From contig OW818651.1 in NCBI GenBank assembly GCA_942492885.1, positions 2,479,513 to 2,543,512 on the forward strand: DNA of 64,000 nucleotides. Reading direction: 5' to 3'. Position 1 is the stretch's first letter, and each line of letters begins with the position of its first letter. The position numbers and the translations under genes are program-made. This document shows positions 1 through 64,000 of this stretch, one piece after another. A model generated the notes under the pieces. It was given only the letters and a program-made list of their open reading frames with translations, made no database searches and was not told the origin of the DNA. Origin of the DNA: an uncultured Eubacteriales bacterium (GTDB taxonomy: Bacteria; Bacillota; Clostridia; Christensenellales; CAG-138).

Positions 1-49
1 AATATGGTTCATTATACCAACCGGCGTTGAGAAAGTAAACTCGCGCCAG

Positions 50-65
50 TGGCACAGCCTTTGCA
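50..65 (+). promoter_or_regulatory. sigma54-type -24/-12 promoter motif
   Basis: TGGCACAGCCTTTGCA matches TGGCAC-N5-TTGCW exactly and points toward the gene at 360. No enhancer-binding protein gene is in the window. Confidence 0.5.
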
Positions 66-359
66 GTCGGCGGCGGCAGCGCATATTGGAGGAGAGCAAA
101 CCGCATCCGTGAATCTTTCGCAGAACCCGGGAATGCGTATGGATTTTCGAAGGATTGGGAACGGATTGATTAAATGTATCTAGAATATAGATTGCCTATT
201 CTATCGCGGACATAATAATGATAATATAAGCTATCAAGTATCATCCGAATGTAATTTGAGAACACGACTCGATTTTAAAATCATTATCCGAACGAGACCC
301 GTTTACAGCAGAACAATTCGCAATAAAAACAAGAAAATTTGGACACGGGGGGTGGTTGA

Positions 360-2804
360 GTGCAGATCGCATTGAATCTGGTGTTGAATACCACCCTTTT
401 GTTGTCGATATGTATCATCTTCAACCAATTTTATCAAAAGCTGCATACCCAGAAAATCTGGTTTCGCATGATCGGTGGAGTCATTCTGGGCTTTGCCGGC
501 GTTGCCATCGTCACCATCGCAATCCGCCTGCCCAACGGCGTCATCTTTGACACGCGCTCAATTTTGCTCTGCGTCTCCGGCTTGTTTTACGGCGTGATAC
601 CGACCACCATCGCCGCGCTGATGATCGCGATCTATCGGCTCTTTCTCGGCGGCCCCGGTATGGTCACGGGCGTGGCGGTCACGCTCACTTCCGCCGCAAT
701 CGGCATCATCTGGCGCGCGCTGAGAAAAAACCCGGAGAAGATGCGGCACATCGAGTTTTATCTGCTCGGCGCAGCGACGCACATCGTCATGATACTGTGC
801 ATGCTGCTTCTTCCGCGGGCGGTGATTCTCCCCACGCTGGATACCATCGCCCTGCCCGTGCTGGTAATCTATCCGTTGGGTACGCTTGCCATGTGCCTGA
901 TCATCACCTATGAGCGCAAGAGCCTGCGCACGGAAAAGCTCCTGAGTGACAGCGAAATCCGCTTTCAAAAAGTCTGCGAACAGGCGCCCGTTGGCATCAT
1001 CGTCGAGAGTGCGGATGTGGTGACCTATGTCAACGGCGCGTTTGCCAATATGCTCGGCATGACGCAGGAGCAGATCAAAAGCGTCAGCTGGAAATCGTAT
1101 ACGCACCCCGAAGATCTGGACAAAGACCTCGCGCGTTTTGCGAGCATGCTCAAGGGCGAGATCGATCACTATGACCTCATCAAGCGATATATCCGGCCGT
1201 CCGGCGAAATTATCCGCGCGCATCTGTATGTTGCGATTTTAAACCGCGTCATACCATATGAAAAGAGCGACTATATCTGCATCACGCAGGACATCACGCA
1301 TGACTTTAACCGCGAGCAGGAGCTTCTGGAAAGCGAACGCAGGCACCGCGAAACATCCAGATTTTTAAGCACGATGCTCGATTCCATCCCCGACCATATC
1401 TTCTACAAAGATCAAAACGGCGTCTACCTCGGCTGCAACCACGCCTTTGAGCTGGCCTCCGGCATTAGCCGCACGCGGCTCATCGGTAAAAACGACTATG
1501 AGGTCTATGACCACGACACCGCAGAGCTATTCGTGGGCAAGGACGATCAGGTGCTCCGAAACCGGCAGGAGAACCGCACGGAGGAGACGATTGTCTACCC
1601 CGACGGGCGCGTGCTGATCACCGAGACGCTCAAAACCCCGTTTTTCAACGACGAGGGAGAGCTTTCAGGACTGATCGGCATAAGCCGCGACATCACGGAT
1701 CGCAAGAAGAAAGAGGATAAGATCGAGTACCTCAGCATTCACGACGTGATGACCGGCCTCTTTAGCCGCATGTATTTTGACACGGAGCTCTACCGTCTCG
1801 ACGCGGCAAACGACCTGCCGTATTCCGTCATCACAGGCGACATCAACGCGCTCAAACTCACCAACGACCTCTTTGGCCACAACGAAGGCGATCAGCTCAT
1901 CATGGAGACGGCGGCGCTGCTCAAGGCCTGCTGCGGACAGGGTATCGTCGCGCGGACGGGCGGGGATGAGTTTTCCGTGCTGCTGCCCAAGACCGGAGAA
2001 GAGGAGACCAAACGGCTCATCGGTCAGATCAATCAGGCGTTTGAAGCGCAGAAGAATCAATCACGCGAGCAGAATTTCTTCCTGAGCATCTCGCTGGGCT
2101 ACGCAACAAAAACGAGTGAAGAGAAGACCATCAGCGAAATTCTCAAGACCGCGGAAGAGCACATGTATAGAAGAAAGCTTTTAGAGCACCAGAGCATTCG
2201 AAGCACGCTGCTCTCCACGATCAAGGAACTCTTATTTTCCAAGAGCAACGAAACCATGGAGCACGCCGAGCGAATGGCGCTGCTGGCGCGGCAGATGGGC
2301 GCGGAGCTCACGCTCAGCGAAACCGACCTTGTCTCGCTGGAGCTTATGGCGACGCTGCACGACATCGGCAAAATCGGCATCAGCAACAGTGTGTTGAGCA
2401 AACCCGGCAAGCTTGAGGAGATCGAATGGACCGAGATCCGGCGGCATCCGGAGATTGGCTATCGCATCGCGTTGACGATTCCGGAGCTGCAGGGCATCGC
2501 GGGATACATCCTCTGCCATCATGAGCGCTGGGACGGAACAGGTTATCCGCAGGGGCTCAGCGGCGAGGAGATCCCCTATATCTCCCGCATCATCGCCGTT
2601 GTCGATGCGTTTGACGCGATGACGCAGGATCGCCCGTATCGAAACGGAATGTCCGGCCAAGCGGCGGCGGAGGAGATCATCCGCCATGCGGGCAAGCAGT
2701 TTGACCCCGCGGTCTCGCGCGTGTTCATCGAGCGCGTGCTGGGTCTTGCGTTTGTCTTACCGGAGGCGGTGCAAGCGGACGGCAGCGCCTCGGAAAAAGG
2801 TTGA
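360..2804 (+). CDS. Membrane-anchored (LytS/5TM-type) PAS-PAS-GGDEF-HD-GYP diguanylate cyclase/phosphodiesterase
   Basis: GTG start; about 185 hydrophobic N-terminal aa with DTRSI motif; two PAS/PAC segments; RTGGDEF; HDIGKIG, HHERWDGTGYP and RPYR motifs. Confidence 0.9.
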   Translation: MQIALNLVLNTTLLLSICIIFNQFYQKLHTQKIWFRMIGGVILGFAGVAIVTIAIRLPNGVIFDTRSILLCVSGLFYGVIPTTIAALMIAIYRLFLGGPGMVTGVAVTLTSAAIGIIWRALRKNPEKMRHIEFYLLGAATHIVMILCMLLLPRAVILPTLDTIALPVLVIYPLGTLAMCLIITYERKSLRTEKLLSDSEIRFQKVCEQAPVGIIVESADVVTYVNGAFANMLGMTQEQIKSVSWKSYTHPEDLDKDLARFASMLKGEIDHYDLIKRYIRPSGEIIRAHLYVAILNRVIPYEKSDYICITQDITHDFNREQELLESERRHRETSRFLSTMLDSIPDHIFYKDQNGVYLGCNHAFELASGISRTRLIGKNDYEVYDHDTAELFVGKDDQVLRNRQENRTEETIVYPDGRVLITETLKTPFFNDEGELSGLIGISRDITDRKKKEDKIEYLSIHDVMTGLFSRMYFDTELYRLDAANDLPYSVITGDINALKLTNDLFGHNEGDQLIMETAALLKACCGQGIVARTGGDEFSVLLPKTGEEETKRLIGQINQAFEAQKNQSREQNFFLSISLGYATKTSEEKTISEILKTAEEHMYRRKLLEHQSIRSTLLSTIKELLFSKSNETMEHAERMALLARQMGAELTLSETDLVSLELMATLHDIGKIGISNSVLSKPGKLEEIEWTEIRRHPEIGYRIALTIPELQGIAGYILCHHERWDGTGYPQGLSGEEIPYISRIIAVVDAFDAMTQDRPYRNGMSGQAAAEEIIRHAGKQFDPAVSRVFIERVLGLAFVLPEAVQADGSASEKG

Positions 2805-2807
2805 CCC

Positions 2808-3320
2808 ATGCCGCTGGAGATCGTGAGAAACGACATCACACGCATGCGCGTAGACGCCATCGTAAACGCCGCAAACGAGCAGCTTGCGCAGGGCGGCGGT
2901 GTCTGCGGGGCAATCTTCGCCGCGGCTGGCGCAAAGGAACTCACCCGTGCTTGCGACGAGATCGGCTTTTGCAACACCGGAGCAGCCGTGATCACGCCCG
3001 GCTTTGCGCTTGCCGCAAAATACATCATCCACACGGTGGGTCCTGTCTGGCGGGGCGGAAACGCGGGCGAGACGGAACTGCTTGCCGCGTGCTATGACCA
3101 TTCGCTTGCCTTGGCAACTGCGCACGGGATTAAAAGCATCGCCTTTCCGCTGATCTCCGCGGGCATCTACGGGGTTCCAAAGGACGTCGCGCTACGGATT
3201 GCCATCACGCAGATCAATCGTTTTCTGGAGCATAGCGAAATGGAAGTCTATCTCGTTCTGTTTGACCCCGCGGACTTGCCGCTGGCAAATGCAATAAAGA
3301 AACAGATCGAGAATAAATAA
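2808..3320 (+). CDS. Macrodomain protein (MacroD/YmdB-like ADP-ribose-binding hydrolase)
   Basis: DITRMRVDAIVNAAN, GGGVCGAIF, IIHTVGP and FPLISAGIYG motifs. Confidence 0.92.
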   Translation: MPLEIVRNDITRMRVDAIVNAANEQLAQGGGVCGAIFAAAGAKELTRACDEIGFCNTGAAVITPGFALAAKYIIHTVGPVWRGGNAGETELLAACYDHSLALATAHGIKSIAFPLISAGIYGVPKDVALRIAITQINRFLEHSEMEVYLVLFDPADLPLANAIKKQIENK

Positions 3321-3389
3321 AGTAAGACAATCGGAAAACCGCGAGACAAGAGAAATCTAAAAAAGTCTCACTTATTTGAATCATTCGAC

Positions 3390-3430
3390 AAAAAATGCAC
3401 CGTGCAACTACTGCGCGGTGCATTTTTTTT
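3390..3430. terminator. Bidirectional intrinsic terminator
   Basis: A6-tgcaccgtgca...gcgcggtgca-T run between convergent genes. Confidence 0.8.
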
Positions 3431-3491
3431 GTAAGCTGTTACTTGTGGCGAAATCGTTTCAGGTTCACCTAGCTTCATTAAGAAAGAAGTA

Positions 3492-4889
3492 TTACTTTTT
3501 TGCAACCTTCTCTTGGTTGATGATGCCGCCAAAAGCGGTGCGCAGGCAGATTCGAATATCCAGCCACAGCGTCCAGTGCTCAATATACCAGATATCGTGC
3601 TTCACGCGCTCTTCAATCGAAGTGTCCCCGCGATAGCCGTTCACCTGTGCCCAACCGGTGATGCCGGGGCGCACAAGGTGCTTGAGCATATACAGCGGCA
3701 CGGTCTCCTGAAATTGCTCCACATAGTGCGGAATCTCCGGCCGTGGGCCGATCAGGCTCATATCCCCCTTGAGCACGTTGAAAAACTGCGGCAACTCGTC
3801 GATGCTCGTCTTTCGCATCAGGCTGCCAAAGCGCGTTTTGCGCGGGTCGTCGTTCTTGGTCCAGCCGGTGCCCTCCTGCGCGTTGACGCGCATGGAGCGG
3901 AACTTATACATCTGAAAGAGGCGCTTGTTTTTGCCCACGCGCGTCTGCTTAAAGATGATCGGTCCCGGGCTGGAGAGCAACGTGCCGATGACGGCAAAGA
4001 GCATCACGGGGCTGGTGATCACGATGAAAACCAGCGAGGAAACGATGTCAAACAGGCGCTTGAACACCGCGTTGCCGGGAAAATCTAGCGGCGTGGTGCG
4101 CAGGCTTAAGAGCTTGCATTCGCCGATGGATTGTATCGTCGTGCTCGCGGGAATATAGTCGTTGTAATGCGGAATAATGGAGACCTTGGTGCCGTATTTC
4201 TCGGTTGCGGCGATGACCTGCGGAAGTAGCGTCGCCTGCTCAAGCTCCAGCGCGACGACAACCTCGTCAATACCCGGCGAAGCGAGCAGCTCGCTACCGT
4301 GGCTCGTCCAGTCGCCAAGGCAGGGCAGGTCGTCGATGGCGCTGGCGCTTCCGATATAGCCGTCGATCGTGTACCCGAACTGCGGCGCGGCTGCAATCGT
4401 CTGTGCGTATTTTTGTGCGAGAGCGCCGCTGCCGATCAGCACGACATGCTTGAGGTTGTAGCCTTTACTTCTATAGCGCGAGAGCACGACGCGCACGAGC
4501 ATGCGCTTGACCAGGATGAGCGCGCTCGCGAGCACGTAGAAGAGCGCGAGCGCCGCGCGTGAAAACTCAGTCAGGCGCAGCAGATAGAGCAGCGCGCCGA
4601 CGCCGAGAACCGTGACCGCGTTGACGAACAGCACCCACTTGACGTCGAAGCTGAAAGGCTTGCCGCGGATGGAATCGTAGAGCTTGGCGAGCTGATAGCC
4701 AAACACCCCCGCCACCGAAAACGCGAGCGCAAACCAGAACAGGTTGTTTGCCAGCAAGGCGGGGTTTTGCGGGTCGTGTCGCACGACGAGCAGCCAAAAA
4801 CAAGTGGCGCCATAATAAGACAAACCCACGATGAAAAAGTCAATCATCCGATTGATCTGATTTAATACGCGCTGCCATCTTCTAATCAT
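3492..4889 (-). CDS. wcaJ: Undecaprenyl-phosphate sugar phosphotransferase (WcaJ/CpsE-type priming glycosyltransferase)
   Basis: N-terminal TM helices, CoA-binding-like middle domain, C-terminal KRLFDI, YKFRSM, RKTSIDELPQFFNVLKGDMSLIGPRPE, PGITGWAQVNG. Confidence 0.9.
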   Translation of the reverse strand: MIRRWQRVLNQINRMIDFFIVGLSYYGATCFWLLVVRHDPQNPALLANNLFWFALAFSVAGVFGYQLAKLYDSIRGKPFSFDVKWVLFVNAVTVLGVGALLYLLRLTEFSRAALALFYVLASALILVKRMLVRVVLSRYRSKGYNLKHVVLIGSGALAQKYAQTIAAAPQFGYTIDGYIGSASAIDDLPCLGDWTSHGSELLASPGIDEVVVALELEQATLLPQVIAATEKYGTKVSIIPHYNDYIPASTTIQSIGECKLLSLRTTPLDFPGNAVFKRLFDIVSSLVFIVITSPVMLFAVIGTLLSSPGPIIFKQTRVGKNKRLFQMYKFRSMRVNAQEGTGWTKNDDPRKTRFGSLMRKTSIDELPQFFNVLKGDMSLIGPRPEIPHYVEQFQETVPLYMLKHLVRPGITGWAQVNGYRGDTSIEERVKHDIWYIEHWTLWLDIRICLRTAFGGIINQEKVAKK

Positions 4890-5389
4890 GATACACCTAT
4901 TGTTTTCTGCTTATTCTATCAAACACTGCCGCGCTCAAACCTACTGAGCGCGTACCCATTGCTGTAGGCTCTTGATCAATATCTTACGCACTTGTTGTTC
5001 AATCGTCAACACTGCATATGAAACACGGAGCCTAAAACTGTCATACCGGAGGAAAGCAAATAGGATCAAAATCAATGCGTATCCGCACAGCAGTCGTAAC
5101 ATTGCGGATAACTAGTTAGCTGTTGAAACGAATGCCGTCAGTCAGAAGGATCAAACAAGATTGAGTGTTGATGACGCGACGAAGTATAGCTCTTGCGGGA
5201 AGTTTTCGGTGCGATTTTCCAATCAATATGGTGATGAAAATATGTACATTTTCGCAAAAAACACTCGCGGCTGGGCGAAAGATAGAGTATGATAGTCTGG
5301 ATATTGTGAAACCAGCGCGCCGTATGAAAGACAGATCAAATAGATTGACACGGCAGGAGCGGCGCAGCAACAGAGGAGGAACGATTTTT

Positions 5390-6220
5390 TTGGATGCAAC
5401 GTTAAAAAAGCGGTTGGAGCGCTTCGCGCTTGAAATCCGCATCGGCGTGCTGGAGCAGATGAAGGCGCGCGGGTTCGGCCACGTTGGCGGCTCGCTGAGC
5501 ATAACGGACGCGCTTGCTGTGTTATACGGCAGCCAGATGCGCTTTGACCCCAAGAATCCGGATTGGGCAGAGCGGGATAAGCTCGTCTGCTCCAAGGGCC
5601 ACGCGGGTCCCGCGGTCTATGCGGCGCTTGCGATCTCCGGCTTTTTCCCTTATGAAATGCTCAAGACGCTCAACCAGCCCGGCACCAGCCTGCCGAGCCA
5701 TTGCGACCGCAACAAGACGCCGGGCGTGGATATGACCACCGGCTCGCTTGGCCAAGGCACGAGCCTTGCCTGCGGCATGGCGTTTGGCGAGCGGCTACGC
5801 GGACGGGACGCGAGGGTATTCCTCGTCGTGGGCGACGGCGAAGCAAACGAAGGTCAGGTCTGGGAAGCATGCATGTTTGCCGCGGCAAAGAAGCTGAGCA
5901 ATCTTGTGCTGCTACTCGACGTCAACGGCAAACAGCTCGACGGCTGCACGAAGGATATCCTCGATACGCTGGATCTTTCGGCGAAAGTGCAGGCGTTTGG
6001 GTTTGACACCGTCACCATCGACGGCAACGATATTGAGGCGGTCTACAACGCGCTGGAGCGCACGAGAAACGGCGGGGACAAACCCTACGCAATCGTGCTC
6101 AACACCGTCAAGGGCAAGGGCGTTGCCGCGGTGGAGCAGGCAAAGAGCAACCACAGCATGGCGGTTTCTACCGAGCAGTGGAACGAATGGCTGCTCTCAC
6201 TCACGGCGCAGCTGGATTAA
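5390..6220 (+). CDS. Transketolase, N-terminal (TPP-binding) subunit
   Basis: GHVGGSLS, SKGHAGP, TGSLGQG, GDGEANEG motifs. TTG start at 5390 behind GAGGAGG chosen over the 5165 ORF start. Confidence 0.9.
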   Translation: MDATLKKRLERFALEIRIGVLEQMKARGFGHVGGSLSITDALAVLYGSQMRFDPKNPDWAERDKLVCSKGHAGPAVYAALAISGFFPYEMLKTLNQPGTSLPSHCDRNKTPGVDMTTGSLGQGTSLACGMAFGERLRGRDARVFLVVGDGEANEGQVWEACMFAAAKKLSNLVLLLDVNGKQLDGCTKDILDTLDLSAKVQAFGFDTVTIDGNDIEAVYNALERTRNGGDKPYAIVLNTVKGKGVAAVEQAKSNHSMAVSTEQWNEWLLSLTAQLD

Positions 6221-6235
6221 GGGGGGAATAATAGT

Positions 6236-7189
6236 ATGGAACTCATTTACGACGGAAGCATGGATTCCCGCCTGTTTAAGGATATTCTGGGCAAGACCAT
6301 CCGCGAACTCAGCGAACAGGACAACGACTTTATCTATCTCGACGCGGACTTGATGAGCTGCATCGGCACCAGCGCTTGGGCTTGCGAAAACCCGGAGCGC
6401 GGCGTGAACTGCGGCATTTCCGAAGCGAACATGATCGGCGTTGCGTGCGGCCTTGCCGCAACCGGCTTTAAGCCCGTTGTGCATACGTTTGGCCCGTTTG
6501 CCTCCCGCCGCGTGTTTGACCAGGTGTTTCTTTCCGCGGGGTATGCTAAAAACGACATCACCGTCATCGGCACCGACCCGGGCGTGACGGCAACCTTCAA
6601 CGGCGGCACGCACATGCCGTTTGAAGATATTGCGCTGTATCGCACCATCCCGACGGCGACGGTGATCGACATCACCGATGTACCGATGCTCATCAGCGTA
6701 CTCAAACAGTGCAAAGATCGGCCGGGTGTGAAATACATCCGCGTGGGTAGAAAGAACGCAGCAAAGGTGTTTGCAGATGGGATGGAGACGCCGATTGGCC
6801 CCGCAATCACCCTCCGCGAAGGCAAGGATGTCGCAATCTTTGCCAGCGGCATCATGGTGCACGAGGCGATGCAGGCGGCAAACAAGCTAGCAGAAAGCGG
6901 CATCGAGGCCGCGGTGGTCAACTTCTTTACCATCAAGCCGCTCGATACCGAGACGGTCAAACAATACGCCAAGCAGTGCAAGAATATCGTGGTGGCGGAA
7001 AACCACAGCCGCATCGGCGGGCTCTACAGCGCAGTTTGCGAAACCCTCGCGCGCGAGAACACCGCCCGCATCGACGTGGTCGCGGTCAACGACGAATACG
7101 GCGAGGTCGGACCGCAGGATTATCTGCAAAAGCGCTTTGGACTCACGGCGGAGCACATCGTCGAAACGGCGACGGCGTTGGTCAAATAA
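6236..7189 (+). CDS. Transketolase, C-terminal (pyrimidine-binding) subunit
   Basis: LDADL, GISEANMIG, GGTHMPFED, AENHSRIGGL motifs; 15 nt downstream of the N-terminal subunit. Confidence 0.9.
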   Translation: MELIYDGSMDSRLFKDILGKTIRELSEQDNDFIYLDADLMSCIGTSAWACENPERGVNCGISEANMIGVACGLAATGFKPVVHTFGPFASRRVFDQVFLSAGYAKNDITVIGTDPGVTATFNGGTHMPFEDIALYRTIPTATVIDITDVPMLISVLKQCKDRPGVKYIRVGRKNAAKVFADGMETPIGPAITLREGKDVAIFASGIMVHEAMQAANKLAESGIEAAVVNFFTIKPLDTETVKQYAKQCKNIVVAENHSRIGGLYSAVCETLARENTARIDVVAVNDEYGEVGPQDYLQKRFGLTAEHIVETATALVK

Positions 7190-7218
7190 CGACCGCCGTT
7201 TTCAGCAATCATGTGAAC

Positions 7219-7254
7219 AAGAGGGGGATGCGTCAATGCGCTCTCCCCTCTTTT
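7219..7254 (+). terminator. Intrinsic terminator
   Basis: aagaggggga...tctcccctc-tttt hairpin after the transketolase pair. Confidence 0.75.
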
Positions 7255-7385
7255 GCATTTGCTAGATTCACATGGACACGATTCTATGGCAAACATGTTG
7301 CATATGCATTCGATTTGGCATATTCTGTCTGTAATGGCAATGTAGCAGTATGGGCTGGATAAAAAATCATCACAGGAGAGAGAGC

Positions 7386-7661
7386 ATGGAGTTTCAAATC
7401 ACCGAAGGACGCATTTTTTACCTCGACGAACAACAGGCGGTGCTTGCGGAAGCGACCTACGCCCCGGTGCGCGCGGGCGTGGTGGATATCAACCACACCT
7501 ATGTCAGCCCCGTGCTGCGCGGGCAGGGCATCGCAGGACAGCTCATGGAACTTCTGGCAAACGAACTGCGCAAGCAGAACCTCAAGGCCGTCGCATCCTG
7601 TTCTTATGCGGAAGTATGGCTGGAGCGCAACCGCGCGGCATATGCCGATATTATCGCCTAA
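7386..7661 (+). CDS. Small GNAT acetyltransferase-like protein (YjdJ-like)
   Basis: INHTYVSPVLRGQGIAGQL and CSYA motifs; ATG at 7386 behind AGGAG. Confidence 0.85.
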   Translation: MEFQITEGRIFYLDEQQAVLAEATYAPVRAGVVDINHTYVSPVLRGQGIAGQLMELLANELRKQNLKAVASCSYAEVWLERNRAAYADIIA

Positions 7662-7849
7662 GTTGGCGAACGCCTCGCGTTTTGCGCGCGGGATGATCGA
7701 GTAAACAGAGAAGCCGCTGCATAACCGTTCGCATTATGAGGAGCCGCTACGCATATATGCAGGTGCTATATTATATGAACGAACTTTAAATTCGCAGCGC
7801 AAAATGCATGAAAACAGCAGTTTAGACACCCGAATATACACTCGATGTG

Positions 7850-7879
7850 TTGACAGTGTATTGCGAACAATACTACAAT
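7850..7879 (+). promoter_or_regulatory. sigmaA-type promoter with internal palindrome
   Basis: TTGACA-18-TACAAT; the spacer contains GTATTG-cgaa-CAATAC. Confidence 0.55.
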
Positions 7880-8010
7880 TAGTTCAGGTTACATTGTGAC
7901 CTGGCCAGCGGGTGAAGCATCGCTTCTTAAAAGTCATTGTTTTCGGCCTTACTTTCGCGTTTTTTGTGGATTCACCCAGCGAAGGCCGGGGGAGATCAGA
8001 GGTCTACTGC

Positions 8011-8592
8011 ATGCGGCAATCGGGTGCATATATACCGGACGACGATCCGGCGGACAGCGGAGCATACGATTCCTATGCGCGCCCGCGCAGGCATTCCGGC
8101 ATCGGAAAAGTCCTGCTCGGCGTATGCGTCACGCTCCTGCTTGTTGCGGCACTTGCGCTGTTATACATCCGCCAATACACCGTGACCGGGGTTTCTATGG
8201 AGCCCACGCTGATGGCGGGAGACCGCGTATTCTACGTCGGTTTCTCAGGTGCAGACTACGGCGATCTGATCATATTCGACGCGGGCGATGTCTACGGACT
8301 TGTGGTCAAGCGCGTTGCGGGGCTGCCGGGGGATCGCATCGAGATCACGGCGGACGGACACCTGCTGCGAAACGGCGAAGAGATCGAAGAAGACTATCTG
8401 ATTTTGGATTCTCTCGGCAACAGCGGCTTGGCACAGATCACCGTCGAAAGCGGGAAGCTGTTCGTCCTTGGTGACAACCGCGCGGCGTCGATCGACAGCA
8501 GAGATGTGCGCGTGGGTCAGATCAACAGCACGTCTGTCCGCGGCGTGGTCACGACGATGCTGCGGGACACGGTGCCGTCGAATAAAAAATAA
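8011..8592 (+). CDS. lepB: Signal peptidase I
   Basis: One TM helix, then GVSMEPTL (catalytic Ser), VKRVAGLPGD (Lys), GDNRAASIDSR. ATG 8011 with SD preferred over 7912. Confidence 0.9.
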   Translation: MRQSGAYIPDDDPADSGAYDSYARPRRHSGIGKVLLGVCVTLLLVAALALLYIRQYTVTGVSMEPTLMAGDRVFYVGFSGADYGDLIIFDAGDVYGLVVKRVAGLPGDRIEITADGHLLRNGEEIEEDYLILDSLGNSGLAQITVESGKLFVLGDNRAASIDSRDVRVGQINSTSVRGVVTTMLRDTVPSNKK

Positions 8593-8601
8593 GCAATTAT
8601 T

Positions 8602-8683
8602 CTTATAGTTTTTTTTAGATAAGTATATCGGCTCATCAAACTTATAGATTTTTATATTTAGATAAGTATATCGGCTCATCAAA
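8602..8683. repeat. Imperfect intergenic tandem duplication (39 + 43 bp)
   Basis: TTTAGATAAGTATATCGGCTCATCAAA is identical at 8614-8640 and 8657-8683; each unit begins CTTATAG. Confidence 0.9.
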
Positions 8684-8698
8684 GGATCATCAAACAAG

Positions 8699-10687
8699 AT
8701 GCAGCACAAGCGAAAAATCGTAACATGCGTCATATCCCTCCTGCTCGTCACGCTGATGCTGGCGTTGTTTGGCTGCGCGGGTGAGACGGTGCATGCGCTT
8801 GACTATTCTTTGGAGAGCGAGCTGTATACCGAGCAACCGGAGGCGACAGCCCAAACCGAACCCACGCCGGAAGAACCCGCCGTGAGTGATACACCGGAGG
8901 TTTTGCCGACGCCGTCGCCCGAGAGTTTATCGACCGCTTCACCCACCCCTACCGCACCGGATACGACACCGGAGGTCACGGACGGCACGGGAGATGCTAC
9001 CGAAACACCGCTGCCTTCCCAAACGCCGGAATTGCACCGGCTGACGGTTTTTGCGCAGGATGCTTCCGCTGCGGCGCTGGCCGGCGCGCGCGTGACGCTG
9101 TTTCAGGACGGGGCGCTGCTCTTCTCCGGCATGACCGGAAGCGACGGAAACGTCGCCTGGATGCTTCCGCAAGGCCACACCTATCGAGTCAAAGCCGCAT
9201 TGTCCGACTATCAGACCAGCGACGGGGACGGCGGCACCTATGATATGACGCAGGACGTTCATGTGAAGATCACGCTCGTGCAGAGCAATCCGGACGGAGA
9301 CGATACCGCAACGCCTACCCCGCTCCCCGTGCCGGATGGCGCGCCGGGCAACGTGGTCATCACCGCTGGCGATGTTACGATTCAGCCGAAACAGGCGTTT
9401 GCCCTGCTGGACGGCGTAAGCGCACAGACGGAGTTTGACCAGCCCGTGGCGGTTTGGGTCGTGGACAACGGCGGATTCCGCGCGGACACACCGGGGGTCT
9501 ATACCGTGACCTATGGTTCGTTTGAGGAAGGCGCACTTGTCACCGTGACGCGCGCGGTTACAGTAGCGGGCGAGACATCCGAAATACCGGCGGAAGAGCA
9601 GGTAAGGGCACCCTCCGGCAGCAGTCAGGAACGCTATGAGATTTTGTTGGCGTATCGCGCCGAGGTCGGGGATCAGCTCGCGCAGCGCATCGCCGCGCTG
9701 AACGCCGCGTATGAGCAAAAGGTGGAGGAGGCGCAGGCCGAGAACGCCGAGGCGCGCATCCTTGCCGCAGCAGAGGCGGAGAACGACACAGACGACATGA
9801 CCAACGCGGCAGAGGATGTTCAGCCGACGCTGAATGTTCGGGTGACCAACTGGCCGGATGTGCTGGCGACGTTTCTCGCGCAGAATGTAGCGTATGAATC
9901 GAATCCGCTGAACATGGAGCACCTGCTCAACATTTCACTGGATGAACTCGACAGCGTGTTTTGGGATATGAACCAGATCGAAGTATTCCGCATGGACGGA
10001 ACGGCAAACGTTCTGCTCAGCGCGAAATCATATGAAGACATGGCGGACGTGTACGACATGAACACCGGACGCAGAACCTTCCTTTATGAGCTCATGCAGC
10101 CGGAGTTTCAGCGCACGTTTGCCTCGATGACGGGAAACATCGCGTTTACCGAGGCGAGCAAAGAGAGCATCGACGCGTTGCTCTCCGCCCTGCCGGAGGA
10201 CACCAATGTCGAGCGGCAGCAGGTAGTGGAGACAGCCCTTTCGCTCACCGGCAAGATCTCCTATGTCTTTGGCGGAAAATACAACCGCCTGGGCTGGAAC
10301 AACGAGTGGGGCAACGCAAACGAGGCGCAGACGGGCGAGGTGGCGAGAATCTCACGCTCCGAGGGTCTGGATTGCAGCGGATTTGTCAGCTGGGTGTTCA
10401 TCAACGCAATCGGCGATCCGTCGGCGCTGAGCGTCATCGGCAACGGATCTAGCAACCAGTGGGCGCACTCCACCGCAATCGGCTGGGACGAAGGGCGTCC
10501 CGGCGATCTGGCGTTCTATTGCGCGCCGGGCGAGCGACAATACAACCACATCGGCATCATCGTCTCGATCGATGAGGACGGCAGCTATCTGGTGGCGCAC
10601 TGCTCCTCCCTGCAGGATGGCGTGGTCGTAACAGACGGCTGGAGCACAGGGTTTCGCTATCTGCGCAGGCCCGCAATCTTCCGGTAA
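8699..10687 (+). CDS. Modular lipoprotein with C-terminal NlpC/P60 peptidoglycan hydrolase domain
   Basis: Signal with LFGC lipobox; P/T/E-rich linker; beta-sandwich/Ig-like segments (PGVYTVTY); GLDCSGFVSW...HIGI...AHC catalytic motifs. Confidence 0.8.
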   Translation: MQHKRKIVTCVISLLLVTLMLALFGCAGETVHALDYSLESELYTEQPEATAQTEPTPEEPAVSDTPEVLPTPSPESLSTASPTPTAPDTTPEVTDGTGDATETPLPSQTPELHRLTVFAQDASAAALAGARVTLFQDGALLFSGMTGSDGNVAWMLPQGHTYRVKAALSDYQTSDGDGGTYDMTQDVHVKITLVQSNPDGDDTATPTPLPVPDGAPGNVVITAGDVTIQPKQAFALLDGVSAQTEFDQPVAVWVVDNGGFRADTPGVYTVTYGSFEEGALVTVTRAVTVAGETSEIPAEEQVRAPSGSSQERYEILLAYRAEVGDQLAQRIAALNAAYEQKVEEAQAENAEARILAAAEAENDTDDMTNAAEDVQPTLNVRVTNWPDVLATFLAQNVAYESNPLNMEHLLNISLDELDSVFWDMNQIEVFRMDGTANVLLSAKSYEDMADVYDMNTGRRTFLYELMQPEFQRTFASMTGNIAFTEASKESIDALLSALPEDTNVERQQVVETALSLTGKISYVFGGKYNRLGWNNEWGNANEAQTGEVARISRSEGLDCSGFVSWVFINAIGDPSALSVIGNGSSNQWAHSTAIGWDEGRPGDLAFYCAPGERQYNHIGIIVSIDEDGSYLVAHCSSLQDGVVVTDGWSTGFRYLRRPAIFR

Positions 10688-10764
10688 AGGCTTTATAAAC
10701 AGAGAAATCGTAAAAAAAAGCCCATAAATGAGGAAATTTTAGTAAAAATACGCCTGAAAACGCA

Positions 10765-10793
10765 TTGAAAAATAAAATAGATTACATTATAAT
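10765..10793 (+). promoter_or_regulatory. sigmaA-type promoter
   Basis: TTGAAA-17-TATAAT near the start of the 1.15-kb intergenic region. Confidence 0.5.
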
Positions 10794-11571
10794 CGAAAAT
10801 GTAACGATCGAATGTATGAATAATTATTGTATATGTAGCAAAATCGAGCGACGCAAATGCTTTTCTACAAGAAAAATTACATTGTAACGGCCATATACGG
10901 CAATCCGGCGTGCATAATCACTTGACAACTGTGTCTGAATTTGGTATTTTTTAGACTGTGTGGATTTGTACTTTCATCCAATACCACCAAGCAAACGCAA
11001 ACCAACCTCCGCGGCATACTGTTAATATTTCATGAACTTTAACGGATTTTTATACAATCGCCGCGCACTTCGGTTAATATTAGAAAAAGAGCAGAACAAG
11101 AGGGTTTTTTCGGGGATTCATACCAGATAGAACGAAGAAAACCTTAAAAAATTAATGTATATTAAGTAACTATCATGCGCCATACAACAGAGTTGACAAT
11201 ACGCGAAAAGACAGTGATTCGTCACAATTGACCCAAACTCTACAGCAAATGCAACATCAGCATGAAGATGCGTGACGAACCTATTCACTCACAACCGGTA
11301 GTGTATGCAGTATTTCAGAACACAACATGCAGTTGCCGGAGCAAGATACGTTAATAGAACCAGCTGTTGGAGCGAGCAATAAATATACAATTTTTGTGAA
11401 ACAATGAACAGTATTTGATACAAGACTTATTGTGATTCAACCAAGTATAGCGAGACCCCATCATGTTTTCAAACCATAGCGGCAGGTTTGAGAATCCTCG
11501 ATGAAACAGCCGCAGCATCCCCAAGCCGGATTCACGTTGCACCTTGATAGCTGTATATAAGTGCGATTCTT

Positions 11572-11662
11572 CCCACGCAAATGGCACAACCCGCGAAAGC
11601 GGGCGTCGCAAAGCTATAGGGCCTACCGGCATTCACTTGCCCACGGCAGCCAGTTTCCGAAT
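11572..11662 (+). ncRNA. c-di-GMP-I (GEMM) riboswitch aptamer
   Basis: CACGCAAAUGGCACAA-CCCGC-GAAA-GCGGG-CGUCGCAAAGCUAUAGGGCCUA...ACGGCAGCCAGUUUCCGA. P2 has a GNRA loop, the GCAAAG junction is present, and the G20/A47/C92 equivalents fall at 11583/11610/11657. Confidence 0.88.
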
Positions 11663-11722
11663 GAAGAACTCACGTTTCACACGATCAGCCGGGAACGGTT
11701 TGGTTGTGTTTCAAAAAAACGG

Positions 11723-11767
11723 TGGCGGTTCAGATTCATTGGGAATTTGAGCCGTTGTTCTTTTTTT
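11723..11767 (+). terminator. Putative riboswitch expression-platform terminator
   Basis: GU-rich stem tggcggttca/tgagccgttg followed by T7, between the aptamer and the peptidase gene. Confidence 0.45.
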
Positions 11768-11837
11768 GAACGGCTATCGAAAAAATTCTATCGTTTTATG
11801 GTGTTGACTACTTTTGATCGATTGAGGAGAGACAAAC

Positions 11838-12464
11838 ATGCAGGCTTTGCTGCCGGTGATCTACGGCGCTGCACTGGGCGCCATTCTGGCAGTCCCCGCG
11901 CGGCTCCTCTACGGGTTCTTACTCAAACAGCGCGGCATCGCCGGGCAGATGGAGCGCAAGCACTTCTGGATGTTGCTTGCAGGTATGGCGCTCATCGGCG
12001 GAGTGATCGGCTGGCGGGCGGGGGTTACCTTCCGCGGGCTATACCTCATGCTGCTGCTGCTGGTCGCGGGGCTGGCGTTTTTGATCGATGCGAAGCACCG
12101 CATCATCCCAAACGAGCTTGTGCTCGCAATTCTGGTTCTAGCCGCGGTGTTCGGGCTGACCGGGGTGATACGATTCCAGATTTGGAATTCCCTGCTAGGG
12201 CTCGCCGTATGCTTCGTCATTTTCTTTCTTCCGGGCCTGTTTGGAAAGCAGGTAGGCGCGGGGGATGTCAAGCTGGCAGCCGCGATGGGGTTTGCGCTTG
12301 GGCTAAAGGGCAGTCTGTACGCGATTGCGTGCATGGGCGCTCTGGTGCTGCTCTATGTTTTTCTAAACTGGCGCATACCGTTTGCGCAGCGGCTCAAGAC
12401 GATGATCCCGATGGGGCCGTTTCTGGCGCTTGCGCTGGTCGCAATGTCGATCATATTGGTCTAG
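11838..12464 (+). CDS. Type IV prepilin peptidase (A24 family, TadV/CpaA-like)
   Basis: Polytopic membrane protein with IDAKHRIIPN and GAGDVKL aspartate motifs; upstream of flp genes. Confidence 0.88.
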   Translation: MQALLPVIYGAALGAILAVPARLLYGFLLKQRGIAGQMERKHFWMLLAGMALIGGVIGWRAGVTFRGLYLMLLLLVAGLAFLIDAKHRIIPNELVLAILVLAAVFGLTGVIRFQIWNSLLGLAVCFVIFFLPGLFGKQVGAGDVKLAAAMGFALGLKGSLYAIACMGALVLLYVFLNWRIPFAQRLKTMIPMGPFLALALVAMSIILV

Positions 12465-12692
12465 GAGCAAAACTGGGACCAAATAGCGCGGAAATACCAG
12501 CGACTCAAAAAGTCGACGCTCGTTGCGGAACAGGGAACAATTTTACGGTGCGATCAAAATGAACCTACTCTTGATCGTCGCCGTGCATATTTCGCTGCTT
12601 GGCACCGTTGTTGGAACGATCTTGTTACAAGATTCGGGATAACGCGTGGCAACAGGCCTGCGGAAAATTTCGTGGAAAGGAGGATTACTTGA

Positions 12693-12845
12693 ATGAAAAA
12701 GTTTTTCATGAATGAAGAGGGCCAGGGTATGGTCGAATACGGCCTGATCATCGCGCTCGTCGCGGTTGTCGTCATTGGTGCCATTGCGGCGCTGGGCGGT
12801 GGCGTTGGCAACACCTTTAACTCGATCGTCGGTAATCTGGATTAA
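12693..12845 (+). CDS. flp: Flp/Fap type IVb pilin 1 (50 aa; absent from ORF track)
   Basis: Hand translation MKKFFMNEEGQG-MVEYGLIIALVAVVVIGAIAALGGGVGNTFNSIVGNLD; G|xxEY Flp motif; SD AAAGGAGG. Confidence 0.93.
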   Translation: MKKFFMNEEGQGMVEYGLIIALVAVVVIGAIAALGGGVGNTFNSIVGNLD

Positions 12846-12885
12846 TTAAACCATAGGAAAACTCAAGGGAAGAGGAAGCAGGACG

Positions 12886-13038
12886 ATGGATCGTTTCGTT
12901 TTGAATGAAGAGGGTCAGGGCATGGTTGAATACGCACTGATCATTCTGCTTGTTGCGCTTGTCGTGATCGGCGGACTAACGCTGATGGGCACAAACGTTG
13001 CTGCGTTTTTCAACGATTTTAGCAATAATTTCTTGTGA
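12886..13038 (+). CDS. flp: Flp/Fap type IVb pilin 2 (50 aa; absent from ORF track)
   Basis: Hand translation MDRFVLNEEGQG-MVEYALIILLVALVVIGGLTLMGTNVAAFFNDFSNNFL. Confidence 0.92.
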   Translation: MDRFVLNEEGQGMVEYALIILLVALVVIGGLTLMGTNVAAFFNDFSNNFL

Positions 13039-13173
13039 GAAAACGAAGCAGGTGCGTACCGGAACACGGCGATGCTATCGAGCGCTTTGAATAGGCGAAT
13101 ACGCCTTACCCCTAACACAATTCGTTCGAAACGATTTGCGTTACATTCGTTTTGTGTGTACTTCCCTGGGTGG

Positions 13174-13415
13174 GAGGATTCCAAAAACTGACCTTGTTCG
13201 AGCTGCCGCATCGGCTGACTGCTCGTCTAGCCGGCGCGAACAGATCAGAGCCAGGATTTCCGGAATGAGAGCGACCGTTGGTAACATGGCCGTTCTCATT
13301 CCGGCACTCAGCATTTAACCGGAATCCTCAGTATCTCTGGCGCTGCGACAACAGAATTGCGCTTGCCGCGCGAGAGATGCTGATGATGAGATGCCTGATC
13401 CTGTAGGCAGGAGGG
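13174..13415 (+). ncRNA. Candidate structured RNA / cis-regulatory element of unknown class
   Basis: Several long helices found by eye (13174-82/13321-29; 13188-200/13237-48; 13260-70/13294-304; 13331-48/13363-80). No credible ORF. Confidence 0.45.
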
Positions 13416-13422
13416 AGAAACC

Positions 13423-13854
13423 ATGGAGCAATCGATTGTTGGAAAACCATCTAAGAAGATACGTCGGGAGAACGGTCAGGCGGCCGTAGAGCTGGCTCTT
13501 GTGCTTCCGCTCTTATTATTGTTGATCTTCGGTATGCTGGAGATGGGCTGGCTCGCCTCCACACGGCAGGTGATGGATACCATGACGCGCGAGGCAACCC
13601 GCGCGGGAACAGTAGCCGCGACCACCACCGCCGCAACGACCGCCGTCAATGCCGCCGTCACGAAGATCAAACCGGCTTATTTGACAAATACGGTTACGGT
13701 CACCGTCACGTTCTCCACGCCTTCCAACTTTAAGGCCGGAGACATCACGGTCACCACGGCCTACGATCTGCCGACCTTGACACCGATTACCGCATTTCTC
13801 GCCCCCGGGGGCAGCTTTCACATCGTATCGACGAGTACGATGAAGGTTGGCTAG
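13423..13854 (+). CDS. tadE: TadE-like pseudopilin
   Basis: RENGQAAVELALVLPLLLLLIFGMLE class III signal and TREATRAG motif. Confidence 0.88.
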   Translation: MEQSIVGKPSKKIRRENGQAAVELALVLPLLLLLIFGMLEMGWLASTRQVMDTMTREATRAGTVAATTTAATTAVNAAVTKIKPAYLTNTVTVTVTFSTPSNFKAGDITVTTAYDLPTLTPITAFLAPGGSFHIVSTSTMKVG

Positions 13855-14034
13855 CGGGGAATCCCATTATCGCCACCAGAGACGTTGCAGGCTGGCCAGC
13901 CGAAAAACCGATCGGATTACGGCGGTGCAGGCCGGACACGAAATATTGGAATGCCGGAAAGAGATCGGATCGTTTGCACTTTGCAAGCCAAAGTCGGCGG
14001 ACATCCGTTCAACTGATCCGGCAGGAGGGCTCTC

Positions 14035-14811
14035 ATGAAAAAAATTGTCTTGTTCGCCCTGATCGCCGCGCTTTGCGCGGGCGCGTTGCTCTATTTTTAT
14101 CTGGGCAATCTCGAAGCGCAAAAAGAGGTGAAGGTGGAGTACGACAACGTGGTTGTTGCCTTGACCAACATCCCCGCTTATACGCCGATCACGGCTGACA
14201 TGGTCACATTCAAGCAGGTGCCGCTGGGATATGCGCATCCGCTTGCCGCGCACACGCTCGAAGAAGTCGTAAACTACGTGACCGAGAGCGACATCATCGA
14301 GGGCGAGCAGCTATTGCCCGCCAAGCTCAAGCAATATGGTGAGGCCGACAGCGGACTATCGTATGTCGTGCCGGAAGGCTTGCGCGCGGTGACCGTCGGG
14401 GTCGATGAAGTCACCGGCGTCGCTGGATTTTTGCAGCGCGGGGATTATGTAGACGTCATCTCCTACACCACCACGACCTATCTGCCTGCCGAGGCACCAG
14501 TTGTCCCGGAAGGCGAAGAACCCACGGCAGCCCAGCTGCCGCAAACGCTGAGCACCACGCTGGTTGCCGCGCAGAATGTACGCGTGGCAGCGGTCGGCAT
14601 GTCTCTCTCGGGCAACGCGACGACGGCGGAAGGCGAGCCGGTCACCGGATACGGCAGCGTGACGCTGCTATTGACGCCGGAGGACACCATGCGTGTGGTG
14701 CAGGGTGCAAGAAGTGGCGCGATCATCCTGATTCTGCGTGCGACGGGCGACCATACGCCTAACACGGAAGAACCGGTCATCAACGATATGCTATTGGTCC
14801 AGGCACAGTAA
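14035..14811 (+). CDS. cpaB: Flp pilus assembly protein CpaB/RcpC (SAF domain)
   Basis: VVVALTNIPAYTPIT (SAF), GLRAVTVGVDEVTGVAGFLQRGDYVDVI, SVTLLLTPED. Confidence 0.92.
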   Translation: MKKIVLFALIAALCAGALLYFYLGNLEAQKEVKVEYDNVVVALTNIPAYTPITADMVTFKQVPLGYAHPLAAHTLEEVVNYVTESDIIEGEQLLPAKLKQYGEADSGLSYVVPEGLRAVTVGVDEVTGVAGFLQRGDYVDVISYTTTTYLPAEAPVVPEGEEPTAAQLPQTLSTTLVAAQNVRVAAVGMSLSGNATTAEGEPVTGYGSVTLLLTPEDTMRVVQGARSGAIILILRATGDHTPNTEEPVINDMLLVQAQ

Positions 14812-14819
14812 GGGGAAAC

Positions 14820-15947
14820 ATGAACAGCATTCGCATCATGTTGGCAGCCACATCTGCCGACGACAGAAAACTAATCTCCGGCTTGTTGACGGACGAAGCC
14901 TTGCGCGTCGTCAGCTCCTTCCGTCCGGATGGCGACGGGTTGAAGAAGGCATCTTCGCAGCCTGCGGATGTGCTTTTGATCGGAACCCGCGCGCTGCCGA
15001 CGCAGGAGCTGGATTTTGCGGAGCGGATGTTTACGACGCGAAGCGACATCACGATTCTCCTGCTTGCTCCCGCGCTGGACAGCCGCACGCTCGCCCGCGC
15101 GATGGAATGCGGTATTGCCCGCGTGATCGATATCGACAGCAGTGAACACGACATCTGCACCCATATCATGACCGCGGCAAACCGTGACCAGAACCGCCGC
15201 ACCTGTACACAAAAAATCGCAAGCTATGACTCCAAGATCATCGCGTGCTATTCGCCCAAGGGCGGCGTCGGCAAAACCACGCTCGCGGTCAATTTGGCAT
15301 ATGCGCTTGCAACCCTGAATAAAAAAATTGCGCTGATCGATCTGAGCTTGCAGTTCGGAGAGGTTGGCGTTTTTTTGGATATTCCAAAGGGCGACACCAT
15401 TGCGGACATGGTGGAGGAGCACTCCTTTGAGCTTTCCACCATCAAGAGCTATCTCATTCGCCATCAAAGCGGTATGCAGGTCATGCTCTCGAGCAGTTCG
15501 CCGGAGTATGCCGAGCTGATCCAGCCGGTACATGTCAACTCTATTCTTTCTACGCTCAGGACAGAGTTTGACTATGTCGTCGTCGACATGGGCGTCGCCT
15601 TCGGCGATTGCGCCATTGCGGCGATGGAGACCGCGGATACGATTCTACTGGTGGTCAACGAGGATATCGCCTCTTTGCACGACGCAAAGCGCAGCATCAA
15701 GGTGCTCGAGGCGCTCAACCAGCAGGACAAGCTGAAGATCGTCGTCAACAAGGACGGCATCTCGACCATCACAGTCAAAAACGTTGCAAACCTTTTAGAG
15801 GCAACGCCCGTGCTTGTGATTCCGTTTGATCTCAAAGCGGCCATGCTCGCGATCAACCGCGGAATTCCGATGCTCAGCTGCGCGCCGAATTCCAAGGCGA
15901 GCAAGGTGATTCGTGAATATGCGCACTCCTTGATTCGGAGGGCATAA
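14820..15947 (+). CDS. cpaE: TadZ/CpaE-like receiver-ParA/MinD ATPase
   Basis: N-terminal receiver-like fold, deviant Walker A SPKGGVGKTT, LIDLSLQFG; position in the tad operon. Confidence 0.88.
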   Translation: MNSIRIMLAATSADDRKLISGLLTDEALRVVSSFRPDGDGLKKASSQPADVLLIGTRALPTQELDFAERMFTTRSDITILLLAPALDSRTLARAMECGIARVIDIDSSEHDICTHIMTAANRDQNRRTCTQKIASYDSKIIACYSPKGGVGKTTLAVNLAYALATLNKKIALIDLSLQFGEVGVFLDIPKGDTIADMVEEHSFELSTIKSYLIRHQSGMQVMLSSSSPEYAELIQPVHVNSILSTLRTEFDYVVVDMGVAFGDCAIAAMETADTILLVVNEDIASLHDAKRSIKVLEALNQQDKLKIVVNKDGISTITVKNVANLLEATPVLVIPFDLKAAMLAINRGIPMLSCAPNSKASKVIREYAHSLIRRA

Positions 15948-15949
15948 GC

Positions 15950-17260
15950 ATGGGATTGCTGGAGCGCCTGGATAAAAAAACACCCGCCTTGCAGACCGGT
16001 GCGGGAACGCAGACGGAGGCGGACGAAACCGCGGCTCTGCGCGACCGGGTTCATTATCAGGTTGTTGAGACGCTCAATAAGCGCGATGAAAAGCACAGCG
16101 GCGGCACGAACGAAGTCGATACGCGCTCCATCATCGAATCCGCGCTGGAGCAGCACGCCTCCAGCATGGCGCGGCCGGAACGCAACCGCATCGCGGTGGA
16201 GATCTACGATTCCATCCGCGGCTTAGGCCCGCTGGAGAAACTGCTTTCCGACGAAACGGTCACGGAAATCATGGTCAACGGAGCCAAGCAGGTCTTCGTA
16301 GAGCGCAAGGGCAAGCTGATGCAAACCGACGTCACGTTTTATGACAACGAGCAACTGCTCAACGTCATCGACCGCATCGTCTCTCCCCTTGGGCGGCATA
16401 TCGACGAAGCAAACCCGATGGTCGACGCGCGCCTGACCGACGGTTCGCGCGTCAACGCGGTCATCGCGCCGCTTTCGCTCAAAGGGCCGCTGCTCACGAT
16501 TCGAAAGTTTTCCAAGACGCCGCTTTCGATTGAAGACCTGATCAACTACGGCAGCCTTAATGTCAAGATGGCGGCGTTTCTCGAATGCTGCGTCAAGGGC
16601 AGAATGAACATGGTCGTTTCCGGCGGTACCGGCAGCGGAAAAACAACGCTGTTGAATGTACTCTCCGCCTTTATTCCATATGACGAGCGCATCGTAACCA
16701 TCGAGGATGCGGCGGAAATCCAGCTGCAACAGGCGCATGTGCTCACGCTCGAAGCGCGCCCGTCAAACCTCGAAGGTACGGGTGAAATCACCATCCGCGA
16801 TCTGGTGCGAAACGCGCTGCGTATGCGACCCGATCGCATCATCGTCGGCGAGGTACGTGGCGGTGAAGCGCTGGACATGCTCCAGGCGATGAACACCGGC
16901 CACGATGGCTCCCTCACCACAGGCCACGCAAACTCCACGCGGGACATGCTCGCGCGTTTGGAAACCATGGTGCTCATGGCGGGCATGAACCTGCCTTTGC
17001 CTGCCATCCGGCAGCAGATTTCATCTGCAATCGATATCATCGTGCAGCAATCCCGTATGCGCGACGGTAGCCGCAAAATCATCGGCATCAGCGAAGTGAC
17101 CGGCATGGAAGGCGACGTGATCGTCACACAGGAGATTTTCGCCTATGACTATGGCGACGGGCGTTCACCCGGACGCTTCCGCGCAACCGGCATCAAGCCG
17201 CGCTGCAGCGACAAGCTCGTCGCGGCGGGCGCAGGGCTCAAGGACGAATGGTTCCACTAA
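15950..17260 (+). CDS. cpaF: Tad pilus assembly ATPase TadA/CpaF
   Basis: EIMVNG, GGTGSGKTT Walker A, ALRMRPDRIIVGEVRG, AMNTGHDGS. Confidence 0.96.
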   Translation: MGLLERLDKKTPALQTGAGTQTEADETAALRDRVHYQVVETLNKRDEKHSGGTNEVDTRSIIESALEQHASSMARPERNRIAVEIYDSIRGLGPLEKLLSDETVTEIMVNGAKQVFVERKGKLMQTDVTFYDNEQLLNVIDRIVSPLGRHIDEANPMVDARLTDGSRVNAVIAPLSLKGPLLTIRKFSKTPLSIEDLINYGSLNVKMAAFLECCVKGRMNMVVSGGTGSGKTTLLNVLSAFIPYDERIVTIEDAAEIQLQQAHVLTLEARPSNLEGTGEITIRDLVRNALRMRPDRIIVGEVRGGEALDMLQAMNTGHDGSLTTGHANSTRDMLARLETMVLMAGMNLPLPAIRQQISSAIDIIVQQSRMRDGSRKIIGISEVTGMEGDVIVTQEIFAYDYGDGRSPGRFRATGIKPRCSDKLVAAGAGLKDEWFH

Positions 17261-17364
17261 ACCCGTTTGAGATGATAAACGAAACGGGTGAGTGGACGAA
17301 ACCCGGCCCGCGCGGCAAACGCGGTTAAACCAAAACAAGATTTTTCAGAGAGGAGATGAAGCAC

Positions 17365-18294
17365 ATGATTCGGACATTGGTCGCTGTGGCGTTTGTCATC
17401 GCGTGCTATTTCATCTTTTATCTGATCGCCATGGCGCGCACGAAGCAAAAGCGCAAGATGGACGAGCGTGTGCGTACGCTCTTTGAGCTCGGCGCAAATG
17501 AAAACGCAAACAAGCGCTCCGGCAAAGGTATTCAACGCAAGAATCCGCTCCGGCTGGAGCAGATTGCCGACGAGTTGTATGTTGCGGGCGTCGCGCTGCG
17601 CGCAGAGGAGTTCATCACCATCTGGGTTTTCACAGGAGTCGTACTTCCGGCAATCGTGCTGTTTCTCGGTGCGCCGGTCACGGTTTGTATTGGTCTCGTC
17701 ATCGTCGGCGCCGCGGCGCCGATCAGCTGGGTGACGATCAAGCGAAACAAACGGCTTGCGCTGTTAGGCACGCAGCTTTCCGATGCGCTAGCGATCATCT
17801 GCAACGCGCTGCGCGTGGGGCAGTCGTTTCAGTCTGCCATGAAGAACGTTGCAGAAGAGATGGAAGAACCCATCTCGCGCGAGTTTATGCGCGTCTATCG
17901 CGAAACACAATACGGTATGCCGCTGGAGACAAGCCTTGGCCGTCTCATCACACGGACAAAAAATCCGGATTTGGAGCTGATGTCCTCTGCCGTCATCATT
18001 CAGCGGCAGATCGGCGGCAACCTTTCCGTGATTTTGCAGAATATTTCAGATACGATCAATCAGCGCATCCGCCTGCGCGGGGAAATTCGAACCATGACCT
18101 CCGCCGGACGCATGAGCGGCTATATCATCGGCGCACTGCCGGGGTTTATTATCCTGCTGCTGATGTTCATCAACCCGGGCTATATCAATATGTTTTTTAC
18201 AACCCCGAACGGGCGCATCATGCTGCTGATCAGCGCGATTCTGGAGATCATCGGTTTTTCGATCGTCAGCAAGATCGTCAACATCAAACTTTAG
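17365..18294 (+). CDS. tadB: Tad inner-membrane platform protein TadB
   Basis: T2SS-F-type: QLSDALAIICNALRVGQSF, QRQIGGNL, EIRTMTSAGR. Start 17365 fits SD spacing better than 17356. Confidence 0.9.
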   Translation: MIRTLVAVAFVIACYFIFYLIAMARTKQKRKMDERVRTLFELGANENANKRSGKGIQRKNPLRLEQIADELYVAGVALRAEEFITIWVFTGVVLPAIVLFLGAPVTVCIGLVIVGAAAPISWVTIKRNKRLALLGTQLSDALAIICNALRVGQSFQSAMKNVAEEMEEPISREFMRVYRETQYGMPLETSLGRLITRTKNPDLELMSSAVIIQRQIGGNLSVILQNISDTINQRIRLRGEIRTMTSAGRMSGYIIGALPGFIILLLMFINPGYINMFFTTPNGRIMLLISAILEIIGFSIVSKIVNIKL

Positions 18295-18309
18295 AGAGGA
18301 GGATGCCGC

Positions 18310-19236
18310 ATGAGGCTTGTTGTTCTGTTTTTTACCATCGCGGTGTTTCTCTCTTTGCTTGCATTGCTGTACGGGGCTGGAATCAAAAGCGACCAGATGC
18401 GCAAGCGCTTCACTCAGGTTGTGGAGACGGAGCGCGCCTATAGCGACGAGGAACTCCGAAAATCCTTTTCCGAGCGCGTGCTCAAACCCTTCATCAAGCG
18501 GGTCTCCGAAGGGATACGCCGCTCAGCGGGCAACAGCAAGCCGGTGGGACAAAGCAAAGCGTCCATCAAGCTCGACAAACAGATCAAGGCATCCGGCATG
18601 GCGCTCTCGTTGCAGGAGTTCTCGTTTATCAAAAGCATGCTGCTGCTCGTGTTTATCCTGCTTGGCATCGCAATGTTTGTCCTGCTGCCGCTGAGCTTCC
18701 TGTTCCGGCTCGTGATTCTGATGGTTATGCTGAATATCCCGCTTTACGGAACCAGCTATTTTCTCACCTCCCGCGTGAAAGGCCGGAAAAACGCCATCCT
18801 GCGCGAGCTGCCGGAGACGATGGACGTTCTGGTAGTGAGCGTGGAGGCAGGGCTGGGACTGGATGCTGCCATTGTGCGGCAATATGCCAAGAATAAGAAC
18901 GTCGTGCTCACGGAGCTCAACAACGCAATCCGCGAGGTGCAGATGGGCGTTCCGCGCAGAACCGCACTCAAGGAGATGGCGGATCGCTGCGACGTCAAGG
19001 AGATGACCGCGTTCGTCACCGCGCTGTTGCAGGCGGATCAGCTGGGCGTTCCGATCAAGAATGTGTTGGAAGTACAGGCAGAACGGCTCAGGGTTGAGCG
19101 CAAGCAGAGAATTCAGGCTGTGGCGGCAAAAGCGCCGATCAAGATCATGCTGCCGACAGTGCTGTTTATCTTTCCCGTGATCTTCATCATCCTGCTTGGT
19201 CCCGCGGCTGTGAGCATGATGGCCACGCTGCGCTAA
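18310..19236 (+). CDS. tadC: Tad inner-membrane platform protein TadC
   Basis: ELPETMDVLVVSVEAGLGLDAAI, QADQLGVPI, AAKAPIKIMLP. Confidence 0.92.
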   Translation: MRLVVLFFTIAVFLSLLALLYGAGIKSDQMRKRFTQVVETERAYSDEELRKSFSERVLKPFIKRVSEGIRRSAGNSKPVGQSKASIKLDKQIKASGMALSLQEFSFIKSMLLLVFILLGIAMFVLLPLSFLFRLVILMVMLNIPLYGTSYFLTSRVKGRKNAILRELPETMDVLVVSVEAGLGLDAAIVRQYAKNKNVVLTELNNAIREVQMGVPRRTALKEMADRCDVKEMTAFVTALLQADQLGVPIKNVLEVQAERLRVERKQRIQAVAAKAPIKIMLPTVLFIFPVIFIILLGPAAVSMMATLR

Positions 19237-19320
19237 AGTAAAGATAGAAATACGCAACCCCGTTCGCTTTTGACAGGCGAAAGAATATAAAACCCGCCTA
19301 AACTGACAGTGAGGAACCGC

Positions 19321-19662
19321 ATGAAGAGTGTTACAATCGCAAAAAACGGCGAAACCATCGCGCAGGTTTGGCACGCAACCGGATATTTTGCCAGACTGCG
19401 CGGACTGTTGGGGCGATCACTGCAGGCGGACGGCGGCATGCTGCTCACTCCCTGTAACGCCATTCACACCATCGGCATGGGCTATGCGATCGACGCGCTG
19501 TATCTGGACCGGCAGGGGCGCGTGCTGAGAATTGATGAATCACTCAAACCGGGCAGGGTACTGCCGCATCAGCGCGGCGCGAAACATGTTCTCGAGTTGC
19601 CGGACGGCTGCGCAAAGCGGCGCAACATTTCGGCGGGGGACATATTGGAGGTAATCCGATGA
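19321..19662 (+). CDS. DUF192 family protein
   Basis: FARLRGLLGR...GMLLTPCNAIHTIGM...IDALYLD...VLELP. Confidence 0.85.
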   Translation: MKSVTIAKNGETIAQVWHATGYFARLRGLLGRSLQADGGMLLTPCNAIHTIGMGYAIDALYLDRQGRVLRIDESLKPGRVLPHQRGAKHVLELPDGCAKRRNISAGDILEVIR

Positions 19663-20594
19663 ACGAGCGAATCGAGCGCAACGAAGAGGGAATCGATTCC
19701 CTGCGCAGCCGCATGGACGCGGACGCACGGTTTCGCCGCTCTTTATCCGGCTATGACCCGCAGGATGTGCGCGCATATGTGGAGAACGTAAAGCGAATTT
19801 TCGCGCAGCAGACAAAAGCCGCAAAACTCGAGCAGGATCAGTTGCTCGCCCAGCTGGATTCCGCTAAGAGCGAAATTCAGGCGCGCAACTACGGCATCAA
19901 GAAGTTTAAAGAGTTGCTGGTCGAGCGCGAAGTGCAGCTCAACACCGCGAACACGCGCATCAACGCGCTCCTGCAGACCGTCAAGTCGCATGGCGCGGAG
20001 CGCGAGGAGCTCGAGCGCCTGCGTCAGGATGTGGCGAGCAGCGGTAATTTGGAGCGGATTCAACACCTGGAGAAGGAAACACAGCAGCTGCGTTCCGCGG
20101 TTGCGCAGGCGTCCAACCTGGTCAACACCTGGAAGGCGGAGCGCGAACGGCTGATGGAAGAGAACGATCGCCTGCGCGAAGAGGTCTACTATATGCGCGC
20201 GGTGGCGATGAAGCCCGAGCAAAACGCAGAACCGAACCGCCCGTATCCTGTGCAAAACACGGAACCGAACCGCCCGTATCCCGTGCAAAACGCATACCCC
20301 GGCGCATACGAGCAGAACACGCGCCCGCGCGCGGACGTGATCACCGCGGAGAACCGCTTTGTGCAGCCTGCCGTGCAACAGCCCGTGCAGCAGCCCGTGG
20401 TAAATTCGCAGCAAAAAGAATTCTCGCAGGTGGCCGATAAACTCGCGACCATGTTCGCCGAGGCGTATCAGCTCATCAGCCAGTTTAAGTCCAATCTGGA
20501 TGCGCAGCCGGAGCAGCAGCGCGCAGGGCAGCCTGCGATGCAGATCTTGCGCCCGGACACCGTGAATGCGGATGTGTTCTATCCCAGAAGATAG
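19659..20594 (+). CDS. Coiled-coil protein with DivIVA/GpsB-like N-terminal motif and P/Q-rich tail
   Basis: FRRSLSGYDPQDVRAYVE resembles the DivIVA F-x3-FRGYD-x2-EV motif; long heptad region; ATGA overlap with DUF192. Confidence 0.6.
   Translation: MNERIERNEEGIDSLRSRMDADARFRRSLSGYDPQDVRAYVENVKRIFAQQTKAAKLEQDQLLAQLDSAKSEIQARNYGIKKFKELLVEREVQLNTANTRINALLQTVKSHGAEREELERLRQDVASSGNLERIQHLEKETQQLRSAVAQASNLVNTWKAERERLMEENDRLREEVYYMRAVAMKPEQNAEPNRPYPVQNTEPNRPYPVQNAYPGAYEQNTRPRADVITAENRFVQPAVQQPVQQPVVNSQQKEFSQVADKLATMFAEAYQLISQFKSNLDAQPEQQRAGQPAMQILRPDTVNADVFYPRR
20220..20294 (+). repeat. 33-bp in-frame tandem repeat (about 2.3 copies; QN[A/T]EPNRPYPV)
   Basis: caaaacgcagaaccgaaccgcccgtatcctgtg / caaaacacggaaccgaaccgcccgtatcccgtg / caaaacgca. 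Confidence 0.92.
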
Positions 20595-20618
20595 TGCCTC
20601 AAGGCAAATGAACACAAG

Positions 20619-20664
20619 AAAAGCGCAGAAGCTACGGCAGAGGGCCGCGCGTTTGCGCTTTTTT
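20619..20664. terminator. Intrinsic terminator ending the tad operon
   Basis: aaaagcgca...tgcgctttttt between convergent genes. Confidence 0.65.
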
Positions 20665-20725
20665 GCAGGACATCCGGTAACGATTGCACCAATATAGAGA
20701 GAAACGATTCAGGCAAGAGATGCCG

Positions 20726-21163
20726 TTAGTTGGTTTTCTCGTTGCGGTAGAGGATCACCTTGCGGGCAAAGAAATTCCAGAACAGCACGACGGCTGAGGC
20801 GACCACCTTGGAGATCATGTAGTGAAACTGCACGATTTCCGTGAAAAAATACAAGAGCGCTTCGGTTAAGCCTAGTCCGACCAGCCCGATGAGTGCATAG
20901 CCCGCAAACTCCAGCACGCGCCCGACCCGCGCGGTCTCGGCGCGAAACACCAGCGCCCGCGAGAGCAGGAAGTTAAACACGAGCCCCGCGACAAACCCAA
21001 AGCACGCGGCAAGCAGATAGTGCATCCCTGCGCGCGCAAATAACCACAAAACGCCCGCGTCGACGAGGAACGAACACCCGCCGACGAACACATAGCGGAA
21101 GAACTGGATGAGCGGCCGCGTGGTCGGCTCGGTAAACAGCGTCTTGAACAAGGATTTTTCCAT
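20726..21163 (-). CDS. GtrA-family lipid-linked sugar flippase
   Basis: QFFRYVFVGGCSFLVD...NFLLSRALVF...SKVVASAVVLFWNFFARK; four TM helices. Confidence 0.9.
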   Translation of the reverse strand: MEKSLFKTLFTEPTTRPLIQFFRYVFVGGCSFLVDAGVLWLFARAGMHYLLAACFGFVAGLVFNFLLSRALVFRAETARVGRVLEFAGYALIGLVGLGLTEALLYFFTEIVQFHYMISKVVASAVVLFWNFFARKVILYRNEKTN

Positions 21164-21183
21164 CTATGCCTCCGTGTGGCGTG

Positions 21184-22737
21184 TTACGATTTCTTTTCGT
21201 GATAGCTCTGCTCGGTGTTGACGTTCCAGACGTTTTCGCGGCTCGACACACCGGCGCGGATGTTTGATACCGCTTCAAACGCCGTTGCCATGGAGTGATC
21301 CATGTTGTTGTAGCGGTGCTGTCCGTTGCGCCCGATGCAATAGAGGTTTTCAAACCCGTCCAAATACGTTTTGACCCGGTCGATCTCGGCATAGGTGTCA
21401 AAATAGGCCGGATACGCCTTTGCAACGCGCTCTCGGCAGCTGCTGAGGATGGGTGTGTCGTCGCCGATGATGCCGATGCGGATGAGCTCCTCCACTGCAA
21501 GGCGTGTGCAAGCCTCTTCGGTGAGATTCCAGAATTCGTCCCCCTCAGCGCAGAAATACTCCAGCCCGACCCAGACTGTGTTGAGCGGATCTTGCACCAT
21601 ATAGGGCGACCAGTTGTTGAAGATCTGTACGCGGCCTATCTTCACGCTCTGATCCTGCACATAGATCCAGCAGTCGGGGACGATGTCTCCCAGCGTGCGG
21701 ATGCCGGTCGTGTTCTTGAGCTTAAGGCGGTCGACTAAAAGGCCGACGGTGACAAAATCGCGATATGGCAGGCCGTCTGCAATCTGCCGAATCTCGCCGG
21801 GCACCTCCGGTAGGCCCGCGATCAGCGCACGCAGCGGCATGGAGGAGAGCACGAGATCGCAGGGGACTGCCTCGCCGCCGCAAAGAACCGCCGTGATGCG
21901 GTTTTGATCACAGGAAAAGCCGGTTACAGCTTTACCGAACAGAACGTCGCCGCCGCGCGCGCGCACCTGGTCGCAAACCGTTTCCCAGAGCTGACCGGGG
22001 CCAAACTTCGGATAGGCGAACTCCTCGATGAGCGAGGTTTCCACTGTGCGCCTGCTCTTTGGCAGCAGCCGCTCTAGTTTGTTTTTGATCAGCGCGAGGA
22101 TCGAAAGTCCCTTGACGCGCTGTGCACCCCAGTCCGCGGAGATGCGGCTCGGATGCCGCCCCCAGACTTTCTCGGTATAGCTCTCGAAAAACATGCTGTA
22201 GAGCACCTTGCCAAAACGATTGATGTAGAAATTTTCCAGCGACGTCTCCGGCAGTTTGCGAACGCAGGCGTAGAGATAGGAAAACCCCGCACGCAGGGTG
22301 GTAAGAAGCCCCATGTTGCGAAGGGTAGACCACCTCAGGCTGATCGGATAATCATAAAAGTTGCCGCCGAAATAGATCCGCGAGACGCGGCGGCGGCTGA
22401 GCATGACGCGATCCTCCCGCTCCGGGTCCGGGCCGCCGGGCGAAAGACGCGCTTCCCGCACCAGCACGCGCTCATCCAGCGCAGGCTGGCCTTGCATGGG
22501 GAGCATGCCTTCCCACCATTTGGTAACGCGCGCATCCTTGGAGAAAAAGCGGTGTCCGCCGATGTCGATCCGGTTTCCGGCGTGCTGCACGGTCTTGGAG
22601 ATTCCGCCGACGCGCGTGTCCTCTTCGAGGATAGTGACGCGATATGATTCCGGCTCTGAGAGCAGTTCATACGCTGCGGTAAGCCCTGCCGGGCCCGCAC
22701 CGATGATGACCACATGCGTTTGTTTCGGTTGTGACAT
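21184..22737 (-). CDS. FAD-dependent oxidoreductase (protoporphyrinogen oxidase / UDP-galactopyranose mutase-like superfamily)
   Basis: [50 protein letters not shown]. Confidence 0.8.
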
Positions 22738-22960
22738 TTGCGCTCCTTATGATGATTGTTTCGGGATGAAACAGGCGAAAGAGATCTGTTTGAGTTCGCT
22801 CCATCATACCATTTTTCGTCTGCGAAAAAAAGGCAATCGCGAGAATTCACCCAGCACTTTACGCAAAGTGTGTGTCGCAAAAAGAATAAAAACCATTAGA
22901 ATATCCATTTGGATTGAGCCGCGCACGGGACGTGTGCATAGAGGAATGAGGACGGTTGTA

Positions 22961-24478
22961 ATGAGCCAACTTGAGCAAGAGCAAGCGACAAAGCGCGCAG
23001 CGCCAAAGCAGGATACGGCGCTTGCGCTGCCGGAAAAACAGAATCGCACAACCAAGTGGATTTTGATGCTGCTCGTCTTTCTTCCTTGCGTACTCGTGAA
23101 TCTACAGCTGGATAACGATCTTTGGTTCTTGCTCAACAGCGGGCGCTTTGTATTACAACACGGCATTCCGACCATTGAGCCGTTCACCCTCCATCAGAAT
23201 TTCAGTTTTGTGATGCAGCAGTGGCTCTCCGCCGTGATCTTCTGGGGCGTCTACTCCAAGCTTGGCGCGGTCGGCATCCTTGCGCTTGTGTTTATGCTCT
23301 ATTGCGCAATCGTCTTTGTGACGTATCGGCTCACACTGCGCATCTCGGACGGAAACCAGATTGCGTCGTTTCTCGCAACCATCGTGACCTCTGCGGCGCT
23401 CAGGCTAGTCATGACATCCCGCCCGATGATTTTTACGATGCTGCTGTTGATTTGCGAACTGTATCTCGTTGAGCGATTCATCCGCTCATCAAGCGTGTGG
23501 TTTCTCATTCCGCTTCCGGTGCTCTCCGCGCTGCTGATCAATCTGCACGCGGCGATGTGGCCGATTCAGTTTGTGATTTTGCTGCCGTACATGATCGACG
23601 CGTTTCGCTTCAAGGTCTTGTTTGTCGAAGGGCAGGGATATCCCAAACGGTATTTCTTCCCGGCGATCGGGCTGATGTTTGGCGCGGGGTTTCTGAATCC
23701 CTACGGCTGGGATGCGATGAGCTATGTTTTTCGCTCCTACGGGTTTCGGGAGATCAGCGTGGTGCAGGAGATGCAGTCCGCGAACATCAACACGGTTTCC
23801 GGAAAGCTGATCTTCGGTGCGTTCTTCCTGCTACTTGCGATCTACATGCTCAAAAAGGAGCGAAAGACGCGTCTGCGCTACGCGCTCTTGCCGCTTGGTA
23901 CGGCGGTGCTCGCGCTGTCCTCACTGAGGAGCTTTTCGCTGTTTGCCGTGTGCGGCATCTTCCCGCTGGCGTACTTCCTGAAGAATGTAACGTTGCCCAC
24001 GGGCAAGATTAAATCACAACAAGGCGTCCTGCGCCTCCGGGCGGCTTTAATCGCGCTGGTCGCGCTGGCGGTCGGGTTGCTGTTTTTCCAGCGCGTGAGC
24101 ACCTTTGTCAAAACAGATGAAGCGCCGGAGGTATCAACGGCGGTCAATTATCTGCTCGAACACGAGCAGACGCAGGACATGGTGCTCTACACGGGCTATA
24201 ACGACGGCGGATACGCGGAGTTTATGGGGTTGAAGCCCTATATCGACCCCAGAGCCGAAGTGTTCGTCAAGAAGAACAACGGGCAAAGAGACGTCATGAA
24301 GGAGTATTATGAACTGCAATATGGACAGAAATACTATAAAGAAGTGATCGAGCACTATCACTTTACGCATCTGCTCCTCACGCATGAGGATCTGCTGTCT
24401 ACATATTTACCGCATGATGCGGCATATAAGCTGATTTACGAAGACAGCGTGTATTTGATCTATCGAAGCAGAGGATGA
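22961..24478 (+). CDS. Polytopic membrane protein, GT-C-like glycosyltransferase candidate
   Basis: About 11-13 hydrophobic segments; DNDLWFLLNSG in the first outer loop; C-terminal soluble domain YNDGGY...YIDPRAEVF. ATG 22961 behind GAGGA (the 22403 extension overlaps the opposite gene). Confidence 0.6.
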   Translation: MSQLEQEQATKRAAPKQDTALALPEKQNRTTKWILMLLVFLPCVLVNLQLDNDLWFLLNSGRFVLQHGIPTIEPFTLHQNFSFVMQQWLSAVIFWGVYSKLGAVGILALVFMLYCAIVFVTYRLTLRISDGNQIASFLATIVTSAALRLVMTSRPMIFTMLLLICELYLVERFIRSSSVWFLIPLPVLSALLINLHAAMWPIQFVILLPYMIDAFRFKVLFVEGQGYPKRYFFPAIGLMFGAGFLNPYGWDAMSYVFRSYGFREISVVQEMQSANINTVSGKLIFGAFFLLLAIYMLKKERKTRLRYALLPLGTAVLALSSLRSFSLFAVCGIFPLAYFLKNVTLPTGKIKSQQGVLRLRAALIALVALAVGLLFFQRVSTFVKTDEAPEVSTAVNYLLEHEQTQDMVLYTGYNDGGYAEFMGLKPYIDPRAEVFVKKNNGQRDVMKEYYELQYGQKYYKEVIEHYHFTHLLLTHEDLLSTYLPHDAAYKLIYEDSVYLIYRSRG

Positions 24479-24607
24479 AGTGCGCAGCGCGATTTGTCAA
24501 ACCCGGGTGATTTACGTATAACAGCCGGAAAAAACAGAATGCACGCAGCATGATTGCCTGCTTGCACAGCACATTCTGGTGAGACTGTCGTGTTACATCG
24601 GAACTTC

Positions 24608-24635
24608 TTGACTTTTTTAGTTGATCGAATATACT
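24608..24635 (+). promoter_or_regulatory. sigmaA-type promoter for tadG
   Basis: TTGACT-16-TATACT. Confidence 0.6.
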
Positions 24636-24654
24636 GACAATAGTTTGGGAAATG

Positions 24655-24737
24655 ATTGGCAATCCGCGTAAATGCGGGTGCTGTAAAGGCAAGTATCGAC
24701 CAATCCGCGCGCTTGCGCGGTAGGGTTGCCGGATGGC
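24655..24737 (+). ncRNA. Structured 5' leader, degenerate c-di-GMP-I-like
   Basis: GGCAAU-CCGCG-UAAA-UGCGG...GUAAAGGC...CCAAUC-CGCGC/GCGCG-GUAGG-GUUGCC-GGAUGGC keeps GEMM motif order, but part of P3 is missing. Confidence 0.35.
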
Positions 24738-24763
24738 GACCGACAGTTTGGGAGGAGATCTAT

Positions 24764-25900
24764 ATGCGTTCCATCATTCAATGGCTCAAAAAGGAAGCGG
24801 GGCAATCCATCATTCTGGTTGCGATCTCCATCGCGCTGCTTTGCGGTGTTGTGGCGCTTGTCGCCGATGTCGGCATGGTATCCGTGAGTCAGGGTCAGCT
24901 GCAAAACGCGGCGGACGCTGCCGCGCTTGCCGCCGCACGCGACCTGCCAACCGCAGCCACGGCCAAGAGCACCGCGGTGAAATATGCCGGCTACAACGGC
25001 GTCGCCGCCGCGGACACGACGGCCACCACCCCCTACAAAGGCAATGCCAACCGCATTGAAGTCGTCTGCAAAGAGACGGTCAACTATACGTTTGCGCGAG
25101 TCATCGGGCTCAACAGCACGGTGGTCTCCGCCCGCGCAGTCGCCGAAAAATCGGGCGGCGGAGGCGGTTGCTTTGGTTACGCGGTCTTTTCGGGCGGCAA
25201 CTCGCTGCTCCTTGGTATGTATTCCAGCGCACTCAACATCACGGGAAGCGTGCACTCGAACTATTCGCTGATGATCACGGGTTCCAGCCAGACGATCACC
25301 GGAAATGCGGAAGCTGTCACCTCGCTGAACTGCTATGTTTCTTCGATTACAATCGGCGGTGTTGCGCAGGGTGCATCCATCGATATTCAGGGAAGCACAA
25401 TCAACGTTCCCAACCGGCTGACAAGCCCTGCCGCATTTATTCCGATGCCCGATTTTTCGGCTGAAGTGAAGACGGAGGCGACGGCTGCGGGAAATGCATC
25501 AACCGGAAACAAGACGTTCTACGGTACCAACTTCAACGTAGACTCTTCGTTCTATGTGGACGGCAACGTCCAAGTGGCGGCAAGCACGTTCTCGGGACAG
25601 GGAACGATTTGCGCGACGAAAGACATCAACATGAGCGGCAGTATGTTGGAAGCCAACTCGGGTACGGCAGTCTGTCTGTATTCGACCGGCGGCAACATCA
25701 GCCTCTCGACATCAGGGCTGACCATCAATGGAACGCTCTACGCGCCCAATGGAAAAATCGGGATCTACGCCAGCAATATCAACATATACGGCAGGGTCAT
25801 CGCGAAGGAAATCATTATCACGGGCAGCAATGTCAATATCATCTCCGGTTCAACCGACCTTGACTTCCTCGCCGGCGGAACCATCGCGCTGATTGAATAG
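24764..25900 (+). CDS. tadG: TadG-like pseudopilin with C-terminal beta-rich putative adhesin domain
   Basis: KEAGQSIILVAISIALLCGVVALVADVG...QLQNAADAAALAAA...VSARAVA; G/S/T/N-rich C-terminus. ATG 24764 behind GGGAGG. Confidence 0.85.
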   Translation: MRSIIQWLKKEAGQSIILVAISIALLCGVVALVADVGMVSVSQGQLQNAADAAALAAARDLPTAATAKSTAVKYAGYNGVAAADTTATTPYKGNANRIEVVCKETVNYTFARVIGLNSTVVSARAVAEKSGGGGGCFGYAVFSGGNSLLLGMYSSALNITGSVHSNYSLMITGSSQTITGNAEAVTSLNCYVSSITIGGVAQGASIDIQGSTINVPNRLTSPAAFIPMPDFSAEVKTEATAAGNASTGNKTFYGTNFNVDSSFYVDGNVQVAASTFSGQGTICATKDINMSGSMLEANSGTAVCLYSTGGNISLSTSGLTINGTLYAPNGKIGIYASNINIYGRVIAKEIIITGSNVNIISGSTDLDFLAGGTIALIE

Positions 25901-25970
25901 CAACAACAGCTTCGGAATGCTTCGGTAATCTTGACGCAAGACAAAACAGCATACAATATGCGAAACAAAC

Positions 25971-26000
25971 AAGAGGGGATGCAAGCGCATCCTCTCTCTT
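25971..26000. terminator. Intrinsic terminator between convergent genes
   Basis: aagaggggatgc-aagc-gcatcctctctctt. Confidence 0.6.
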
Positions 26001-26072
26001 CGTCTTATCGATTCTATTTTTCAAACTATTGCTTCTATTTTGTTTGATTATCGATTCTATCTTGTCTGAATA

Positions 26073-27221
26073 CTATCTCTTTTTGCCATCCAGCACGCGG
26101 CGCAGGAACGGCACCTTGATTTGAATCGCTCGCTCCGGGCAAAGCTCCTGACAGCAGTAGCAGCGGATGCAGCGCTCGTATTGATAGCTCGGCGGGTTAC
26201 TTTTGTTTCCATCGTGCCAGTCAACCGCCTTGGGTGTCACGGGGCACATCTTCACGCAGATGCCGCACTTGACGCAGCGTTCCGCAAGGATAAACGGCCT
26301 CGGTGTGAGTGCCTGCTTGAGGAAGTTCGGTTGCGGTCGTTTGGACGATTCCTGCTCCGGTTCGCGGTTGACGACGTAATCCTTGGCGACAAACTGCTCC
26401 ATCGGGTCACCAAGCAGGCGGATGTTCTCCGCATGATAGGTGCCCGCTCCCATCTCCTCGCCCGCTAGATTGGTCAGCACCAGCGCGGGGTCAAGGTTCA
26501 TAAGGCGGCACATCGTCGCGTCCAGCGCGATGGGATCGGTGGAAAACAGCAGCACGTTCATCTGCTTCGGGTCGCCGCCGCGCGGGCCGTTGCCCTCCAT
26601 CGCCATGATGCCGTCCATGATGTACAATCTCGGATGCACATACGAGTTGAGGTCGATCAGCATCTTTGCAAAATCATATGCGTCCGGCACCTTGACGTGA
26701 AACTCGCCCTTGAGCGCGCCGGGCACGCAGCCAAACTGGTTTTTAATAGCGCCCGTCACGCGCTGAAACGCGTGCGTCTTCATCTTGGGCAGGCTGATGA
26801 TGCCGTCGCTGTCGAGAACCCCGTTTGCAATCGTAAACTTCTTGTTCTGCTTGCCTTCGGGATAGGAGACGTCCCGTCCCGCGCGAAAATCCGCCAGCGG
26901 GATGTTCATCTGCTCTGCAACCTCGGCGGCGCCCGTCTTTCTCGCGGCGGATTCGGGGGACTGAAACCCCGGCGAATCACCGTAGGAGAGTTGCGCGCCC
27001 GCGTTTTGCAATACGCTCGCCACCGCGCGAAACACGGCGGGATGCGTGGTGACGCATTTCTCCGGTGCATCTCCGGTGAGCCAGTTGAGCTTGAGCAGGA
27101 TTTTCTCGTTCGGCTGAACAAACTTGCCTGCTCCGCCGAGGAGCGAGATGCCCCGCTCGACTGCCGCGAGCACTTCGGCGTCTTTATAACTCCCGCAGGA
27201 GATGATTGCTACATCAGACAT
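26073..27221 (-). CDS. DUF362 domain protein with C-terminal 2x[4Fe-4S] ferredoxin domain
   Basis: ILLKLNWL, THPAVF, ISLPKMKTH, GAIKNQFGC, IMDGIMAMEGNGP; CVKCGICVKMCP and CIRCYCCQELCP. Start MSDVAII. Confidence 0.85.
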   Translation of the reverse strand: MSDVAIISCGSYKDAEVLAAVERGISLLGGAGKFVQPNEKILLKLNWLTGDAPEKCVTTHPAVFRAVASVLQNAGAQLSYGDSPGFQSPESAARKTGAAEVAEQMNIPLADFRAGRDVSYPEGKQNKKFTIANGVLDSDGIISLPKMKTHAFQRVTGAIKNQFGCVPGALKGEFHVKVPDAYDFAKMLIDLNSYVHPRLYIMDGIMAMEGNGPRGGDPKQMNVLLFSTDPIALDATMCRLMNLDPALVLTNLAGEEMGAGTYHAENIRLLGDPMEQFVAKDYVVNREPEQESSKRPQPNFLKQALTPRPFILAERCVKCGICVKMCPVTPKAVDWHDGNKSNPPSYQYERCIRCYCCQELCPERAIQIKVPFLRRVLDGKKR

Positions 27222-27350
27222 GGTGTTTCCCTTCTTGTGATCGAGGTTTGTGTTTCGGAATATGTTGGAACGCACTTGCGCACCGTTTGCATTCAGTGTA
27301 ACGCGGAAGTGTTGCGCAATCAAACAAAATATTCCAAAGCCACGGTGAAC

Positions 27351-27386
27351 AAAAAAAGATGCTGCCGGAACCCGACAGCATCTCTT
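27351..27386 (-). terminator. Intrinsic terminator after araD
   Basis: Minus strand agatgctgtcgg-gtt-ccggcagcatct-T run. Confidence 0.8.
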
Positions 27387-27408
27387 GACGTTAGTAGCGA
27401 GGGAAAGA

Positions 27409-28104
27409 TCAGTGTTTCCCCTGCCCGTAATAGGCATTCTTGCCGTGCTTTCTCAGATAATGCTTGTCCAGTAGGGCGGGGTTGAGCTTTGCGTTTGGCG
27501 AGAGCGCGAGCGTGTGCCACGCCATCATGGCGGCTTCTTCGAGCACCGCCGCATGATAAACTGCGTCATTTGCATCCTTGCCCCAGGTGAACGGCCCGTG
27601 CTCCTGCACGAGAATCGCGGGCATGGCGGCGGGGTCGATGCCCTGCATGGTCTCCACGATGACGTTGCCGGTTTCAAGCTCGTATGCGGTCTGAATCTCG
27701 CTGTTGGTCAGCGGGCGGGTGAGCGGCACGTCGCCGTAGAAATAATCCGCGTGGGTGGTGCCAAGCGCGGGGACACAACGCCCGGCTTGCGCGAAGATCG
27801 TCGCCCATCTAGAGTGGGTGTGCACCACGCCGCCGATATTTGGGAACGCGCGATAGAGTACGAGGTGCGTCGGCGTATCGGAGGAGGGTTTCAGCGCTCC
27901 CTCGACGACTTTGCCGGTTGCGAGTTCCACACAGACCATGTCTTCCGCGCGCATGGCGTCATAGGTTACACCGGAAGGCTTGATGACCACGATGCCGCTT
28001 TCGCGGTCGATGGCGCTGACGTTACCCCATGTGAACGCGACGAGGTTGAGTTTCGGCAGCTGCAAATTGGCTTCCAGCACCTGTTGTTTGAGAGATTCTA
28101 ACAT
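27409..28104 (-). CDS. araD: L-ribulose-5-phosphate 4-epimerase
   Basis: [46 protein letters not shown]. Confidence 0.96.
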
Positions 28105-28129
28105 AGGAATTTCTTCCTCCGATCTAGAT

Positions 28130-28222
28130 TAGATTAATACGTCTGTACGGCAGCGCGCTCCACGGAGAAGTTCTTTTCTTGAATAGATTAATACGCCTGT
28201 ACGGCAGCGCGCTCTACGGAGA
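28130..28222. repeat. 39-bp duplication of the araB 3' end
   Basis: 28130-28168 vs 28184-28222, 2 mismatches; includes the stop codon. Confidence 0.92.
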
Positions 28223-29786
28223 GACTCGCTTTATAGTGCTCCATAAACGCGGCAAACCCCGCGGCTTCCGCTTCGGTTGCCGCAACGGTGACGCTCTTTG
28301 CCCCGTTGAACACCCGTTCGGTGAGATAGTTTGAGAGCGATTCGTCTGAAGATTTGTTCTTTAAGAATGCCGCGAGCACCGCCATGCCCCACGGCCCGCC
28401 CTCGCCTGCCGTCTCCATGACGGTGACGGGGGTGCCGAGCGCTGCGGACATGATCTTCTGCCCGATGCCTTCTGCTTTAAAGAAGCCGCCATGTCCGGTC
28501 ATCGCGTCGAGCTCAACATGTTCCGCGTCGAGGATGTCCATGCCGATGCGCAAGGATGCGCAGGCGGAGGTCAGGTGCGCGCGCATGACATTAGCGAGTG
28601 TGAACGCCGCGTCCGGCTTGCGGAAGAGCAGCGGGCGGCCTTCGTCAAGGTTGGTCACCGGTTCCCCGGAGAGATAGTTAAACGCCATGATGCCGCCGCA
28701 ATCGGGCGTGCCTTCCAGCGCTTTTTTGTACATCGTCTGGTAGAGCGTGCGCTCGTCATATTCCGCACCCAGCGCCGTTGCCGCCTCGCCAAAGAGGCGA
28801 ATCCACGCGTCGATATCGCTCGTGCAGTTGTTGCAGTGCACCATCGCGACCGGATCGCCCGCGGGCGTGGTCACCATGTCCACCTCGGTATAATAGCGCG
28901 AGAGCGCTTTTTCCAGCACCAGCATGGCAAACACGCTCGTGCCCGCGCTGACGTTGCCCGTGCGCTGCTGCACGGCGTTGGTCGCGACCATGCCTGTACC
29001 CGCGTCACCCTCCGGCGGGCAGAAGGGGATGCCAGCGACAAGCGTTCCCGTCGGGTCGACAAGTTTCGCGCCGTCGGATGTGAGGCTTCCGGCAGCCGTG
29101 CCTGCGGGGAGGAGCTTTGGCAGCACGGCGGAGATGTTCCAGCCGTAGCCGCTCTCTTTGACGAGCTGCTGGAACGAATCCAGCATGGTTGCGTCATAGG
29201 CAAGATTGACGGAGTCGATCGGGAACATGCCGGAGCCGTCGCCGATGCCGATCACCTTTTCGCCCGTGAGGCGATAGTGAATATAGCCCGCAAGCGTGGT
29301 TAAAAACGCGACGGAGCTCACGTGGCTTTCGCGGTTGAGCATCGCCTGACACAGGTGTGCTATGCTCCAGCGCTGCGGAATGTTGAAGCCGAACCGCTTG
29401 GATAATAGGTCTGCGGCCTGACCCGTCGTGGTGTTGCGCCAGGTGCGAAACGGTGCCAGCAACTTGCCACTAGCATCAAACGCGAGATAGCCGTGCATCA
29501 TCGCGGAGACGCCCATCGCGCCCACGCGCGTGAGCGGCACGCCATATGTTTTCTGCACATTTATCGCGAGTTTGGCATATGCGTCCTGAAGACCCGCGAA
29601 CACATCCTCCATCGAGTACGTCCAGAATCCGCCGTCGAGCCGGTTCTCCCAGTTGTGCCCGCCGGAGGCAAGCACGGCGTGGTCGCGATCGATCAGCACC
29701 GCCTTGATGCGCGTGGAGCCAAATTCGATGCCGAGATACGTTTCTGCGCCGCTGATTTTTGCGGCCGTGTTGGTTTCCTGCGTCAT
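28188..29786 (-). CDS. araB: FGGY-family kinase, probable L-ribulokinase
   Basis: LGIEFGSTRIKA, WRNTTT, PPEGDAGTGM, GNVSAGTS, GHGGFFK, EGGPWGMA; located between araR and araD. Start MTQET. Confidence 0.85.
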   Translation of the reverse strand: MTQETNTAAKISGAETYLGIEFGSTRIKAVLIDRDHAVLASGGHNWENRLDGGFWTYSMEDVFAGLQDAYAKLAINVQKTYGVPLTRVGAMGVSAMMHGYLAFDASGKLLAPFRTWRNTTTGQAADLLSKRFGFNIPQRWSIAHLCQAMLNRESHVSSVAFLTTLAGYIHYRLTGEKVIGIGDGSGMFPIDSVNLAYDATMLDSFQQLVKESGYGWNISAVLPKLLPAGTAAGSLTSDGAKLVDPTGTLVAGIPFCPPEGDAGTGMVATNAVQQRTGNVSAGTSVFAMLVLEKALSRYYTEVDMVTTPAGDPVAMVHCNNCTSDIDAWIRLFGEAATALGAEYDERTLYQTMYKKALEGTPDCGGIMAFNYLSGEPVTNLDEGRPLLFRKPDAAFTLANVMRAHLTSACASLRIGMDILDAEHVELDAMTGHGGFFKAEGIGQKIMSAALGTPVTVMETAGEGGPWGMAVLAAFLKNKSSDESLSNYLTERVFNGAKSVTVAATEAEAAGFAAFMEHYKASLSVERAAVQAY

Positions 29787-29824
29787 AACATGCCTCGATT
29801 CTAAATAATATTGAATAGTTGAAG

Positions 29825-29868
29825 AATAATCGATGTTGAAAAATAATCGATGTTGAAAAACAATCGAT
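29825..29868. repeat. 17-bp tandem repeat (about 2.6 copies)
   Basis: aataatcgatgttgaaa x2 + aacaatcgat. Confidence 0.9.
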
Positions 29869-29880
29869 ACAGAAGAAAAT

Positions 29881-30927
29881 TCAGCGGCTGCTGTCCTTTT
29901 CGACCAGCGTCCAGCGCAGCGTTTGCGATGCCGCGGGTTTGCCCGCGATGCAGGAGAGCAACGTTTCCGCCGCAACGTGGCCGATGTTCTGCCCGCCATA
30001 GGACAGCGAAGTGATCTTAACCGGGCTGAGGTCGCTGAGGCTGCTGTTGTCAAAGCTTGCCACCGCGACATCCTGTGGCACGTGGATGCCGTGCGAGAGC
30101 AATAGCGGAATCAGGCGAAACGCAACCTCATCGTTGTAGCAAACGACGGCGGAGCATTCCGCGATCTTCTTTGCGAGCTCTTCGGTAAAGAGTTCCTCGC
30201 GGCTCTCGGTCGTATACCAGAACACCGAGCTGTCGGGAATCATCCGCCCCGCGTCGCGAAGCGCCGTGATGTAGCCCGAATATCGCTCGTGGCCCTGAAT
30301 ATCGTCGCTCTTGAAGATGCCCGCGATAGAATCGTGGCCTTTTTTCAAAAGATGCTGCACGAGCTCGTATCCGCCGCCGAAGTTATCGGCATAAACGCTG
30401 ATCGACCCCGGCAGATCGGCATAAAACCCGTTGAAGAACACGATGGGGATATTGCGCTCCATGAGTTTTTGATACAGATCGAGGTTAGGGTTTGGCAGCG
30501 CGGTCTTCGTGCCCTCGACCAATATGCCGTCGATGGGCTTGCTGAGCAAATCCTGCAAAATCTGCCGCTCGTGATAAACACTGTTGCGCGTGGCGGAGAG
30601 AATCGCGGAATATTGGTTTGCGGCAAACACGCTCTGCGCCTCGCGCAGGATGCCGGGGAAGATATAGTCGCTGATGTAGGTGGCGATGACGGCGATGTTG
30701 CCGCTTCGTAAAGATGCCGCCTGCGCACAAACGCGCGAACCACTGCCGCGCTGTTTTGTGATCAACCCCGCGTCCACCAAAAGGGACAGCGCCTGACGGA
30801 TGGTCTGACGACTTGCGGAAAAACGCTGGGTGAGCTGCTCCTCAGTTGGGAGCATCTCCCCGGCGGGGAGTTGTCCTGTTTTAATTTCGTTTTGCAGTTC
30901 GGTAGCGATGCGCTGATATTTCGGCAT
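29881..30927 (-). CDS. araR: AraR-type repressor (GntR HTH + LacI-type sugar-binding domain)
   Basis: PKYQRI...LPTEEQL...SRQTIRQAL...GSG; YISDYIFP; IDGILVEGTK; divergent from araA. Confidence 0.9.
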   Translation of the reverse strand: MPKYQRIATELQNEIKTGQLPAGEMLPTEEQLTQRFSASRQTIRQALSLLVDAGLITKQRGSGSRVCAQAASLRSGNIAVIATYISDYIFPGILREAQSVFAANQYSAILSATRNSVYHERQILQDLLSKPIDGILVEGTKTALPNPNLDLYQKLMERNIPIVFFNGFYADLPGSISVYADNFGGGYELVQHLLKKGHDSIAGIFKSDDIQGHERYSGYITALRDAGRMIPDSSVFWYTTESREELFTEELAKKIAECSAVVCYNDEVAFRLIPLLLSHGIHVPQDVAVASFDNSSLSDLSPVKITSLSYGGQNIGHVAAETLLSCIAGKPAASQTLRWTLVEKDSSR

Positions 30928-31326
30928 ATGTCCTCGCAATCCTGTTGATCCGGCGCGATAGCAAAATCATAGCGTGATTGTTTTGTTGCGTCAATACAAA
31001 TATGGGATACGTTGGTGAAACAAACGACGGAAACTTTGGTTTTTTGTGAATAACTTTGAGGAGATCTGACTTTGATGGCGCAATTGTAACATAATATCAA
31101 ATAGAATTCAATACAACTTATTAAGCAATAAGATGATAACAATACAAATATTGAGAATCATGCCGAGATTTGACAATAAATATAGTACAAAATGCACATT
31201 CCAATATTGACAGAGGGTTTTTATGGTGTTACGCTTCTGTTAACAAGACAAAACCAATACAAATCCAAAGAATTCCGGATGATACCAACAAACATCATCA
31301 TACAATTTTTTATAAGGAGTGCAAAC

Positions 31327-32805
31327 ATGAGCCTCAAGACGAAGGAAATCTGGTTTATTGTCGGTTCGCAGTTTCTCTACGGGCCAAAGGTGCTGCAGAC
31401 CGTTGCCGCACGCGGACAGGAGATGGCGGACTATATCGATGCGCAGGCGCAAATCCCCTGCCGCTTTGTCTACAAAGGAACCGTGAAGACCGCAGACGAG
31501 ATCGAACAGCTCGTCAAAGAAGCCAACTATTCGGATGCCTGCTGCGGCATCGTGACATGGATGCACACCTTCAGCCCCAGCAAGATGTGGATCAATGGCT
31601 TGAATCTGCTGCAAAAGCCGTATTGCCATTTTGCCACGCAGTATAACCGCGAAATTCCGGATCAGGAAATCGATATGGATTTCATGAACCTCAACCAGGC
31701 GGCGCACGGAGACCGCGAGCACGGCTTTATCGCCACGCGGATGCGTTTTGCGCGCAAGGTCGTTGCGGGATTCTGGCAGGATAAGAGTGTACTCGACGAG
31801 CTTGGCGCATGGATGCGCAGCGCGGTCGGTTACCACGAGAGCAAAAACCTTCGCGTCGTCCGCTTCGGCGACAACATGCGCGAAGTTGCCGTCACCGAAG
31901 GCGACAAGGTCGAGGCACAGATCAAGCTCGGCTGGCAGGTGAACACCTGGCCGGTGGGCGAACTGGTAGACGAGATGAACGCCGTGACCGAGGCCGAGAT
32001 CGACGCACTCATGGCGGAGTATCAGTTGGTTTACGATCTCGCGACCGATCAGATCGATTCCGTGCGCTATCAGGCGCGCGAAGAGATCGCGATGGAGAAG
32101 ATGCTCAAGCGCGTCGGCGCGATGGCATACAGCAATACATTTCAGGATCTTGTCGGCATGCGCCAGCTGCCCGGCCTTGCCAGCCAGCATCTGATGGCGA
32201 AGGGCTACGGCTACGGCGGCGAGGGGGACTGGAAGGTCTCCGCCATGACCCGCATCGTCAAGGCGATGACCCAAGGCATGGACGGCGGCACCGCGTTTAT
32301 GGAAGACTATACCTATCATCTCGCCAAGGACGGCGCCTATTCCCTCGGCGCGCACATGCTCGAAGTCTGCCCGTCGATTGCCGCAACCAAGCCGCGCATC
32401 GAGGTGCATCCGCTCGGCATCGGCGATCGCGAAGCGCCCGCGCGACTCGTGTTTGAAGGCGCGGCAGGCCCCGCCGTCGTCGCCTCCCTTGTGGATATGG
32501 GCGGCAGAATGCGCCTGATCGTGCAGGATGTCGAGGCGATCAAGCCCATCATGAAGATGCCGAATCTGCCGGTTGCCCGCGTCATGTGGCGCGCCATGCC
32601 GGATTTGAATACAGGACTCAAGCTCTGGCTGCTCGCGGGCGGCGCGCATCACACGGTGATGAGCTATGCGGCAAACGCGCAGATGCTTGCCGACTGGGCG
32701 GAGATGATGCAGATCGAGTTTGTGCACATCACCAAGGACAGCACGGTGGAGGCATTCCGTCAGGAGCTATTCCTCGCAGACCTCGCCTGGAAACTCAAAT
32801 CGTAA
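31327..32805 (+). CDS. araA: L-arabinose isomerase
   Basis: VGSQFLYG, WMHTFSPSKMW, NQAAHGDREHG, GYGGEGDWK, LGAHMLE, GGAHHT. Confidence 0.97.
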   Translation: MSLKTKEIWFIVGSQFLYGPKVLQTVAARGQEMADYIDAQAQIPCRFVYKGTVKTADEIEQLVKEANYSDACCGIVTWMHTFSPSKMWINGLNLLQKPYCHFATQYNREIPDQEIDMDFMNLNQAAHGDREHGFIATRMRFARKVVAGFWQDKSVLDELGAWMRSAVGYHESKNLRVVRFGDNMREVAVTEGDKVEAQIKLGWQVNTWPVGELVDEMNAVTEAEIDALMAEYQLVYDLATDQIDSVRYQAREEIAMEKMLKRVGAMAYSNTFQDLVGMRQLPGLASQHLMAKGYGYGGEGDWKVSAMTRIVKAMTQGMDGGTAFMEDYTYHLAKDGAYSLGAHMLEVCPSIAATKPRIEVHPLGIGDREAPARLVFEGAAGPAVVASLVDMGGRMRLIVQDVEAIKPIMKMPNLPVARVMWRAMPDLNTGLKLWLLAGGAHHTVMSYAANAQMLADWAEMMQIEFVHITKDSTVEAFRQELFLADLAWKLKS

Positions 32806-33258
32806 AGACGGGTTTCGGGCATTCCCAACACGCTATTTTCTAAGCGTCGGCTTTTTTTCATTTGGGTTCTTTCCTCTTTCCGCTCACAGGGGCGGGCGGT
32901 TACAGGCCCGCCTGCCCCAAACAGCGGACAAAACAGAACAAAGACAGACGCGACCTTAATATTCGCAACCTTGGAACCATCCAGCCCGACTTTGGTGTTC
33001 AAAAGCCGGGTTTTTTCAACGAAAGAATCCCGTTGCCGATGGCGGCAAAGCAGATGTTCATTCCTGATTCTTGAAGATTTTTGACTAAAACACACTCTTT
33101 TGGCGCGAAAACCTGCTCAACCGAAAAAAACCTACCATTCTCAAAGAATTACCTATTGGCGAAGCGCGAAATATGGTGAATAATATATGGGGCAGTATGC
33201 ACATCTGAATTGATCCTTTTCATACCCGTTCACAACACTCTCCAGAAGGGAAGATCCG

Positions 33259-34875
33259 ATGTTCAAGGTCTTTCTTGTCGAAGATGAAATCGTAGTACGC
33301 GAAGGGATTCGCAAAAACATCCAATGGGAGCAGTATGGCTTTTCCTATGCCGGCGATGCGCCGGACGGAGAGCTTGCGCTTCCTTTAATTCGTCAGATTC
33401 AACCCGATCTATTGATCACCGATATTAAAATGCCGTTCATGGACGGGCTTGCATTGAGCGAGCTGGTTCGTAAGGAGTTGCCGCGCACAAAGATCGTCAT
33501 CATCAGCGGATATGACGATTTTAACTATGCGCAGCAGGCCATTCGCATGGGCGTGGAGCAATATCTGCTCAAACCCGTGATCAAGGAAAAGATGGTAGAC
33601 CTGCTCATCTCGCTGCAAAAAAAGATGGAAGCCGAGCAGCAGCAGCGCGAGTATCTTTCGATGTTTCAGAGAGAGGCGCAGGAATATGAGGCGTTCTCAC
33701 GCCGACGGTTTTTTGAGCAGATCGTCACCGGAGGCTTGAGCGTTTCGGAGATCTCCGAAACCGCAAAGTCGATGGAGATCGACCTCAACGCGCCGGGCTA
33801 TAACATCCTTCTCTTCTCGCTCAGCAGCGCGGCATACGACGGCAGTGCGCCGGAAGGATACACGGACGCACTGGCTAAATTGCAGGATCGCGTGACGCAT
33901 TATTTCCTTTCGCGCGCGGAGCTGATCTTGTTTCGCTGGAACATCACGACCCACGCGGTGCTGATCAAAGGCGGCGCGGAGGAGATTATATCCCGCACGG
34001 CGGAGTGTGTCTGGGGCATTCAGGCGCTCTGCGAAGAGGCGGGACACGAGGTCAACTGGCACATCGCCTGCGGGTCCCCCGTCGCGCGGCTCAGCGCACT
34101 GCCCGCCTGTTTTTCCGAGGCGAGCCGCATTCATTCCTATCGTTATCTTTGCCCGACGGAGCATATCCTCACCGAGGAGAGCATACAGAGTATTCGGTCA
34201 TCGCGTGCCGCCGCGGCGGAGCCGGGCAAGCCGGAGATCGATCAGGAGCGGGTGCGTTGCTTCTTTAGCAGCGGCTCTTCCGAGGAGATCGACCCGTTTA
34301 TCGACCAGCTCCTGCGCAGCGCGGGCGAGGAGGGGATTTCGATCTCCATGTATTGCCGCTATCTGACCATGACGGTCTATTTTGCGGCGGCTGCCTATCT
34401 TGACTCCATCGGCTGCCACGCGGACAGCTTCTGGCCGCCGGAACTCCGCCCAAAGGATAATATTTCAACGCCCGACGAGGCGCGCAACTATATTCGCCAG
34501 ATCATGCTGCACGCAATCCGCCTGCGCGACCGAGAGAGCAGAAAACAGCAGAGGGACTTGCTCAACAAGGCGATCGGCTTTATCGACGAGCACTATCCGG
34601 AGGAGACGATCTCGCTGGATAAGGTCGCCCAGAAGGTGAACATCAGCCCGAACTATTTCTCAGCGATGTTCAGCCAGGAGATCGGGCAGACTTTCGTTGA
34701 ATACCTCACCGGCAAGCGCATCAGCGAGGCAAAGCGTATGCTCCGGCAGACGGATATGCGCTCTAGCGAGATCGCGTTTGCGGTTGGATTTAGAGACTCG
34801 CACTATTTCAGCTTTGTGTTTAAAAAAGTATCGGGTTGCACGCCCAGCGAATACCGCAGAGGTGACAAACGGTGA
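33259..34875 (+). CDS. YesN-type response regulator (REC + AraC HTH)
   Basis: VEDE...LITDIKMP...SGYDDF...YLLKP; C-terminal ISPNYFS...AVGFRDSHYFS...TPSEYR. Confidence 0.92.
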   Translation: MFKVFLVEDEIVVREGIRKNIQWEQYGFSYAGDAPDGELALPLIRQIQPDLLITDIKMPFMDGLALSELVRKELPRTKIVIISGYDDFNYAQQAIRMGVEQYLLKPVIKEKMVDLLISLQKKMEAEQQQREYLSMFQREAQEYEAFSRRRFFEQIVTGGLSVSEISETAKSMEIDLNAPGYNILLFSLSSAAYDGSAPEGYTDALAKLQDRVTHYFLSRAELILFRWNITTHAVLIKGGAEEIISRTAECVWGIQALCEEAGHEVNWHIACGSPVARLSALPACFSEASRIHSYRYLCPTEHILTEESIQSIRSSRAAAAEPGKPEIDQERVRCFFSSGSSEEIDPFIDQLLRSAGEEGISISMYCRYLTMTVYFAAAAYLDSIGCHADSFWPPELRPKDNISTPDEARNYIRQIMLHAIRLRDRESRKQQRDLLNKAIGFIDEHYPEETISLDKVAQKVNISPNYFSAMFSQEIGQTFVEYLTGKRISEAKRMLRQTDMRSSEIAFAVGFRDSHYFSFVFKKVSGCTPSEYRRGDKR

Positions 34876-36320
34876 TCGAAAACACGAGCTGGACGGCGAA
34901 AACCGCAAAGACGACCATGCAGAAAAAGCTCTGGAAGATGATCCTCATCGTCACGATACCGTTGATGCTGATCATCATTCTTGTCGTGGGCATCGGCATC
35001 GGCTACGGTCTGCAATACAACTCCATCCTCAACAACGTCACCACCGCCTCGGACTTCAACCGCGCATTTACCGATAACATCAAGACCAAGATGTATTATT
35101 TCGTGATCGACAGCCAGTATTCCGAAGGCATGCCGACCGAAGAGGTGAATTCCGCCGAGTCAATCGCAAAAAAGCTCATCGAGACCACCACGGAAAAGGA
35201 CAGCCTACGCGCCATCAACAGCGTGTTGAGCCTTTGCCAAAACCTCGAAGACAAGATGCAGGAGATCGCAGTCACCGAAGGGTATGACTCCCGCATGAGC
35301 CAGCTGAATAACAACATCTATGTCATGGCTGACCTGATTCAGGAATACATGTACACCTATCTGTATTATGAGGCGGTGCATCTGGACGCTCTGCAGTCGA
35401 CCATGATCACCAACATGGTGGTGCTGATGGGCGTTGTTGTCGTGCTGGCGCTGGGGCTATTGTTCTTCCTTTTGAGTTATTCGCGAAAGCTCAGCCGCCG
35501 CATCGTCGACCCCATCGACATGCTCTGTGAGCGTCTGGTCGCCATCGGACGCGGCGGGCTTCTCGTCATGGAGCCGATTCAGGCGGATGTCGAGGAGGTG
35601 CAGCTGCTCTCCGACGGCATCGAGAGCATGGTCGGCCACCTCAAGCGCCTCATCGAGCGCAACACGGAGCAGGAAAAGCAGCGCAGAAAGACCGAGCTTG
35701 CACTGTTGCAGGCGCAGATCAACCCGCATTTTCTCTACAACACACTCGATACCATCATCTGGTTGATCGAGTCCAGTGAAATCAGTGAAGCGGTTGCGAT
35801 GGTGAGCAGTCTCTCCAACTTCTTTCGTTTTTCGCTCAGCCGCGGACAGAACATCATCACGCTCAAAGAGGAGCAGCAGCACATCCGCAGCTATCTGGAG
35901 ATTCAGCACATGCGTTATCGCGACCTGATGGAATACGACATCGACATTCCCGAGGAGCTCAACGCCTATATTCTTCCGAAGCTGACCTTGCAGCCGCTGG
36001 TGGAAAACGCGCTGTATCACGGCATCAAGATCCGCCGCCGGAAGGGGCTGATTCGCGTCAGCGGGCGGATCGAGGATGACCACCTGATTCTCGAGGTCGC
36101 GGACGACGGCTGCGGAATGAGTATTGAGCGGCTCGAAGAGGTGCGCTCCCTGCTCGTCGAAGGCAAAAAAGAAGGCTTTGGCCTGCGCACCGTGCACCAG
36201 CGTATACAGATTCTTTTCGGAACGGAATATGGACTGACGCTTGAGAGCACGCCTGACGTCGGCACCAAGATATTTGTCAAAATCCCCATGCAGACGAGCG
36301 AAAAGGAGATGGGCGCATGA
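34872..36320 (+). CDS. YesM/LytS-type sensor histidine kinase
   Basis: Two TM helices, HAMP, LQAQINPHFLYNTL, LQPLVENALYHG, DDGCG, GFGL. Confidence 0.92.
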   Translation: MIENTSWTAKTAKTTMQKKLWKMILIVTIPLMLIIILVVGIGIGYGLQYNSILNNVTTASDFNRAFTDNIKTKMYYFVIDSQYSEGMPTEEVNSAESIAKKLIETTTEKDSLRAINSVLSLCQNLEDKMQEIAVTEGYDSRMSQLNNNIYVMADLIQEYMYTYLYYEAVHLDALQSTMITNMVVLMGVVVVLALGLLFFLLSYSRKLSRRIVDPIDMLCERLVAIGRGGLLVMEPIQADVEEVQLLSDGIESMVGHLKRLIERNTEQEKQRRKTELALLQAQINPHFLYNTLDTIIWLIESSEISEAVAMVSSLSNFFRFSLSRGQNIITLKEEQQHIRSYLEIQHMRYRDLMEYDIDIPEELNAYILPKLTLQPLVENALYHGIKIRRRKGLIRVSGRIEDDHLILEVADDGCGMSIERLEEVRSLLVEGKKEGFGLRTVHQRIQILFGTEYGLTLESTPDVGTKIFVKIPMQTSEKEMGA

Positions 36321-37321
36321 AGAAGAAAACCGCGATCATCGGAACATTGGCGATTCTGTCTTGCTTGCTTGCGGGTTGCGTTCCGGCGCAGGACAATGCC
36401 GAGCCGGAGAAACCAGCGGGTAGTCCGATCGTGGTCGGGTTTTCGCAGGTGGGCGCGGAGTCGGAATGGCGCGTTGCAAACTCGGAAAGCATGAAAAGCG
36501 CACTCAGCGAAGAAAACGGCTACGAGCTGATATTCGACGACGCGCGAAACGAGCAGGAAAACCAGATTCGCGCGATTCGTACCTTTATCCAGCAGGATGT
36601 CGACTACATCGTCTTCTCCCCGCGCGTGGAAACGGGATGGACTTCTATCCTGCAGGAGGCGAGGGATGCGGACATCCCCGTGATCGTCATCGACCGCGAC
36701 ATCGAGGTAGAGGACAGAAGCCTGTATACGGCCTATATCGGCTCGGACTTTCGCAAGGAAGGCGAGACCGCCGTCGCCTGGCTGGAGAATCTGATGCAGC
36801 GCAACGGCAGGACAGAGGACCCCGTGCGCATCGTGCACATTCAGGGCACCATCGGTTCCTCCGCGCAGATCGGCCGCACCGCCGCGCTGGAGACGGCGCT
36901 GCTGCGCAATACCAACTGGCACATCGTCGCGCAGGAACTCGGCGACTTCACCCGTGCAAAAGCATATGAGGTCATGGGTGCGATTTTGAAGGTAACCAAG
37001 GATATCGACGTAGTGTATTGCGAAAACGACGGCGAAGCACTGGGCGCCATCGACGCCATGGAGGAAGCGGGGCTTTCCTGCAACACCGACGGCGGCGTGA
37101 TCGTGATCTCCTTTGACGCGACGAAGTTGGGGCTTTCCTATTGTCTGGAAGGAAAGATCGCGCTGAATGTGGAGTGCAACCCCCTGCAAGGGCCGTATGT
37201 GGCCGAGCTGATCCAGCGCATGGAGCGCGGGGAAACGGTAGAGCAGGTCATGCATGTCGACGAGACCGCGTTTGACAGCTTCACGATCACAAAGGCGATG
37301 ATCGAAGGCAGAGGATACTGA
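36317..37321 (+). CDS. Sugar-binding lipoprotein (YtfQ-like), coupled to the kinase gene
   Basis: LAGC lipobox; VGFSQVGAESEWRVAN; ECNPLQGP; ATGA overlap with the kinase. Confidence 0.88.
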   Translation: MKKKTAIIGTLAILSCLLAGCVPAQDNAEPEKPAGSPIVVGFSQVGAESEWRVANSESMKSALSEENGYELIFDDARNEQENQIRAIRTFIQQDVDYIVFSPRVETGWTSILQEARDADIPVIVIDRDIEVEDRSLYTAYIGSDFRKEGETAVAWLENLMQRNGRTEDPVRIVHIQGTIGSSAQIGRTAALETALLRNTNWHIVAQELGDFTRAKAYEVMGAILKVTKDIDVVYCENDGEALGAIDAMEEAGLSCNTDGGVIVISFDATKLGLSYCLEGKIALNVECNPLQGPYVAELIQRMERGETVEQVMHVDETAFDSFTITKAMIEGRGY

Positions 37322-37342
37322 ATTACTTATGGTTTACACAAC

Positions 37343-37368
37343 AAGAGCTCCGTAAAGGGCTCTTTTTT
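37343..37368 (+). terminator. Intrinsic terminator
   Basis: aagagctc-cgtaaa-gggctc-T6. Confidence 0.8.
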
Positions 37369-37618
37369 ACGTCCGTGCCTCAAAATTTGACAGGCATCTT
37401 TTTACGCTCCGTGTTTGAAATTTTACAGTCACCGCGACATACTTTTTCCATTTGGTTTGTGTAAGGTTTGTAAAATCATCGGGTTGGTTCACATTCTTAT
37501 GCGCTTGCTCCGGAAGCATTGGCTTGTGGTTGTCTATATGATATAAGGAATGTGTTGGTCACACATCTTTTTACCGACCTGCAATTCACATCTCAAAATT
37601 TGAAAGGAAATCGGAAAC

Positions 37619-38656
37619 ATGAAAAAATTTGTAACATTGCTCCTGGTTATCATGCTCGCAATTGGTATGGTTGCTTGCGCAGCGACACCCGCGCCCGCCG
37701 CAGAAGCAGCCCCCGCTGCAGAAGCAGCCGCAACCGAAGCGCCCGCAGCAGAAGAAGCCCCCGCTGCGCCCGCTCTGATCAAAGTCGGCATCATCAACAA
37801 CCCGCCGGCAGAATCCGGCTACCGTGCAGCCAACGTTGCGGACTTTGAGAAAGTCTTCACCGAAGCCAACGGTTATGCCGTCTCCACCTTCTACAGCCTG
37901 AAGAACGACGAGCAGCTCAACGCCGCCACGCAGTTCATCACCGATGGCGTAGACTACCTGCTCATCTCCGCCGCGGCGACCGATGGTTGGGATGCAGTCC
38001 TTGCCAGCGCCAAAGAAGCCGGCATCAAAGTGTTCCTGTTCGATCGTATGATCAACACGGACGAGAGCAACTATGAAGCCGCCGTTGTTTCCAACATGGC
38101 CAATGAAGGCGTAACCGCCGTCGAATGGCTCAAAGCCCAGAATCTGGAAGCGTACAACGTGATCCACATCCAGGGCGCGATGGGTTCTGACGCACAGATC
38201 GGCCGTACTGCCGCTCTGGATGCAGAATTCGCAGCCGGCACCATGACCAAGGTTGTGCAGCAGACCGCAACGTGGGATGAAGCAACCGCAAAGCAGATCG
38301 TGGAATCCGTCATCAACTCCGGTGAAGCGTTCAACGTCATCTATGCCGAGAACGACGGTATGGCCAAGGGCGCAGTCGCGGCGCTTGACGAAGCGGGCAT
38401 CACCCACGGCGTCGGCAAAGCGGTCGTCGTCATGGGCTTTGACTGCAACAGATGGGCACTTCGCGAACTGCTTGCCGGCAACTGGAACTATGATGGCCAG
38501 TGCAGCCCGTTCCAGGCAGCTGTGATTGCAGACATGATCATGAAGCTCGAAGCAGGCGAAACCCTTGCCGAGAAGAAGGTCATCTCCGAAGAGCGCGGCT
38601 TTGATGCCACGACGATCACCCAGGCTGACATCGACACCTTCGGCCTTGGCGAGTAA
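37619..38656 (+). CDS. Sugar ABC transporter substrate-binding lipoprotein
   Basis: MVAC lipobox, A/P/E linker, ESGYRAAN, LFDR, IYAEND, GQCSPFQ. Confidence 0.88.
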   Translation: MKKFVTLLLVIMLAIGMVACAATPAPAAEAAPAAEAAATEAPAAEEAPAAPALIKVGIINNPPAESGYRAANVADFEKVFTEANGYAVSTFYSLKNDEQLNAATQFITDGVDYLLISAAATDGWDAVLASAKEAGIKVFLFDRMINTDESNYEAAVVSNMANEGVTAVEWLKAQNLEAYNVIHIQGAMGSDAQIGRTAALDAEFAAGTMTKVVQQTATWDEATAKQIVESVINSGEAFNVIYAENDGMAKGAVAALDEAGITHGVGKAVVVMGFDCNRWALRELLAGNWNYDGQCSPFQAAVIADMIMKLEAGETLAEKKVISEERGFDATTITQADIDTFGLGE

Positions 38657-38704
38657 GCCATCCGTTTGATTCACCCCGTTTATACGGAATAGAATCAGCT
38701 ATGC

Positions 38705-38745
38705 CGGTGACGAGTATGCGGAGTAATATCCGCATACTCGCACCG
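38705..38745. other. Strong intercistronic stem-loop after the binding-protein gene (likely mRNA stabiliser/attenuator)
   Basis: cggtgacgagtatgcgga-gtaata-tccgcatactcgcaccg. Confidence 0.7.
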
Positions 38746-38786
38746 TTATGTTTCCTAATCCTTGAGTGTACAAAGGATGGTATCCC

Positions 38787-40307
38787 ATGCCAAATGACAT
38801 CATTTTATCCATGAGAAACATCAGCAAATCCTTTCCCGGCGTGCGCGCGCTGCACAACGTGGACTTCACGCTCAACAAGGGCGAAATTCACGCGTTGATG
38901 GGCGAAAACGGCGCCGGCAAGTCAACCCTGATCAAGGTGTTGACGGGGGTTTACCCGAAGGATGCAGGTCAAATTCAGATTGCGGGCAGCGGCAAGGAAG
39001 CCAACATCAAGTCCCCGCAGGATGCGCAAAACCTCGGTATCAGCACGGTGTATCAGGAGATTACGCTCTGCCCGAACCTGACCGTCGCTGAAAACATGTT
39101 CATCGGCCGCGGAAACTATCGCCTTGTTCGCTGGAGCAAGATGCGCGATAAGACCACGGAGATTTTAGAAAAACTCAATATTCCGGCCAGAGCGACGCAG
39201 CAGCTTTCAACCTGTTCCCTTGCCGTGCAGCAGATGGTTGCCATCGCGCGCGCAGTGGACATGGACTGCAAGGTGCTCATTCTCGACGAGCCGACCTCTT
39301 CGCTGGACGAGCGCGAGGTAGAAAAACTTTTTACGCTGATGCGCGGGCTCAAGGCACGCGGCGTCGGCATCATCTTCATTACGCATTTTCTTGAGCAGGT
39401 CTATGAGGTTTGCGACCGGATTACCGTTCTTCGTAACGGCGAACTCATCGGGGCCTACGACATCAAGGATCTGCCGCGTATTCAGCTCATCTCCAAGATG
39501 ATGGGCAAGGAGCTCGACGATATCACCGAGTTGAAGAACAGCCGCGTTTCGCACGCACGCGCCGGATGCGCGCCTGTGTTTGAGGCAACGGGGCTTTCCA
39601 GCGCAGCGGGTACGCGGGCGTTTGATTTTAAAATCGATCAAGGCGAAGTCAACGGGTTTACAGGGTTGCTTGGCTCGGGTCGCAGTGAAAGCGTGCGCGC
39701 GATCTTCGGCGCGGACAAGATCACCGGCGGCAAGATTCTCGTCAACGGCAAGCCCGTGAAAATATCAAAACCCAAGGATGCCATGAAGCTTGGCATCGGC
39801 TATCTGCCGGAGGACCGCAAGCAGGACGGCATCGTAGACGAGCTCTCCGTGCGCGAAAACATCGTTCTGGCGCTGCAGGTCATGCGCGGTTTCTTCCGTC
39901 CGTTTTCAAGAAACGAAGCGGAGAAGTTCGCGGACGAATACATCAAGCTTCTCGGCATCAAGACTGCCTCGTCGGATACGCCGATCAAATCCCTCTCCGG
40001 CGGAAACCAGCAAAAGGCGATTCTCGCGCGGTGGCTCTTGACCAAGCCGCAGTATCTGATTCTGGACGAGCCCACCCGCGGCATCGATGTCGGCACCAAG
40101 GTCGAGATTCAAAAACTCGTGCTCAAGCTAGCCGAAGAAGGCGTGAGCGTCACGTTCATCTCGTCGGAAATCGAGGAGATGCTGCGTACCTGTTCGCGCC
40201 TGATCGTCATGCGGGATCGCAAGATCGTCGGCGAACTCATGCAGGACGACATGACGCAGGCAAAGATTATGCACACCATAGCGGGGGAGGCGGCAACAAA
40301 TGGCTAA
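38787..40307 (+). CDS. Monosaccharide ABC transporter ATPase (YtfR/RbsA-like, two NBDs)
   Basis: GENGAGKST, ILDEPTSS, LSGGNQQK, DEPTRGIDVG. Confidence 0.93.
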   Translation: MPNDIILSMRNISKSFPGVRALHNVDFTLNKGEIHALMGENGAGKSTLIKVLTGVYPKDAGQIQIAGSGKEANIKSPQDAQNLGISTVYQEITLCPNLTVAENMFIGRGNYRLVRWSKMRDKTTEILEKLNIPARATQQLSTCSLAVQQMVAIARAVDMDCKVLILDEPTSSLDEREVEKLFTLMRGLKARGVGIIFITHFLEQVYEVCDRITVLRNGELIGAYDIKDLPRIQLISKMMGKELDDITELKNSRVSHARAGCAPVFEATGLSSAAGTRAFDFKIDQGEVNGFTGLLGSGRSESVRAIFGADKITGGKILVNGKPVKISKPKDAMKLGIGYLPEDRKQDGIVDELSVRENIVLALQVMRGFFRPFSRNEAEKFADEYIKLLGIKTASSDTPIKSLSGGNQQKAILARWLLTKPQYLILDEPTRGIDVGTKVEIQKLVLKLAEEGVSVTFISSEIEEMLRTCSRLIVMRDRKIVGELMQDDMTQAKIMHTIAGEAATNG

Positions 40308-41373
40308 ATGGTTTCAACGGTTTAAAAAATCGCAGCTGGTGATTCCGCTCTTTGCGCTGTTGCTGCTCGTCGTGTTCAACCTGATTCGGGATGTGGGGTT
40401 CTTTTCGCTGAACATCACCACCAACAACGACGGAAACGCGGTGCTCTCCGGCAACATCATCAGCATTCTCAACAGCGCGTCCGAACTCGCGATCATCGCC
40501 ATCGGCATGACGCTGGTTACCGCCAGCTCGCGCGGGCAGGACATCAGCGTTGGTGCGGTTGCCGCCATCGCGGGCAGCGTGTTTGTGCGTGTGCTGCGCG
40601 AGCACGACATCAGCTGGCCGATCATTCTCGTGGCGTTTCTCGGCGCCTGTGCCGCCGCAATCCTCTGCGGTACGTTTAACGGCTTACTCGTGGCAGGGTT
40701 TCGGATTCAGCCGATGATTGCCACGCTGATCCTGCTCACCGCCGGCCGGCCGATTGCCTACTGGATCAACGGCGGCGCTACCCCGACGGTGGAAAGCCCG
40801 CTGCTGGGCAACATCGGCAGCTTTATTCCCGGCATTCCGATTCCAACGCCAATTCTAATCGTCATCGCATTTGCGATATTGGTTTCGCTGGTACTGCGGC
40901 TCACCAACCTCGGTCTGTATACCCAGGCGGTCGGCATCAACGAAAAATCCGCGCGGCTTAACGGCATCAACGCGTTTGGCATGAAGATTCTCTCGTTCAT
41001 GATGCTCGGCGTTTGTGTGTCGATTGCGGGCTGCATCAGTGTGAGCCGAATCGGGCTCATCAACCACGAAACCATACTGCTGGATATCGAGATGGACGCG
41101 ATTCTCGCGGTCGCCATCGGTGGCAACGCGCTCAGCGGCGGAAAATTCAGCATCACGGGCTCGGTCATCGGCGCGTATATCATTCAGGCGCTGACCATCA
41201 CGCTCTACGCCATGAAGGTTTCCTCCACGGCGGTCAAGGCGTATAAAGCAATCGTCATCATCGCAATCGTCGTGCTCGGTTCTCCTGTGGTGCAGCGCTA
41301 CTTGCTGCTGCTGCGCGATAAGCTGTTTCAAAAATCGAAAAAAGTGACGGAGACGCAAGCATATGGAGAATAA
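40300..41373 (+). CDS. Sugar ABC permease (YtfT-like)
   Basis: GQDISVG, IQPMIATL, EMDAILAVAIGGNALSGG. Confidence 0.9.
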   Translation: MAKWFQRFKKSQLVIPLFALLLLVVFNLIRDVGFFSLNITTNNDGNAVLSGNIISILNSASELAIIAIGMTLVTASSRGQDISVGAVAAIAGSVFVRVLREHDISWPIILVAFLGACAAAILCGTFNGLLVAGFRIQPMIATLILLTAGRPIAYWINGGATPTVESPLLGNIGSFIPGIPIPTPILIVIAFAILVSLVLRLTNLGLYTQAVGINEKSARLNGINAFGMKILSFMMLGVCVSIAGCISVSRIGLINHETILLDIEMDAILAVAIGGNALSGGKFSITGSVIGAYIIQALTITLYAMKVSSTAVKAYKAIVIIAIVVLGSPVVQRYLLLLRDKLFQKSKKVTETQAYGE

Positions 41374-42421
41374 AAAACGTCCAACCGAATTACATAGGCT
41401 TCCGTCGCGCGAGCCGATCTCCAACACCAACCTGCTGCTGATCATCACGGTTTGCACATTTTTCGGCATGTATGGTATGGCGATGTCGGTTTGGGGCGGT
41501 GGATTTCTCAACCCGCAGCAGTTTCTGGACCTGTTCAACAACAACTCGTTCCTCATCGTCGTTGCGTGCGGCTTAACCATCGTCATGATCGCGGGCGGGA
41601 TCGATATCTCCGTCGGCGGCATCACCGCGCTGGTGACGATGGCGTGCGTGGTCTATCTCGACGACAAGGGCGGCAGCGTCGCGGGTTCTCTCGCGCTCGC
41701 GCTCGGCATCGGCACGGCGTTTGGCCTCGTGCAGGGATTCCTTGTGTCTTATCTGGAGATTCAGCCGTTTATCGTGTCACTTGCAGGTATGTTCTTTGCG
41801 CGCGGCATGACCACCATCGTCAGCGTCGCGCCCCGCACGGCGGAGCATGCGCTCTTCCTCGCGCTCAAGGAATTCCGCATCGTGATCCCCGGCATCGGCT
41901 CCTATGGCAAGACGGGTAATTTCATTCCCGCGCGCATTGAGCTGGGCGTGGTGATCGCAATCTGCGTCGTGATTGCGGTGTTTTTCATGCTGAAGTATAC
42001 ACGCTTTGGCAGAAACCTTTACGCCATCGGCGGCAACAGCCAGAGCGCATTGATGCTCGGCATCAACGTCAAGCGAACACGGTTTTTCTCCTATCTGCTC
42101 TGCGGCGTGCTCTCCGGGATCGGTGGCTATGTCTATCTGCTGCACACGGGGGCTGGCAACGCCAGCAACGCCAGCGCGGCGGAGATGCAGGCAATCGCCT
42201 CCGCGATCATCGGCGGCACACTGCTCACGGGCGGCGTGGGCAACGTCATCGGCACGCTCTTTGGTGTGCTCTCGCTCAAGACGATCAGCAACATCGTCAT
42301 CGCCTCCGGGTTGCGGGAGCCTTATTGGCAGAGCATCACGGTCGGGCTCATGCTGTGCTTCTTTATCCTGCTGCAAAGCGTGATTCTGACCATTCGCGAA
42401 GGCAGCGTCCGACGGGACTAA
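41363..42421 (+). CDS. Sugar ABC permease (YjfF-like)
   Basis: GGIDISVG, IQPFIVSLAGMFFARG, YAIGGN, IASAIIGGTLLTGG. Confidence 0.9.
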   Translation: MENKKRPTELHRLPSREPISNTNLLLIITVCTFFGMYGMAMSVWGGGFLNPQQFLDLFNNNSFLIVVACGLTIVMIAGGIDISVGGITALVTMACVVYLDDKGGSVAGSLALALGIGTAFGLVQGFLVSYLEIQPFIVSLAGMFFARGMTTIVSVAPRTAEHALFLALKEFRIVIPGIGSYGKTGNFIPARIELGVVIAICVVIAVFFMLKYTRFGRNLYAIGGNSQSALMLGINVKRTRFFSYLLCGVLSGIGGYVYLLHTGAGNASNASAAEMQAIASAIIGGTLLTGGVGNVIGTLFGVLSLKTISNIVIASGLREPYWQSITVGLMLCFFILLQSVILTIREGSVRRD

Positions 42422-42434
42422 ATTAACACAAGAG

Positions 42435-42470
42435 ACGGCTTCTCCGGTGCGTTCGGGGAAGCCGTTTTTT
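42435..42470 (+). terminator. Intrinsic terminator
   Basis: acggcttctccg...cggggaagccg-T6. Confidence 0.85.
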
Positions 42471-42671
42471 CAGGCAGAGCAGAGCCACGCGCATCCGCGC
42501 GCGACTCGGTCAGCAAGAGCGGAGCACAAAGAAGCGACAAAGCATAATTATAAAAATTATTGGTATAAATATTATATTTAGCTTTCTTATTGATCTTGTT
42601 TGTGTTATATTTCTCGCTAAAGAAAAAAACAGTGTAGACAGGCCTTTCAGGCAGAGGATAGGAGGAAACGG

Positions 42672-43769
42672 ATGGAGCAGCCAAGATACTTGATTCTGGA
42701 AAACGGGCAGGTGTTTCGCGGGCGGCCATTTGGCGCGACTGGCCAAGTGATTGCCGAAATTGTGTTTACAACAGCCATGACCGGATATCTTGAGACGTTG
42801 ACCGATCCGAGTTATTTCGGCCAGATGGTGGTTCAAGCATTTCCGCTAGTCGGCAACTATGGTGTCATCCCCGCCGACTTTGAGGCGGAGAACCCCGCAT
42901 TGCAGGCGTATATCGTTCGTTCCTGGTGTCAAGTGCCTTCTAACTTTCGAAGTGAAGAAGACCTTGACACTTTTTTATTATCCAGCGGAATAGTAGGACT
43001 ATGGGACATCGATACACGCGCGCTGGTCAAGATCATCCGCGAACACGGCGTGATGAACGCGCTGATCACGGACGATCCCAATCCGGATGAAGCAACGCTC
43101 AGTAAGCTTCACAACTATCGCCTCACGGGCGCGGTGGCGGCGGTCAGCGGCAAAGACGCGGCAACCTTGCGTGCCAGCGAAAGCCGTCGGCATGTCGCGC
43201 TCTGGGACTTCGGCGCCAAGCGAAACATCGCGCGGGAGCTCGTGAACCGCGGCTGCGACGTGACGATATTCCCCTCCTCTGCAACCGCGGAGGAGATCCT
43301 CGCGATCAAGCCCGACGGCATCATGCTCTCCAACGGCCCGGGCGATCCCGCGGAGAACACCGCGGTCATACGCGAACTAGCCAAGCTCTGCGCGGCAGAT
43401 GTGCCGATCTTCGGCATCTGTTTGGGTCACCAGCTGCTCGCCCTTGCGCGCGGCGGCGAGACGATGAAGCTTAAATACGGCCATCGCGGCGCGAACCAGC
43501 CCGTGCAGGAGACCGCGACGAAACGGGTCTACATCACGAGCCAGAACCACGGCTACGCGGTGAAGACGGACTGCCTGCCAAAGCACTCCCGCGTGAGCTT
43601 TCAAAATCTCAACGACGGCACCTGCGAGGGTATGGAATACCTCGACATCCCCGCGTTCTCGGTGCAGTTTCATCCCGAAGCGTGCGGCGGTCCACTGGAT
43701 ACGCGGTATCTGTTTGATCGCTTCATCGACCGGATGGACGGCACGCAGGAAATAGCGAAGATCGGGTAA
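42672..43769 (+). CDS. carA: Carbamoyl-phosphate synthase small subunit
   Basis: EIVFTTAMTGY, SNGPGDP, GICLGHQ, SQNHGY, QFHPE. Confidence 0.97.
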   Translation: MEQPRYLILENGQVFRGRPFGATGQVIAEIVFTTAMTGYLETLTDPSYFGQMVVQAFPLVGNYGVIPADFEAENPALQAYIVRSWCQVPSNFRSEEDLDTFLLSSGIVGLWDIDTRALVKIIREHGVMNALITDDPNPDEATLSKLHNYRLTGAVAAVSGKDAATLRASESRRHVALWDFGAKRNIARELVNRGCDVTIFPSSATAEEILAIKPDGIMLSNGPGDPAENTAVIRELAKLCAADVPIFGICLGHQLLALARGGETMKLKYGHRGANQPVQETATKRVYITSQNHGYAVKTDCLPKHSRVSFQNLNDGTCEGMEYLDIPAFSVQFHPEACGGPLDTRYLFDRFIDRMDGTQEIAKIG

Positions 43770-43796
43770 CACAGGGTTTTTGATAAGGAGTAAGGT

Positions 43797-46700
43797 ATGC
43801 CACTGGATCAAAACATCAAACGCGTGATGGTCATCGGCTCAGGCCCTATCGTGATCGGTCAAGCTGCGGAGTTTGACTACGCGGGCACGCAAGCCTGCCG
43901 CGCGCTGCGCGAGGAGGGGTTGGAGGTCATCCTCGTCAACTCCAACCCCGCGACGATCATGACCGACCGCGCGATGGCGGATCATATCTACATCGAGCCG
44001 CTGACGCTGATCACATTAAAGCGCATCATTGAAAAAGAGAAGCCGGACAGCCTTCTCTCCACGCTTGGCGGGCAGACGGGGCTGACGCTCTCGATGCAGC
44101 TGGCAAAAGACGGCTTTTTGCAGGAGCACGGCGTGAAATTGCTCGGCGCAAACCCGGTGACCATCGCCAAAGCCGAAGATCGCCAACTCTTCAAGGACGC
44201 GATGATCGAGATCGATCAACCCGTGATCCCCTCGCTGGTGGTGACGGAGCTGGAGGATGCCCTTCGCTTTGCGGAAGAGATCGGCTATCCGGTCATCGTC
44301 CGCCCGGCGTTCACGCTCGGCGGCAGCGGCGGCGGCATTGCGCAAACACAGGACGAGTTGCACGAGATCGCGACAAACGGCATCCGCATGTCGCCGATTC
44401 ATCAGATTCTGGTCGAAAAATGCATCTCCGGCTGGAAAGAGATCGAGTTTGAGGGCATGCGGGACAAAAACGGCAACGTCATTACGATTTGCAGCATGGA
44501 AAATTTCGATCCCGTCGGCGTGCACACGGGCGACAGCATCGTAATCGCGCCCGCAGTGACGCTCTCTGACCGCGAATATCAAATGCTGCGTACCGCGACA
44601 AGAAACATCATCGATACCCTTGGCATCGAGGGCGGCTGCAACTGCCAGTTTGCACTGCACCCGACCAGCTTTGACTACGCGGTGATCGAGGTCAACCCGC
44701 GTGTGAGCCGCTCCTCTGCGCTGGCCTCCAAAGCGACGGGTTACCCCATCGCGAAGGTCGCGACCAAGATCGCGATTGGCTACACGCTCGACGAGATTCA
44801 AAACGCGGTCACCGGCAACACCTCCGCCTGCTTTGAGCCCGCGTTGGACTATGTCGCGGTCAAGCTGCCCAAGTGGCCGTTTGACAAGTTTGTCTACGGC
44901 AAGCGCACGCTCGGCACGCAGATGAAGGCGACGGGTGAGGTCATGGCGATTGGGCCTACGTTTGAGCAGGCGATCATGAAGGCGGTCCGCGGCGCGGAGA
45001 TTTCACAGGACAGCCTGAACATGAAAAAACTTGCGGGCATCCCGACAGAGCAGATTCGCGAGCGCCTCCACAACTGCGACGACGAGCGGATGTTTGTGGT
45101 GTTTGAAGCGCTCAAGCGCGGGATTTCGATGGAAGAGATTCACCAGATCACGATGATCGACATCTGGTTCCTCGCGAAGCTCAAGCATCTTGCGGAATAT
45201 GAGATGAGCATCGCGGCAGAAGGTCTTTCCGACGAAGCATATCTCGAAGGCAAGAAGCTCGGCTATCCCGACCAGGTACTCTCGCGCATCAGCGGGCGGC
45301 CGGTCAAGGAACACCTCTACGCAGGATACCGCATGGTCGATACCTGCGCGGCGGAGTTTGAGGCGCAAACACCGTACTTCTACGCGGACTACGATTGCGT
45401 GGAGAACGAGGCGCAGACCTTCCTGCAACGGCATGACACGGGCAAGCGTCGCGTGATCGTGTTCGGTTCGGGGCCGATCCGCATCGGTCAGGGGATCGAG
45501 TTTGACTATGCCTCCGTCCACTGCGTCTGGGCACTCAAGCAGGCGGGGTTTGAGGTGGTCATCGTCAACAACAACCCCGAAACGGTATCCACGGACTTCG
45601 ACACGGCGGATCGCCTCTACTTCGAGCCGCTGCTGCCGGAGGACGTGATGAACGTCATCCATACCGAGCAGCCCTACGGCGTGGTGGTGGCGTTCGGCGG
45701 GCAGACGGCAATCAAGCTTACGCGCTATCTTTCCGAGCAGGGCGTGCGCATCCTCGGCACGCCTGCGGACAGCATCGACGCGGCGGAGGATCGGGAACGG
45801 TTTGACGCGCTGCTGGAGCAGCTCTCCATCAAGCGCCCGCACGGCAAGACCGTCAAGACCGAGGAGCAGGCGCTCACAGCCGCGCAGTCGCTGGGCTATC
45901 CCGTGCTGATTCGACCCAGCTACGTGCTCGGCGGGCAGAATATGATCATCGCGTTTTCGGATGACGACGTGCGCGAATACATGGGCATCATCCTCAGAAA
46001 GGGCATCGACAACCCGATCTTGATCGATCAATATCTGATGGGTACCGAGATCGAGGTGGACGCCATCTGCGACGGAACCGACATTCTGATCCCAGGCATC
46101 ATGGAGCACATCGAGCGCGCGGGTGTGCACTCCGGCGACTCCATCGCGGTCTATCCCGCGTGGAATCTCAACGGCCCGCTGATCGAGCGCGTGGTGGATC
46201 ACTCCCGCAGGCTCGCGCTGGCGCTCAGCACGCGGGGGCTCATCAATATCCAATATGTAATTTATGAGAACGAAATCTACGTCATCGAGGTCAACCCGCG
46301 CTCGTCGCGCACGGTGCCGTATATCAGCAAGGTCACGGGTGTGCCGATGGTAGACCTTGCCACGCGCGCCATGCTGGGCGATAAGCTCAGCGACATGGGC
46401 TTTGGCACGGGGCTATACAAAACGCCGCCTTATGTCGCGGTCAAGGTGCCCGTGTTCTCGTTTGAAAAGCTGGCGGACGTCGATATCCTGCTCGACCCGG
46501 AGATGAAATCGACAGGCGAAGTGCTCGGCATCGGCAAAACGCGGGAGGAGGCGCTCTACAAAGGCCTCGTCGCCGCGGGCTATAACATGAAGCGGCGGGG
46601 GGGCTTGCTCGTCACCGTGCGGGATCAGGACAAGGCGGAGATGACCGACGCGGTGCGAAAGTTTGCGGATTTGGGCTTCACGCTCTACGCCACAAAAGGC

Positions 46701-47843
46701 ACGGCGGCGGTGCTCAGACTAGCGCAGATGAAGGTGATCGAAGTCGGCAAGCTGCACGAGACCGACGGGGAGAATATCCTGACCTTGATCGAGAGTGGCA
46801 AGATCGACTACATCCTCTCCACCTCGTCCAAAGGCAGATTGCCTTCGCGGGACAGCGTGAAGATTCGCAGAAAAGCCATCGAGCGCGCGGTGCCGTGCAT
46901 CACCTCGATCGACACCGCAAACGCGCTGGTAGATAGCCTTTTGAGCCGCTACTCCGAGCACAGCACCGAGCTTGTGGACATCAACCACATGCGCACGCAG
47001 AAGATGCGGCTGCCGTTTACCAAGATGAACGGAACCAGCAACGACTATATCTACTTCAACTGCATGGAGCAAACGATCGACGCGCCGGAGTCGCTGAGCG
47101 TCTATCTGTCCGAAGCGCACGCGGGCATCGGCGGGGACGGCATCATCCTCATCGAGCCGTCAGAGATTGCTGATGCGAAGATGCGGATCTTCAACCGCGA
47201 CGGCAGCGAGGGAAAGATGTGCGGCACCGGCGTCCGCTGCGTGGGTAAATATCTCTACGACAACGACATGACCGACCAAACCGAGCTCACAATCGAGACG
47301 AAAAGCGGCATCAAGCACCTCAAACTCTATGTGCGCGGCGGCAAGGTGAAGTCCGTCACCGTGGACATGGGCAAGGCGGAGCTGAATCCGCAGAATGTCC
47401 CTGTACTGTTGGATGGGGACAAGATCGTTTCGCGTCCGGTCGTCATCGACGAGAAACCATACAACATCACCTGCGTTTCGATGGGGAATCCGCACTGCGT
47501 GGTGTTCGTGGAATATCCCGACCTGCTGGAGATTGAGAAGATCGGTCCCGCAATCGAAACCGCACCGATCTTCCCCGATCGCGTGAATGTCGAGTTTGTG
47601 CAGGTGCTGGACGGGCACACGCTCAAGATGCGCGTTTGGGAGCGCGGCAGCGGGGAGACGCTTGCCTGCGGCACGGGCGCCTGCGCCGCGGTGGTCGCCG
47701 CCACCGAAAACAGCTTCTGTGCCAAAGGCGAGGACATCACCGTCCGCCTGCGCGGCGGCGACCTCTTGGTGCGCTACACCGACGAAACGGTGTTTGTGAC
47801 CGGCGACGCGAAGAAGAACTTTGAAGGTTTTGTGGAGCTTTAA
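43797..47843 (+). CDS. carB: Carbamoyl-phosphate synthase large subunit fused to a C-terminal diaminopimelate-epimerase (DapF-like) domain (about 47004-47843)
   Basis: GSGPIVIGQAAEFDY, two ATP-grasp halves and an MGS domain, followed with no stop by FTKMNGTSNDY...MCGTG...MGNPH...WERGSGETLACGTG. Confidence 0.93.
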   Translation: MPLDQNIKRVMVIGSGPIVIGQAAEFDYAGTQACRALREEGLEVILVNSNPATIMTDRAMADHIYIEPLTLITLKRIIEKEKPDSLLSTLGGQTGLTLSMQLAKDGFLQEHGVKLLGANPVTIAKAEDRQLFKDAMIEIDQPVIPSLVVTELEDALRFAEEIGYPVIVRPAFTLGGSGGGIAQTQDELHEIATNGIRMSPIHQILVEKCISGWKEIEFEGMRDKNGNVITICSMENFDPVGVHTGDSIVIAPAVTLSDREYQMLRTATRNIIDTLGIEGGCNCQFALHPTSFDYAVIEVNPRVSRSSALASKATGYPIAKVATKIAIGYTLDEIQNAVTGNTSACFEPALDYVAVKLPKWPFDKFVYGKRTLGTQMKATGEVMAIGPTFEQAIMKAVRGAEISQDSLNMKKLAGIPTEQIRERLHNCDDERMFVVFEALKRGISMEEIHQITMIDIWFLAKLKHLAEYEMSIAAEGLSDEAYLEGKKLGYPDQVLSRISGRPVKEHLYAGYRMVDTCAAEFEAQTPYFYADYDCVENEAQTFLQRHDTGKRRVIVFGSGPIRIGQGIEFDYASVHCVWALKQAGFEVVIVNNNPETVSTDFDTADRLYFEPLLPEDVMNVIHTEQPYGVVVAFGGQTAIKLTRYLSEQGVRILGTPADSIDAAEDRERFDALLEQLSIKRPHGKTVKTEEQALTAAQSLGYPVLIRPSYVLGGQNMIIAFSDDDVREYMGIILRKGIDNPILIDQYLMGTEIEVDAICDGTDILIPGIMEHIERAGVHSGDSIAVYPAWNLNGPLIERVVDHSRRLALALSTRGLINIQYVIYENEIYVIEVNPRSSRTVPYISKVTGVPMVDLATRAMLGDKLSDMGFGTGLYKTPPYVAVKVPVFSFEKLADVDILLDPEMKSTGEVLGIGKTREEALYKGLVAAGYNMKRRGGLLVTVRDQDKAEMTDAVRKFADLGFTLYATKGTAAVLRLAQMKVIEVGKLHETDGENILTLIESGKIDYILSTSSKGRLPSRDSVKIRRKAIERAVPCITSIDTANALVDSLLSRYSEHSTELVDINHMRTQKMRLPFTKMNGTSNDYIYFNCMEQTIDAPESLSVYLSEAHAGIGGDGIILIEPSEIADAKMRIFNRDGSEGKMCGTGVRCVGKYLYDNDMTDQTELTIETKSGIKHLKLYVRGGKVKSVTVDMGKAELNPQNVPVLLDGDKIVSRPVVIDEKPYNITCVSMGNPHCVVFVEYPDLLEIEKIGPAIETAPIFPDRVNVEFVQVLDGHTLKMRVWERGSGETLACGTGACAAVVAATENSFCAKGEDITVRLRGGDLLVRYTDETVFVTGDAKKNFEGFVEL

Positions 47844-47856
47844 CGAAAGAACGCAT

Positions 47857-47887
47857 AAAAAAGCGCTTGGGATTTCTCCCAAGCGCT
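47857..47887. terminator. Intrinsic terminator between convergent genes
   Basis: aaaaaagcgcttggga-tttc-tcccaagcgct. Confidence 0.8.
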
Positions 47888-47907
47888 ATTGTGTTGCTTT
47901 GTGTTTG

Positions 47908-49785
47908 TTACGCTGCCTCGAACTGGCTGTTGTACAGCTCGGCATAGAAGCCGCCTTTTTCCAGCAGTTCCGTGTGGCTGCCGCTTTCGATGATGTCGCC
48001 GTCCTTCATCACGAGGATGAGATCGGCATTCTTGATCGTCGAGAGGCGGTGCGCAATCACAAACGAGGTTCTGCCGGTGGTGAGGCGATCCATCGCCTGC
48101 TGCACCATGCGCTCGGTACGGGTGTCGACGGAGCTTGTCGCCTCGTCGAGAATCAACAGCGGCGCGTCCTGAATCATTGCGCGCGCGATCGTCAGCAGCT
48201 GCTTTTGCCCCTCGGAAAGGCTCGCCTTGTCGTTGAGCACGGTGTCGTAGCCGCCCGGCAGCGTCTTGATGAAGCGATGGAGCCCGACGGTCTTGCAGGC
48301 CTCTTTTACTTCATCATCCGTCACGTCCGGCTTGCTGTAGACGATGTTTTCGCGGATCGTGCCCTCAAAGAGCCACGTATCCTGTAAAACCATCCCAAAC
48401 TGCGCATGTACGTTTTCGCGCGGGACGCGCTGAATCGGAATGTTGTCGATCTGGATCTCGCCGCCGTCCAACTCATAAAAGCGCATCAGCAGGTTGACCA
48501 TGGTGGTCTTGCCAGCTCCCGTTGGGCCGACGATGGCGACCTTTTGCCCGGGCTTGACGCGCGCGGAGAAGTCGTGAATGACGGGCTTGTTCGGCGAATA
48601 ACCGAATTTCACGTGTTCAAACGAGACGCTGCCTTCGATGTTTTGCAGCATCGGCTTCTTCTCGTCCTCGCGTTCCAGCTCCGGCTCTTCAAGCAGGGTG
48701 AAGACGCGCTCGCTTGCGGCTGCCGTGCGCTGGAGGTTGTTCATCGACTGCGCAATCTGCGACAGCGGCTGGGTAAACAGGCGGATGTACATCATGAACG
48801 CGACGATCACGCCAAACGTGATGGTGCCGTTGACCGCCAGCGCCGCGCCGACGACGCAGACCGCCACGTAGCCAAGGTTGCCGACAAAGCCCATCACCGG
48901 CATCATGAGCCCCGAGAGGAATTGAGACTTCCAGGCGCTTGTGTAGAGTGTCGTGTTGCTCTCTTCAAACACCCGCTTTGCCTCGCGGCTGCCGTTATAG
49001 ACCTTCACGATGTTATGCCCGGTGTAGACCTCCTCAATGTGGCCGTTGATCTTGCCGAGCTCCTTTTGTTGCTCGGTAAAATACTTCTGCGAATGCTTCA
49101 TGATCACCATCATCAGCACAAAACCCAACAGGCTTGCACCAATGGCGGTGAGCGCGAGAATCCAGCTGTTGTAGAGCATCAACACGAGCGAACCTAGTAG
49201 CATCGTAATCGAGGTGATCAACGTGCCGAGGCTCTGGCTGAGCGTCTGCCCGATGGCGTCCACGTCGTTGGTTACGTGACTTAAGACATTGCCGTAGCTC
49301 GTGGAGTCAAAGTATTTCAGCGGCAGGCGGTTGACCTTCTGCGAGATATCCGTGCGCATCCGTTTGGAGATGCGCTGCGTTACCGTTGCCATGATCTGGC
49401 TTTGCAGGAGGTTCAGGAGGAACGAAAACACGTACAGCACGGCAAGCGAGAGTGCAATGGTAGAGATTGCGCTCATGTCGATTGCGCCCAGCACGGGTTT
49501 GCCGTTGACGATTGCGGGAAGCCCGTTCATGATCTCGTTGGTCAGGGTCTTGAGGCGATCCGGGCCAAGGATTTGCAGGATGGTTCCGCCCGCCGCCGCA
49601 ACCAAAGCAATCAGGATGGCGGTGATGTATTTCTTGCAGTAGGCAAGCAGTTTTTTCATGGTCGCTTTAAAGTCTTTTGGCTTTTCCACGGGCATATTCA
49701 TTCCGCGTCCGGGGCCGCCGGGGCCGCCCATTCCACCGCGTGGGCCGGGCTGCTTCATTTCCGAATGTTCTCTGCTGTCGCTCAT
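47908..49785 (-). CDS. Heterodimeric multidrug-type ABC exporter subunit B (TMD+NBD)
   Basis: GPTGAGKTT, LSEGQKQ, LDEATSSVD, IAHRLSTI. Confidence 0.92.
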   Translation of the reverse strand: MSDSREHSEMKQPGPRGGMGGPGGPGRGMNMPVEKPKDFKATMKKLLAYCKKYITAILIALVAAAGGTILQILGPDRLKTLTNEIMNGLPAIVNGKPVLGAIDMSAISTIALSLAVLYVFSFLLNLLQSQIMATVTQRISKRMRTDISQKVNRLPLKYFDSTSYGNVLSHVTNDVDAIGQTLSQSLGTLITSITMLLGSLVLMLYNSWILALTAIGASLLGFVLMMVIMKHSQKYFTEQQKELGKINGHIEEVYTGHNIVKVYNGSREAKRVFEESNTTLYTSAWKSQFLSGLMMPVMGFVGNLGYVAVCVVGAALAVNGTITFGVIVAFMMYIRLFTQPLSQIAQSMNNLQRTAAASERVFTLLEEPELEREDEKKPMLQNIEGSVSFEHVKFGYSPNKPVIHDFSARVKPGQKVAIVGPTGAGKTTMVNLLMRFYELDGGEIQIDNIPIQRVPRENVHAQFGMVLQDTWLFEGTIRENIVYSKPDVTDDEVKEACKTVGLHRFIKTLPGGYDTVLNDKASLSEGQKQLLTIARAMIQDAPLLILDEATSSVDTRTERMVQQAMDRLTTGRTSFVIAHRLSTIKNADLILVMKDGDIIESGSHTELLEKGGFYAELYNSQFEAA

Positions 49786-51542
49786 GCGGACAATTCCTCC
49801 TCACTCAGCTGAGACATGGCGATTTCGTGATAGACCTCGCATGTCTTGAGCAGTTCTTTGTGTGTGCCGCTTCCAACGATCTGGCCGTCGTTGAGTACGA
49901 TGATCCGGTCGGCGTCGAGTATGGTGCCGATGCGCTGGGCGACGATTAGGCTGGTGACCCCCGCCGTCTCGCGCCGTAGCGCGGAGCGAAGCGCGCGGTC
50001 TGTCTTATAGTCCAGCGCGGAGAAGCTGTCGTCGAAGATATAGATCTCCGGCTTTCTGGCGACCGCACGGGCGATGGCGAGGCGCTGTTTCTGCCCGCCG
50101 GAGAGGTTGGAGCCGCCCTGTGCGATCTCGGCGTCATACGCGCCTTCCATCTGCTCGACGAAGTCCGCGCCCTGCGCGATGCGCATAGACGTGGCGACTT
50201 CATCCGAGGTTGCGCCCTCATTGCCGTTGTCGCCGTAGGCGATGTTGCTCTTGACCGTGCCGCGGAACGTGACCGCCTTTTGCGGCACATAGCCGATCTT
50301 ATTGTGCAGCGCTTCCTGCGTGTAATGCCGGACGTTCTCGCCGTCGACGAGCACCTCGCCCGCCGTCGCGTCGTAAAAACGGGGGATGAGGTTGACGAGC
50401 GTGCTTTTGCCGCTGCCGGTGGAGCCAATGAAGGCGACGATCTCGCCGCTTTTTGCGGAGAAGCTGATGTCACTCAGCACATCGTCCGCGGCTCCGGGAT
50501 AGCGGAAGCTCACGTTGCGAAACTCGATTTCGCCGCGCTTGCCCGCCGCGCCTTGGGTCTTTGTTCCGTCGAGGATGGAGGGCTGCGTATCGAGCACCTC
50601 GTTGATGCGCTTGGCGGAGACGGAGGCGCGCGGCCAGAGCACAAAGATCATGACCAGCATCATAAACGACATGATGACCTGCATGGCATAGGCCGAAAAG
50701 ACCACCATGTTGGAAAACAACGTGAGTCGATCCATCAGCCCCGCGTTGTTGATGAGGCTTGCTCCGATCCAATAGATCGCGAGGGTTAGCCCGCTCATCA
50801 GCGTAGAGATGATCGGCATCATGATCGCCATACCGCGGTTGGTGAAGAGCTGAGTAGCGGTGAGTTCCACGTTGGCAACCTCAAACTTCGCTTCCTGATA
50901 CGGCTCTGCGTTATAGGCGCGCACCACGCGAAGGCCGGTGAGGTTTTCGCGGGTCACGCGGGTGAGGTTATCGGTCAGGGTTTGCATCTTGCGGAATTTT
51001 GGCAGCACGAGCACCATCATCACCGAGATGATCGCGATCATGATCAGCACCGTAATTCCCGTCGCCAGAGACCATTCAAGGCCTTTTCCGGCGATCTTGG
51101 TCACCGCCCAAATCACCATGATGGGCGCTTTGATCATCATCTGCAGCCCCATTGTGATCAGCATCTGCACCTGTGTAATGTCATTGGTGGAGCGCGTGAT
51201 CAGGCTGTCCGTCGAAAAGCGGTTGATCTCTTCCATAGAGAAAGAGTCCACCTTGGAGAACAGCTGGCTGCGAATCCGCTGGGAAAATGAGGCAGCAATC
51301 AGTGAGGCAAGGTAGCCTACGATGACGGCAGAGGCGACGCTGCCCAGCGCGCAGAGCAGCATTTTACCGCCCGCAAGCCAGATATCGGCCATCGCGCTGC
51401 CGGGGGTTTGCGTGAGCCGCGTGATTTCGGACATGTAGTCAGGGAGTTTGAGATCCAGCCAGACCTGCGATACGATGAACGCGAGGCTGACGAGCGCCTG
51501 CAACCACTCGGTTGCTTTCAGGCGTTTGAGTAAACGAAACAT
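49782..51542 (-). CDS. Heterodimeric multidrug-type ABC exporter subunit A (TMD+NBD, degenerate site)
   Basis: GSTGSGKST, LSGGQKQR, FDDSFSALD, VAQR (Asp and Gln replace the catalytic Glu and His). Confidence 0.92.
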   Translation of the reverse strand: MFRLLKRLKATEWLQALVSLAFIVSQVWLDLKLPDYMSEITRLTQTPGSAMADIWLAGGKMLLCALGSVASAVIVGYLASLIAASFSQRIRSQLFSKVDSFSMEEINRFSTDSLITRSTNDITQVQMLITMGLQMMIKAPIMVIWAVTKIAGKGLEWSLATGITVLIMIAIISVMMVLVLPKFRKMQTLTDNLTRVTRENLTGLRVVRAYNAEPYQEAKFEVANVELTATQLFTNRGMAIMMPIISTLMSGLTLAIYWIGASLINNAGLMDRLTLFSNMVVFSAYAMQVIMSFMMLVMIFVLWPRASVSAKRINEVLDTQPSILDGTKTQGAAGKRGEIEFRNVSFRYPGAADDVLSDISFSAKSGEIVAFIGSTGSGKSTLVNLIPRFYDATAGEVLVDGENVRHYTQEALHNKIGYVPQKAVTFRGTVKSNIAYGDNGNEGATSDEVATSMRIAQGADFVEQMEGAYDAEIAQGGSNLSGGQKQRLAIARAVARKPEIYIFDDSFSALDYKTDRALRSALRRETAGVTSLIVAQRIGTILDADRIIVLNDGQIVGSGTHKELLKTCEVYHEIAMSQLSEEELSA

Positions 51543-51605
51543 GGTTCTCTCCTTTATTTAATAACGTTAGATAGTAATACTGTTAGTTATAAGACAGAGC
51601 AAAAC

Positions 51606-52055
51606 TCATTTTATTGCAGGACCGTGGTTGAAAAATTCTTCCGGTGCGTGTTCGGCAAGCTTGTTTAGAATGCGCAGGAATACGACTGCATCCTCTTCGC
51701 CAAGGTCTTCGAGCATGCGAACCAGCATGCCCATAATCTGCTTTGCGTGCTCTGCTTCTTGTGTGCGGCCTGCTTCGGTCAACTCAACAAGGATTCGTCT
51801 GCGGTCCCGCTCGTCGATGCGCCGGGTCACTAGTCCCTTGGATTCGAGAGAGTTGAGTGCCGCGGCAATACGCGCAGAGCTGATGCCCATCTCTTTACTG
51901 ATATCGCCGGGGATGACGCTGCCATCGTGCCGGGAAAGAAAAGCCAACACAAACTGCTCCCCGTGCAGGGAGTCGTTGATTCGCTTTGGGTTTTTGCGTT
52001 TGCGCATCTTATGCAAAACTATCATATACTCGCGCGCAAGAGCGGTATAGTCCAT
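51606..52055 (-). CDS. MarR-family transcriptional regulator
   Basis: PGDISKEMGISSARIAAALNSLESKGLVTR...DRRRILVELTEAG. Confidence 0.9.
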   Translation of the reverse strand: MDYTALAREYMIVLHKMRKRKNPKRINDSLHGEQFVLAFLSRHDGSVIPGDISKEMGISSARIAAALNSLESKGLVTRRIDERDRRRILVELTEAGRTQEAEHAKQIMGMLVRMLEDLGEEDAVVFLRILNKLAEHAPEEFFNHGPAIK

Positions 52056-52207
52056 TCAGAGCACCTCGGTCGTTGCAGATTTTATAACAGTGTTAACTAT
52101 ACACCCTGTTAGGGAATTGTCAATGGCATCATTGTGAACGAATATGGCATTGGGTGCGCCTTACGCATAGCTGCTCTCGCGGCGTTTACACGGCGCGAAA
52201 AGAAGCG

Positions 52208-53629
52208 CTATTCCGCTGTCATGACTTCGGGAGCAACCCAAGTTGCGGCGGGCTGCACCTGATGAATCCACTTGCCGCTCTTGAGGCGGAAGATGAGCCA
52301 GACAGTTTTGATGACATAGTCGATTCGAAGCGCGACCAGCACCCAAAACGGCGGCAGATGCAGCACCAACCCCACGAGAAAACCAAGCGGGATGGAGGCA
52401 CACCATTGAAACAGCACATCCGCCACCATCAAAAACCGCGTGTCCCCGCCGCCGCGCAAAACGCCCTTGGAGAGCGTGCTCTGGACAGACTGAAACACGA
52501 TTAAAAGCGCACTGGCGAGGATCATCTCCCGCGCAATGGTCACCGTTTGCTGCGTGATGTCATAAAGACCAATCGACCAGGTGCCGATGAAATACACCAG
52601 CACCATCGCAACGAGTCCGATGCCGGCGCTCATGAGGGTAAACGAAACGCCCTCCTTCTTCGCGCGCGCAAAATCTCCGCTGCCGACGGTCTGGCCGACC
52701 AGCACGCCGGACGCGCTGGAAACCCCCGCCGCCGCGACGGTGCAGAGCCGCTCAATCACCGCGACAATCGCATAGGCGCTGACCACCTCGCGCCCCATGT
52801 GACCCAGGATGATCGAGATTGCGCTTGCGGCGAGCGCCAACACGGTGTCGCTGATGATCGCGGGCAGACCAAGACGCCGAAACTCCTTAAGCAGTGCGCG
52901 AGCCGGCGGCTTGAGTAAACCCGTGAGGCGATAGTGCAGCTGCGTTTCAAATTTTCCCATATAGACGAAGCACACAAGAAACTCGACCGCGCGCGCACAG
53001 AGCGTACCCACCGCCGCGCCTGTAACGCCCAGCGCGGGGAAACCGAGTTTGCCGAAGATGAATACATAGTTAAAGAAGATGTTGACAAAAAAGCTCAAGA
53101 TCGACGTAAACAGTCCCAGGCGCGCGTTACCCACGGTGCGGATCACGTTGGAGATGACGAGGCTGATGCCGTGCGGCAAATAGATCAGCGCGGTGACGCG
53201 TAGATAGCGCGCGCCCTCGCGAATCACGTCCGCGTCGTCGGTATAGATGCGCATCAGCTGCTCGGGGATGATCGCGCTGAGTAGTGCAAACATGGCGGAG
53301 AAGAGCACGATGATCTGAACCAGAATATCGAACACGCGGTGCACCGTCTTTGGGTCGCCCGCGCCCCAATATTGCGCGGAGAGCACGAGCCCCGCCGCGC
53401 TGATGCCCATGCAGAGAAACACGAATATCGTATAAAACTGGTTGGCGAGCGAGGTGGCGGAGATCGCGACCTCGCCCAAACGCCCCACCATGATGGTGTC
53501 CATCATGTTCACGCCCATGCTGATGCAGTATTGCAGCGCAACGGGAATGATCAGCGAGATGGCGCGGCGGTAAAACACTTTGTCTGTGACAAGATATTGA
53601 CTCATGGTGAGCGGCAGTTTTCGTTTCAC
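52208..53629 (-). CDS. MATE-family efflux transporter
   Basis: NMMDTIMVGRLG, LSAQYWGAGD, YVFIFGKLGFPALGVTGAAVGT, GVLRGGGDT. GTG start behind AGGA. Confidence 0.9.
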   Translation of the reverse strand: MKRKLPLTMSQYLVTDKVFYRRAISLIIPVALQYCISMGVNMMDTIMVGRLGEVAISATSLANQFYTIFVFLCMGISAAGLVLSAQYWGAGDPKTVHRVFDILVQIIVLFSAMFALLSAIIPEQLMRIYTDDADVIREGARYLRVTALIYLPHGISLVISNVIRTVGNARLGLFTSILSFFVNIFFNYVFIFGKLGFPALGVTGAAVGTLCARAVEFLVCFVYMGKFETQLHYRLTGLLKPPARALLKEFRRLGLPAIISDTVLALAASAISIILGHMGREVVSAYAIVAVIERLCTVAAAGVSSASGVLVGQTVGSGDFARAKKEGVSFTLMSAGIGLVAMVLVYFIGTWSIGLYDITQQTVTIAREMILASALLIVFQSVQSTLSKGVLRGGGDTRFLMVADVLFQWCASIPLGFLVGLVLHLPPFWVLVALRIDYVIKTVWLIFRLKSGKWIHQVQPAATWVAPEVMTAE

Positions 53630-53850
53630 GATGCTGTTCCTAACGTCTAGTATTCCGGTGTGTCGCGATCCATAAAAATATGGAAGTAGCTTAACTATCA
53701 TAACGGAAAAGCGGCGAATCGGCAACGGAAATGCTCCTGCAAAACCGTCGCAATATTACGCACAATATCGAAAAAATATACAGGTTATATGCGATATCGT
53801 CTTTACAAACGTGCCTTGCTGTGCTAAAGTCTACTCTGTTGGTACTACGT

Positions 53851-53865
53851 ATTGGTAATACCAAT
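53851..53865. promoter_or_regulatory. Perfect palindrome, GntR-family operator candidate
   Basis: ATTGGTA-A-TACCAAT between divergent MATE and GntR genes. Confidence 0.6.
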
Positions 53866-53922
53866 GAATGCAATAATTAGCATAGCTACAATTGGGTGAT
53901 GGTGGAAAACGGGAGGGCGCGC

Positions 53923-54648
53923 ATGAGTGAACAGATGCAGATCCAGTCGGTACGCAGCAGACTTCTGCGCGAAATGAAAGAGGGCGCCTACCGCTATTCC
54001 GGCAAACTACCGCCGGAAGGAACACTCGCAGAGCGCCTGAACATCAGCCGCACGCAGCTTAGAGACAGCCTTGCCCAGCTTGAACGTGAGGGGTTTATCA
54101 GCCGCCATCAAGGCGTCGGCACCGTGATCAACCGCCACGTGCTCGCCGTCACCGTGCGTATGGATATGGAGATTGAGTTCATGGAGATGATCTCGCAGTC
54201 CGGCCGTGTGCCGGGGCTGCTCAGCTCGTCGTATGATCTCGTCCCCGCCGGAGAGACCGCCGCGCGCCACCTTGCCATCTCGCCTGCGGACACGGTGCTC
54301 AAGGTCTGCCGCCTCATCGGCGCAGACGGCAAGCCCGTGATTTATTGCGAGGACTATATCCCCGCTGCGCTGATCAAGAAAAAAGAATTCACGAGCGAAG
54401 ACCTGCAAAAGCCGATCTTCTCGTTTTTGAAGCAATTCTGCTCGCTGGAGCCGCACATGGACCTAACCGAAGTGCGCCCGGCCGTTGCGGACGAAGCACT
54501 CGCCAGGATGTTCTGCGTGGCGGAAGGAACGCCGCTGCTGTATCTCGATGAGCTCGACTACGACAAAGAAGGCATGCCCATGCTGTATTCGCCGCAGTAT
54601 TACATCGGCGGAGTCATTCAGCACACCATGCTGAGAATGAAGTTTTAA
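53923..54648 (+). CDS. GntR-family (HutC/UTRA) regulator
   Basis: LPPEGTLAERLNISRTQLRDSL...GVGT; C-terminal UTRA-like domain. ATG 53923 behind GGGAGG. Confidence 0.88.
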   Translation: MSEQMQIQSVRSRLLREMKEGAYRYSGKLPPEGTLAERLNISRTQLRDSLAQLEREGFISRHQGVGTVINRHVLAVTVRMDMEIEFMEMISQSGRVPGLLSSSYDLVPAGETAARHLAISPADTVLKVCRLIGADGKPVIYCEDYIPAALIKKKEFTSEDLQKPIFSFLKQFCSLEPHMDLTEVRPAVADEALARMFCVAEGTPLLYLDELDYDKEGMPMLYSPQYYIGGVIQHTMLRMKF

Positions 54649-54712
54649 TTGGCCTGTCAAATAGCAGGCCTATTCTTGTTTTGAGTTTTGTGTATTTTTG
54701 GAGGATGTTTTT

Positions 54713-55210
54713 GTGAAGAAAGTCGCTGTTGTGATGGGGAGCGCATCCGACCTGCCGCTGGCAAAGGACGCGCTGAAGATGCTCGCCTCGTTTGAGATTC
54801 CGGCTGTTGCGCGGGTGCTTTCCGCGCACCGCACACCGGACGAGGCAGCCGCGTTTGCAAAAGCAGCGGAGGCGGAAGGTTTTGGCGTGATCATCGCGCT
54901 AGCGGGCAAGGCCGCGCACCTTGCGGGCGCGATGGCGGCGCATTCCCTCCTGCCCGTGATCGGCGTTCCGGTGAGCGGCAAGGACTTAGGCGGGCTGGAC
55001 GCGCTGTTGAGTACCGCGCAGATGCCAAAGGGCGTGCCCGTTGCGACGGTTGCAATCGACGGGGCTGCCAACGCGGCGCTGCTCGCGGTGCGCATCCTCG
55101 CGCTCTCGGATGAAACTCTTGCGGCAAAGCTAAAGCAATACGCGCAGAATCTCGCGGAGCAGTCCGCTGAAGCAGACGCGGCGATTCAGAAAGAGATCGA
55201 ACAGCTTTGA
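54713..55210 (+). CDS. purE: AIR carboxylase / N5-CAIR mutase
   Basis: VVMGSASD, SAHRTP, AGKAAHLAG, PVIGVP, QMPKGVPVATV. GTG start. Confidence 0.96.
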   Translation: MKKVAVVMGSASDLPLAKDALKMLASFEIPAVARVLSAHRTPDEAAAFAKAAEAEGFGVIIALAGKAAHLAGAMAAHSLLPVIGVPVSGKDLGGLDALLSTAQMPKGVPVATVAIDGAANAALLAVRILALSDETLAAKLKQYAQNLAEQSAEADAAIQKEIEQL

Positions 55211-55264
55211 TTCTCAAAAACAAGCTTGGGAGCTCAATTAAAAAAGAGATCGAAAAGCTTTGAT
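55190..55264. repeat. 22-bp duplication of the purE 3' end
   Basis: aaagagatcgaacagctttgat (55190-55211) vs aaagagatcgaaaagctttgat (55243-55264). Confidence 0.85.
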
Positions 55265-55324
55265 CTTTTTGATCGGGCTGAAATAAGTTTGAAATATACA
55301 GTACCCAAAGGAGACAGATTCGGT

Positions 55325-56032
55325 ATGAAAAAGATGGAGCAGATTTACGAAGGCAAGGCAAAAAAGGTCTACGCGACCGACGACCCCAAAATCGTCATCG
55401 TGGACTACAAGGACGACGCGACGGCATTCAACGGCCTCAAAAAAGGCACCATCGCCGGAAAAGGCGTGGTCAACAACAAGGTGTCCAACCACTTCTTCCG
55501 TTTGCTGGAAGGTTACGGCATTCCGACACACTATGTCGAGCAGCTGAGCGATCGCGAAACGGCAGTTCGCCGCGTCGAGATTCTCCCCGTCGAGGTCATC
55601 GTCCGCAACCGCGCCGCAGGCAGCTTTAGCAAGCGCATGGGCGTTGCGGAAGGAACGAGCCTCGCCTGTACGATTCTTGAATACAGCTACAAAAACGACG
55701 ATCTGGGCGATCCGTTCATCAACTCGTATTATATCCGCGCGCTGAATATCGCAACCGACGAGGAGATGGAGCAGGTGAAGAACTACTCCTTCCAGATCAA
55801 CGACATCTTAAAAGCGTATCTCGACGGCTTTGGCATCGAGCTTATCGACTTCAAGCTGGAGTTTGGCCGCTTTGACGGTAAGGTCATCTTAGCCGACGAG
55901 ATTTCGCCGGATACCTGCCGCTTCTGGGACAAAGCCACGGGCAAAAAGCTGGACAAAGACCGCTTCCGCCGCGACCTTGGCGACGTGGAGGAAGCATACC
56001 ACGAAATCATCAGCCGCCTGATGGGAGAATAA
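55325..56032 (+). CDS. purC: SAICAR synthetase
   Basis: [42 protein letters not shown]. Confidence 0.97.
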
Positions 56033-56033
56033 C

Positions 56034-57491
56034 ATGCGCCTTCCTTTGCATCTGCCCGCGCCCTATGAGCGGCTCAAACCCTTCGACGACTGCATGCACG
56101 AAGAATGCGGTGTGTTTGGCATCTATTCTAACGACAGCGGGCTGGACGCGGCGGAGGCCGCCTATTACGGCCTGTTTGCCTTGCAGCATCGCGGACAGGA
56201 GAGCGCGGGTATCGCCGTTTCGCGAAAAGGCAAGATCGACTGCCACAAGGCGATGGGTCTAGTCAGCGGACGCTTTTGCGACGGGCTTGCCTCGCTCAAG
56301 GGCAGCAACCTTGCCATCGGCCACGTGCGATATTCGACCATGGGAGACAGCCTGCTCATCAACGCGCAACCGCTTGTGGTGGAGTCTCCGCTGGGTCCGC
56401 TCGCGCTGGCGCACAACGGCAACATCATCAACGCAAAAGAGCTGCGCGGGGAGCTGGAGGCAGACGGTGCAAGCTTTCAAACCACCATCGACTCCGAGAT
56501 CATCGCCGCTCTCATCGCAAAAAACAGCACTGCCGGGCTTGTTGAGGGCATCGCGCAGGCGATGGAGCGCCTCAAGGGCAGTTATGCGCTTGTGATGATG
56601 ACGCGGGATCAGCTCATCGGCGTGCGCGACCCAAAGGGCATGCGTCCGCTTGCACTCGGCAGCCTCAACGGCTCCTATATCTTTGCGTCGGAGTCCTGCG
56701 CGTTTGACACCATCGGCGCGGAATTCATCCGCGATGTCCGCCCCGGCGAGATCATCGTGGTCAACCACGCAGTGCTCCGCTCGCATCAAACCGCGCACGC
56801 AACGGAAACGGCGCTGTGCATCTTTGAATATGTCTATTTCGCGCGACCGGATTCGGACATCGACGGCATCTCCGTCCACAAAGCGCGGGAGCGCGCGGGG
56901 GAACTCCTCGCGATCTCTTCGCCTGCGGATGTGGACGTGGTCTCCGCCGTGCCGGATTCTTCCCTGCCCGCGGCGATGGGTTACGCAAAGCAGGCGGGGC
57001 TACCGTTTATCATCGCGCTCTCGAAAAACCGCTACATGGGTCGCACGTTTATCGAGCCGTCGCAGGATCGGCGGGAGATGGACGTCTCCCTCAAGCTCAG
57101 CGCGCTCAAACGAAACGTGCGCGGCAAGCGCGTGCTTTTAGTGGACGATTCCATCGTCCGCGGCACGACGAGCAAATACATCGTCGAGATGCTCAAGACC
57201 GCGGGCGCAAAAGAGGTGCATCTGCGCATCAGCTCGCCGCCGGTCATGCATCCGTGCTGCTTTGGCATCGATACCTCGTCCTATGAGCAGCTCATCGGCG
57301 CAAACCACTCCGTCGAGGAAATCCGCAAGTTCATCGGCGCGGATTCGCTGAGCTTTTTGAGCATCGAGGATCTGCACAAAACCGTAGAGTATGCGGCGTG
57401 CAACTTCTGCGCGGGCTGCTTCAACGGCAAATACCCGGAGGATGTCTCCGCCTTGATCAAACGCGGCGGCAAACACATTTTGGATCGCTAA
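56034..57491 (+). CDS. purF: Amidophosphoribosyltransferase (Fe-S type)
   Basis: HEECGVFG, LQHRGQES, VDDSIVRGTT, Cys cluster ligands. Confidence 0.96.
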   Translation: MRLPLHLPAPYERLKPFDDCMHEECGVFGIYSNDSGLDAAEAAYYGLFALQHRGQESAGIAVSRKGKIDCHKAMGLVSGRFCDGLASLKGSNLAIGHVRYSTMGDSLLINAQPLVVESPLGPLALAHNGNIINAKELRGELEADGASFQTTIDSEIIAALIAKNSTAGLVEGIAQAMERLKGSYALVMMTRDQLIGVRDPKGMRPLALGSLNGSYIFASESCAFDTIGAEFIRDVRPGEIIVVNHAVLRSHQTAHATETALCIFEYVYFARPDSDIDGISVHKARERAGELLAISSPADVDVVSAVPDSSLPAAMGYAKQAGLPFIIALSKNRYMGRTFIEPSQDRREMDVSLKLSALKRNVRGKRVLLVDDSIVRGTTSKYIVEMLKTAGAKEVHLRISSPPVMHPCCFGIDTSSYEQLIGANHSVEEIRKFIGADSLSFLSIEDLHKTVEYAACNFCAGCFNGKYPEDVSALIKRGGKHILDR

Positions 57492-57504
57492 GGGGGAGAA
57501 CAGC

Positions 57505-58515
57505 ATGCCGGTAACTTATGAAGAAGCAGGGGTCAGCGTTGAAAGGGGCTATGAGGCGGTTCGGCGCATGAAAGCCTACGCCGAGGCAACGTTTGATCAA
57601 AATGTGCTGCAATCCTTGGGTTCGTTTGGCGGCATGTACGCGCTGGGTGAGCAGGTGTTGGTCTCCGGCACGGACGGGGTCGGCACCAAACTAAAGGCCG
57701 CGTTCGCGCTGGACAAACACGACACCGTGGGCATCGACTGCGTGGCGATGTGTGCCAACGACGTGGTCTGCCACGGAGCCAAGCCGCTGTTCTTCCTCGA
57801 CTATATCGCAACTGGCAAGCTCGTGCCGGAGGTTGCCGCCAGCATCGTCAAAGGCGTTGCCGACGGCTGCAAACAGGCTCTCTGCGCGCTCATCGGCGGA
57901 GAGACCGCCGAGATGCCGGGGTTTTACCCGATCGGGGAATATGATTTAGCGGGATTTTGCGTGGGTCTGGTGGACAAAGCGAAACTGATCGACAACTCTC
58001 GTGTCAAAGCGGGCGATGTGGTCATAGCGCTCGCGTCCTCCGGCGTGCACTCCAACGGGTTTTCACTGGTTCGCAAATTGATCTCGATGGAGAAAACCAA
58101 GCTGGACGAATACAGCGCGGAGCTCGGCAAAAGCATCGGCGAAGAGTTGCTCACGCCGACAAACATCTATGTCAAACCCGTGCTGGCGCTGATCGACGCG
58201 GTGGAGGTACACTCCATCGCGCACATCACGGGCGGCGGATTCTACGAGAACATTCCGCGCAGCATCCCCAAAGGGTTGACCGCGCAGATCGAGAAGAGCG
58301 CTGTGCGCGTGCTGCCGATCTTCCGCCTGCTGCAAAGGTTGGGCGAGCTGGACGAAAAACACATGTTCAACACATTCAACATGGGCGTGGGCATGACGAT
58401 CTCGCTTCCGGCGAGCGAAGTGGACAAGGCACTTGCGCTACTCGGCACGTTCGGCGTGGACGGGTACGTGATCGGCGAGGTTGTTACGGGCGACACGGGC
58501 ATTGCGCTATGCTAA
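57505..58515 (+). CDS. purM: AIR synthetase
   Basis: GTDGVGTK, GGETAEMPG, HSNGFSL, HITGGG, TFNMGVGM. Confidence 0.97.
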   Translation: MPVTYEEAGVSVERGYEAVRRMKAYAEATFDQNVLQSLGSFGGMYALGEQVLVSGTDGVGTKLKAAFALDKHDTVGIDCVAMCANDVVCHGAKPLFFLDYIATGKLVPEVAASIVKGVADGCKQALCALIGGETAEMPGFYPIGEYDLAGFCVGLVDKAKLIDNSRVKAGDVVIALASSGVHSNGFSLVRKLISMEKTKLDEYSAELGKSIGEELLTPTNIYVKPVLALIDAVEVHSIAHITGGGFYENIPRSIPKGLTAQIEKSAVRVLPIFRLLQRLGELDEKHMFNTFNMGVGMTISLPASEVDKALALLGTFGVDGYVIGEVVTGDTGIALC

Positions 58516-59843
58516 AACCACGCATCGCGGTGCTTGTCTCCGGCGGCGGAACCAATCTGCAATCACTCATCGACGCGCAATCCTGCGGGCGGCTGAGCAG
58601 CGGAGAACTCGCGCTGGTGATCGCGAGCAAACCCGGCGCATATGCGCTAGAGCGGGCGAAAGCGGCGCAGATCGTGACAGAGACAGTGGAGCGCGCGGCG
58701 TTTGCAACGCAGGAAGCGTATGAGGCGCGCTTGCTGGACGTGCTCGCGGTCAACACGATCGACCTGATCGTGCTCGCGGGGTACATGCACATTCTCTCTG
58801 CTGCGTTTGTCTCGCGCTATCCGGATCGCATTGTCAACGTGCATCCGTCGCTGATTCCCGCCTACTCCGGCAAGGGGTATTACGGCATCAAAGTGCACGA
58901 GGCGGTGCTTGCGGCGGGGGAAACCGAGACGGGAGCTACGGTGCACATGGTCAACGAAGTGCCCGACGGCGGGCGGATTTTGATGCAGCAGCGCGTGCCG
59001 GTGTTTCCGAGCGACACGCCAAAGACCCTGCAACACCGTGTGATGGAGCAGGCAGAGTGGATTTTGCTGCCGCGCGCGGTAGAGCAGATTTGCGCGGATC
59101 TAGTCGCGCAGCAGAACGCTGGAGGCAAGAGGATGAACCAGAATTTGTTTGAAGTATTGGAAAAGAACGCTTACCCCGGGCGCGGCATCGTGCTGGGGCT
59201 CACGCCCGACGGCAAAAAAGCCGCGCTGGCGTATTTCATCATGGGGCGCAGCGCGGGCAGCCGCAGCCGAGCGTTTGTAAAGGACAAAGACGACCTCGCA
59301 ATTCGCATGCTGGATGGCGGCAAGATCGCCGACACCAGCCTGATTTTATACACGCCGTTGCGCACGCTGGAAACCGCCGTCGTCGTCACCAACGGCGACC
59401 AGACAGACACCGTCTGCGCGGCATTAGAAAACGGCGGCACGTTCGAGAGTGCGCTCCGCACGCGGACGTTTGAGCCGGACGGGCCGCATTTCACCCCGCG
59501 CATCAGCGGCATGGTTGATTTTGCGGACGGCTTTTTCTACAAGCTCTCGATCCTCAAATCGGGCGACGCGGAGGGAAAAACCACCCTGCGGCAGACGTTT
59601 GAATTTGAGCCTCTCGCGGGAAACGGCCATTTCATCCACACGTATCAGACCGACGGCGCTGTGCTGCCGAGTTTTTCCGGCGAGCCTGTAACGATTGCAA
59701 TTACGGACGATTTTTCTGCGTTTGCGGACGGGCTTTGGAACGCGCTGAATCCGGAAAACAAGGTTTCGCTCTATGTGCGGTATACGGATTTGGTCACCAA
59801 GAAATACGAAGAAAAGATTTTTAACCAGTACGCGATAGTTTGA
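58509..59843 (+). CDS. purN: PurN GAR transformylase in-frame with a PurO-like IMP cyclohydrolase (internal ATG at 59133)
   Basis: VSGGGTNLQ, NVHPSLIP, TGATVHMV; no stop before MNQNL...YPGRGIVLG...YFIMGRS...NGDQTD...FEPDGPHFTPRISG. Confidence 0.85.
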   Translation: MLKPRIAVLVSGGGTNLQSLIDAQSCGRLSSGELALVIASKPGAYALERAKAAQIVTETVERAAFATQEAYEARLLDVLAVNTIDLIVLAGYMHILSAAFVSRYPDRIVNVHPSLIPAYSGKGYYGIKVHEAVLAAGETETGATVHMVNEVPDGGRILMQQRVPVFPSDTPKTLQHRVMEQAEWILLPRAVEQICADLVAQQNAGGKRMNQNLFEVLEKNAYPGRGIVLGLTPDGKKAALAYFIMGRSAGSRSRAFVKDKDDLAIRMLDGGKIADTSLILYTPLRTLETAVVVTNGDQTDTVCAALENGGTFESALRTRTFEPDGPHFTPRISGMVDFADGFFYKLSILKSGDAEGKTTLRQTFEFEPLAGNGHFIHTYQTDGAVLPSFSGEPVTIAITDDFSAFADGLWNALNPENKVSLYVRYTDLVTKKYEEKIFNQYAIV

Positions 59844-59893
59844 TAAAAGAAATAAAGAAAATTCTTCCAGTACAGGATCAAAGGAGAACCGGA

Positions 59894-61075
59894 ATGAAGG
59901 AACTCACGCTGAAATACGGCTGCAACCCGCAGCAGAAGCCCGCGCGCATCTACGCGGAGGCGGGTGAATTGCCCATCGAAATCCTAAACGGACAGCCGGG
60001 GTATATCAACTTTCTGGATGCGCTGAACGCATGGCAACTCGTCAAAGAGCTCAAGGAATCGCTGGGTCTTCCCGCGGCGACGTCGTTCAAGCACGTCAGC
60101 CCCGCGGGCGCGGCAGTCGGTCTTCCGCTGAGTGAAACGGATCTCATCGCCTGCGCGGTGGACGATCTTGCGGGAATCAACGATTCTCCCGTCGCCTGCG
60201 CCTACGCCCGCGCGCGCGGAACGGATCGCATGTCCTCGTTTGGCGATTTCATCGCGCTGAGCGACACGTGCGACGAGACCACCGCGCGCATCATCAAGCG
60301 CGAGGTGTCGGACGGAATCATCGCGCCGGGATATACGCCCGAGGCGCTCGCGCTCCTGAAAACCAAGCGAAACGGCAACTACGCGGTGATTCAGATCGAT
60401 CCCGACTACGCGCCGGAGGGCGCGGAGACCAAGCAGGTGTTCGGCGTTACGTTTGAACAGCCGCGCAACACGGCAAAGATCGACAGTTCGCTGCTGGGTA
60501 ACCCCGTCACCGTTATCAAAACGGTCAGCGAGGCGGCAAAACGCGACATGATCCTCTCGCTCATCACGCTCAAATATACGCAGTCGAACTCCGTCTGCTT
60601 CGCGGCAAACGGCCAGACCATCGGCGTCGGCGCGGGGCAGCAGAGCCGGATTCACTGCACGCGGCTCGCGGGCGAAAAGGCGGATATCTGGTGGATGCGC
60701 AGAAGCCCGCAGGTGCTATCGCTCCCGTTTTTGCCCCAGATCAAGCGCCCGGAGCGGGACAATCTGATCGATCAGTACATCGGAAACTATGGCGGCGCGG
60801 CCTGCGGTGAAGCGGGTTGGGAAGCGTATTTTTCACAAAAACCCGTGCCGATGACGCAGCAGCAGCGCGCAAGTCATCATGCTTCGCTTTCGGGTGTTTC
60901 GCTCGGCAGCGACGCGTTCTTCCCGTTTGACGACAACATCGAGCGCGCACATCAGAGCGGGGTACAATACATCGCCGAGCCCGGCGGCTCCGTGCGGGAC
61001 GCGGATGTGATCGCGTGCTGTGATCGTTACGGTATCGCGATGTTTTTCACGGGCTTGCGGCTGTTTCATCATTAA
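59894..61075 (+). CDS. purH: Stand-alone AICAR transformylase (PurH C-terminal domain only)
   Basis: Starts at LKYGCNP; SFKHVSPAG, SSFGDFIA, KYTQSNSV, GQQSRIHC, SDAFFPF; no IMPCH domain. Confidence 0.9.
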   Translation: MKELTLKYGCNPQQKPARIYAEAGELPIEILNGQPGYINFLDALNAWQLVKELKESLGLPAATSFKHVSPAGAAVGLPLSETDLIACAVDDLAGINDSPVACAYARARGTDRMSSFGDFIALSDTCDETTARIIKREVSDGIIAPGYTPEALALLKTKRNGNYAVIQIDPDYAPEGAETKQVFGVTFEQPRNTAKIDSSLLGNPVTVIKTVSEAAKRDMILSLITLKYTQSNSVCFAANGQTIGVGAGQQSRIHCTRLAGEKADIWWMRRSPQVLSLPFLPQIKRPERDNLIDQYIGNYGGAACGEAGWEAYFSQKPVPMTQQQRASHHASLSGVSLGSDAFFPFDDNIERAHQSGVQYIAEPGGSVRDADVIACCDRYGIAMFFTGLRLFHH

Positions 61076-61076
61076 G

Positions 61077-61141
61077 TAGAAGATATCGCGAATAGAAAAG
61101 ATCACGTGATAGAAAGATCTTGAAATAGAAGAAATCGCGCG
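61077..61141. repeat. Degenerate 16-17-nt tandem repeat x4 (TAGAA-N2/3-ATC)
   Basis: tagaagatatcgcgaa / tagaaaagatcacgtga / tagaaagatcttgaaa / tagaagaaatcgcgcg. Confidence 0.7.
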
Positions 61142-61196
61142 GGGCTGAACAGATCGCGCGCGGTGGGACAAGAGAGAAAACGGTGGGAATCGCTTT

Positions 61197-62487
<1,291 letters not shown>

Positions 62488-62495
<8 letters not shown>

Positions 62496-64000
62496 ACGCA
62501 TCTATGTCGAAAAACAGCAGTCATTTGCGCAGGAAGCGGCGGCAACGCTTGCGGATATCCGCGGTGTGCTGGGTTATTCCTGCGTAACGGGACTTCGTAT
62601 ACTCAATCGATATGACGTGGAGGGAGTGGACAAGGCCCTCTTTTCTTCTTGCCGCAACACGGTCTTTGCCGAACCGCAAACCGACCGCACCTATGACGAA
62701 ATTCCTTCGGGTGCCGACGCGGTGTTCGCCGTGGAGTATCTGCCGGGGCAGTTTGACCAGCGGGCGGAGGCTTGCGCGCAATGCATCGCGCTGCTCTCGC
62801 AAACGGGTGCGCCCTTGGTGCGCACCGCGCGGGTCTATCTGATAAACGGCGAAATTGGCGATGAACAGCTTGCAGCGATCAAACGCTACATCATCAATCC
62901 CGTGGAAGCACGGGAAGCCTCGCTCGACAAGCCGAATACCCTCGCGCTCAGCGCGGAAGCACCGGAGAAAATACCCGTGCTCGTCGGTTTTTGCGAAATG
63001 AGCGAGACGGAGCTGGGCGGACTCATCGCGGAATACGGGCTAGCGATGGATCTTGACGACCTGCTCTGTTGCCGGACTTATTTTCAAAGCGAGAAGCGCG
63101 ATCCCACGTTGACCGAGCTGAAATTACTGGACACCTATTGGTCGGATCACTGCCGCCATACGACGTTTCTTACCGCATTGGACGCGGTGGAGTTTCATGA
63201 CCCGCGTGCGCAGCAGACGCATGAAACCTATCTCAATCTGCGCAAAAGCCTCGGCATCAAAAAGCCGATCACGCTGATGGACATGGCGACCATCGGCGCG
63301 AAAGCGCTCAAACAGCAGGGCAAGCTGGAGAAACTCGACGAGTCCGACGAGATCAACGCCTGCACGGTCAAGACCACGATCACGGTCGACGGCGAACATC
63401 AGGACTGGCTCGTGCTCTTTAAGAACGAAACGCACAACCACCCGACCGAGATTGAACCCTTCGGCGGGGCGGCGACCTGCATCGGCGGCGCGATTCGCGA
63501 CCCGCTCTCCGGGCGCGCGTTTGTCTATCAGGCGATGCGCCTGACCGGCGCGGCTGATCCGCGAAAGCCCTTTGCCGAGACTCTGCCCGGCAAGCTCCCG
63601 CAGCGCAAGATTGTCACCACCGCCGCCGCGGGCTATAGCTCCTACGGCAATCAGATCGGACTTGCGACAGGGCTCGTGGACGAAATCTATCATGACGGAT
63701 TCTTAGCCAAGCGCATGGAGATCGGCGCGGTGGTCGGCGCGGCTCCTGCGGAAAATGTGCGGCGGGAAACGCCCGCTGCGGGCGACATCGTGATCCTGCT
63801 TGGCGGAAAGACCGGGCGCGACGGCTGCGGAGGCGCGACGGGTTCCTCCAAGGCGCACTCGTCCGATTCGCTCTCGCAATGCGGTGCGGAGGTGCAAAAG
63901 GGCAACGCGCCGGAGGAGCGAAAGCTTCAGCGGCTGTTTCGAAATCCGGAAGCATCCCGATTAATCAAGCGCTGCAACGACTTCGGCGCGGGTGGCGTCA
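62488..64000 (+). CDS. purL: FGAM synthase, large single-chain type (truncated by window edge; absent from ORF track)
   Basis: ATG 62488 overlapping purD; DTYWSDHCRHTTF, FKNETHNHPTEIEPFGGAATC, GATGSSK, EVQKGNAPEER, CNDFGAGGV. Confidence 0.95.

Follow-up and report, generated by a model that had tools for sequence, protein, structure and literature searches.

Organization of the locus

The stretch of DNA analysed here (the window) is 64 kb long, the locus was read from its sequence alone, and all positions are window coordinates. Judged by its genes, the region encodes a Tad (type IVc, Flp) pilus without a secretin and comes from a monoderm, Clostridia-class anaerobe. The main plus-strand operon would hold about 11–12 genes (tadV, flp1, flp2, tadE, cpaB, tadZ, cpaF, tadB, tadC, the DUF192 gene and the gene of a DivIVA-domain protein). 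The features of the operon and its leader are:

11573..11661, +: c-di-GMP-I (GEMM-I) riboswitch aptamer (Rfam RF01051, 67.6 bits against a gathering threshold of 35, E 4.3e-11, model positions 1–87 of 87)
11721..11767, +: intrinsic terminator, the riboswitch expression platform (17-bp stem and U7 tract; 60 nt past the aptamer, 70 nt before tadV)
11838..12464, +: TadV/CpaA-type prepilin peptidase (A24, 208 aa; Pfam PF01478, E 8.6e-15; 76% identity to L001)
12693..12845, +: Flp pilin 1, processing motif GQG/MVEYG (Pfam PF04964, Flp_Fap, E 2.5e-10)
12886..13038, +: Flp pilin 2, processing motif GQG/MVEYA (Pfam PF04964, Flp_Fap, E 2.4e-9)
13039..13422, +: highly structured spacer from the pilin genes to tadE (MFE -151.7 kcal/mol, z -6.24)
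13423..13854, +: TadE-like pseudopilin (Pfam PF07811, E 5e-15)
14035..14811, +: CpaB/RcpC (Pfam PF16976 and SAF; TIGR03177, E 8e-40)
14820..15947, +: TadZ/CpaE-type ParA/MinD ATPase with a receiver-like N-terminal region (Pfam AAA_31, ParA and CbiA; faint Response_reg match)
15950..17260, +: CpaF/TadA secretion ATPase (Pfam T2SSE, E 2.4e-66; 90% identity to L001)
17356..18294, +: TadB platform protein (Pfam T2SSF)
18310..19236, +: TadC platform protein (Pfam T2SSF)
19309..19662, +: DUF192 protein (Pfam PF02643, E 7e-16; its stop overlaps the next start, ATGA)
19659..20594, +: coiled-coil protein with a DivIVA/GpsB-type N-terminal motif (FRRSLSGYDPQDVRAYV) and a Q/P-rich middle (profile matches)

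Both pilins carry the G/xxxxEY processing motif of the Flp family, and the hallmarks of a Tad system are present: CpaF/TadA with the paralogous TadB and TadC, a TadZ/CpaE protein, a TadV/CpaA peptidase (in which a domain search found no domain besides A24) and a TadE-type pseudopilin. A preliminary description of this DNA had listed two pilins, a Tad core and a DUF192 gene, all of which Pfam and NCBIfam profiles place at the positions above. Its further claim that the core is secretin-free is borne out at the locus, where no gene for a secretin (RcpA/CpaC) lies; a gap of 8 nt separates cpaB from tadZ, and there is no large unassigned open reading frame in 11838–20594. As the host is monoderm this absence is expected, the secretin being a feature of diderm Tad systems only. 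The nearest relatives of the locus are in ‘Firmicutes bacterium HGW-Firmicutes-9’ and a Christensenella-labelled MAG, and apart from the position of tadG the window is collinear with locus L001.

The monoderm Tad pili of Bifidobacterium breve (tad2003) and Micrococcus luteus (PMC6916266) share with the window Flp, a TadE-type protein, the A24 peptidase, TadA/CpaF, TadB, TadC, TadZ and the lack of a secretin. Unlike them, the window also has CpaB/RcpC, which the same review counts as missing in monoderm Tad systems, a TadG-like protein besides TadZ, a leader riboswitch, the DUF192 and DivIVA-domain pair and, nearby, a cassette with a GT-C-fold protein.

Riboswitch and structured spacer

The c-di-GMP riboswitch proposed earlier is a full-length RF01051 match with its own terminator downstream. 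This layout of aptamer and terminator is repeated in L001 and behind most related aptamers. Among 23 related loci scanned, eight contain 13 further c-di-GMP-I aptamers, all on the Tad strand and all upstream of Tad genes (one each in L001, L004, L109 and L111, two each in L002, L003 and L107, three in L019). Aligned with these 13, the window aptamer has G at a pocket column that varies between G and A, presumably position G20.

The riboswitch would head the main operon and work by transcription attenuation, the aptamer permitting or blocking the folding of the terminator at 11721–11767, with a polarity that we infer. Modelling of the polarity gives conflicting outcomes between loci; the balance tips slightly towards an OFF switch, in which c-di-GMP would lead to termination, and the platform may be read more readily in this way than as the ON switch implied by the preliminary description. 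GEMM-I elements occur upstream of cpaA and pil genes, and cpaA is among the GEMM-associated genes (PMC1950547). In Clostridioides difficile, a c-di-GMP-II ON switch lies upstream of pilA1 (Bordeleau 2015, as cited in PMC6916266). In these c-di-GMP-controlled pili and in the window alike, the 5' leader of the type IV filament operon carries the aptamer, with attenuation at a terminator. The window aptamer, however, belongs to class I, its operon is a Tad (IVc) and not a T4aP one, and it is possibly an OFF switch; the tandem aptamer doublets and triplets of its relatives also differ from the known cases.

Two more structured leaders had been claimed. The flp2-to-tadE spacer is indeed strongly structured, as are its equivalents in L001 (z -6.5) and, less so, L081 (z -2.85), but the peptidase-to-flp1 spacer (z -0.5, also unconserved in L001) and the tadE-to-cpaB spacer (z -1.3) are unstructured. 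The flp2-to-tadE spacer matches no Rfam family. It contains a conserved hairpin (13260–13304), which occurs once in the window, and a second hairpin (13329–13382). The first is shared by the window, L001 and L081, among which it differs by one G:C-to-A:U change and several G-U changes. Most likely the spacer would set the ratio of pilin to machinery transcripts, by partial termination, processing or 3'-end protection.

The DUF192 and DivIVA/GpsB-type pair

Of 80 loci anchored on CpaF, 29 have a DUF192 gene, as do 14 of the 18 Bacillota loci, almost always directly 3' of tadC. Neither a signal peptide nor a membrane segment is visible in the window protein. The coiled-coil protein encoded after it has no Pfam match at E 0.01, and taken alone it scores below the curated cutoffs of the DivIVA families (PF05103, 19.8 bits against 28; TIGR03544, 15.7 bits against 22, E 0.009). 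A profile built from 10 Tad-linked homologues identifies GpsB (PDB 9pv2, E 3.8e-5) and DivIVA (PDB 2wuj, E 2.7e-4) as best PDB matches, and taken singly eight of the 10 match PF05103 at E ≤ 1. The earlier label ‘DivIVA-like’ can accordingly be kept at the level of profile homology to GpsB/DivIVA, but not at that of the single sequence, which stays under the Pfam and NCBIfam cutoffs. The protein shares with DivIVA/GpsB the N-terminal motif F/L..(G)Y.p.eV..Y ahead of a coiled coil; it differs in its sub-threshold scores and its long Q/P-rich region, and its gene belongs to a pilus operon, not to a division cluster. It has Ser where DivIVA has Arg, at what we take to be the membrane-binding loop position of DivIVA.

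A protein with the DivIVA motif follows DUF192 in 10 other loci (L001, L002, L003, L004, L006, L081, L088, L107, L110 and L139), and the pair of DUF192 and coiled-coil protein is a recurrent 3'-terminal feature of Clostridial Tad operons. The two would form a cytoplasmic, membrane-peripheral accessory pair, acting as a scaffold or positioning factor. Anchoring of the pilus at the pole, as envisaged previously, might be read from the weak DivIVA/GpsB-type N-terminal domain. Such a pair, closing a Firmicute tad operon, has been noted independently (PMC12786226). That operon, from Bulleidia extructa/Helcococcus ovis, runs in the same order as the window (tadV, two pilins, minor pilins, the machinery, then the 3' DUF192 and coiled-coil genes), but neither a riboswitch nor a glycosylation cassette is reported for it and the DivIVA/GpsB-type N-terminus was not recognized.

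A sugar cassette downstream of the operon

Beyond the operon lie the following features:

20726..21163, -: GtrA-family membrane protein (Pfam PF04138, E 9e-22)
21184..22737, -: FAD enzyme of the PRK07208 family (NF005549, 762.8 bits)
22955..24478, +: polytopic membrane protein of an unannotated family with a predicted GT-C glycosyltransferase fold (AF2 model, pLDDT 85, pTM 0.84; Foldseek)
24608–24635: promoter-like site before the TadG-like gene
24764..25900, +: TadG-related protein, pilin-like N-terminal helix and C-terminal beta-helix (Pfam PF13400, E 2.9e-10; weak Tad_C and DUF7305)
25972–25997: terminator after the TadG-like gene

The nearest solved relatives of the flavoenzyme, whose family PRK07208 NCBIfam labels ‘hypothetical protein’, are eukaryote-type UDP-galactopyranose mutases (UGM; PDB 4dsg, E 3.9e-16, residues 161–501; PDB 3ute, E 6e-12). 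Against TIGR00031 it scores 24.7 bits (cutoff 303). The membrane protein at 22955..24478 matches no Pfam or NCBIfam family and no PDB sequence. Foldseek relates its model to STT3, PglB, AglB, ArnT, DPY19, AftD and Emb (E 1.5e-6 to 3.5e-3), and the best 30 matches are all GT-C enzymes (TM 0.45–0.59). D55 (LDNDLWF), which comes after the first membrane helix, is invariant in 38 sequences and supplies the acidic residue, putatively catalytic, that GT-C enzymes conserve in the first extracytoplasmic loop; a remote homologue in L064 has qDGD in its place. The glycosylation-type cassette of the preliminary description stands as a GtrA protein, a UGM-like flavoenzyme and a GT-C fold in an AF2 model. 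The flavoenzyme, which has no Pfam GLF match, is a candidate member of the UGM family.

The cassette has partial counterparts in known systems. Three-component Gtr systems (GtrA, GtrB and a GtrC-type GT-C) likewise combine GtrA with a GT-C-fold transferase; the window cassette has no GtrB-type polyprenyl-phosphate glycosyltransferase (GT2), and a UGM-like flavoenzyme stands in third place. The adjacent gtrA gene is what would speak for use of a polyprenyl-phosphate-linked donor by the GT-C protein. Pilins are glycosylated by TfpW of P. aeruginosa (D-arabinofuranose) and by the O-oligosaccharyltransferases PilO/TfpO/PglL, and archaeal AglB acts on pilins and archaellins. We know of no glycosylated Tad pilin demonstrated for the GT-C family of the window. 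With the pilin glycosylation systems (PMC9829042) the window shares a polytopic GT-C-type enzyme beside pilin genes and a presumed lipid-linked sugar, and it has a furanose theme (UGM-like enzyme, GtrA) reminiscent of the TfpW/D-Araf case. The GT-C protein has no detectable sequence kinship to TfpW, PilO/TfpO/PglL or AglB, however, and the flavoenzyme is UGM-like, not DprE1-like. No extra density was observed on the Caulobacter Tad pilus (PMC10710030).

Recurrence of the cassette beside Tad genes

When loci were found through the GT-C protein alone, the UGM-like/GT-C pair was adjacent to Tad genes in seven of 20 deduplicated loci with long flanks, against a chance rate that we roughly estimate at about 1%; it also lies beside Tad genes in some 11 further short contigs. 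Tad-adjacent cassettes (L027, L101, L107, L109, L110, L111, L120, L128, L131, L134, L136, L138, L139, L159 and L163) may be upstream, downstream, divergent or convergent, with at least six gene orders in several phyla, and the Tad-linked members are scattered over several clades of the GT-C tree. An Acidobacteriota locus has a remote GT-C homologue after DUF192.

A different role for the cassette, which we regard as possible though doubtful, is general decoration of envelope glycans (wall polysaccharide or teichoic acid, as by Gram-positive Gtr-type systems) and not of the pilus. Its adjacency to Tad genes would then reflect shared surface islands or an indirect need such as wall remodelling for passage of the fibre. 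Consistent with this, the cassette can occur with every Tad gene more than 10 kb away, and 13 of the 20 long-flank loci lack a Tad neighbour; it stands alone in L083 (Desulfitobacterium), and in L084 its company (UbiA, a HAD-GtrA fusion and a polysaccharide deacetylase) resembles wall-glycan chemistry. The GT-C family includes a whole clade with neither the flavoenzyme nor Tad genes, and the two pilins of the window contain no N-x-S/T sequon for N-glycosylation. Against it, the adjacency recurs in all the gene orders, clades and phyla just described. Moreover, the L107 cassette points the same way as an extra flp and tadG, in a tadG-flp-UGM-gtrA-GT-C sub-operon that has a c-di-GMP riboswitch of its own in front; in L109 the cassette closes a riboswitch-led Tad operon, and pilin tail composition follows the presence of the cassette (Asn-rich where it is present, 20% against 5%, p 3e-4, uncorrected for phylogeny).

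Because the sugar module and other neighbours recur beside Tad clusters in many unrelated bacteria, several of the odd neighbours, above all this three-gene module, probably belong to the pilus system. Together with the TadG-like minor pilin, GtrA, the UGM-like flavoenzyme and the GT-C protein would constitute a recurrent Tad accessory module. For a role in the pilus system, the chemistry most likely runs as follows: the flavoenzyme would make an unusual (furanose-type) sugar precursor, the sugar would be presented on polyprenyl phosphate on the outer side of the membrane with the help of GtrA, and the GT-C protein would move it onto an extracytoplasmic Tad component, most likely an Flp pilin or the TadG-like protein. 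It is gene neighbourhood that suggests a glycosylated pilus.

The TadG-like protein

What had been called a detached adhesin is a TadG-related protein with a beta-helix head, homologues of which carry the NCBI name ‘TadG-related’; the adhesin role is putative. Foldseek matches its AF2 model (pLDDT 83) to beta-helix ice-binding folds, to the minor pilin ComZ (E 5.6e-3, TM 0.39) and, weakly, to tapirins. Since ComZ is a Thermus competence pilin, the machine could instead serve DNA uptake or another non-adhesive function, with the TadG-like protein as a ComZ-like tip factor. Flp pili of Micrococcus luteus mediate transformation, and in related Chloroflexota Tad loci a ComF-type gene directly follows DUF192. 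We nevertheless hold such a function to be unlikely: no ComF, ComEC or DprA gene lies at the window locus, and beta-helix heads are equally typical of adhesins, weak as the tapirin matches are.

Extent of the system

Two upstream genes had also been counted into the unit:

360–2804: 5TMR-LYT/PAS/GGDEF/HD-GYP protein, the sole such c-di-GMP enzyme gene
8699–10687: wall hydrolase (NlpC/P60-CHAP)

The c-di-GMP enzyme gene is not just upstream, as had been stated: its end is separated from the riboswitch by 8.8 kb and six genes, one of them on the opposite strand. The hydrolase gene does lie close (885 nt upstream), but this position is kept only in the closest relative, L001. Neither is countable as part of the unit.

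The locus might instead be an ordinary riboswitch-controlled Tad operon whose upstream and downstream neighbours are unrelated to it, with no integrated system beyond tadV–tadC. Besides the distance of the GGDEF/HD-GYP gene and the restriction of the hydrolase to L001, two observations downstream agree with this. The cassette is transcribed separately, in part from the opposite strand (gtrA and the flavoenzyme gene are minus-strand genes), and the Rfam scan found no second riboswitch in the window; the TadG-like segment is an insertion relative to L001, absent there at the corresponding place. We nonetheless consider it improbable, and the least probable of the alternatives, in view of the co-occurrence of DUF192, the DivIVA-motif protein, the cassette and TadG. 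The explanation we prefer, and hold to be somewhat better than even, is a riboswitch-led Tad operon with a cytoplasmic accessory pair and a recurrent sugar module. The accessory parts proposed earlier largely co-occur with the Tad core (riboswitch, 8/23; DUF192, 14/18 in Bacillota; DivIVA-type protein, 10 loci; cassette, 7/20), and the full layout of the window is also kept in L081 at 62–89% protein identity.

Organization of the Tad locus

Plus-strand genes stand in an unbroken row from 11.5 to 20.6 kb of the window, whose G+C is 53-61%. They form an operon of about twelve genes with an aptamer and a terminator in its leader and a complete monoderm Tad core, and a conserved accessory set lies alongside.

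Features of the Tad locus (window coordinates, strand, assignment)
11573-11661, plus, complete c-di-GMP-I aptamer (Rfam, 67.6 bits against a gathering score of 35)
11721-11767, terminator with 17-bp stem and U7 tract, between aptamer and peptidase gene
11838-12464, plus, A24 prepilin peptidase (PF01478)
12693-12845, plus, Flp pilin 1, 50 codons (PF04964)
12886-13038, plus, Flp pilin 2, 50 codons (PF04964)
13423-13854, plus, TadE (PF07811)
14035-14811, plus, CpaB/RcpC (PF16976, TIGR03177)
14820-15947, plus, TadZ-type ParA/MinD ATPase (AAA_31, ParA)
15950-17260, plus, CpaF (T2SSE)
17356-18294, plus, TadB (T2SSF)
18310-19236, plus, TadC (T2SSF)
19309-19662, plus, DUF192 (PF02643)
19659-20594, plus, coiled-coil protein, 311 residues (start overlaps the DUF192 stop)
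20726-21163, minus, gtrA (PF04138)
21184-22737, minus, FAD enzyme, 517 residues (PRK07208)
22955-24478, plus, polytopic membrane protein, 507 residues, divergently transcribed (no Pfam or NCBIfam model)
24764-25900, plus, TadG-related gene (PF13400)

This core is the standard one of the monoderm type IVc system (PMC6916266). No secretin gene was found in the Tad locus, where cpaB and tadZ are separated by 8 nt, and PF04964 matches both pilin genes, so that the secretin-free core and the two pilins of the preliminary description are confirmed; its parts list as a whole, read from sequence alone, proves essentially right against Rfam, Pfam, NCBIfam and ORF calls. A 27-codon ORF for a hydrophobic peptide (MNLLLIVAVHISLLGTVVGTILLQDSG, 12560-12643) is rejected as a gene and is probably spurious, because the peptidase-to-flp1 spacer that holds it is not conserved in L001, the closest related locus (MAG of Firmicutes bacterium HGW-Firmicutes-9).

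Related loci were collected by a CpaF search with one genome per species (80 loci; taxon names are those of the deposited records), and every window protein was compared with all of them by tblastn, which misses fast-evolving small or coiled-coil proteins. Gene order in L001 (CpaF identity 90%) matches that of the window between the signal peptidase and the arabinose genes, the position of the TadG-like gene excepted. Most accessory parts co-occur with the Tad core in this phylogenetic profile. The integrated model of an RNA-layered, pole-anchored, glycosylated Tad pilus is partly supported in that the unity of most parts is borne out by co-occurrence; 'pole-anchored' and 'glycosylated' are hypotheses.

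A GT-C/UGM-like cassette recurs beside Tad genes

The glycosylation-type cassette of the preliminary description is present as a gene set, with GtrA, a UDP-galactopyranose-mutase (UGM)-like flavoenzyme and a membrane protein of predicted GT-C fold. NCBIfam places the FAD enzyme in PRK07208 (762.8 bits), a family named 'hypothetical protein', and among solved structures eukaryote-type UDP-galactopyranose mutases come closest to it (4dsg, E 3.9e-16). The membrane protein has at least 398 homologues, all unnamed and devoid of Pfam domains; it has no sequence match in the PDB, and fold comparison alone was successful. The AlphaFold model built from 38 homologues (pLDDT 85, pTM 0.84) matches GT-C glycosyltransferases only [STT3, PglB, AglB, DPY19, ArnT, AftD, Emb and PMT (E 1.5e-6 upward)]. 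GT-C enzymes carry an acidic motif at the place following the first membrane helix, and D55 in LDNDLWF, directly after the first membrane helix of the window protein, is invariant. Clustered at 50% identity, the family, which no Pfam or NCBIfam model matched, comprises 1,151 clusters when the cutoff is E ≤ 1e-30 and 6,003 when it is E ≤ 1e-10.

Among the CpaF-anchored loci the cassette is found only in L001 and in L027 (Veillonellaceae), where it comes immediately after tadC, arranged as GT-C, flavoenzyme, GtrA. The search was also run from the cassette side, by three exact-protein look-ups and by scanning metagenomes with an alignment of GT-C proteins (80 loci). The flavoenzyme/GT-C pair is co-oriented with the Tad genes and upstream of them in L107, L110 and L111, co-oriented and downstream in L109 and L027, divergent from the peptidase gene in L120 and L139, convergent with DUF192 and tadC in L128, L131, L134, L138, L159 and L163, and a few kb from Tad genes in L101 and L136. 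When deduplicated loci with long flanks, retrieved via GT-C alone, are counted, 7 of 20 are Tad-adjacent (six of the ten with the flavoenzyme and one of the ten without), the scans covering at most 80 loci each on contigs of uneven length; we estimate the chance rate at about 1% for one 10-kb locus in a 3-Mb genome. Tad-linked members fall into several separate clades of a neighbour-joining GT-C tree, and one further clade has neither flavoenzyme nor Tad genes. A remote GT-C homologue of 536 residues stands directly after DUF192 in an Acidobacteriota Tad locus [L064:13847-15457 (hhalign 97.6%, E 2.7e-12)] and keeps the acidic motif as qDGD. L107 has two c-di-GMP-I aptamers, of which one stands ahead of tadG-flp-flavoenzyme-gtrA-GT-C and the other ahead of the row from tadV to the DivIVA-like gene; L109 has just one, at the head of an operon whose first gene is DUF192 and whose last are those for GT-C and the flavoenzyme. 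Both arrangements speak to possible co-regulation of cassette and pilus.

The cassette might instead decorate a glycan of the cell envelope or wall. In L083 (Desulfitobacterium) it stands alone, and in L084 (5145-11515) it has no Tad neighbour and follows an HAD-GtrA fusion, a UbiA prenyltransferase and a polysaccharide deacetylase, a gene set that recalls wall-glycan chemistry of the decaprenyl-phosphoryl-arabinose type. These loci count against a pilus function, and the Tad-adjacent loci against a purely wall-directed one. A pilus protein as the acceptor of the GT-C enzyme is suggested by the extra flp and tadG genes that recur beside the cassette. The C-terminal tails of Flp pilins encoded with the cassette (window, L001, L027, L101, L105, L107, L109, L110, L111, L120, L139 and L163) are richer in Asn than those without it (L002-L006, L013, L019, L020 and L047), at 20% versus 5% (Mann-Whitney p 3e-4, 12 versus 9 loci, kinship ignored), and poorer in D+E, at 6% versus 17% (p 0.008, kinship likewise ignored). 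Such Asn-rich, non-acidic tails would fit a pilus-protein acceptor. N-glycosylation sequons are present in the pilins of L001, L101 and L107a (of locus L107) and were set aside as evidence, because the window pilins have none. No extra density is seen on the Tad pilus of Caulobacter (PMC10710030).

As to the chemistry, a GT-C enzyme requires a lipid-linked donor on the outer face of the membrane, GtrA-family proteins accompany lipid-linked donor pathways and UGM-type enzymes produce furanose nucleotide sugars. One missing link in the proposed pathway is a polyprenyl-phosphate glycosyltransferase, which the cassette does not include. A glycosylated pilus is offered here as a hypothesis drawn from gene content and neighbourhood.

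Tad pili are widespread colonisation organelles whose accessory factors in Gram-positive anaerobes are almost unknown, and to our knowledge no dedicated glycosylation machinery has been described for them. We put forward, as a tentative proposal that falls somewhat short of being probable, that the GT-C family and the UGM-like flavoenzyme, often with GtrA, are dedicated to glycosylation of Tad (type IVc) pili in Bacillota, reaching into Acidobacteriota and Chloroflexota and sharing in some species the riboswitch class of the pilus, with DUF192 and the DivIVA-like protein as a second new, cytoplasmic Tad-specific module. If true, this would be the first such machinery for Tad pili, would add post-translational glycosylation to type IVc pili in parallel to T4a and archaeal pilins, would give a function to a large family of 'hypothetical' membrane proteins and would open a route to adhesion and immune recognition in Clostridia of the gut and the environment. 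In the literature searched, we found no paper linking a GT-C or UGM cassette to Tad loci, and no description of the recurrent cross-phylum Tad/UGM-like-GtrA-GT-C neighbourhood or of the occasional riboswitch control of the cassette itself.

DUF192 and a DivIVA-like protein as a proposed cytoplasmic pair

By tblastn, DUF192 is present in 29 of the 80 loci and in 14 of the 18 from Bacillota, nearly always directly after tadC, which bears out its place as a Tad companion; it turns up in Chloroflexota and Acidobacteriota as well. The coiled-coil protein has tblastn matches in L001 and L002 only, and direct reading of the ORFs located a post-DUF192 ORF with the N-terminal motif F/L..l.GY.p.eV..Yie followed by a coiled coil also in L003, L004, L006, L081, L088, L107, L110 and L139. 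Taken singly, the window protein is below the DivIVA threshold (PF05103, 19.8 bits against 28; TIGR03544, E 0.009). The term 'DivIVA-like' is defensible at domain level, because the best matches among all solved structures for a profile built from ten N-termini are GpsB (E 3.8e-5) and the N-terminal domain of DivIVA [2wuj (E 2.7e-4)]; 'pole-anchored' would be an extrapolation from this domain.

No signal peptide is visible in DUF192, whose translation is coupled to that of the DivIVA-domain protein, and together the two may act as a cytoplasmic, membrane-peripheral adaptor of the Tad machine. The pair would offer a testable answer to the field's question of how a monoderm Tad complex is held together and positioned without PilMNO. 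DUF192 and a coiled-coil protein, the latter without an assigned role, were noted independently as the last two genes of the Bulleidia extructa tad operon (2025, PMC12786226). The literature searched yielded one paper only on DUF192 in a tad operon, and no description of a DivIVA/GpsB-type nature of the tail gene.

In three Chloroflexota Tad loci (L007:13680-14387, L017:13769-14476 and L010:9378-10103) DUF192 is followed by a ComF-type protein with a double zinc ribbon and a phosphoribosyltransferase domain, which hints at a possible DNA-uptake role for these Tad systems.

A TadG-like gene of variable position and copy number

TadG-like genes accompany most Bacillota Tad loci, usually between tadE and cpaB, and in the clade of the window they follow GT-C. 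The gene is between tadE and cpaB in L001 (6870-8027), which has none after the membrane protein, and after GT-C in the window, in L081 (11809-15903; a Christensenella-labelled MAG) and in the related locus L086. Compared with L001, the window has a 180-nt remnant spacer at tadE-cpaB (13855-14034) and a 1.6-kb insertion that contains the TadG-like gene (24479-26088). L081 shares the layout of the window with three TadG-like paralogues; there is one copy in the window and in L001, two in L086 and none in the related locus L088. Such variation suggests that genes for the presumed tip protein turn over rapidly.

The detached adhesin of the preliminary description, a putative adhesin at most, is a TadG-related gene, and its product is modelled (pLDDT 83) with a long N-terminal helix resembling that of pilins and a head formed by a beta-helix. 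The model matches ice-binding-type beta-helices, the Thermus minor pilin ComZ and, weakly, Caldicellulosiruptor tapirins, so that a tip-located minor pilin is a fair reading of the model. The contig collection holds no exact-sequence record of the protein.

The c-di-GMP riboswitch

The c-di-GMP-I aptamer is the sole Rfam family in the whole 64-kb window, and Rfam detects 13 further copies in 8 of 23 related loci, every one on the Tad strand and upstream of Tad genes (single in L001, L004, L109 and L111, double in L002, L003 and L107, triple in L019). The riboswitch as a Tad-linked part is therefore real; it is not new in kind, because cpaA already figures among the associated genes in the 2007 paper defining the GEMM motif (PMC1950547), and control of type IV filament genes by c-di-GMP riboswitches is known (PMC1950547; C. 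difficile pilA1).

Wherever the platform of a related aptamer is recognisable, a self-contained terminator lies 20-60 nt downstream, and in none of these leaders does the 3' strand of the aptamer itself form part of the terminator. Polarity was modelled for 12 leaders with prefix folds and 'bound' versus 'unbound' mimics. In the window, freeing the last 22 aptamer nt makes an anti-terminator the minimum-energy fold (-42.9 versus -36.3 kcal/mol), and the same occurs in L002a (one leader of L002); in L107b and L111, sequences read by eye, the terminator 5' arm is complementary to the aptamer's AAUGGCA. Such a pattern, as modelled, is the classical OFF layout. The leaders disagree, and the folding comparison was rejected as decisive: six (L001, L002b, L003a, L003b, L004 and L019b) do not change between mimics. 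The terminator of these six persists under both mimics, and we therefore lean only slightly towards an OFF switch. If this is true, the pilus operon would be turned off by c-di-GMP, contrary to the tacit assumption of the preliminary description. The single, double and triple aptamers provide a natural system for second-messenger control of Tad pili, possible turn-off by c-di-GMP included.

Some tandem aptamers (L002:5518-5604, L003:4452-4536, L019:4723-4808 and L019:4834-4919) have A for the first G of the conserved GGCA (column 11 of the aptamer alignment), where the window has G. We take this column to be the G20/A20 pocket position associated with recognition of 3'3'-cGAMP, in which case signals from two cyclic dinucleotides may be integrated at some Tad operons.

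Intergenic regions

Between the hydrolase gene and the riboswitch lies an 885-bp A+T-rich stretch (10688-11572; G+C of its 2-kb bin 0.49) in which no ORF is convincing and Rfam matches nothing. The promoter is probably at about 11536-11570, since conservation with L001 begins just 37 nt ahead of the aptamer.

The two further structured leaders of the preliminary description reduce to one. The flp2-to-tadE spacer (384 nt) folds far better than its shuffles (z -6.24); the peptidase-to-flp1 (12465-12692, z -0.50) and tadE-to-cpaB (z -1.30) spacers are rejected as structured RNA, and a permissive Rfam scan of 10688-14100 returned nothing besides the riboswitch. 'RNA-layered' holds for one riboswitch and one conserved hairpin region and for nothing more. 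The hairpin, of about 19 bp (13260-13304), has counterparts at L001:6291-6333 and at about 348-392 in L081, and its stem is near-identical in all three, where a single G:C pair is exchanged for A:U and there are several G-U changes, although the spacer around it has largely diverged. The hairpin lacks a U tract, matches no Rfam family and is rejected as a dispersed repeat, being unique in the window and found otherwise only at the same place in L001 and L081. As a best guess, it serves in RNA processing, stability or partial termination and in this way uncouples the abundant pilin mRNA from the machinery mRNA.

Upstream neighbours

The only c-di-GMP-turnover gene encodes a 5TMR-LYT/PAS/PAS/GGDEF/HD-GYP protein (360-2804, 814 aa) with intact GGDEF and HHERWDGTGYP motifs. 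It had been placed just upstream of the locus, which does not hold, as it ends 8.8 kb before the riboswitch with macro-domain, sugar-transferase (opposite strand), two transketolase-subunit, signal-peptidase and NlpC/P60 genes in between. The wall hydrolase, an NlpC/P60-CHAP protein (8699-10687), does lie close, 885 nt upstream of the aptamer, and is at that place only in the nearest relative. The macro-domain gene starts 3 nt after the GGDEF/HD-GYP gene, the pair spanning 360-3320.

Follow-up and report, generated by a model that had tools for sequence, protein, structure and literature searches.

A structured RNA domain between the pilin genes and tadE in a c-di-GMP riboswitch-led Tad pilus operon of Christensenellales

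Introduction

The need for far more pilin than assembly machinery from one transcription unit is a problem that several bacteria solve at the RNA level, near the pilin gene. In the E. coli papBA operon, the pilin mRNA undergoes processing or termination near the pilin gene, and Kram et al. reportedly described a "termination cascade" in the Aggregatibacter tad locus in 2008. For the C. perfringens operon pilD-pilB2-pilC2-pilA2, RNase Y processing has been proposed to stabilise the mRNA of the major pilin, pilA2 (discussed in PMC6958937). These three systems rely on ordinary terminators, promoters or a cleavage site and are not known to have a conserved multi-hairpin domain of about 250-380 nt, and their gene orders and organisms differ from the Christensenellales Tad operon described here.

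In the saePQRS operon of S. aureus, a 24-bp double-stranded element directs RNase Y to cut just upstream of it in an intergenic region, and this cleavage shifts the expression ratio within the operon (PMC5449607, Marincola & Wolz 2017). Like the sae element, the spacer RNA described here is intergenic in a co-transcribed operon and consists of a single-stranded stretch followed by a long duplex (24 bp in sae, 20-25 bp in the hairpin called H2 below), although the two share no sequence similarity.

A second group of comparable systems comprises conserved structured RNAs inside long surface-structure operons. The EAR element of the Bacillales is said to have been placed between epsB and epsC of the Bacillus eps operons by Irnov and Winkler in 2010, and put of phage HK022 consists of two sequence-conserved hairpins that act in processive antitermination. 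Our spacer resembles EAR in its setting and put in its two-hairpin architecture; however, EAR has a pseudoknotted fold, the spacer has no Rfam match, its second hairpin is replaceable in some clades, and antitermination here is an analogy only. With riboswitches, including the c-di-GMP-I riboswitch of the operon itself, it shares the property of being a cis-acting mRNA element in a c-di-GMP-controlled pilus operon and possibly of occluding a Shine-Dalgarno (SD) sequence. Unlike riboswitches, it is conserved in its stems, is built of separable modules, has no expression-platform terminator, lies outside the 5' UTR and belongs to no Rfam family.

An original prediction, made from the sequence of the locus, had proposed an unrecognised multi-helix RNA of about 240 nt with switch-like alternative pairings between the pilin genes and tadE. 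We show here that the spacer forms a conserved RNA structure on the + strand inside the operon, most probably as a cis-acting domain of one long Tad pilus mRNA that would start at the c-di-GMP-I riboswitch. We found no literature on an RNA motif in flp-tadE spacers or in Christensenellaceae Tad operons, and the RNA family of the spacer appears to be undescribed; a cis-acting structured mRNA element within an operon is in itself a known category.

Results

The window, by which we mean the whole 64-kb stretch of DNA that was analysed, carries on its + strand, in this order, a c-di-GMP-I riboswitch, a prepilin peptidase gene, two flp genes, a 384-nt spacer and tadE-cpaB-tadZ-cpaF-tadB-tadC. The riboswitch aptamer at the operon head (11573-11661, + strand) matches Rfam RF01051 with 67.6 bits against a gathering score of 35, and it was the only match in a scan of the whole window at Rfam gathering thresholds. 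Downstream of it, the terminator scan and the sequence show a terminator-like hairpin (11721-11769, + strand) with a CTTTTTTT tail at 11760, which is likely to be the expression platform of the riboswitch. This hairpin with its tail also provides an example of a canonical terminator in the host organism. The prepilin peptidase, of the CpaA/TadV type, is encoded by an open reading frame at 11838-12464 (+ strand; Pfam Peptidase_A24, E 8.6e-15). The two flp pilin genes (12693-12845 and 12886-13038, + strand) are 50-aa open reading frames with the Flp motif G-MVEY-LI, and the homologous pilin genes in locus L093 are annotated as PF04964 Flp_Fap.

The spacer occupies 13039-13422 (+ strand), as delimited by spacer lengths and nhmmer matches among homologues, and is followed by tadE, a minor-pilin-like gene recognised by its Pfam TadE match and its homologues (13423-13854, + strand; ATG at 13423). 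The assembly block comprises tadE, cpaB/rcpC, tadZ/cpaE, cpaF/tadA, tadB, tadC and a DUF192 gene, with Pfam matches to TadE, RcpC/SAF, AAA_31/ParA, T2SSE, T2SSF (twice) and DUF192. Pfam searches of the operon genes found no encoded RNA-binding regulator. Since a scan of the spacer found neither a promoter-like nor a terminator-like site and the operon is led by a riboswitch, it is simplest to regard the spacer RNA as an internal segment of one polycistronic mRNA under riboswitch control.

The stretch from 13174 to 13415 (242 nt) folds well beyond chance. Its predicted free energy is -107.6 kcal/mol, compared with -79.8 +/- 4.7 kcal/mol for 200 dinucleotide shuffles (z -5.98), none of which folded as well, so the RNA passed the comparison with shuffled controls that the original prediction had called for. 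The minus strand of the same stretch folds more weakly (-98.9 kcal/mol, z -4.30), the + strand being better by 8.7 kcal/mol, and the whole 384-nt spacer folds with a z of -5.14. Together with the covariation among homologues given below, these values identify the multi-helix RNA predicted on the + strand between the flp pilin genes and tadE as genuine. All of the pairings named in the prediction were found at the coordinates given for them, and five were recovered independently by a repeat finder. The proposed closing helix, GAGGATTCC (13174-82) with GGAATCCTC (13321-29), is complementary at 9 of 9 positions. Arms at 13255-76 and 13288-309 enclose the perfect stem CCGGAATGAGA/TCTCATTCCGG, the long hairpin has its arms at 13324-46 and 13365-87, and the interrupted arm corresponds to 13195-203 paired with 13234-42, all as delimited by the repeat finder. 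ATTCCGG (13298-304) is complementary to CCGGAAT both at 13260 and at 13319.

The view that no riboswitch or non-coding RNA family matches the spacer was also borne out, in that a search of Rfam 15 with positions 12400-14200 at an E-value of 10 or less returned only chance-level matches to eukaryotic snoRNAs and miRNAs (15-21 bits). A weak SNORD57 match among these stems from the word CUGAUGA (13380-86). We considered this word as part of a hammerhead or of a K-turn/box C-D motif and rejected both; its C and U are unconserved and tandem G.A pairs are absent.

Searches with TadE homologues yielded 45 genome loci and 47 metagenome loci, and 11 more were obtained by exact-protein look-up. The genome records are metagenome-assembled genomes labelled Christensenellaceae, Christensenella, Clostridiales, Eubacteriales or Bacillota. 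About 45 loci from Christensenellaceae-like genomes and metagenomes have the element in front of tadE. With nhmmer the spacer is alignable as DNA in many homologous loci, and in most of the homologous loci its length stays at about 350-395 nt. Conservation spans essentially the whole spacer of about 380 nt, which makes the element larger than the 240 nt first assigned to it. A c-di-GMP-I riboswitch lies upstream in 16 of the 18 related operons tested. The operons at L015 and L023 have the riboswitch, but their flp genes abut tadE and the spacer element is absent; the element is thus an accessory of one Tad operon lineage. Some genomes carry one Tad locus with the element plus one without it.

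The core covariance model, R1, detects a single full-length copy on the + strand of each locus, in every case immediately before tadE, and among the approximately 100 loci searched its matches outside the flp-tadE spacer are weak (13-18 bits, E 0.01-0.3). Within the 64-kb window both R1 and blastn with the spacer find a single copy, and the remaining blastn matches are chance matches of 11-15 nt. Pattern scans for H1 and H2 in IMG/VR viral contigs gave 0 matches, and blastn gave none in PLSDB plasmids or INPHARED phages. A repeated element (REP/BIME, MITE or IS end) was therefore rejected on the single copy per locus and the fixed flp-tadE context in the searched loci; a match to a known repeat or MITE family, which the prediction itself had named as a finding that would refute it, did not come out of the window, viral, plasmid and phage searches.

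The same distribution bears on the idea that the RNA is a separate trans-acting small RNA, with its own promoter or derived from a 3' UTR, whose location in a Tad operon would be incidental. The 3' flanks of highly expressed genes are a common source of 3'-UTR sRNAs, and a stable, conserved and structured RNA directly 3' of highly expressed pilin genes would suit such an origin. However, the element is confined to the flp-tadE spacer in about 100 loci and in the window, no promoter-like site was found in the spacer, and at its 3' end it has no terminator and runs without a gap into the tadE ribosome-binding site. We find this origin very doubtful.

The core of the element consists of two hairpins supported by covariation in homologues and joined by a linker. 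H1 (13260-13304, + strand) is a 16-pair hairpin, CCGGAAUGAGAGCGACC...GGCCGUUCUCAUUCCGG, whose loop varies and which contains a conserved mismatch, either A.C or A.G; 97.5% of its alignment cells are paired and its dG averages -27.7 kcal/mol. No other module is as widespread as H1, which is also found in loci that have H1 only. The linker (13305-13323, + strand) is unpaired, measures 17-74 nt in homologues and has a mean A+U content of 55%, compared with 47% for the whole spacer (spacer GC 0.534), and it is a candidate endonuclease cleavage zone. H2 (13324-13387, + strand) is an extended hairpin in which AUCCUCAGUAUCUCUGGCGCUGCG pairs with a 3' arm ending in ...GCGCGAGAGAUGCUGAUGAU. It has 20-25 bp in all 33 homologues (mean 22.8 bp, mean dG -32.8 kcal/mol) with conserved bulges, 95% of its cells are paired, and 11 of its 21 pairs show compensatory change.

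For H1 and H2 together, in 33 distinct homologues, 96.1% of cells are paired and 15 of 37 pairs show compensatory double changes. No column shuffle out of 500 reaches any of the observed measures, and sliding the partner by 1-3 columns lowers pairing to 31-48%. Examples are column pair 20/44 in H1 (GU 16, GC 10, AU 6) and column pair 147/183 in H2 (GC 20, AU 6, UA 3). The covariation that the prediction had asked for in collected flp-tadE spacers is thus present in dozens of related loci. In the divergent locus L008 the lower H1 stem has been rewritten with compensating changes. G.U pairs outnumber A.C combinations in H1 and H2 by 67 to 19, which, like the better folding of the + strand given above, indicates that the + strand is the folded strand.

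These observations weigh on the proposal that the spacer is not an RNA element at all and is instead a DNA palindrome (a mobile repeat, a MITE or a site bound by a protein) or a gene for a small protein. A long inverted repeat is a palindrome at the DNA level as well, which is why the minus strand also scores with the models. However, compensatory changes that pass through G.U intermediates, the G.U excess, the single copy per locus and the lack of plasmid, phage or viral contig matches speak against a DNA element. Linker and loop lengths differ by non-multiples of 3 and there are stops in every frame in most homologues, which argues against a protein gene, so that we regard both forms of this proposal as highly improbable. 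Small ORFs in the spacer were rejected as unconserved. The spacers of clade C contain uORF-like SD-AUG combinations with lengths of 6 to about 57 codons.

The two hairpins are conserved in an unusual manner. Their paired columns are 85% identical between loci and their unpaired columns (loops and linker) 46%, whereas nucleotide identity in tadE is 67% overall, 81% for second and 47% for third codon positions; the stems of H1 and H2 are thus more conserved than codon position 2 of tadE. AUUYCGGCAC, the 3' arm of H1, is retained even in loci where its lower part has lost complementarity to the 5' arm. The modules can also be exchanged. In a clade whose TadE is up to 76-78% close to that of the window, H1 is kept and an unrelated long hairpin replaces H2, and in L054, L052 and L100 a window-like 3' half is joined to a different 5' domain. 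Loops and linker that vary in sequence and length while the stems are 85% identical do not fit the pattern of a riboswitch-class aptamer, in which covarying stems hold junctions and loops that contain the most conserved nucleotides.

A regulated switch was the function implied by the original prediction. The spacer would then act on tadE and the assembly genes as a leader that responds to a protein or a ligand. Binding to the H1/H2 stems or to the 5' domain would shift competing pairings and so expose or hide the tadE ribosome-binding site, or influence transcription. The candidates for such pairings are UUCC and GGAA words, AUCCUC with GAGGAU or GAUGAU, and anti-SD tracts with the SD. The extreme conservation of the stem sequences suggests specific recognition or several overlapping pairing constraints, and mutually exclusive complementarities do occur: the proposed closing helix (P1) against the extension of H2, the small hairpins Hx and Hy against each other at the SD, and GAUGAU against AUCAUC beside the SD in L078, L096 and L101.

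The specific alternative pairings, however, are lineage-specific or do not exceed controls, and as drawn in the prediction they are not conserved. Although the closing helix is present in the sequence, it is strong only in the lineage of the window itself. In the homologue alignment 65% of its cells are paired, which does not exceed the shuffled or slid controls, and its duplex of -16.7 kcal/mol in the window and three close relatives falls to chance level in most other homologues, some of which keep the right-hand sequence without the left partner. AUCCUC (13324-29), the 3' half of the closing helix, is the base of the extended H2, in which it pairs with GAUGAU (13382-87); every clade retains this pairing, and compensatory changes occur in it, for example from U-A to C-G in L101. 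Similarly, the window has both copies of CCGGAAT between which ATTCCGG could choose, but the copy at 13319 exists only in the window-like subclade.

The third switch-like pairing concerns the tadE ribosome-binding region (13392-13417, + strand), where local folds, SD accessibility and the sequence point to two mutually exclusive small hairpins. The tadE SD is GGAGGGAG (13410-17). In the window a UGCCUG/UAGGCA hairpin would leave the SD free, and a competing hairpin of UCCUG with CAGGA (TCCTG 13399-403 and CAGGA 13408-12 in the DNA) overlaps it as had been predicted. The effect of this overlap on SD accessibility is weak. The mean probability that the SD is unpaired is 0.51, compared with 0.58 when the upstream sequence is shuffled, and it is lower in 25 of 39 loci, so that modelled SD occlusion by the local hairpin appears weak and variable. 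Predicted accessibility is 0.48 in local context and drops to 0.29 when the full spacer is folded, a thermodynamic value obtained without a proper control; the drop counts in favour of a switch as well as of the processing module discussed below. In 14 of 32 homologues the two best predicted SD partners include a CU-rich tract that lies roughly 100 nt before H1 (GCAUCCUCUUU, or the hairpin Ps with its 5' strand), which also favours a switch; long-range anti-SD pairing in some homologues is only a lead.

Beyond these pairings, several features argue against a switch. Conserved bases in the stems with variable loops and junctions are the opposite of known riboswitch aptamers, and since H1 and H2 occur independently of each other and the linker between them can measure anything from 17 to 74 nt, a compact joint fold is absent. 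No terminator follows H1 or H2, SD sequestration is weak, and the operon has no gene for an RNA-binding regulator. On balance we consider a regulated switch unlikely.

The 5' domain of the spacer varies more, and exists in at least three forms among the homologues. Its first helix, AAUUCGUU-CGA-AACGAUUU (13119-13137, + strand), was seen by eye in alignments and as an RNAalifold consensus helix and is the weakest-supported helix of the element; other sequences, for example CAGUUCAU...AUGAACUG, stand at its aligned place. It is followed by the small hairpin Ps, UUCCC-UGGGU-GGGAG (13162-13176, + strand), which has 88% of its cells paired and compensatory change in 2 of 5 pairs, and whose 5' strand is anti-SD-like and 3' strand SD-like. 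Between Ps and the next hairpin lies a conserved unpaired tract, GAUUCCAAAAACUGAC (13177-13192, + strand), with a near-invariant AAAACUGAC in the 17 sequences of alignment A6. Arm A (13193-13254, + strand), which includes the interrupted arm and inner hairpin of the original prediction, is a long three-tier rod hairpin of conserved shape and variable sequence, and its segment folds as one rod hairpin in 17 of 17 homologues whose sequences differ.

Because the arm lengths vary, we used per-sequence folds and a model seeded with the window lineage instead of RNAalifold on MAFFT alignments. This model, R2, takes its structure from the window sequence alone and was seeded with four near-identical sequences, to which 13 other members of the clade were then aligned. 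Under R2, 89% of the cells of the 5' domain (Ps plus arm A) are paired and 18 of 28 pairs show compensatory change. Its covariation score is 0.40, compared with 0.20 in shuffles (0/500 as high), in an alignment that was fitted to the model and leans to its structure. Two RNAalifold helices that would compete with H1, UCC.AAA.CUG with CAG..UUU..GGA and CUUGUUC with GGAAUGA, were set aside as uninformative because both rest on invariant sequence.

A strong hairpin directly 3' of the pilin genes raises the possibility that H1 is a leaky intrinsic terminator or attenuator that stops most transcripts past those genes, a concept known for tad loci. The 12 nt after H1 contain 4.6 U on average, a moderate enrichment that is stronger in H1-only loci (for example CACUUUUUCUAUUUUUUU in L047). 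However, a conserved CAC stands between the H1 stem and the first U, and in the window the tail reads CACUCAGCAUUUAA. The scan found no terminator in the spacer but did find the textbook CTTTTTTT tail at the riboswitch platform, the stem and loop are much longer than usual, and H2 and the 5' domain would be left unexplained. A canonical terminator, with a G+C-rich stem and its U-tract within 0-2 nt of that stem, was rejected, since H1 is followed by CAC-UCAGCAUUUAA and H2 by GAGAUGCC. We judge a leaky terminator very unlikely.

The analogy with EAR and put suggests another function, in which the RNA would modify RNA polymerase past the pilin genes so that it reads through the more than 7 kb of assembly genes. 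Like EAR, the spacer comes a few genes into a long operon for a surface structure, and like put it has two sequence-conserved hairpins whose conservation is sequence-specific. It does not match EAR (epsC) or another Rfam family even at E<=10, H2 is replaced by unrelated hairpins in some clades, and the proposal is pure analogy. A processive antitermination RNA is in our opinion distinctly unlikely.

Discussion

The reading that we favour, tentatively and at somewhat less than an even chance, is that the spacer RNA is an intercistronic processing and differential-stability module, a reading that draws on analogy with described operons. In such a module an endoribonuclease would cut in or beside the linker; it could be RNase Y-like, or it could be RNase III acting on the 20-25 bp of H2, whose length is that of an RNase III substrate. 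H1, left at the 3' end of the prepilin-peptidase/flp fragment, would block 3'-exonucleases and give a longer-lived pilin mRNA, and H2, at the 5' end of the tadE...tadC fragment, would shield it against a 5'-exonuclease. Weak local or long-range anti-SD pairings may in addition hold tadE translation low. As a net result, a single promoter and a single c-di-GMP signal would give abundant pilin but little machinery, and from the position of the element it is plausible that it sets the pilin-to-machinery stoichiometry.

The H1-only loci with an unrelated hairpin at the place of H2 show that the modules are separable, which fits structural end-caps. The flanking genes lie on the same strand, so that the spacer is intercistronic as an RNase Y-type site is expected to be, and the arrangement of an unpaired linker followed by a duplex of about two turns (H2, 20-25 bp) is that of the sae-like site (PMC5449607). 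The two systems differ in several respects. Unequal fragment stability and a shifted ratio are the outcome in sae and a proposal here, as is cleavage at the H1-H2 linker. The upstream fragment is the one that is degraded in sae; here H1 would protect the corresponding fragment, which carries the pilin genes. The sae element is not reported to be conserved in sequence across families, unlike H1 and H2.

A generic stability hairpin needs no sequence conservation, yet the H1 and H2 stems are 85% identical. This suggests that a protein or another RNA recognises their sequence specifically, which the processing model leaves unexplained. Two further observations stand against that model: the 3' arm of H1 is conserved even when it is unpaired with the 5' arm, and the riboswitch-led Tad operons of L015 and L023 manage without the element. 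H1 and H2 could instead be sequence-specific docking sites for a dedicated factor, which might be a protein, RNA polymerase itself or another RNA. We consider docking sites of this kind a minority possibility.

Tad/Flp pili drive adhesion and biofilm formation, and very little is known about their regulation in Gram-positive anaerobes such as the Christensenellaceae. The operon described here has a two-tier RNA layout, in which a c-di-GMP-I riboswitch turns the operon on and an undescribed structured RNA follows, placed exactly between the genes of the abundant subunits and those of the low-copy machinery. If the H1 and H2 stems serve as docking sites, the element would be a second checkpoint downstream of the c-di-GMP riboswitch or an element of the processive-antitermination type, and it would determine whether pilin-producing cells go on to assemble the Tad machine; stems that bind a specific factor would represent a new class of intra-operon regulatory RNA. 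If the processing and stability module is true, the operon would offer a clean model for how unequal protein doses are obtained from one transcript in Clostridia. Under either reading, the spacer RNA is a well-defined candidate for Rfam.

Discussion

Several of the metagenome-assembled genomes carry two Tad loci each, and the same-MAG pairs compared here were L010/L020, L012/L021, L011/L022, L017/L034 and L016/L038. In L010/L020, L012/L021 and L011/L022, one locus has the hairpin H1 (window 13260-13304) within a flp-tadE spacer of about 220 nt and the partner has a short spacer without H1; the spacer element is thus confined to one of the Tad paralogues. H1 was absent from both loci of the pairs L017/L034 and L016/L038.

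When compared with window positions 13160-13425, the spacers of L054 (960-1228), L052 (2220-2488) and L100 are mosaic. Their 3′ half, which runs from H1 through the linker and the second hairpin, H2, to the tadE Shine-Dalgarno sequence, is near-identical to that of the window, and their 5′ domain is of the type found in another clade (GCAUCCUCUAUCCCGAACGGAAG...). This combination suggests that recombination has occurred inside the spacer.

The 5′ third of the spacers of clade C, a group of homologous spacers, contains a Shine-Dalgarno sequence and an AUG (GGAGGUCAAAUGACGG; L018 3604-3700, L042 3613-3710, L047 2109-2200, L002 3626-3720), which may be a leftover flp gene start or may begin a leader peptide. 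The frame starting there is highly variable in length, from 6 to about 57 codons, and the region also folds as the hairpin AUGACG-GUG-CGUCAU.

A CU-rich tract, GCAUCCUCUUUYCC, is conserved about 100-110 nt 5′ of H1 in L001, L018, L042, L047, L081, L002, L046 and L005; its window counterpart is the 5′ strand (13162-13166) of a small hairpin. The tract is similar to the 3′ end of 16S rRNA and ranks first or second among the predicted partners of the tadE Shine-Dalgarno sequence in many homologues, and by these pairing predictions it could possibly act as a long-range anti-Shine-Dalgarno for tadE.

The covariance model of the H1-H2 core also gave weak matches (13-18 bits, E 0.01-0.3) in L056 (1436-1542), L052 (3444-3550) and L005 (1818-1924), at the same relative position in all three, roughly 900-960 nt 3′ of where tadE begins; these are probably chance matches within conserved coding sequence. 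The word CUGAUGA after H2 (13380-13386) resembles a hammerhead or box C core, a reading that we rejected because its C and U are not conserved among homologues, and a SNORD57 match (20.7 bits) is a chance match caused by this word.

At the head of the window's Tad operon (11573-11769) lies a c-di-GMP-I riboswitch (67.6 bits), followed on its 3′ side by a hairpin of 17 pairs with the tail CTTTTTTT. Since such a riboswitch precedes 16 of 18 related Tad operons tested, c-di-GMP appears to control the expression of Tad pili in this group at the RNA level.

Follow-up and report, generated by a model that had tools for sequence, protein, structure and literature searches.

The window analysed here, a 64-kb stretch of DNA, contains a Tad pilus operon that ends in a gene for a 311-residue protein, referred to as X311, and the locus raises the question whether this protein organises the pilus machine. 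We know of no mechanism that determines where Gram-positive bacteria place their Tad pili, and the polar hubs that to our knowledge have been described to date, PodJ and RomR, come from diderm organisms, in which their genes lie apart from the operon. A DivIVA-type protein encoded within the operon would be a concrete and testable candidate for Gram-positive Tad positioning. The initial annotation of the locus had pointed to a DivIVA-like motif in X311 and had suggested a role as polar anchor; in the current analysis the observation is confirmed and the interpretation is partly supported.

The operon is of the Gram-positive (monoderm) type and comprises 11 genes, all on the forward strand. It begins with tadV (11838-12464), encoding a prepilin peptidase of the Peptidase_A24 family (PF01478, E-value 8.6e-15), followed by two ORFs recognised from their sequence as Flp pilins of 50 residues each (12693-12845 and 12886-13038), the first with a G/MVEY processing motif and with positional equivalents in relatives that are assigned to the Pfam family Flp_Fap. 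A tadE-like minor pilin gene (13423-13854; PF07811, E-value 5e-15) and cpaB/rcpC (14035-14811; Pfam RcpC, E-value 3.5e-21, plus SAF) precede tadZ/cpaE (14820-15947), whose product is an ATPase of the MinD/ParA type, the N-terminus of which weakly resembles a receiver domain (Pfam E-values: AAA_31 1e-19, ParA 6.8e-15, MipZ 1.9e-7, Response_reg 0.0071). The secretion ATPase gene cpaF/tadA (15950-17260; T2SSE, E-value 2.4e-66) and the genes of the platform proteins TadB (17356-18294; T2SSF, E-value 7.3e-18) and TadC (18310-19236; T2SSF, E-value 2e-14) are followed by a gene for a DUF192 protein of 113 residues without signal peptide (19321-19662; PF02643, E-value 6.5e-16), the profile of which matches the PDB entries 3pjy and 3m7a. 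The ORF of X311 (19659-20594) is the final gene.

The start codon of X311 (19659-19661) overlaps the TGA stop codon of the DUF192 gene (19660-19662) by the four nucleotides ATGA, and a strong Shine-Dalgarno sequence, GGAGG, is located at 19647-19651, 7 nucleotides 5' of the ATG. RNA folding predicts a hairpin terminator with an A-run and a T-run on its sides at 20617-20664 (the 111-nucleotide stretch 20590-20700 that contains it has a folding energy of -32.9 kcal/mol, z = -2.2), which lies between X311 and the convergent GtrA gene on the reverse strand (20726-21163). The description of the ORF in the initial annotation, as a 311-residue reading frame overlapping DUF192 and placed before the operon terminator, is borne out by these coordinates. 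From gene spacing only, we infer that the genes of the operon are co-transcribed.

The leader of the operon carries a c-di-GMP-I riboswitch aptamer (11573-11661, forward strand; Rfam RF01051) that scores 67.6 bits, well over the gathering score of 35. A terminator-like hairpin with a T-run, found by a consensus scan at 11721-11759 on the same strand, is likely to be its expression platform. The same riboswitch class is also found 5' of the Tad operon in the loci of six relatives (L001, L012, L022, L027, L030 and L032) that span four lineages. A pilus-specific rather than a housekeeping role of X311 fits with the presence of such a riboswitch at the head of the operon.

At 90% identity the family of X311 falls into 167 clusters, and at 50% into 34, among 1.84 billion representatives. 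The gene order TadC-DUF192-X311 has been observed in all 22 GTDB species genomes found, and the same order recurs in about eight distant lineages (P0125, P0143, P0149, P0150/P0155/P0157, L053/55, L061-65 and L081) with unrelated flanks and GC contents of 31-60%. The initial annotation had made its reading depend on linkage to tad in relatives, and this linkage holds without exception: wherever the context of a relative can be read, the X311 homologue follows DUF192 and is linked to tad genes. A set of 80 metagenome loci has also been gathered by means of Tad-linked DUF192, which lies directly 3' of TadC in 44 of them. An HMM of the X311 N-terminal region, searched against the 2384 ORFs of these 80 loci, matches only ORFs immediately 3' of DUF192. 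Among the 30 Tad-linked DUF192 loci with sufficient downstream sequence, 16 have no X311 gene (L042, for example); X311 is therefore dispensable for Tad function generally and is not a core component. Its place in tad operons is nonetheless conserved between lineages, whatever the genes around the operon. It is very likely that X311 is a DivIVA-motif protein functionally tied to Tad, and since its gene always directly follows that of DUF192, it probably serves specifically to organise the pilus machine.

X311 is predicted to be a cytoplasmic protein without transmembrane segment. Its conserved N-terminal module (residues 15-47; 19701-19799), of the form LRxR..RFxR..GYxPxxV.., resembles the DivIVA/GpsB motif; L15, R16, R24, F25, G31, Y32 and V37 are invariant in the family, and F25, G31, Y32 and V37 across all lineages. 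A long helical coiled-coil region follows (residues 34-184; 19758-20210), for which AF2 predicts helices at 34-110, 112-127 and 130-184, for the most part at a pLDDT above 90, and which also gives matches to generic coiled-coil families. The next segment (residues 186-247; 20214-20399) is rich in Pro, Gln and Asn, disordered (pLDDT below 50), variable in length between homologues and partly made up of tandem repeats (33 bp x2.4 and 12 bp x2.4). The initial annotation had described a coiled coil followed by a disordered P/Q tail; the coiled coil and the disorder are recovered, but the P/Q segment is a linker and not a tail, as a conserved amphipathic helix and a conserved motif follow it, neither of which that annotation had noted. 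The helix (residues 248-281; 20400-20501) is predicted by AF2 with pLDDT of 79-89, has a hydrophobic moment of 0.52 and includes the invariant residues F255, D260, L262, A263, F266, A267 and A269. Close to the C-terminal end lies an M-Q-I-L-R-P motif (residues 294-299; 20538-20555), recognised from conserved columns, the Q-P-x-M-Q-I-L-R-P positions being invariant or nearly so in the family.

The resemblance of the N-terminal module to DivIVA differs in strength between X311 and its family. X311 itself is below the cut-offs of Pfam DivIVA (PF05103; 13.1 bits against 28) and TIGR03544 (15.7 against 22), and its match to GpsB (NF010725; E-value 0.0029) is restricted to the N-domain, with 18 bits where the cut-off is 91. 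Sub-threshold matches consistent in position have been obtained to PF05103, TIGR03544, NF010725 and NF045995 in 19 of 22, 8 of 11 and 12 of 13 family members. Several homologues or positional equivalents score above the curated cut-offs, namely P0125 on PF05103 (31.1 bits), P0127 and P0130 on TIGR03544 (23.9 and 22.6 bits) and the protein following DUF192 in L081 on both (30.5 and 23.3 bits). Profile-profile alignment by hhalign to Bacillus DivIVA gives a probability of 66% with the A4 profile and 90.6% (P-value 1.3e-6) with the broader A7 family profile, which covers DivIVA residues 12-37; across runs just 26-39 N-terminal columns are aligned. In a sequence search of the PDB with the N-terminal profile, DivIVA and GpsB N-domains account for 8 of the 12 top matches, 4ug1 (GpsB) being the first among these chains. 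The DivIVA similarity on which the initial annotation had also staked its reading is thus present at the N-terminal motif, and the motif that it had assigned to X311 holds for the family while X311 taken singly stays sub-threshold. Judged by these profile comparisons, the resemblance across the family is more than chance and the likeness of X311 is confined to the N-terminal motif. The C-terminal tetramerisation domain of DivIVA is absent from X311, as hhalign aligns the N-terminal columns alone, and the C-terminal domain of GpsB is likewise absent. No second DivIVA-like ORF is found in the window.

The HMM alignment to PDB 2wuj places X311 F25 at DivIVA F13, L29 at F17 and S30 at R18, in agreement with the earlier reading that Leu-Ser replaces Phe17-Arg18 of B. 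subtilis DivIVA. The Phe17-equivalent position stays hydrophobic throughout the family (L/F/M/I/V/W/Y). The Arg18 equivalent is Ser, Thr, His or Asn in the X311 clade, so that membrane binding may have been lost; Arg24, Arg26 and Arg27 are close by, and no lineages other than the remote L053, L061 and L081 retain an Arg at the R18 position itself. AF2 monomer models have a helix-turn-helix break at G31-Y32-D33, with residues 3-30 as a single low-confidence helix and not the DivIVA loop. Foldseek searches of the PDB gave no match for either the full-length or the 73-residue N-terminal AF2 model, a result we consider uninformative rather than negative because long single helices are poor queries. 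The full-length family profile matches only generic coiled coils in the PDB. Matches to YabA, SMC, Rad50, Med2 and TSC22 were rejected as due to coiled-coil composition. The top PDB match of the N-terminal profile, the CW_7-repeat lysozyme 5i8l, was judged to be a chance match; it consists of a 15-residue GYDPxxV string in three repeats with individual E-values of about 14 each.

Like B. subtilis DivIVA (PF05103; 2wuj, 2wuk), X311 appears to be cytoplasmic and combines the pattern F-x-x-x-hydrophobic-x-G-Y-D-x-x-[DE]-V with a parallel-type coiled coil that follows directly. The two differ in that X311 is extended at its N-terminus by some 12 residues that include a conserved L-R-x-R, reaches roughly twice the length of DivIVA and carries the P/Q linker, the MQILRP motif and a C-terminal helix of another kind; its gene belongs to a pilus operon instead of a division cluster. 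GpsB (NF010725; 4ug1, 4ug3, 6gp7) shares with X311 the DivIVA-type N-domain and a Leu or Val in place of Phe17, and as a paralogue specialised as the adaptor of one machinery it is a precedent for specialised DivIVA-domain proteins. It is, however, a protein of about 100 residues that keeps the Arg and has a small trimerising C-terminal domain, whereas in X311 the coiled coil is long and the C-terminus of another type. The preferred reading, plausible though at slightly less than even chances, is that X311 is an accessory dedicated to Tad, a divergent DivIVA-type scaffold of monoderm Tad/type IVc pilus operons.

The sub-threshold scores of X311, the lack of a Foldseek match, the occurrence of the GYDPxxV string in the unrelated CW_7 repeat and the equal or higher scores of SMC, YabA and Rad50 coiled-coil matches could all be explained by a generic coiled coil in which a short DivIVA motif has arisen by chance, any role in Tad being unrelated to DivIVA-type behaviour. 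This is very unlikely, as in all lineages the motif occupies the same N-terminal place with the coiled coil following at once, homologues in several lineages pass the curated cut-offs and the hhalign probability climbs as the family profile is broadened. Less probable still, to the point of being nearly negligible, is the suggestion that X311 is the ordinary cell-division DivIVA of the host, placed beside the Tad operon by an accident of synteny. Some homologues are labelled by JGI as cell division septum initiation protein DivIVA, but the adjacency to DUF192 and TadC holds while both outer flanks change across lineages with GC contents of 31-60%, the start of the gene overlaps the DUF192 stop, the operon is under the c-di-GMP riboswitch and the neighbourhood is not of the dcw/ylm type. 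With just 34 clusters at 50% identity, the family is also much narrower than that of a housekeeping DivIVA would be. The similarity to GpsB, which is the best or near-best match in several searches (NF010725; 4ug1) and agrees with X311 at the Phe17 position, raises the further idea of a GpsB-like adaptor whose N-domain would bind a membrane protein or an enzyme of the cell wall by its cytoplasmic tail, so that the remodelling of peptidoglycan nearby would be coupled to the crossing of the thick wall by the pilus. In the core clade a gene for an NlpC/P60-CHAP lipoprotein is indeed kept just 5' of the operon. We regard this as improbable, since the NlpC/P60 protein, which has a lipoprotein-type signal peptide by sequence, offers no cytoplasmic tail to bind, its gene is missing from the flanks in distant lineages, and X311 is three times the length of GpsB and lacks its C-terminal domain.

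The most serious competitor, although itself unlikely, is a regulatory pair of X311 and the DUF192 protein acting on the motor or platform and not as a positional anchor. Such a pair could gate CpaF-driven extension and retraction or the supply of pilin, the coiled coil being an oligomeric adaptor and the DivIVA-like motif a mere dimerisation cap. The two genes are translationally coupled and adjacent throughout, DUF192 without X311 is widely attached to TadC, the operon is signal-controlled through its riboswitch and the Arg18 position is not conserved, all of which would suit regulation. Against it, profile searches detect no known regulatory domain in X311 or the DUF192 protein, the conserved hydrophobic loop residue and its flanking arginines suit contact with a membrane or a tail, and DivIVA-family proteins are known as scaffolds.

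The role as a positional scaffold is the mechanism that we consider possible, somewhat more tentatively than the assignment as a Tad accessory. X311 would be produced together with the cytoplasmic DUF192 protein, the whole operon being placed behind the c-di-GMP-I riboswitch. The DivIVA-like N-terminal cap would dimerise and contact the inner membrane face or the cytoplasmic tail of a membrane protein; the contact would be made by Leu29, a conserved hydrophobic residue of the loop with Arg24, Arg26 and Arg27 on its sides. With its coiled coil of about 150 residues X311 would form a long oligomeric scaffold, and the amphipathic helix at its C-terminal end, carried by the flexible P/Q linker, may dock a Tad component. 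The likeliest partner would be the TadZ/CpaE ATPase, by analogy with the recruitment of MinD/ParA-type proteins by the DivIVA family, and X311 could work jointly with the DUF192 protein. The site and number of Tad machines would thereby be fixed at a pole or septum, which is where the suggested role as polar anchor would come in. The sensing of membrane curvature and hetero-oligomerisation with DivIVA, which the initial annotation had put forward as ways to localise the pili, are conceivable but speculative. A more specific proposal, that DUF192 and X311 form a c-di-GMP-switched module setting where, and possibly how many, Tad pili are built by tethering TadZ/CpaE to a membrane site, is doubtful at present. 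If true, a scaffold of the DivIVA family would here for the first time be dedicated to a pilus machine, and the module would be the monoderm counterpart of PodJ or RomR targeting.

In Caulobacter the polar hub PodJ recruits CpaE, an ATPase of the TadZ/CpaE type. A polar hub that recruits TadZ has been described in Bdellovibrio as RomR-TadZA (bioRxiv 10.64898/2026.07.08.737194). The proposed recruitment of TadZ/CpaE by a scaffold that fixes the site of the Tad pilus resembles both systems as a functional analogy only, with no sequence relationship between these hubs and X311; moreover, PodJ and RomR are encoded elsewhere and serve many clients, unlike X311, which is encoded within the operon.

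The initial annotation was aware of no DivIVA paralogue described as part of a Tad system, and in agreement with this, literature searches on DivIVA with Tad, Flp or TadZ gave no result. The pair of genes itself is, however, not new: the tad operons of Bulleidia extructa and Helcococcus ovis have been reported in 2025 to end in a DUF192 protein of about 112 residues and a coiled-coil protein, a pair conserved beside tad genes with a role unknown according to the authors, who note only SMC-like similarity and report no DivIVA motif in the coiled-coil protein (PMC12786226). X311 is likened to that protein by description and position only, the host orders being different. Two recurrent and uncharacterised operon genes, DUF192 and the coiled-coil gene of Bulleidia and Helcococcus, would in this way be tied to a known class of membrane scaffolds. 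As the relatives of X311 include low-GC metagenome loci, the finding may extend beyond the environmental Christensenellaceae-like clade.

The Tad operon of the window ends in a gene for a 311-residue coiled-coil protein, referred to here as X311 (19659-20594, forward strand), with an N-terminal region resembling the DivIVA domain. Its start codon overlaps the stop codon of a gene encoding a DUF192 protein of 113 aa (19321-19662; PF02643, E 6.5e-16) in the sequence ATGA at 19659-19662, and GGAGG is found 7 nt before the start. The GtrA gene beyond X311 is convergent with it, and between the two a hairpin pairs an A-run with a T-run (20617-20664). The region 5' of DUF192 is a complete monoderm-type Tad operon comprising tadV (11838-12464), two flp pilin genes (12693-12845 and 12886-13038, 50 aa each), tadE, cpaB/rcpC, tadZ/cpaE, cpaF, tadB and tadC. 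The gene layout described in the initial annotation is confirmed. A signal peptidase I gene (7912-8592, forward strand) and then the gene of a lipoprotein of 662 aa that contains CarboxypepD_reg, Ig-like, NlpC/P60 and CHAP domains (8699-10687, forward strand) are situated just 5' of the Tad leader; this place of the hydrolase gene is kept in the core clade and not in distant lineages.

The domain organisation of X311 has been derived from an alignment of 22 homologues and an AF2 model. The N-terminus forms a conserved module (about residues 12-47, IDSLRSRMDADARFRRSLSGYDPQDVRAYVENVKRI), which leads into helices modelled with high confidence (34-184), a disordered P/Q/N-rich linker (186-247) that differs in length among the homologues, and an amphipathic helix that is likewise conserved (248-281; its hydrophobic moment is 0.52); a Q-P-x-M-Q-I-L-R-P motif is invariant in the alignment. 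The P/Q-rich part had been taken for a tail, and the conserved helix and motif beyond it had been overlooked. The variable length of the linker matches its tandem repeats, of 33 bp (2.4 copies coding EPNRPYPVQN, 20214-20291) and 12 bp (2.4 copies coding PVQQ, 20371-20399). X311 is cytoplasmic. Its DivIVA-type N-terminal motif is followed by a long coiled coil, and a flexible linker joins this to the conserved C-terminal helix. The segment GYDPQDV..V..V (residues 31-45, 19749-19793) also resembles the CW_7 cell-wall-binding repeat (PDB 5i8l, AGYDPQAVQDKVNEI); matches of individual repeats are insignificant and the resemblance is ascribed to chance.

Taken by itself, the window protein provides weak evidence of a DivIVA relationship: 13.1 bits with the Pfam DivIVA family PF05103 (cut-off 28), 15.7 bits with the DivIVA model TIGR03544 (cut-off 22), E 0.0029 with the GpsB model NF010725, and a top PDB match to GpsB (4ug1) at E 0.13. 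Its homologues, however, match PF05103 (19 of 22 close and 8 of 11 distant members) and TIGR03544 (12 of 13 members) always at the same site, and some exceed the cut-offs. They include P0125, a homologue recognised by the family profile at E 1.2e-68 (31.1 bits, above the curated PF05103 cut-off), P0127 and P0130 (23.9 and 22.6 bits, TIGR03544) and the positional equivalent in the metagenome locus L081 (30.5 bits for PF05103, 23.3 for TIGR03544). A few homologues carry DivIVA labels from the JGI pipeline. A profile covering the first 73 residues places DivIVA/GpsB N-domains at 8 of the 12 highest ranks among PDB sequences, and F25, L29 and S30 of X311 fall on F13, F17 and R18 of DivIVA. A Bacillus DivIVA profile was built from matches to a B. 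subtilis query that is 99-100% identical to database entries named DivIVA; hhalign aligned it to the first family profile with 66% probability and, after addition of remote lineages, with 90.6% (P 1.3e-6), over merely 26-39 columns. These are N-terminal columns only, with no counterpart of the DivIVA C-terminal domain in the family, and Foldseek against the PDB returned no match with either AF2 model. The comparisons point to a divergent subfamily with a real, motif-level DivIVA-domain relationship and not to a DivIVA orthologue.

The membrane-contacting pair Phe17-Arg18 of B. subtilis DivIVA corresponds to Leu29-Ser30. The Phe17 position is hydrophobic (L, F, M, I, V, W or Y) in all lineages, and GpsB, too, has Leu or Val there. 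Arg18 is kept in remote lineages only (WRGY in L081, YRGY in L061, VRGY in L053); the Christensenellaceae-like clade has Ser, Thr, His or Asn, and three arginines immediately precede the position.

The family is narrow, with 167 clusters at 90% identity and merely 34 at 50% among 1.84 billion representatives. In all 22 species-level genomes encoding it, which are MAGs labelled Christensenella, Christensenellaceae or unclassified Clostridia, the X311 gene follows TadC-DUF192, and the gene downstream differs. Distant relatives (P0125, P0143, P0149 and a 221-aa group of P0150, P0155 and P0157) share little outside the N-terminal 60 residues, yet occupy the same operon place with other flanks. X311 is obligately paired with DUF192 at the end of Tad operons.

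An independent metagenome search with the Tad-linked DUF192 as query yielded 80 loci. A Tad gene lies no more than 120 nt upstream of DUF192 in 44, and in 30 of these the sequence extends 700 nt or more downstream. For 14 of the 30, the N-terminal HMM recognises the ORF that comes next, adding three lineages of 31-38% GC (L053/55, L061-65, L081) to the linkage; in the other 16 (e.g. L042), none of which has such a match, DUF192 is last or unrelated genes follow. Even at E up to 10, the HMM matched just 15 of the 2384 ORFs of the 80 loci, and each of the 15 comes directly after DUF192. DUF192 therefore appears as a widespread terminal Tad gene, and some lineages have in addition the DivIVA-like gene, which is strictly Tad-linked in them. 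DUF192 directly follows TadC in the 44 loci (within L035-L114, at about 5001-5340 in full-length loci; 31-72% GC), a fraction biased upward by the Tad-linked query, which suggests a little-noticed terminal Tad gene far outside the lineages with the DivIVA-like gene.

A c-di-GMP-I riboswitch (RF01051, 67.6 bits; 11573-11661, forward strand) directly precedes the operon, with a terminator-like hairpin (11721-11759) just before tadV. Six loci of relatives, representing four lineages, have the same riboswitch 5' of the operon: L001, L012 and L022 of the core clade, and L027, L030 and L032 of the P0150, P0125 and P0143 lineages. X311 expression would thus be part of a second-messenger-controlled pilus programme. 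About 9 kb from this operon is encoded an 814-aa membrane sensor (360-2804, forward strand) with 5TMR-LYT, PAS, GGDEF and HD-GYP-type (HD_5) domains, a c-di-GMP turnover protein. L027 also carries a c-di-AMP riboswitch (11906-12031) between dapB and a Cna_B surface-protein gene downstream of its Tad operon.

X311 may serve as a scaffold whose N-terminal cap touches the membrane or the tail of a membrane protein and whose C-terminus recruits a Tad component. DivIVA-family proteins are known to recruit MinD/ParA/MipZ-type ATPases, and PodJ-CpaE is a diderm polarity hub. TadZ/CpaE would be the most plausible client, because it is an ATPase of that class and because TadZ ties to polarity hubs in diderms, RomR-TadZA being another (bioRxiv 10.64898/2026.07.08.737194).

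Competing explanations are to be weighed against such a scaffold. One is a misplaced division DivIVA; riboswitch control argues against a housekeeping division role. Coincidence of the motif is compatible with the sub-threshold scores of X311 itself and has to account for its recurrence in the homologues. A GpsB-like link to wall remodelling draws on the GpsB matches, and a non-positional regulatory pair with DUF192 draws on the constant pairing. The reading of X311 as a DivIVA-domain scaffold dedicated to the Gram-positive Tad pilus operon that encodes it is partly supported, by the motif and the Tad linkage. As a hypothesis it is clear and testable, and it bears on the placement of Tad machines in monoderms.

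In the literature searched no paper linking DivIVA with Tad was found, in line with the initial annotation; the gene arrangement itself had already been reported. In the Bulleidia extructa genome paper of December 2025, the last two tad genes encode a DUF192 protein of 112 aa and a coiled-coil protein for which HHpred gave SMC-like similarity, a pair also present in Helcococcus ovis, of role unknown to the authors and not named DivIVA (PMC12786226). Within the literature searched, the DivIVA-domain identity, the breadth of Tad linkage and the riboswitch context are new. Elsewhere in the window, a continuous ORF of 1348 aa (43797-47843, forward strand) combines carbamoyl-phosphate synthase large-chain domains with two C-terminal diaminopimelate epimerase domains, and is either a CarB-DapF fusion or the product of a missed stop.

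Follow-up and report, generated by a model that had tools for sequence, protein, structure and literature searches.

The leader of a tadG-like gene in a Christensenellales genome and its resemblance to c-di-GMP-I riboswitches

Does the window analysed here, the whole 64-kb stretch of DNA, carry a second c-di-GMP-I riboswitch in front of its tadG-like gene and, if not, what is the RNA leader found there? At Rfam gathering thresholds, one c-di-GMP-I riboswitch was detected at 11573-11661 (67.6 bits), the only one of its class in the window. The tad operon lies behind it, starts at 11838, and encodes a prepilin peptidase, two Flp pilins, TadE, CpaB, a TadZ-like ATPase, TadA, TadB, and TadC. A hairpin with a T-run is located at about 11700-11770, between this riboswitch and the operon. 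The tadG-like gene (24764..25900, + strand), for which orthologues were found, codes for a 378-aa protein whose N-terminus carries a Tad domain (PF13400, E 2.5e-10). It lies downstream of the riboswitch-controlled operon, 4.2 kb from its end, behind a sigma-A-type promoter of its own. A preliminary description of the region had read the leader behind this promoter as atypical and GEMM-like, that is, of the c-di-GMP-I type, and had offered three options for it: a variant aptamer with an altered ligand, a decayed copy, or a different motif.

Layout of the promoter and leader

The promoter (24608..24635, + strand) consists of TTGACT at 24608-24613, a 16-nt spacer, and TATACT at 24630-24635, just as had been described, and matches the consensus at 10 of 12 positions. 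Two promoter-like sites were predicted in 24300-25000, where shuffled sequences gave a mean of 1.0; the number of terminator-like sites in the same interval was zero. An invertible promoter was considered and rejected, since no notable flanking inverted repeats were found in 24380-24800. The leader, or 5' UTR, of about 122-128 nt occupies 24636..24763 (+ strand), with transcription inferred to start near 24641-24643. Homologues were identified in the genomes G025, G014, and G005 and at the loci L049/L050, L051, and L056.

All strings on which the GEMM reading had been built are present where it placed them: GGCAA at 24658-24662, a CCGC/GCGG hairpin at 24664-24677 with the expected 6-nt loop, GUAAAU, GUAAAG at 24683-24688, CCAAUC at 24700-24705 followed by CCGCGC-GCUU-GCGCGG, and GUUGCC-GGAUGGC at 24725-24737. 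The repeat reported at both ends of the leader is AGTTTGGGA (24642-24650 and 24745-24753); a repeat search confirmed that its second copy runs into the SD, GGGAGGAG (24750-24757), the two together spanning 24745..24757 on the + strand. One repeat had escaped the earlier list, namely CAATCCGCG, an exact 9-nt direct repeat found at 24660 and 24701.

The leader can form three hairpins, all on the + strand. Hairpin A (24659..24681, -12.2 kcal/mol) pairs GC-A-AUCCGC with GCGGGU-GC around the loop GUAAAU, hairpin B (24705..24720, -11.5 kcal/mol) pairs CCGCGC with GCGCGG around GCUU, and hairpin C (24724..24741, -12.4 kcal/mol) pairs GGUUGCC with GGCGACC around GGAU. Hairpins A and B both open with the same word, CAAUCCGCG, provided by the CAATCCGCG repeat. 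The CCAA at 24700..24703 (+ strand) can pair either with UUGG at 24645-24648, within the 5' AGTTTGGGA copy (24642..24650, + strand), or with the UUGG flanking the SD, which is its partner in the MFE structure. The two long-range pairings proposed earlier, GAUUGG/CCAAUC (6 bp) and GGCAAUCC/GGGUUGCC (8 bp), are both possible in the window sequence and are indeed mutually exclusive.

Comparison with c-di-GMP-I riboswitches

A low-threshold search against c-di-GMP-I variants and ydaO had been proposed as a check on the GEMM reading. An Rfam scan of 24480-24800 at E<=10 returned no cyclic-dinucleotide family, be it of the c-di-GMP, cGAMP, or ydaO type; the four matches obtained were weak, the best being Chlorobi-1 with 16.7 bits against a cut-off of 50. 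When RF01051 was searched across the genome at E<=10, with 150 of the 357 candidates scored, three canonical copies were recovered (82, 68.3, and 67.6 bits, the last being the copy in the window), and the leader was not among the matches. It did not reach the RF01051 gathering threshold of 35 bits.

A c-di-GMP-I model for the genus, R2, was made from the alignment of 24 canonical riboswitches of the genus and searched with filters off. It scored six of six held-out true riboswitches at 95.1-99 bits and the three true copies of the own genome at 92.6-105.5 bits, against 17.6 bits for the leader. Within the window the leader is the top match that is not a riboswitch, the next one having 11.5 bits, but genome-wide two unrelated sites score higher, at 20.4 and 19.0 bits (150 of 1993 candidates scored). 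The homologous leaders fare worse still: the nearest metagenome relative scores 15.2 bits and G025 6.9 bits, and those of G014, L051, G005, and L056 give no score. The GEMM-like words GUAAAG and GGCAA are missing from five of the six homologous leaders, being kept only in the window and in the nearest metagenome relative. The claim that the set of c-di-GMP-I motifs stands above chance was therefore not borne out, given a score below genomic noise and no cyclic-dinucleotide match in Rfam at E<=10.

The departures from the class extend to several of its hallmarks. The GAAA tetraloop (GNRA) present in 24 of 24 genus riboswitches is replaced by GUAAAU in the first hairpin of the leader, and the hairpin A loops of the homologues read UAAUG, GUAACGA, GUAACAA, CAUAAUGC, or GUAAU. 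The second arm, hairpin B (CCGCGC/GCGCGG), runs through 6 bp without interruption and has neither an internal loop nor a tetraloop receptor. For the 3' strand of the lower stem, GGCAGCC in the riboswitches, the R2 alignment uses GGGUUGCC and then cannot close P1, as its non-canonical marks indicate. In the junction ACGCAAAGCUA, which on the basis of the Vc2 structures we take to hold ligand-contacting bases, all 24 genus copies have C35, C37, C42, and U43, positions at which the leader has U, U, G, and C; only G36 and AAA are kept, and homologues have AGCAAACGAUAC, AGCACGAUAAAC, and similar sequences at this place. The candidate closing helix P1, GGCAAUCC/GGGUUGCC, is 87.5% paired in five sequences, with 0 double changes and a covariation score of 0. 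Its variation only breaks pairs, and the helix excludes hairpins A and C. The other long-range pairing, GAUUGG/CCAAUC, is 80% paired, likewise with 0 double changes. As for a riboswitch expression platform, zero terminators were found and no anti-SD pairing is conserved across the seven leaders.

Could the leader nevertheless be a decayed c-di-GMP-I riboswitch that formerly controlled tadG? Its R2 match, with E about 0.005 in 64 kb, covers the full model with the motifs in order. Riboswitches of the class are plentiful in the genus, with 1-7 copies in every one of 40 genomes; one precedes the tad operon in the window, and in 16 of 19 genomes they are also found ahead of a distant TadG-like gene. 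However, 4 of the 20 pairs in the model alignment are non-canonical and negative-scoring, the GAAA loop and the four invariant junction bases are changed, and unrelated genomic sites score above the leader. Since the homologous leaders score low or not at all, the resemblance comes from a few lineage-specific bases. Nor was a canonical or intermediate copy seen before tadG paralogues: at gathering thresholds no Rfam family was found at 20 loci (79,340 bases), and R2 with filters off gave no leader match at 19 loci, its best hit of 12.5 bits lying elsewhere than the leader. Decay is thus, in our judgement, highly improbable. With homologous leaders at 15.2 or 6.9 bits or without a score, neither the variant aptamer nor the decayed copy of the preliminary description gains support.

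Judged by its sequence, the leader is neither a c-di-GMP-I aptamer nor a recognisable remnant of one; as far as these comparisons reach, its GEMM likeness is real in one sequence, yet at noise level, and the homologous leaders have not inherited it. In practical terms the outcome is negative: no second c-di-GMP-I riboswitch joins the one at 11573-11661 in the window, and the tadG copy described here warrants no annotation as riboswitch-controlled.

Two arrangements of true c-di-GMP-I riboswitches were observed in the genus. In 16 of 19 genus genomes, according to a comparison of two coordinate tables, the distant TadG-like gene, which matches only over the N-terminal ~120 aa, follows one or two c-di-GMP-I riboswitches of the same strand at a distance of 2-3.5 kb (e.g., G021:C1:2070277-2074090 and G030:C1:544660-550082). 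Directly tandem aptamers, about 92 nt from start to start and separated by a few bases, were seen in at least 11 genus genomes (e.g., G027:C19:38877-39057, G009:C6:118888-119068, and G023:C38:50578-50758).

Homologous leaders and conserved hairpins

Relatives of the tadG protein were found in 36 of the 61 genomes searched, the own genome included, and reading 28 upstream regions revealed the same leader in G025, G014, and G005. A DNA search of the genus gave matches at E<=0.01 in 7 of 40 genomes: full-length only in G025 and G014 (75% and 74% BLAST identity over promoter and leader, respectively), partial in G005, and restricted to the promoter in three. Scanning metagenomes with a promoter-plus-leader pattern yielded three loci, two of them identical in the leader region, and thus two distinct new leaders; of three loci obtained from genome contigs, one, L056 (a MAG), has a divergent version of the leader. 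A covariance model built from five leaders (R1) detected it in 4 of the 40 genus genomes, in one copy each, always before the tadG orthologue, and it is likewise single-copy in the own genome. At the right place, R1 scored 38.3 bits in G005 and 19.7 bits (E 0.027) in L056. Among 151 family genomes (50 genera), searched with stricter filters, it matched the own genome, G014, and, outside the genus, one site with 22.6 bits (E 0.51).

The leader is 72-81% identical to those of G025, G014, and L051, compared with 41-49% at the fourfold-degenerate sites of tadG. Its first 36 nt are best kept, with GACANTA...TGG...GGCNATCCGCRTAA invariant in four sequences, and AUCCGCRUAA, which comprises the 5' strand of hairpin A and the start of its loop, is the best-conserved part, made up of invariant columns. 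From position 37 to the end, gapped identity is 0.72-0.73 against 0.58-0.60 (maximum 0.67) for shuffled sequences, the baseline of such gapped shuffles being 0.57-0.60 overall and their maximum 0.67-0.72. Beyond the first 36 nt, G005 and L056 are barely alignable, with an identity of 0.63 versus 0.57-0.58 for shuffled sequences. The divergence of leader and protein is uncoupled: L056 has a protein identity of 87% and a leader identity (37-end) of 0.63, and for L049 the corresponding values are 68% and 0.86-0.97.

Both promoter and leader are absent from G033, G032, and G011, which have the closest tadG proteins besides that of L056 (78-88% identical); therefore, the leader is dispensable for tadG as such. 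R1 found no match in the ~110-nt spacer before tadG of these genomes. Local alignments of the leader with this spacer gave scores mostly within the shuffled range, and homology was rejected as not clear; the exceptions were L010 against G025 (28 versus a shuffled maximum of 23, a 14-nt match) and the SD-to-ATG stretch of L014 (24 and 23 versus shuffled maxima of 21 and 22, against G014 and L051, respectively).

The surroundings of the gene differ as well. In G033, G032, and G011, tadG is directly preceded by an orthologue of the 311-aa coiled-coil gene at 19659-20594 (no Pfam match), and the distance from the tad-operon riboswitch to tadG is about 9.1 kb, compared with 12.3-13.3 kb in leader-bearing genomes. 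These three genomes lack an extra 4.2-kb block (window 20595-24478) containing a GtrA-family gene (20726-21163, - strand), an FAD amine-oxidase-like gene (21184-22737, - strand), and a gene for a polytopic membrane protein of no Pfam family (listed ORF 22403-24478). Because the latter ORF shares 335 nt with the minus-strand gene, it probably begins further downstream, possibly with a Met at about 22961. In G014, G025, G005, and L051, the gene for this polytopic membrane protein accompanies the leader in synteny. The presence of the extra block and the pattern of distances indicate that the leader accompanies tadG as a separate transcription unit.

Local folding placed three hairpins at equivalent positions in seven of seven sequences. 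In a nearly gap-free alignment of five, the cells of hairpins A-C and of the helix between CCAA and the 5' UUGG are 93% paired, versus 32-45% with slid partners. Two pairs are changed on both sides, and the covariation is 0.143 compared with 0.114 after shuffling (19 of 500 shuffles reach it). Hairpin A is out of register by one base in the window sequence and L049 in this alignment, and its count is lowered accordingly. An alignment of all seven, which was fitted to the model and hence favours structure, is 89.1% paired versus 79.9% for shuffles; 9 of 19 pairs are changed on both sides, and none of 500 shuffles reaches any of these measures. Nearly all double-sided changes come from the two divergent sequences, G005 and L056. 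In the five-sequence alignment, the helix of hairpin C is 100% paired, with pair 91-104 appearing as UA, CG, or UG. The 5' UUGG:CCAA helix is also 100% paired in five sequences and shows one compensatory change of G-C to A-U in L049, where G-to-A in the 5' UUGG copy is matched by C-to-U in CCAA. RNAalifold applied to a plain MAFFT alignment of four sequences gave only parts of hairpins B and C, plus a spurious small hairpin. Two further elements were discarded: a small 5'-proximal hairpin, whose register varies among subgroups and which was not counted as conserved, and a pairing of the 5' end with the start codon, which has 7 bp in G025 and is limited to at most 4 bp or absent in the others.

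Covariation among tadG leaders, another check suggested in the preliminary description, is lacking in its two long-range pairings, and some compensatory change, as double-sided changes of pairs, is seen among the hairpins. Of its three options, the different motif survives in a weak form, as a conserved leader with three hairpins whose conserved part is not GEMM. It had also named a want of conserved structure in homologues as grounds for giving up the idea; the three hairpins are kept there, and what has fallen is the GEMM identity. Taken together, above-neutral conservation and retained hairpins mark the region, at the level of sequence comparison, as a conserved structured 5' UTR, presumably acting in cis.

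A more sceptical view is that the leader serves for spacing only, its similarity reflecting recent common descent or gene conversion and its hairpins being those expected of G+C-rich palindromic sequence. Folded as a whole, the leader is indeed not exceptionally stable (z -0.61; 53 of 200 shuffles fold equally well), and among the seven leaders z ranges from -0.58 to -2.09, with MFE structures that vary among homologues. The GCGC-N4-GCGC core of hairpin B is unchanged throughout the five sequences, and the uncoupled divergence of leader and protein in L056 and L049 suggests recombination. This view is nonetheless opposed by the excess of leader identity over fourfold-degenerate sites in G025, G014, and L051 and by the retention of hairpin positions in G005 and L056 despite sequence turnover, and we consider it improbable.

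The same conservation, well above that of synonymous sites, could be taken as the mark of a new ligand-sensing aptamer, either a c-di-GMP-I variant with altered specificity or a member of an unrelated riboswitch class. The hairpins with some compensatory change, the invariant loop and strand AUCCGCRUAA, and the c-di-GMP control of the operon that is the partner of tadG would all fit. However, a covarying multi-helix junction was not found, the proposed closing helix lacks covariation, and neither terminators (0) nor a conserved SD-sequestering helix provide an expression platform. Among 40 genomes of one genus, 4 have the leader, each as a single copy and always ahead of the same gene; to these the family draw added only the 22.6-bit match (E 0.51). 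The folding energy of the leader is unremarkable. A sensor of this kind is accordingly as improbable, in our estimate, as decay from a riboswitch; we read the region as an orphan leader of an ordinary kind, not as a new sensor.

Two other candidates were rejected. A conserved leader peptide was considered in view of a 23-codon ORF within the leader (AUG at leader positions 17-19), but frames and ends differ between leaders, and an AUG is found at this position in four of the seven, being absent in G025, L051, and L056. Control by CsrA was discarded since no PF02599 match was obtained in the genome (one contig, 94.7% complete), with controls matched in three genomes; GGA is present in the hairpin C loop of only four of the seven leaders.

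Promoter module and possible role of the leader

The promoter is part of a module located upstream of tadG paralogues (window 24593-24650; L012-L027, L049, L051, and L056). Across 18 such promoters of the genus, TTGAC is invariant (18/18), the spacer is 16 nt (TTGAC-N17-TATACT), and TATACT is found in 17 of 18, as is its C. A TAG located 6-8 nt 3' of the -10 box is near-invariant (T 17/18, A 16/18, G 13/18); together with TATACT, it produces an inverted repeat, ATACT-N6-AGTAT, spanning the start site. In several of these promoters, a TTACA-N-TGTAA palindrome adjoins the -35 box, and an element of the TTACAT..(G/T)AAC type is present in 7 of the 18 aligned, being perfect in L021, L023, and L025. 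The promoter alignment reveals a degenerate copy of the palindrome in the window, TTACATCGGAAC (24593..24604, + strand), which may serve as a binding site for a protein. At 18 of 18 loci, the -10 box and the ATG are 115-136 nt apart. The leaders behind this common module belong to unrelated sequence families, and conservation inside the other leader subfamilies is confined to the first ~25 nt.

These features could point to control at the DNA level, in which the block from -50 to about +36 would consist of operator sites for a factor common to the tadG paralogues, the rest being loosely constrained spacer. The strongest conservation, which runs from the promoter to +36, might just as well stem from such an operator, and this tells against a leader acting as RNA. 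The near-constant promoter, the two palindromes, the short conserved stretch of the other subfamilies, and the fixed distance to the ATG all agree with this explanation. Nevertheless, both palindromes are degenerate in the window sequence (AGTTT for AGTAT and CGGAA for TGTAA), and a regulon is not visible in the genome: the promoter pattern gave 3 matches versus 1 in the control, and the leader word GGCNATCCGCRTAA, with up to one mismatch, gave 9 versus 6. An operator would also not account for the hairpins, which persist in G005 and L056 with altered sequence. Control at the DNA level is the main rival and is compatible with a structured leader; we regard it as unlikely, although clearly less so than spacing. 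An exact second copy of GGCNATCCGCRTAA is located outside the window at G000:C1:3392179-3392192; the counts equal those of the reversed-pattern control, and this copy is probably due to chance.

The explanation that we favour, and to which we would give about an even chance, is that the region comprises a promoter and a lineage-restricted structured leader of ~128 nt that acts in cis, without ligand sensing, and tunes translation and/or mRNA stability. In its layout, a conserved 5' segment (its first ~23 nt being predicted as unpaired) would be followed by hairpin A, with a loop starting with RUAA, by an A-rich linker, and by the G+C-rich hairpins B and C, placed directly before the SD. At the RNA level, the leader would most likely govern how translation is initiated and/or how stable the transcript is. 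In the five close leaders, two UUGG copies, one at the 5' end and one at the 5' edge of the SD, could alternate as partners of the CCAA before hairpin B, and occupation of CCAA by the 5' copy could keep the ribosome-binding site open. The 5' UUGG, the CCAA, and the SD-flanking UUGG are possibly a weak three-element arrangement. The alternative pairing has only 4 bp and is absent from G005 and L056. Once 30 nt of coding sequence are added, the CCAA:UUGG helix is not dominant in ensemble folding, and the SD pairs mainly with the first tadG codons, not with the leader, in four of seven sequences, its mean unpaired probability being 0.22-0.42.

A bolder version of the structured-leader explanation would make the three-hairpin tadG leader a new, genus-restricted cis-regulatory RNA. 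Its 5' segment and RUAA loop would be bound by a trans-acting factor or a small molecule, possibly linked to c-di-GMP, re-coupling the detached tadG to the riboswitch-controlled tad operon, with the UUGG/CCAA/SD-UUGG triad as output switch. We consider this a long shot, on a par with the spacing explanation.

If functional, the leader would show how a minor-pilin or adhesin-like gene detached from the c-di-GMP-controlled Tad operon is regulated in Christensenellaceae. A limited literature search on RNA regulation in this gut-associated family returned no relevant publications. The promoter module of the tadG paralogues may be a more useful lead than the leader itself.

Among known systems, the nearest is c-di-GMP-I (GEMM-I, RF01051), represented by the riboswitch at 11573-11661. 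Like the tadG leader, it resides in the 5' leader of Tad-pilus-related genes of the same genome, and the two share GGCAA with a first hairpin, an A-rich junction, a G+C-rich hairpin, and a GUUGCC-like 3' strand; in a hand alignment, about 22 of 33 positions in the first half of the leader equal the genus consensus. Unlike the riboswitch, the leader has a 6-nt loop in place of GAAA, a plain 6-bp stem as its second hairpin, changed junction bases, and no terminator; it gives 17.6 bits and no RF01051 match, and its resemblance is not common to the homologous leaders.

Three-element translational switches (anti-anti-SD/anti-SD/SD) are known from riboswitch expression platforms and RNA thermometers. 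In the tadG leader, near-identical UUGG copies (AGUUUGGGA, present twice) can similarly compete for one CCAA, and within its family the one compensatory change in L049 keeps the 5' pairing. In contrast to such switches, the helix is of 4 bp, is not the ensemble optimum with coding sequence, and is absent from G005 and L056, and no sensor domain is attached.

Structured 5' UTRs of Gram-positive bacteria, such as the aprE leader of Bacillus subtilis and the ermC leader, stabilise mRNA or tune translation. Classic mRNA stabilisers have a hairpin at the very 5' end, whereas the first ~23 nt of the tadG leader are predicted to be unpaired. In other respects the tadG leader resembles the aprE and ermC type: it is long, follows a strong sigma-A promoter, lacks a ligand-binding architecture, and carries stable hairpins directly before a strong SD.
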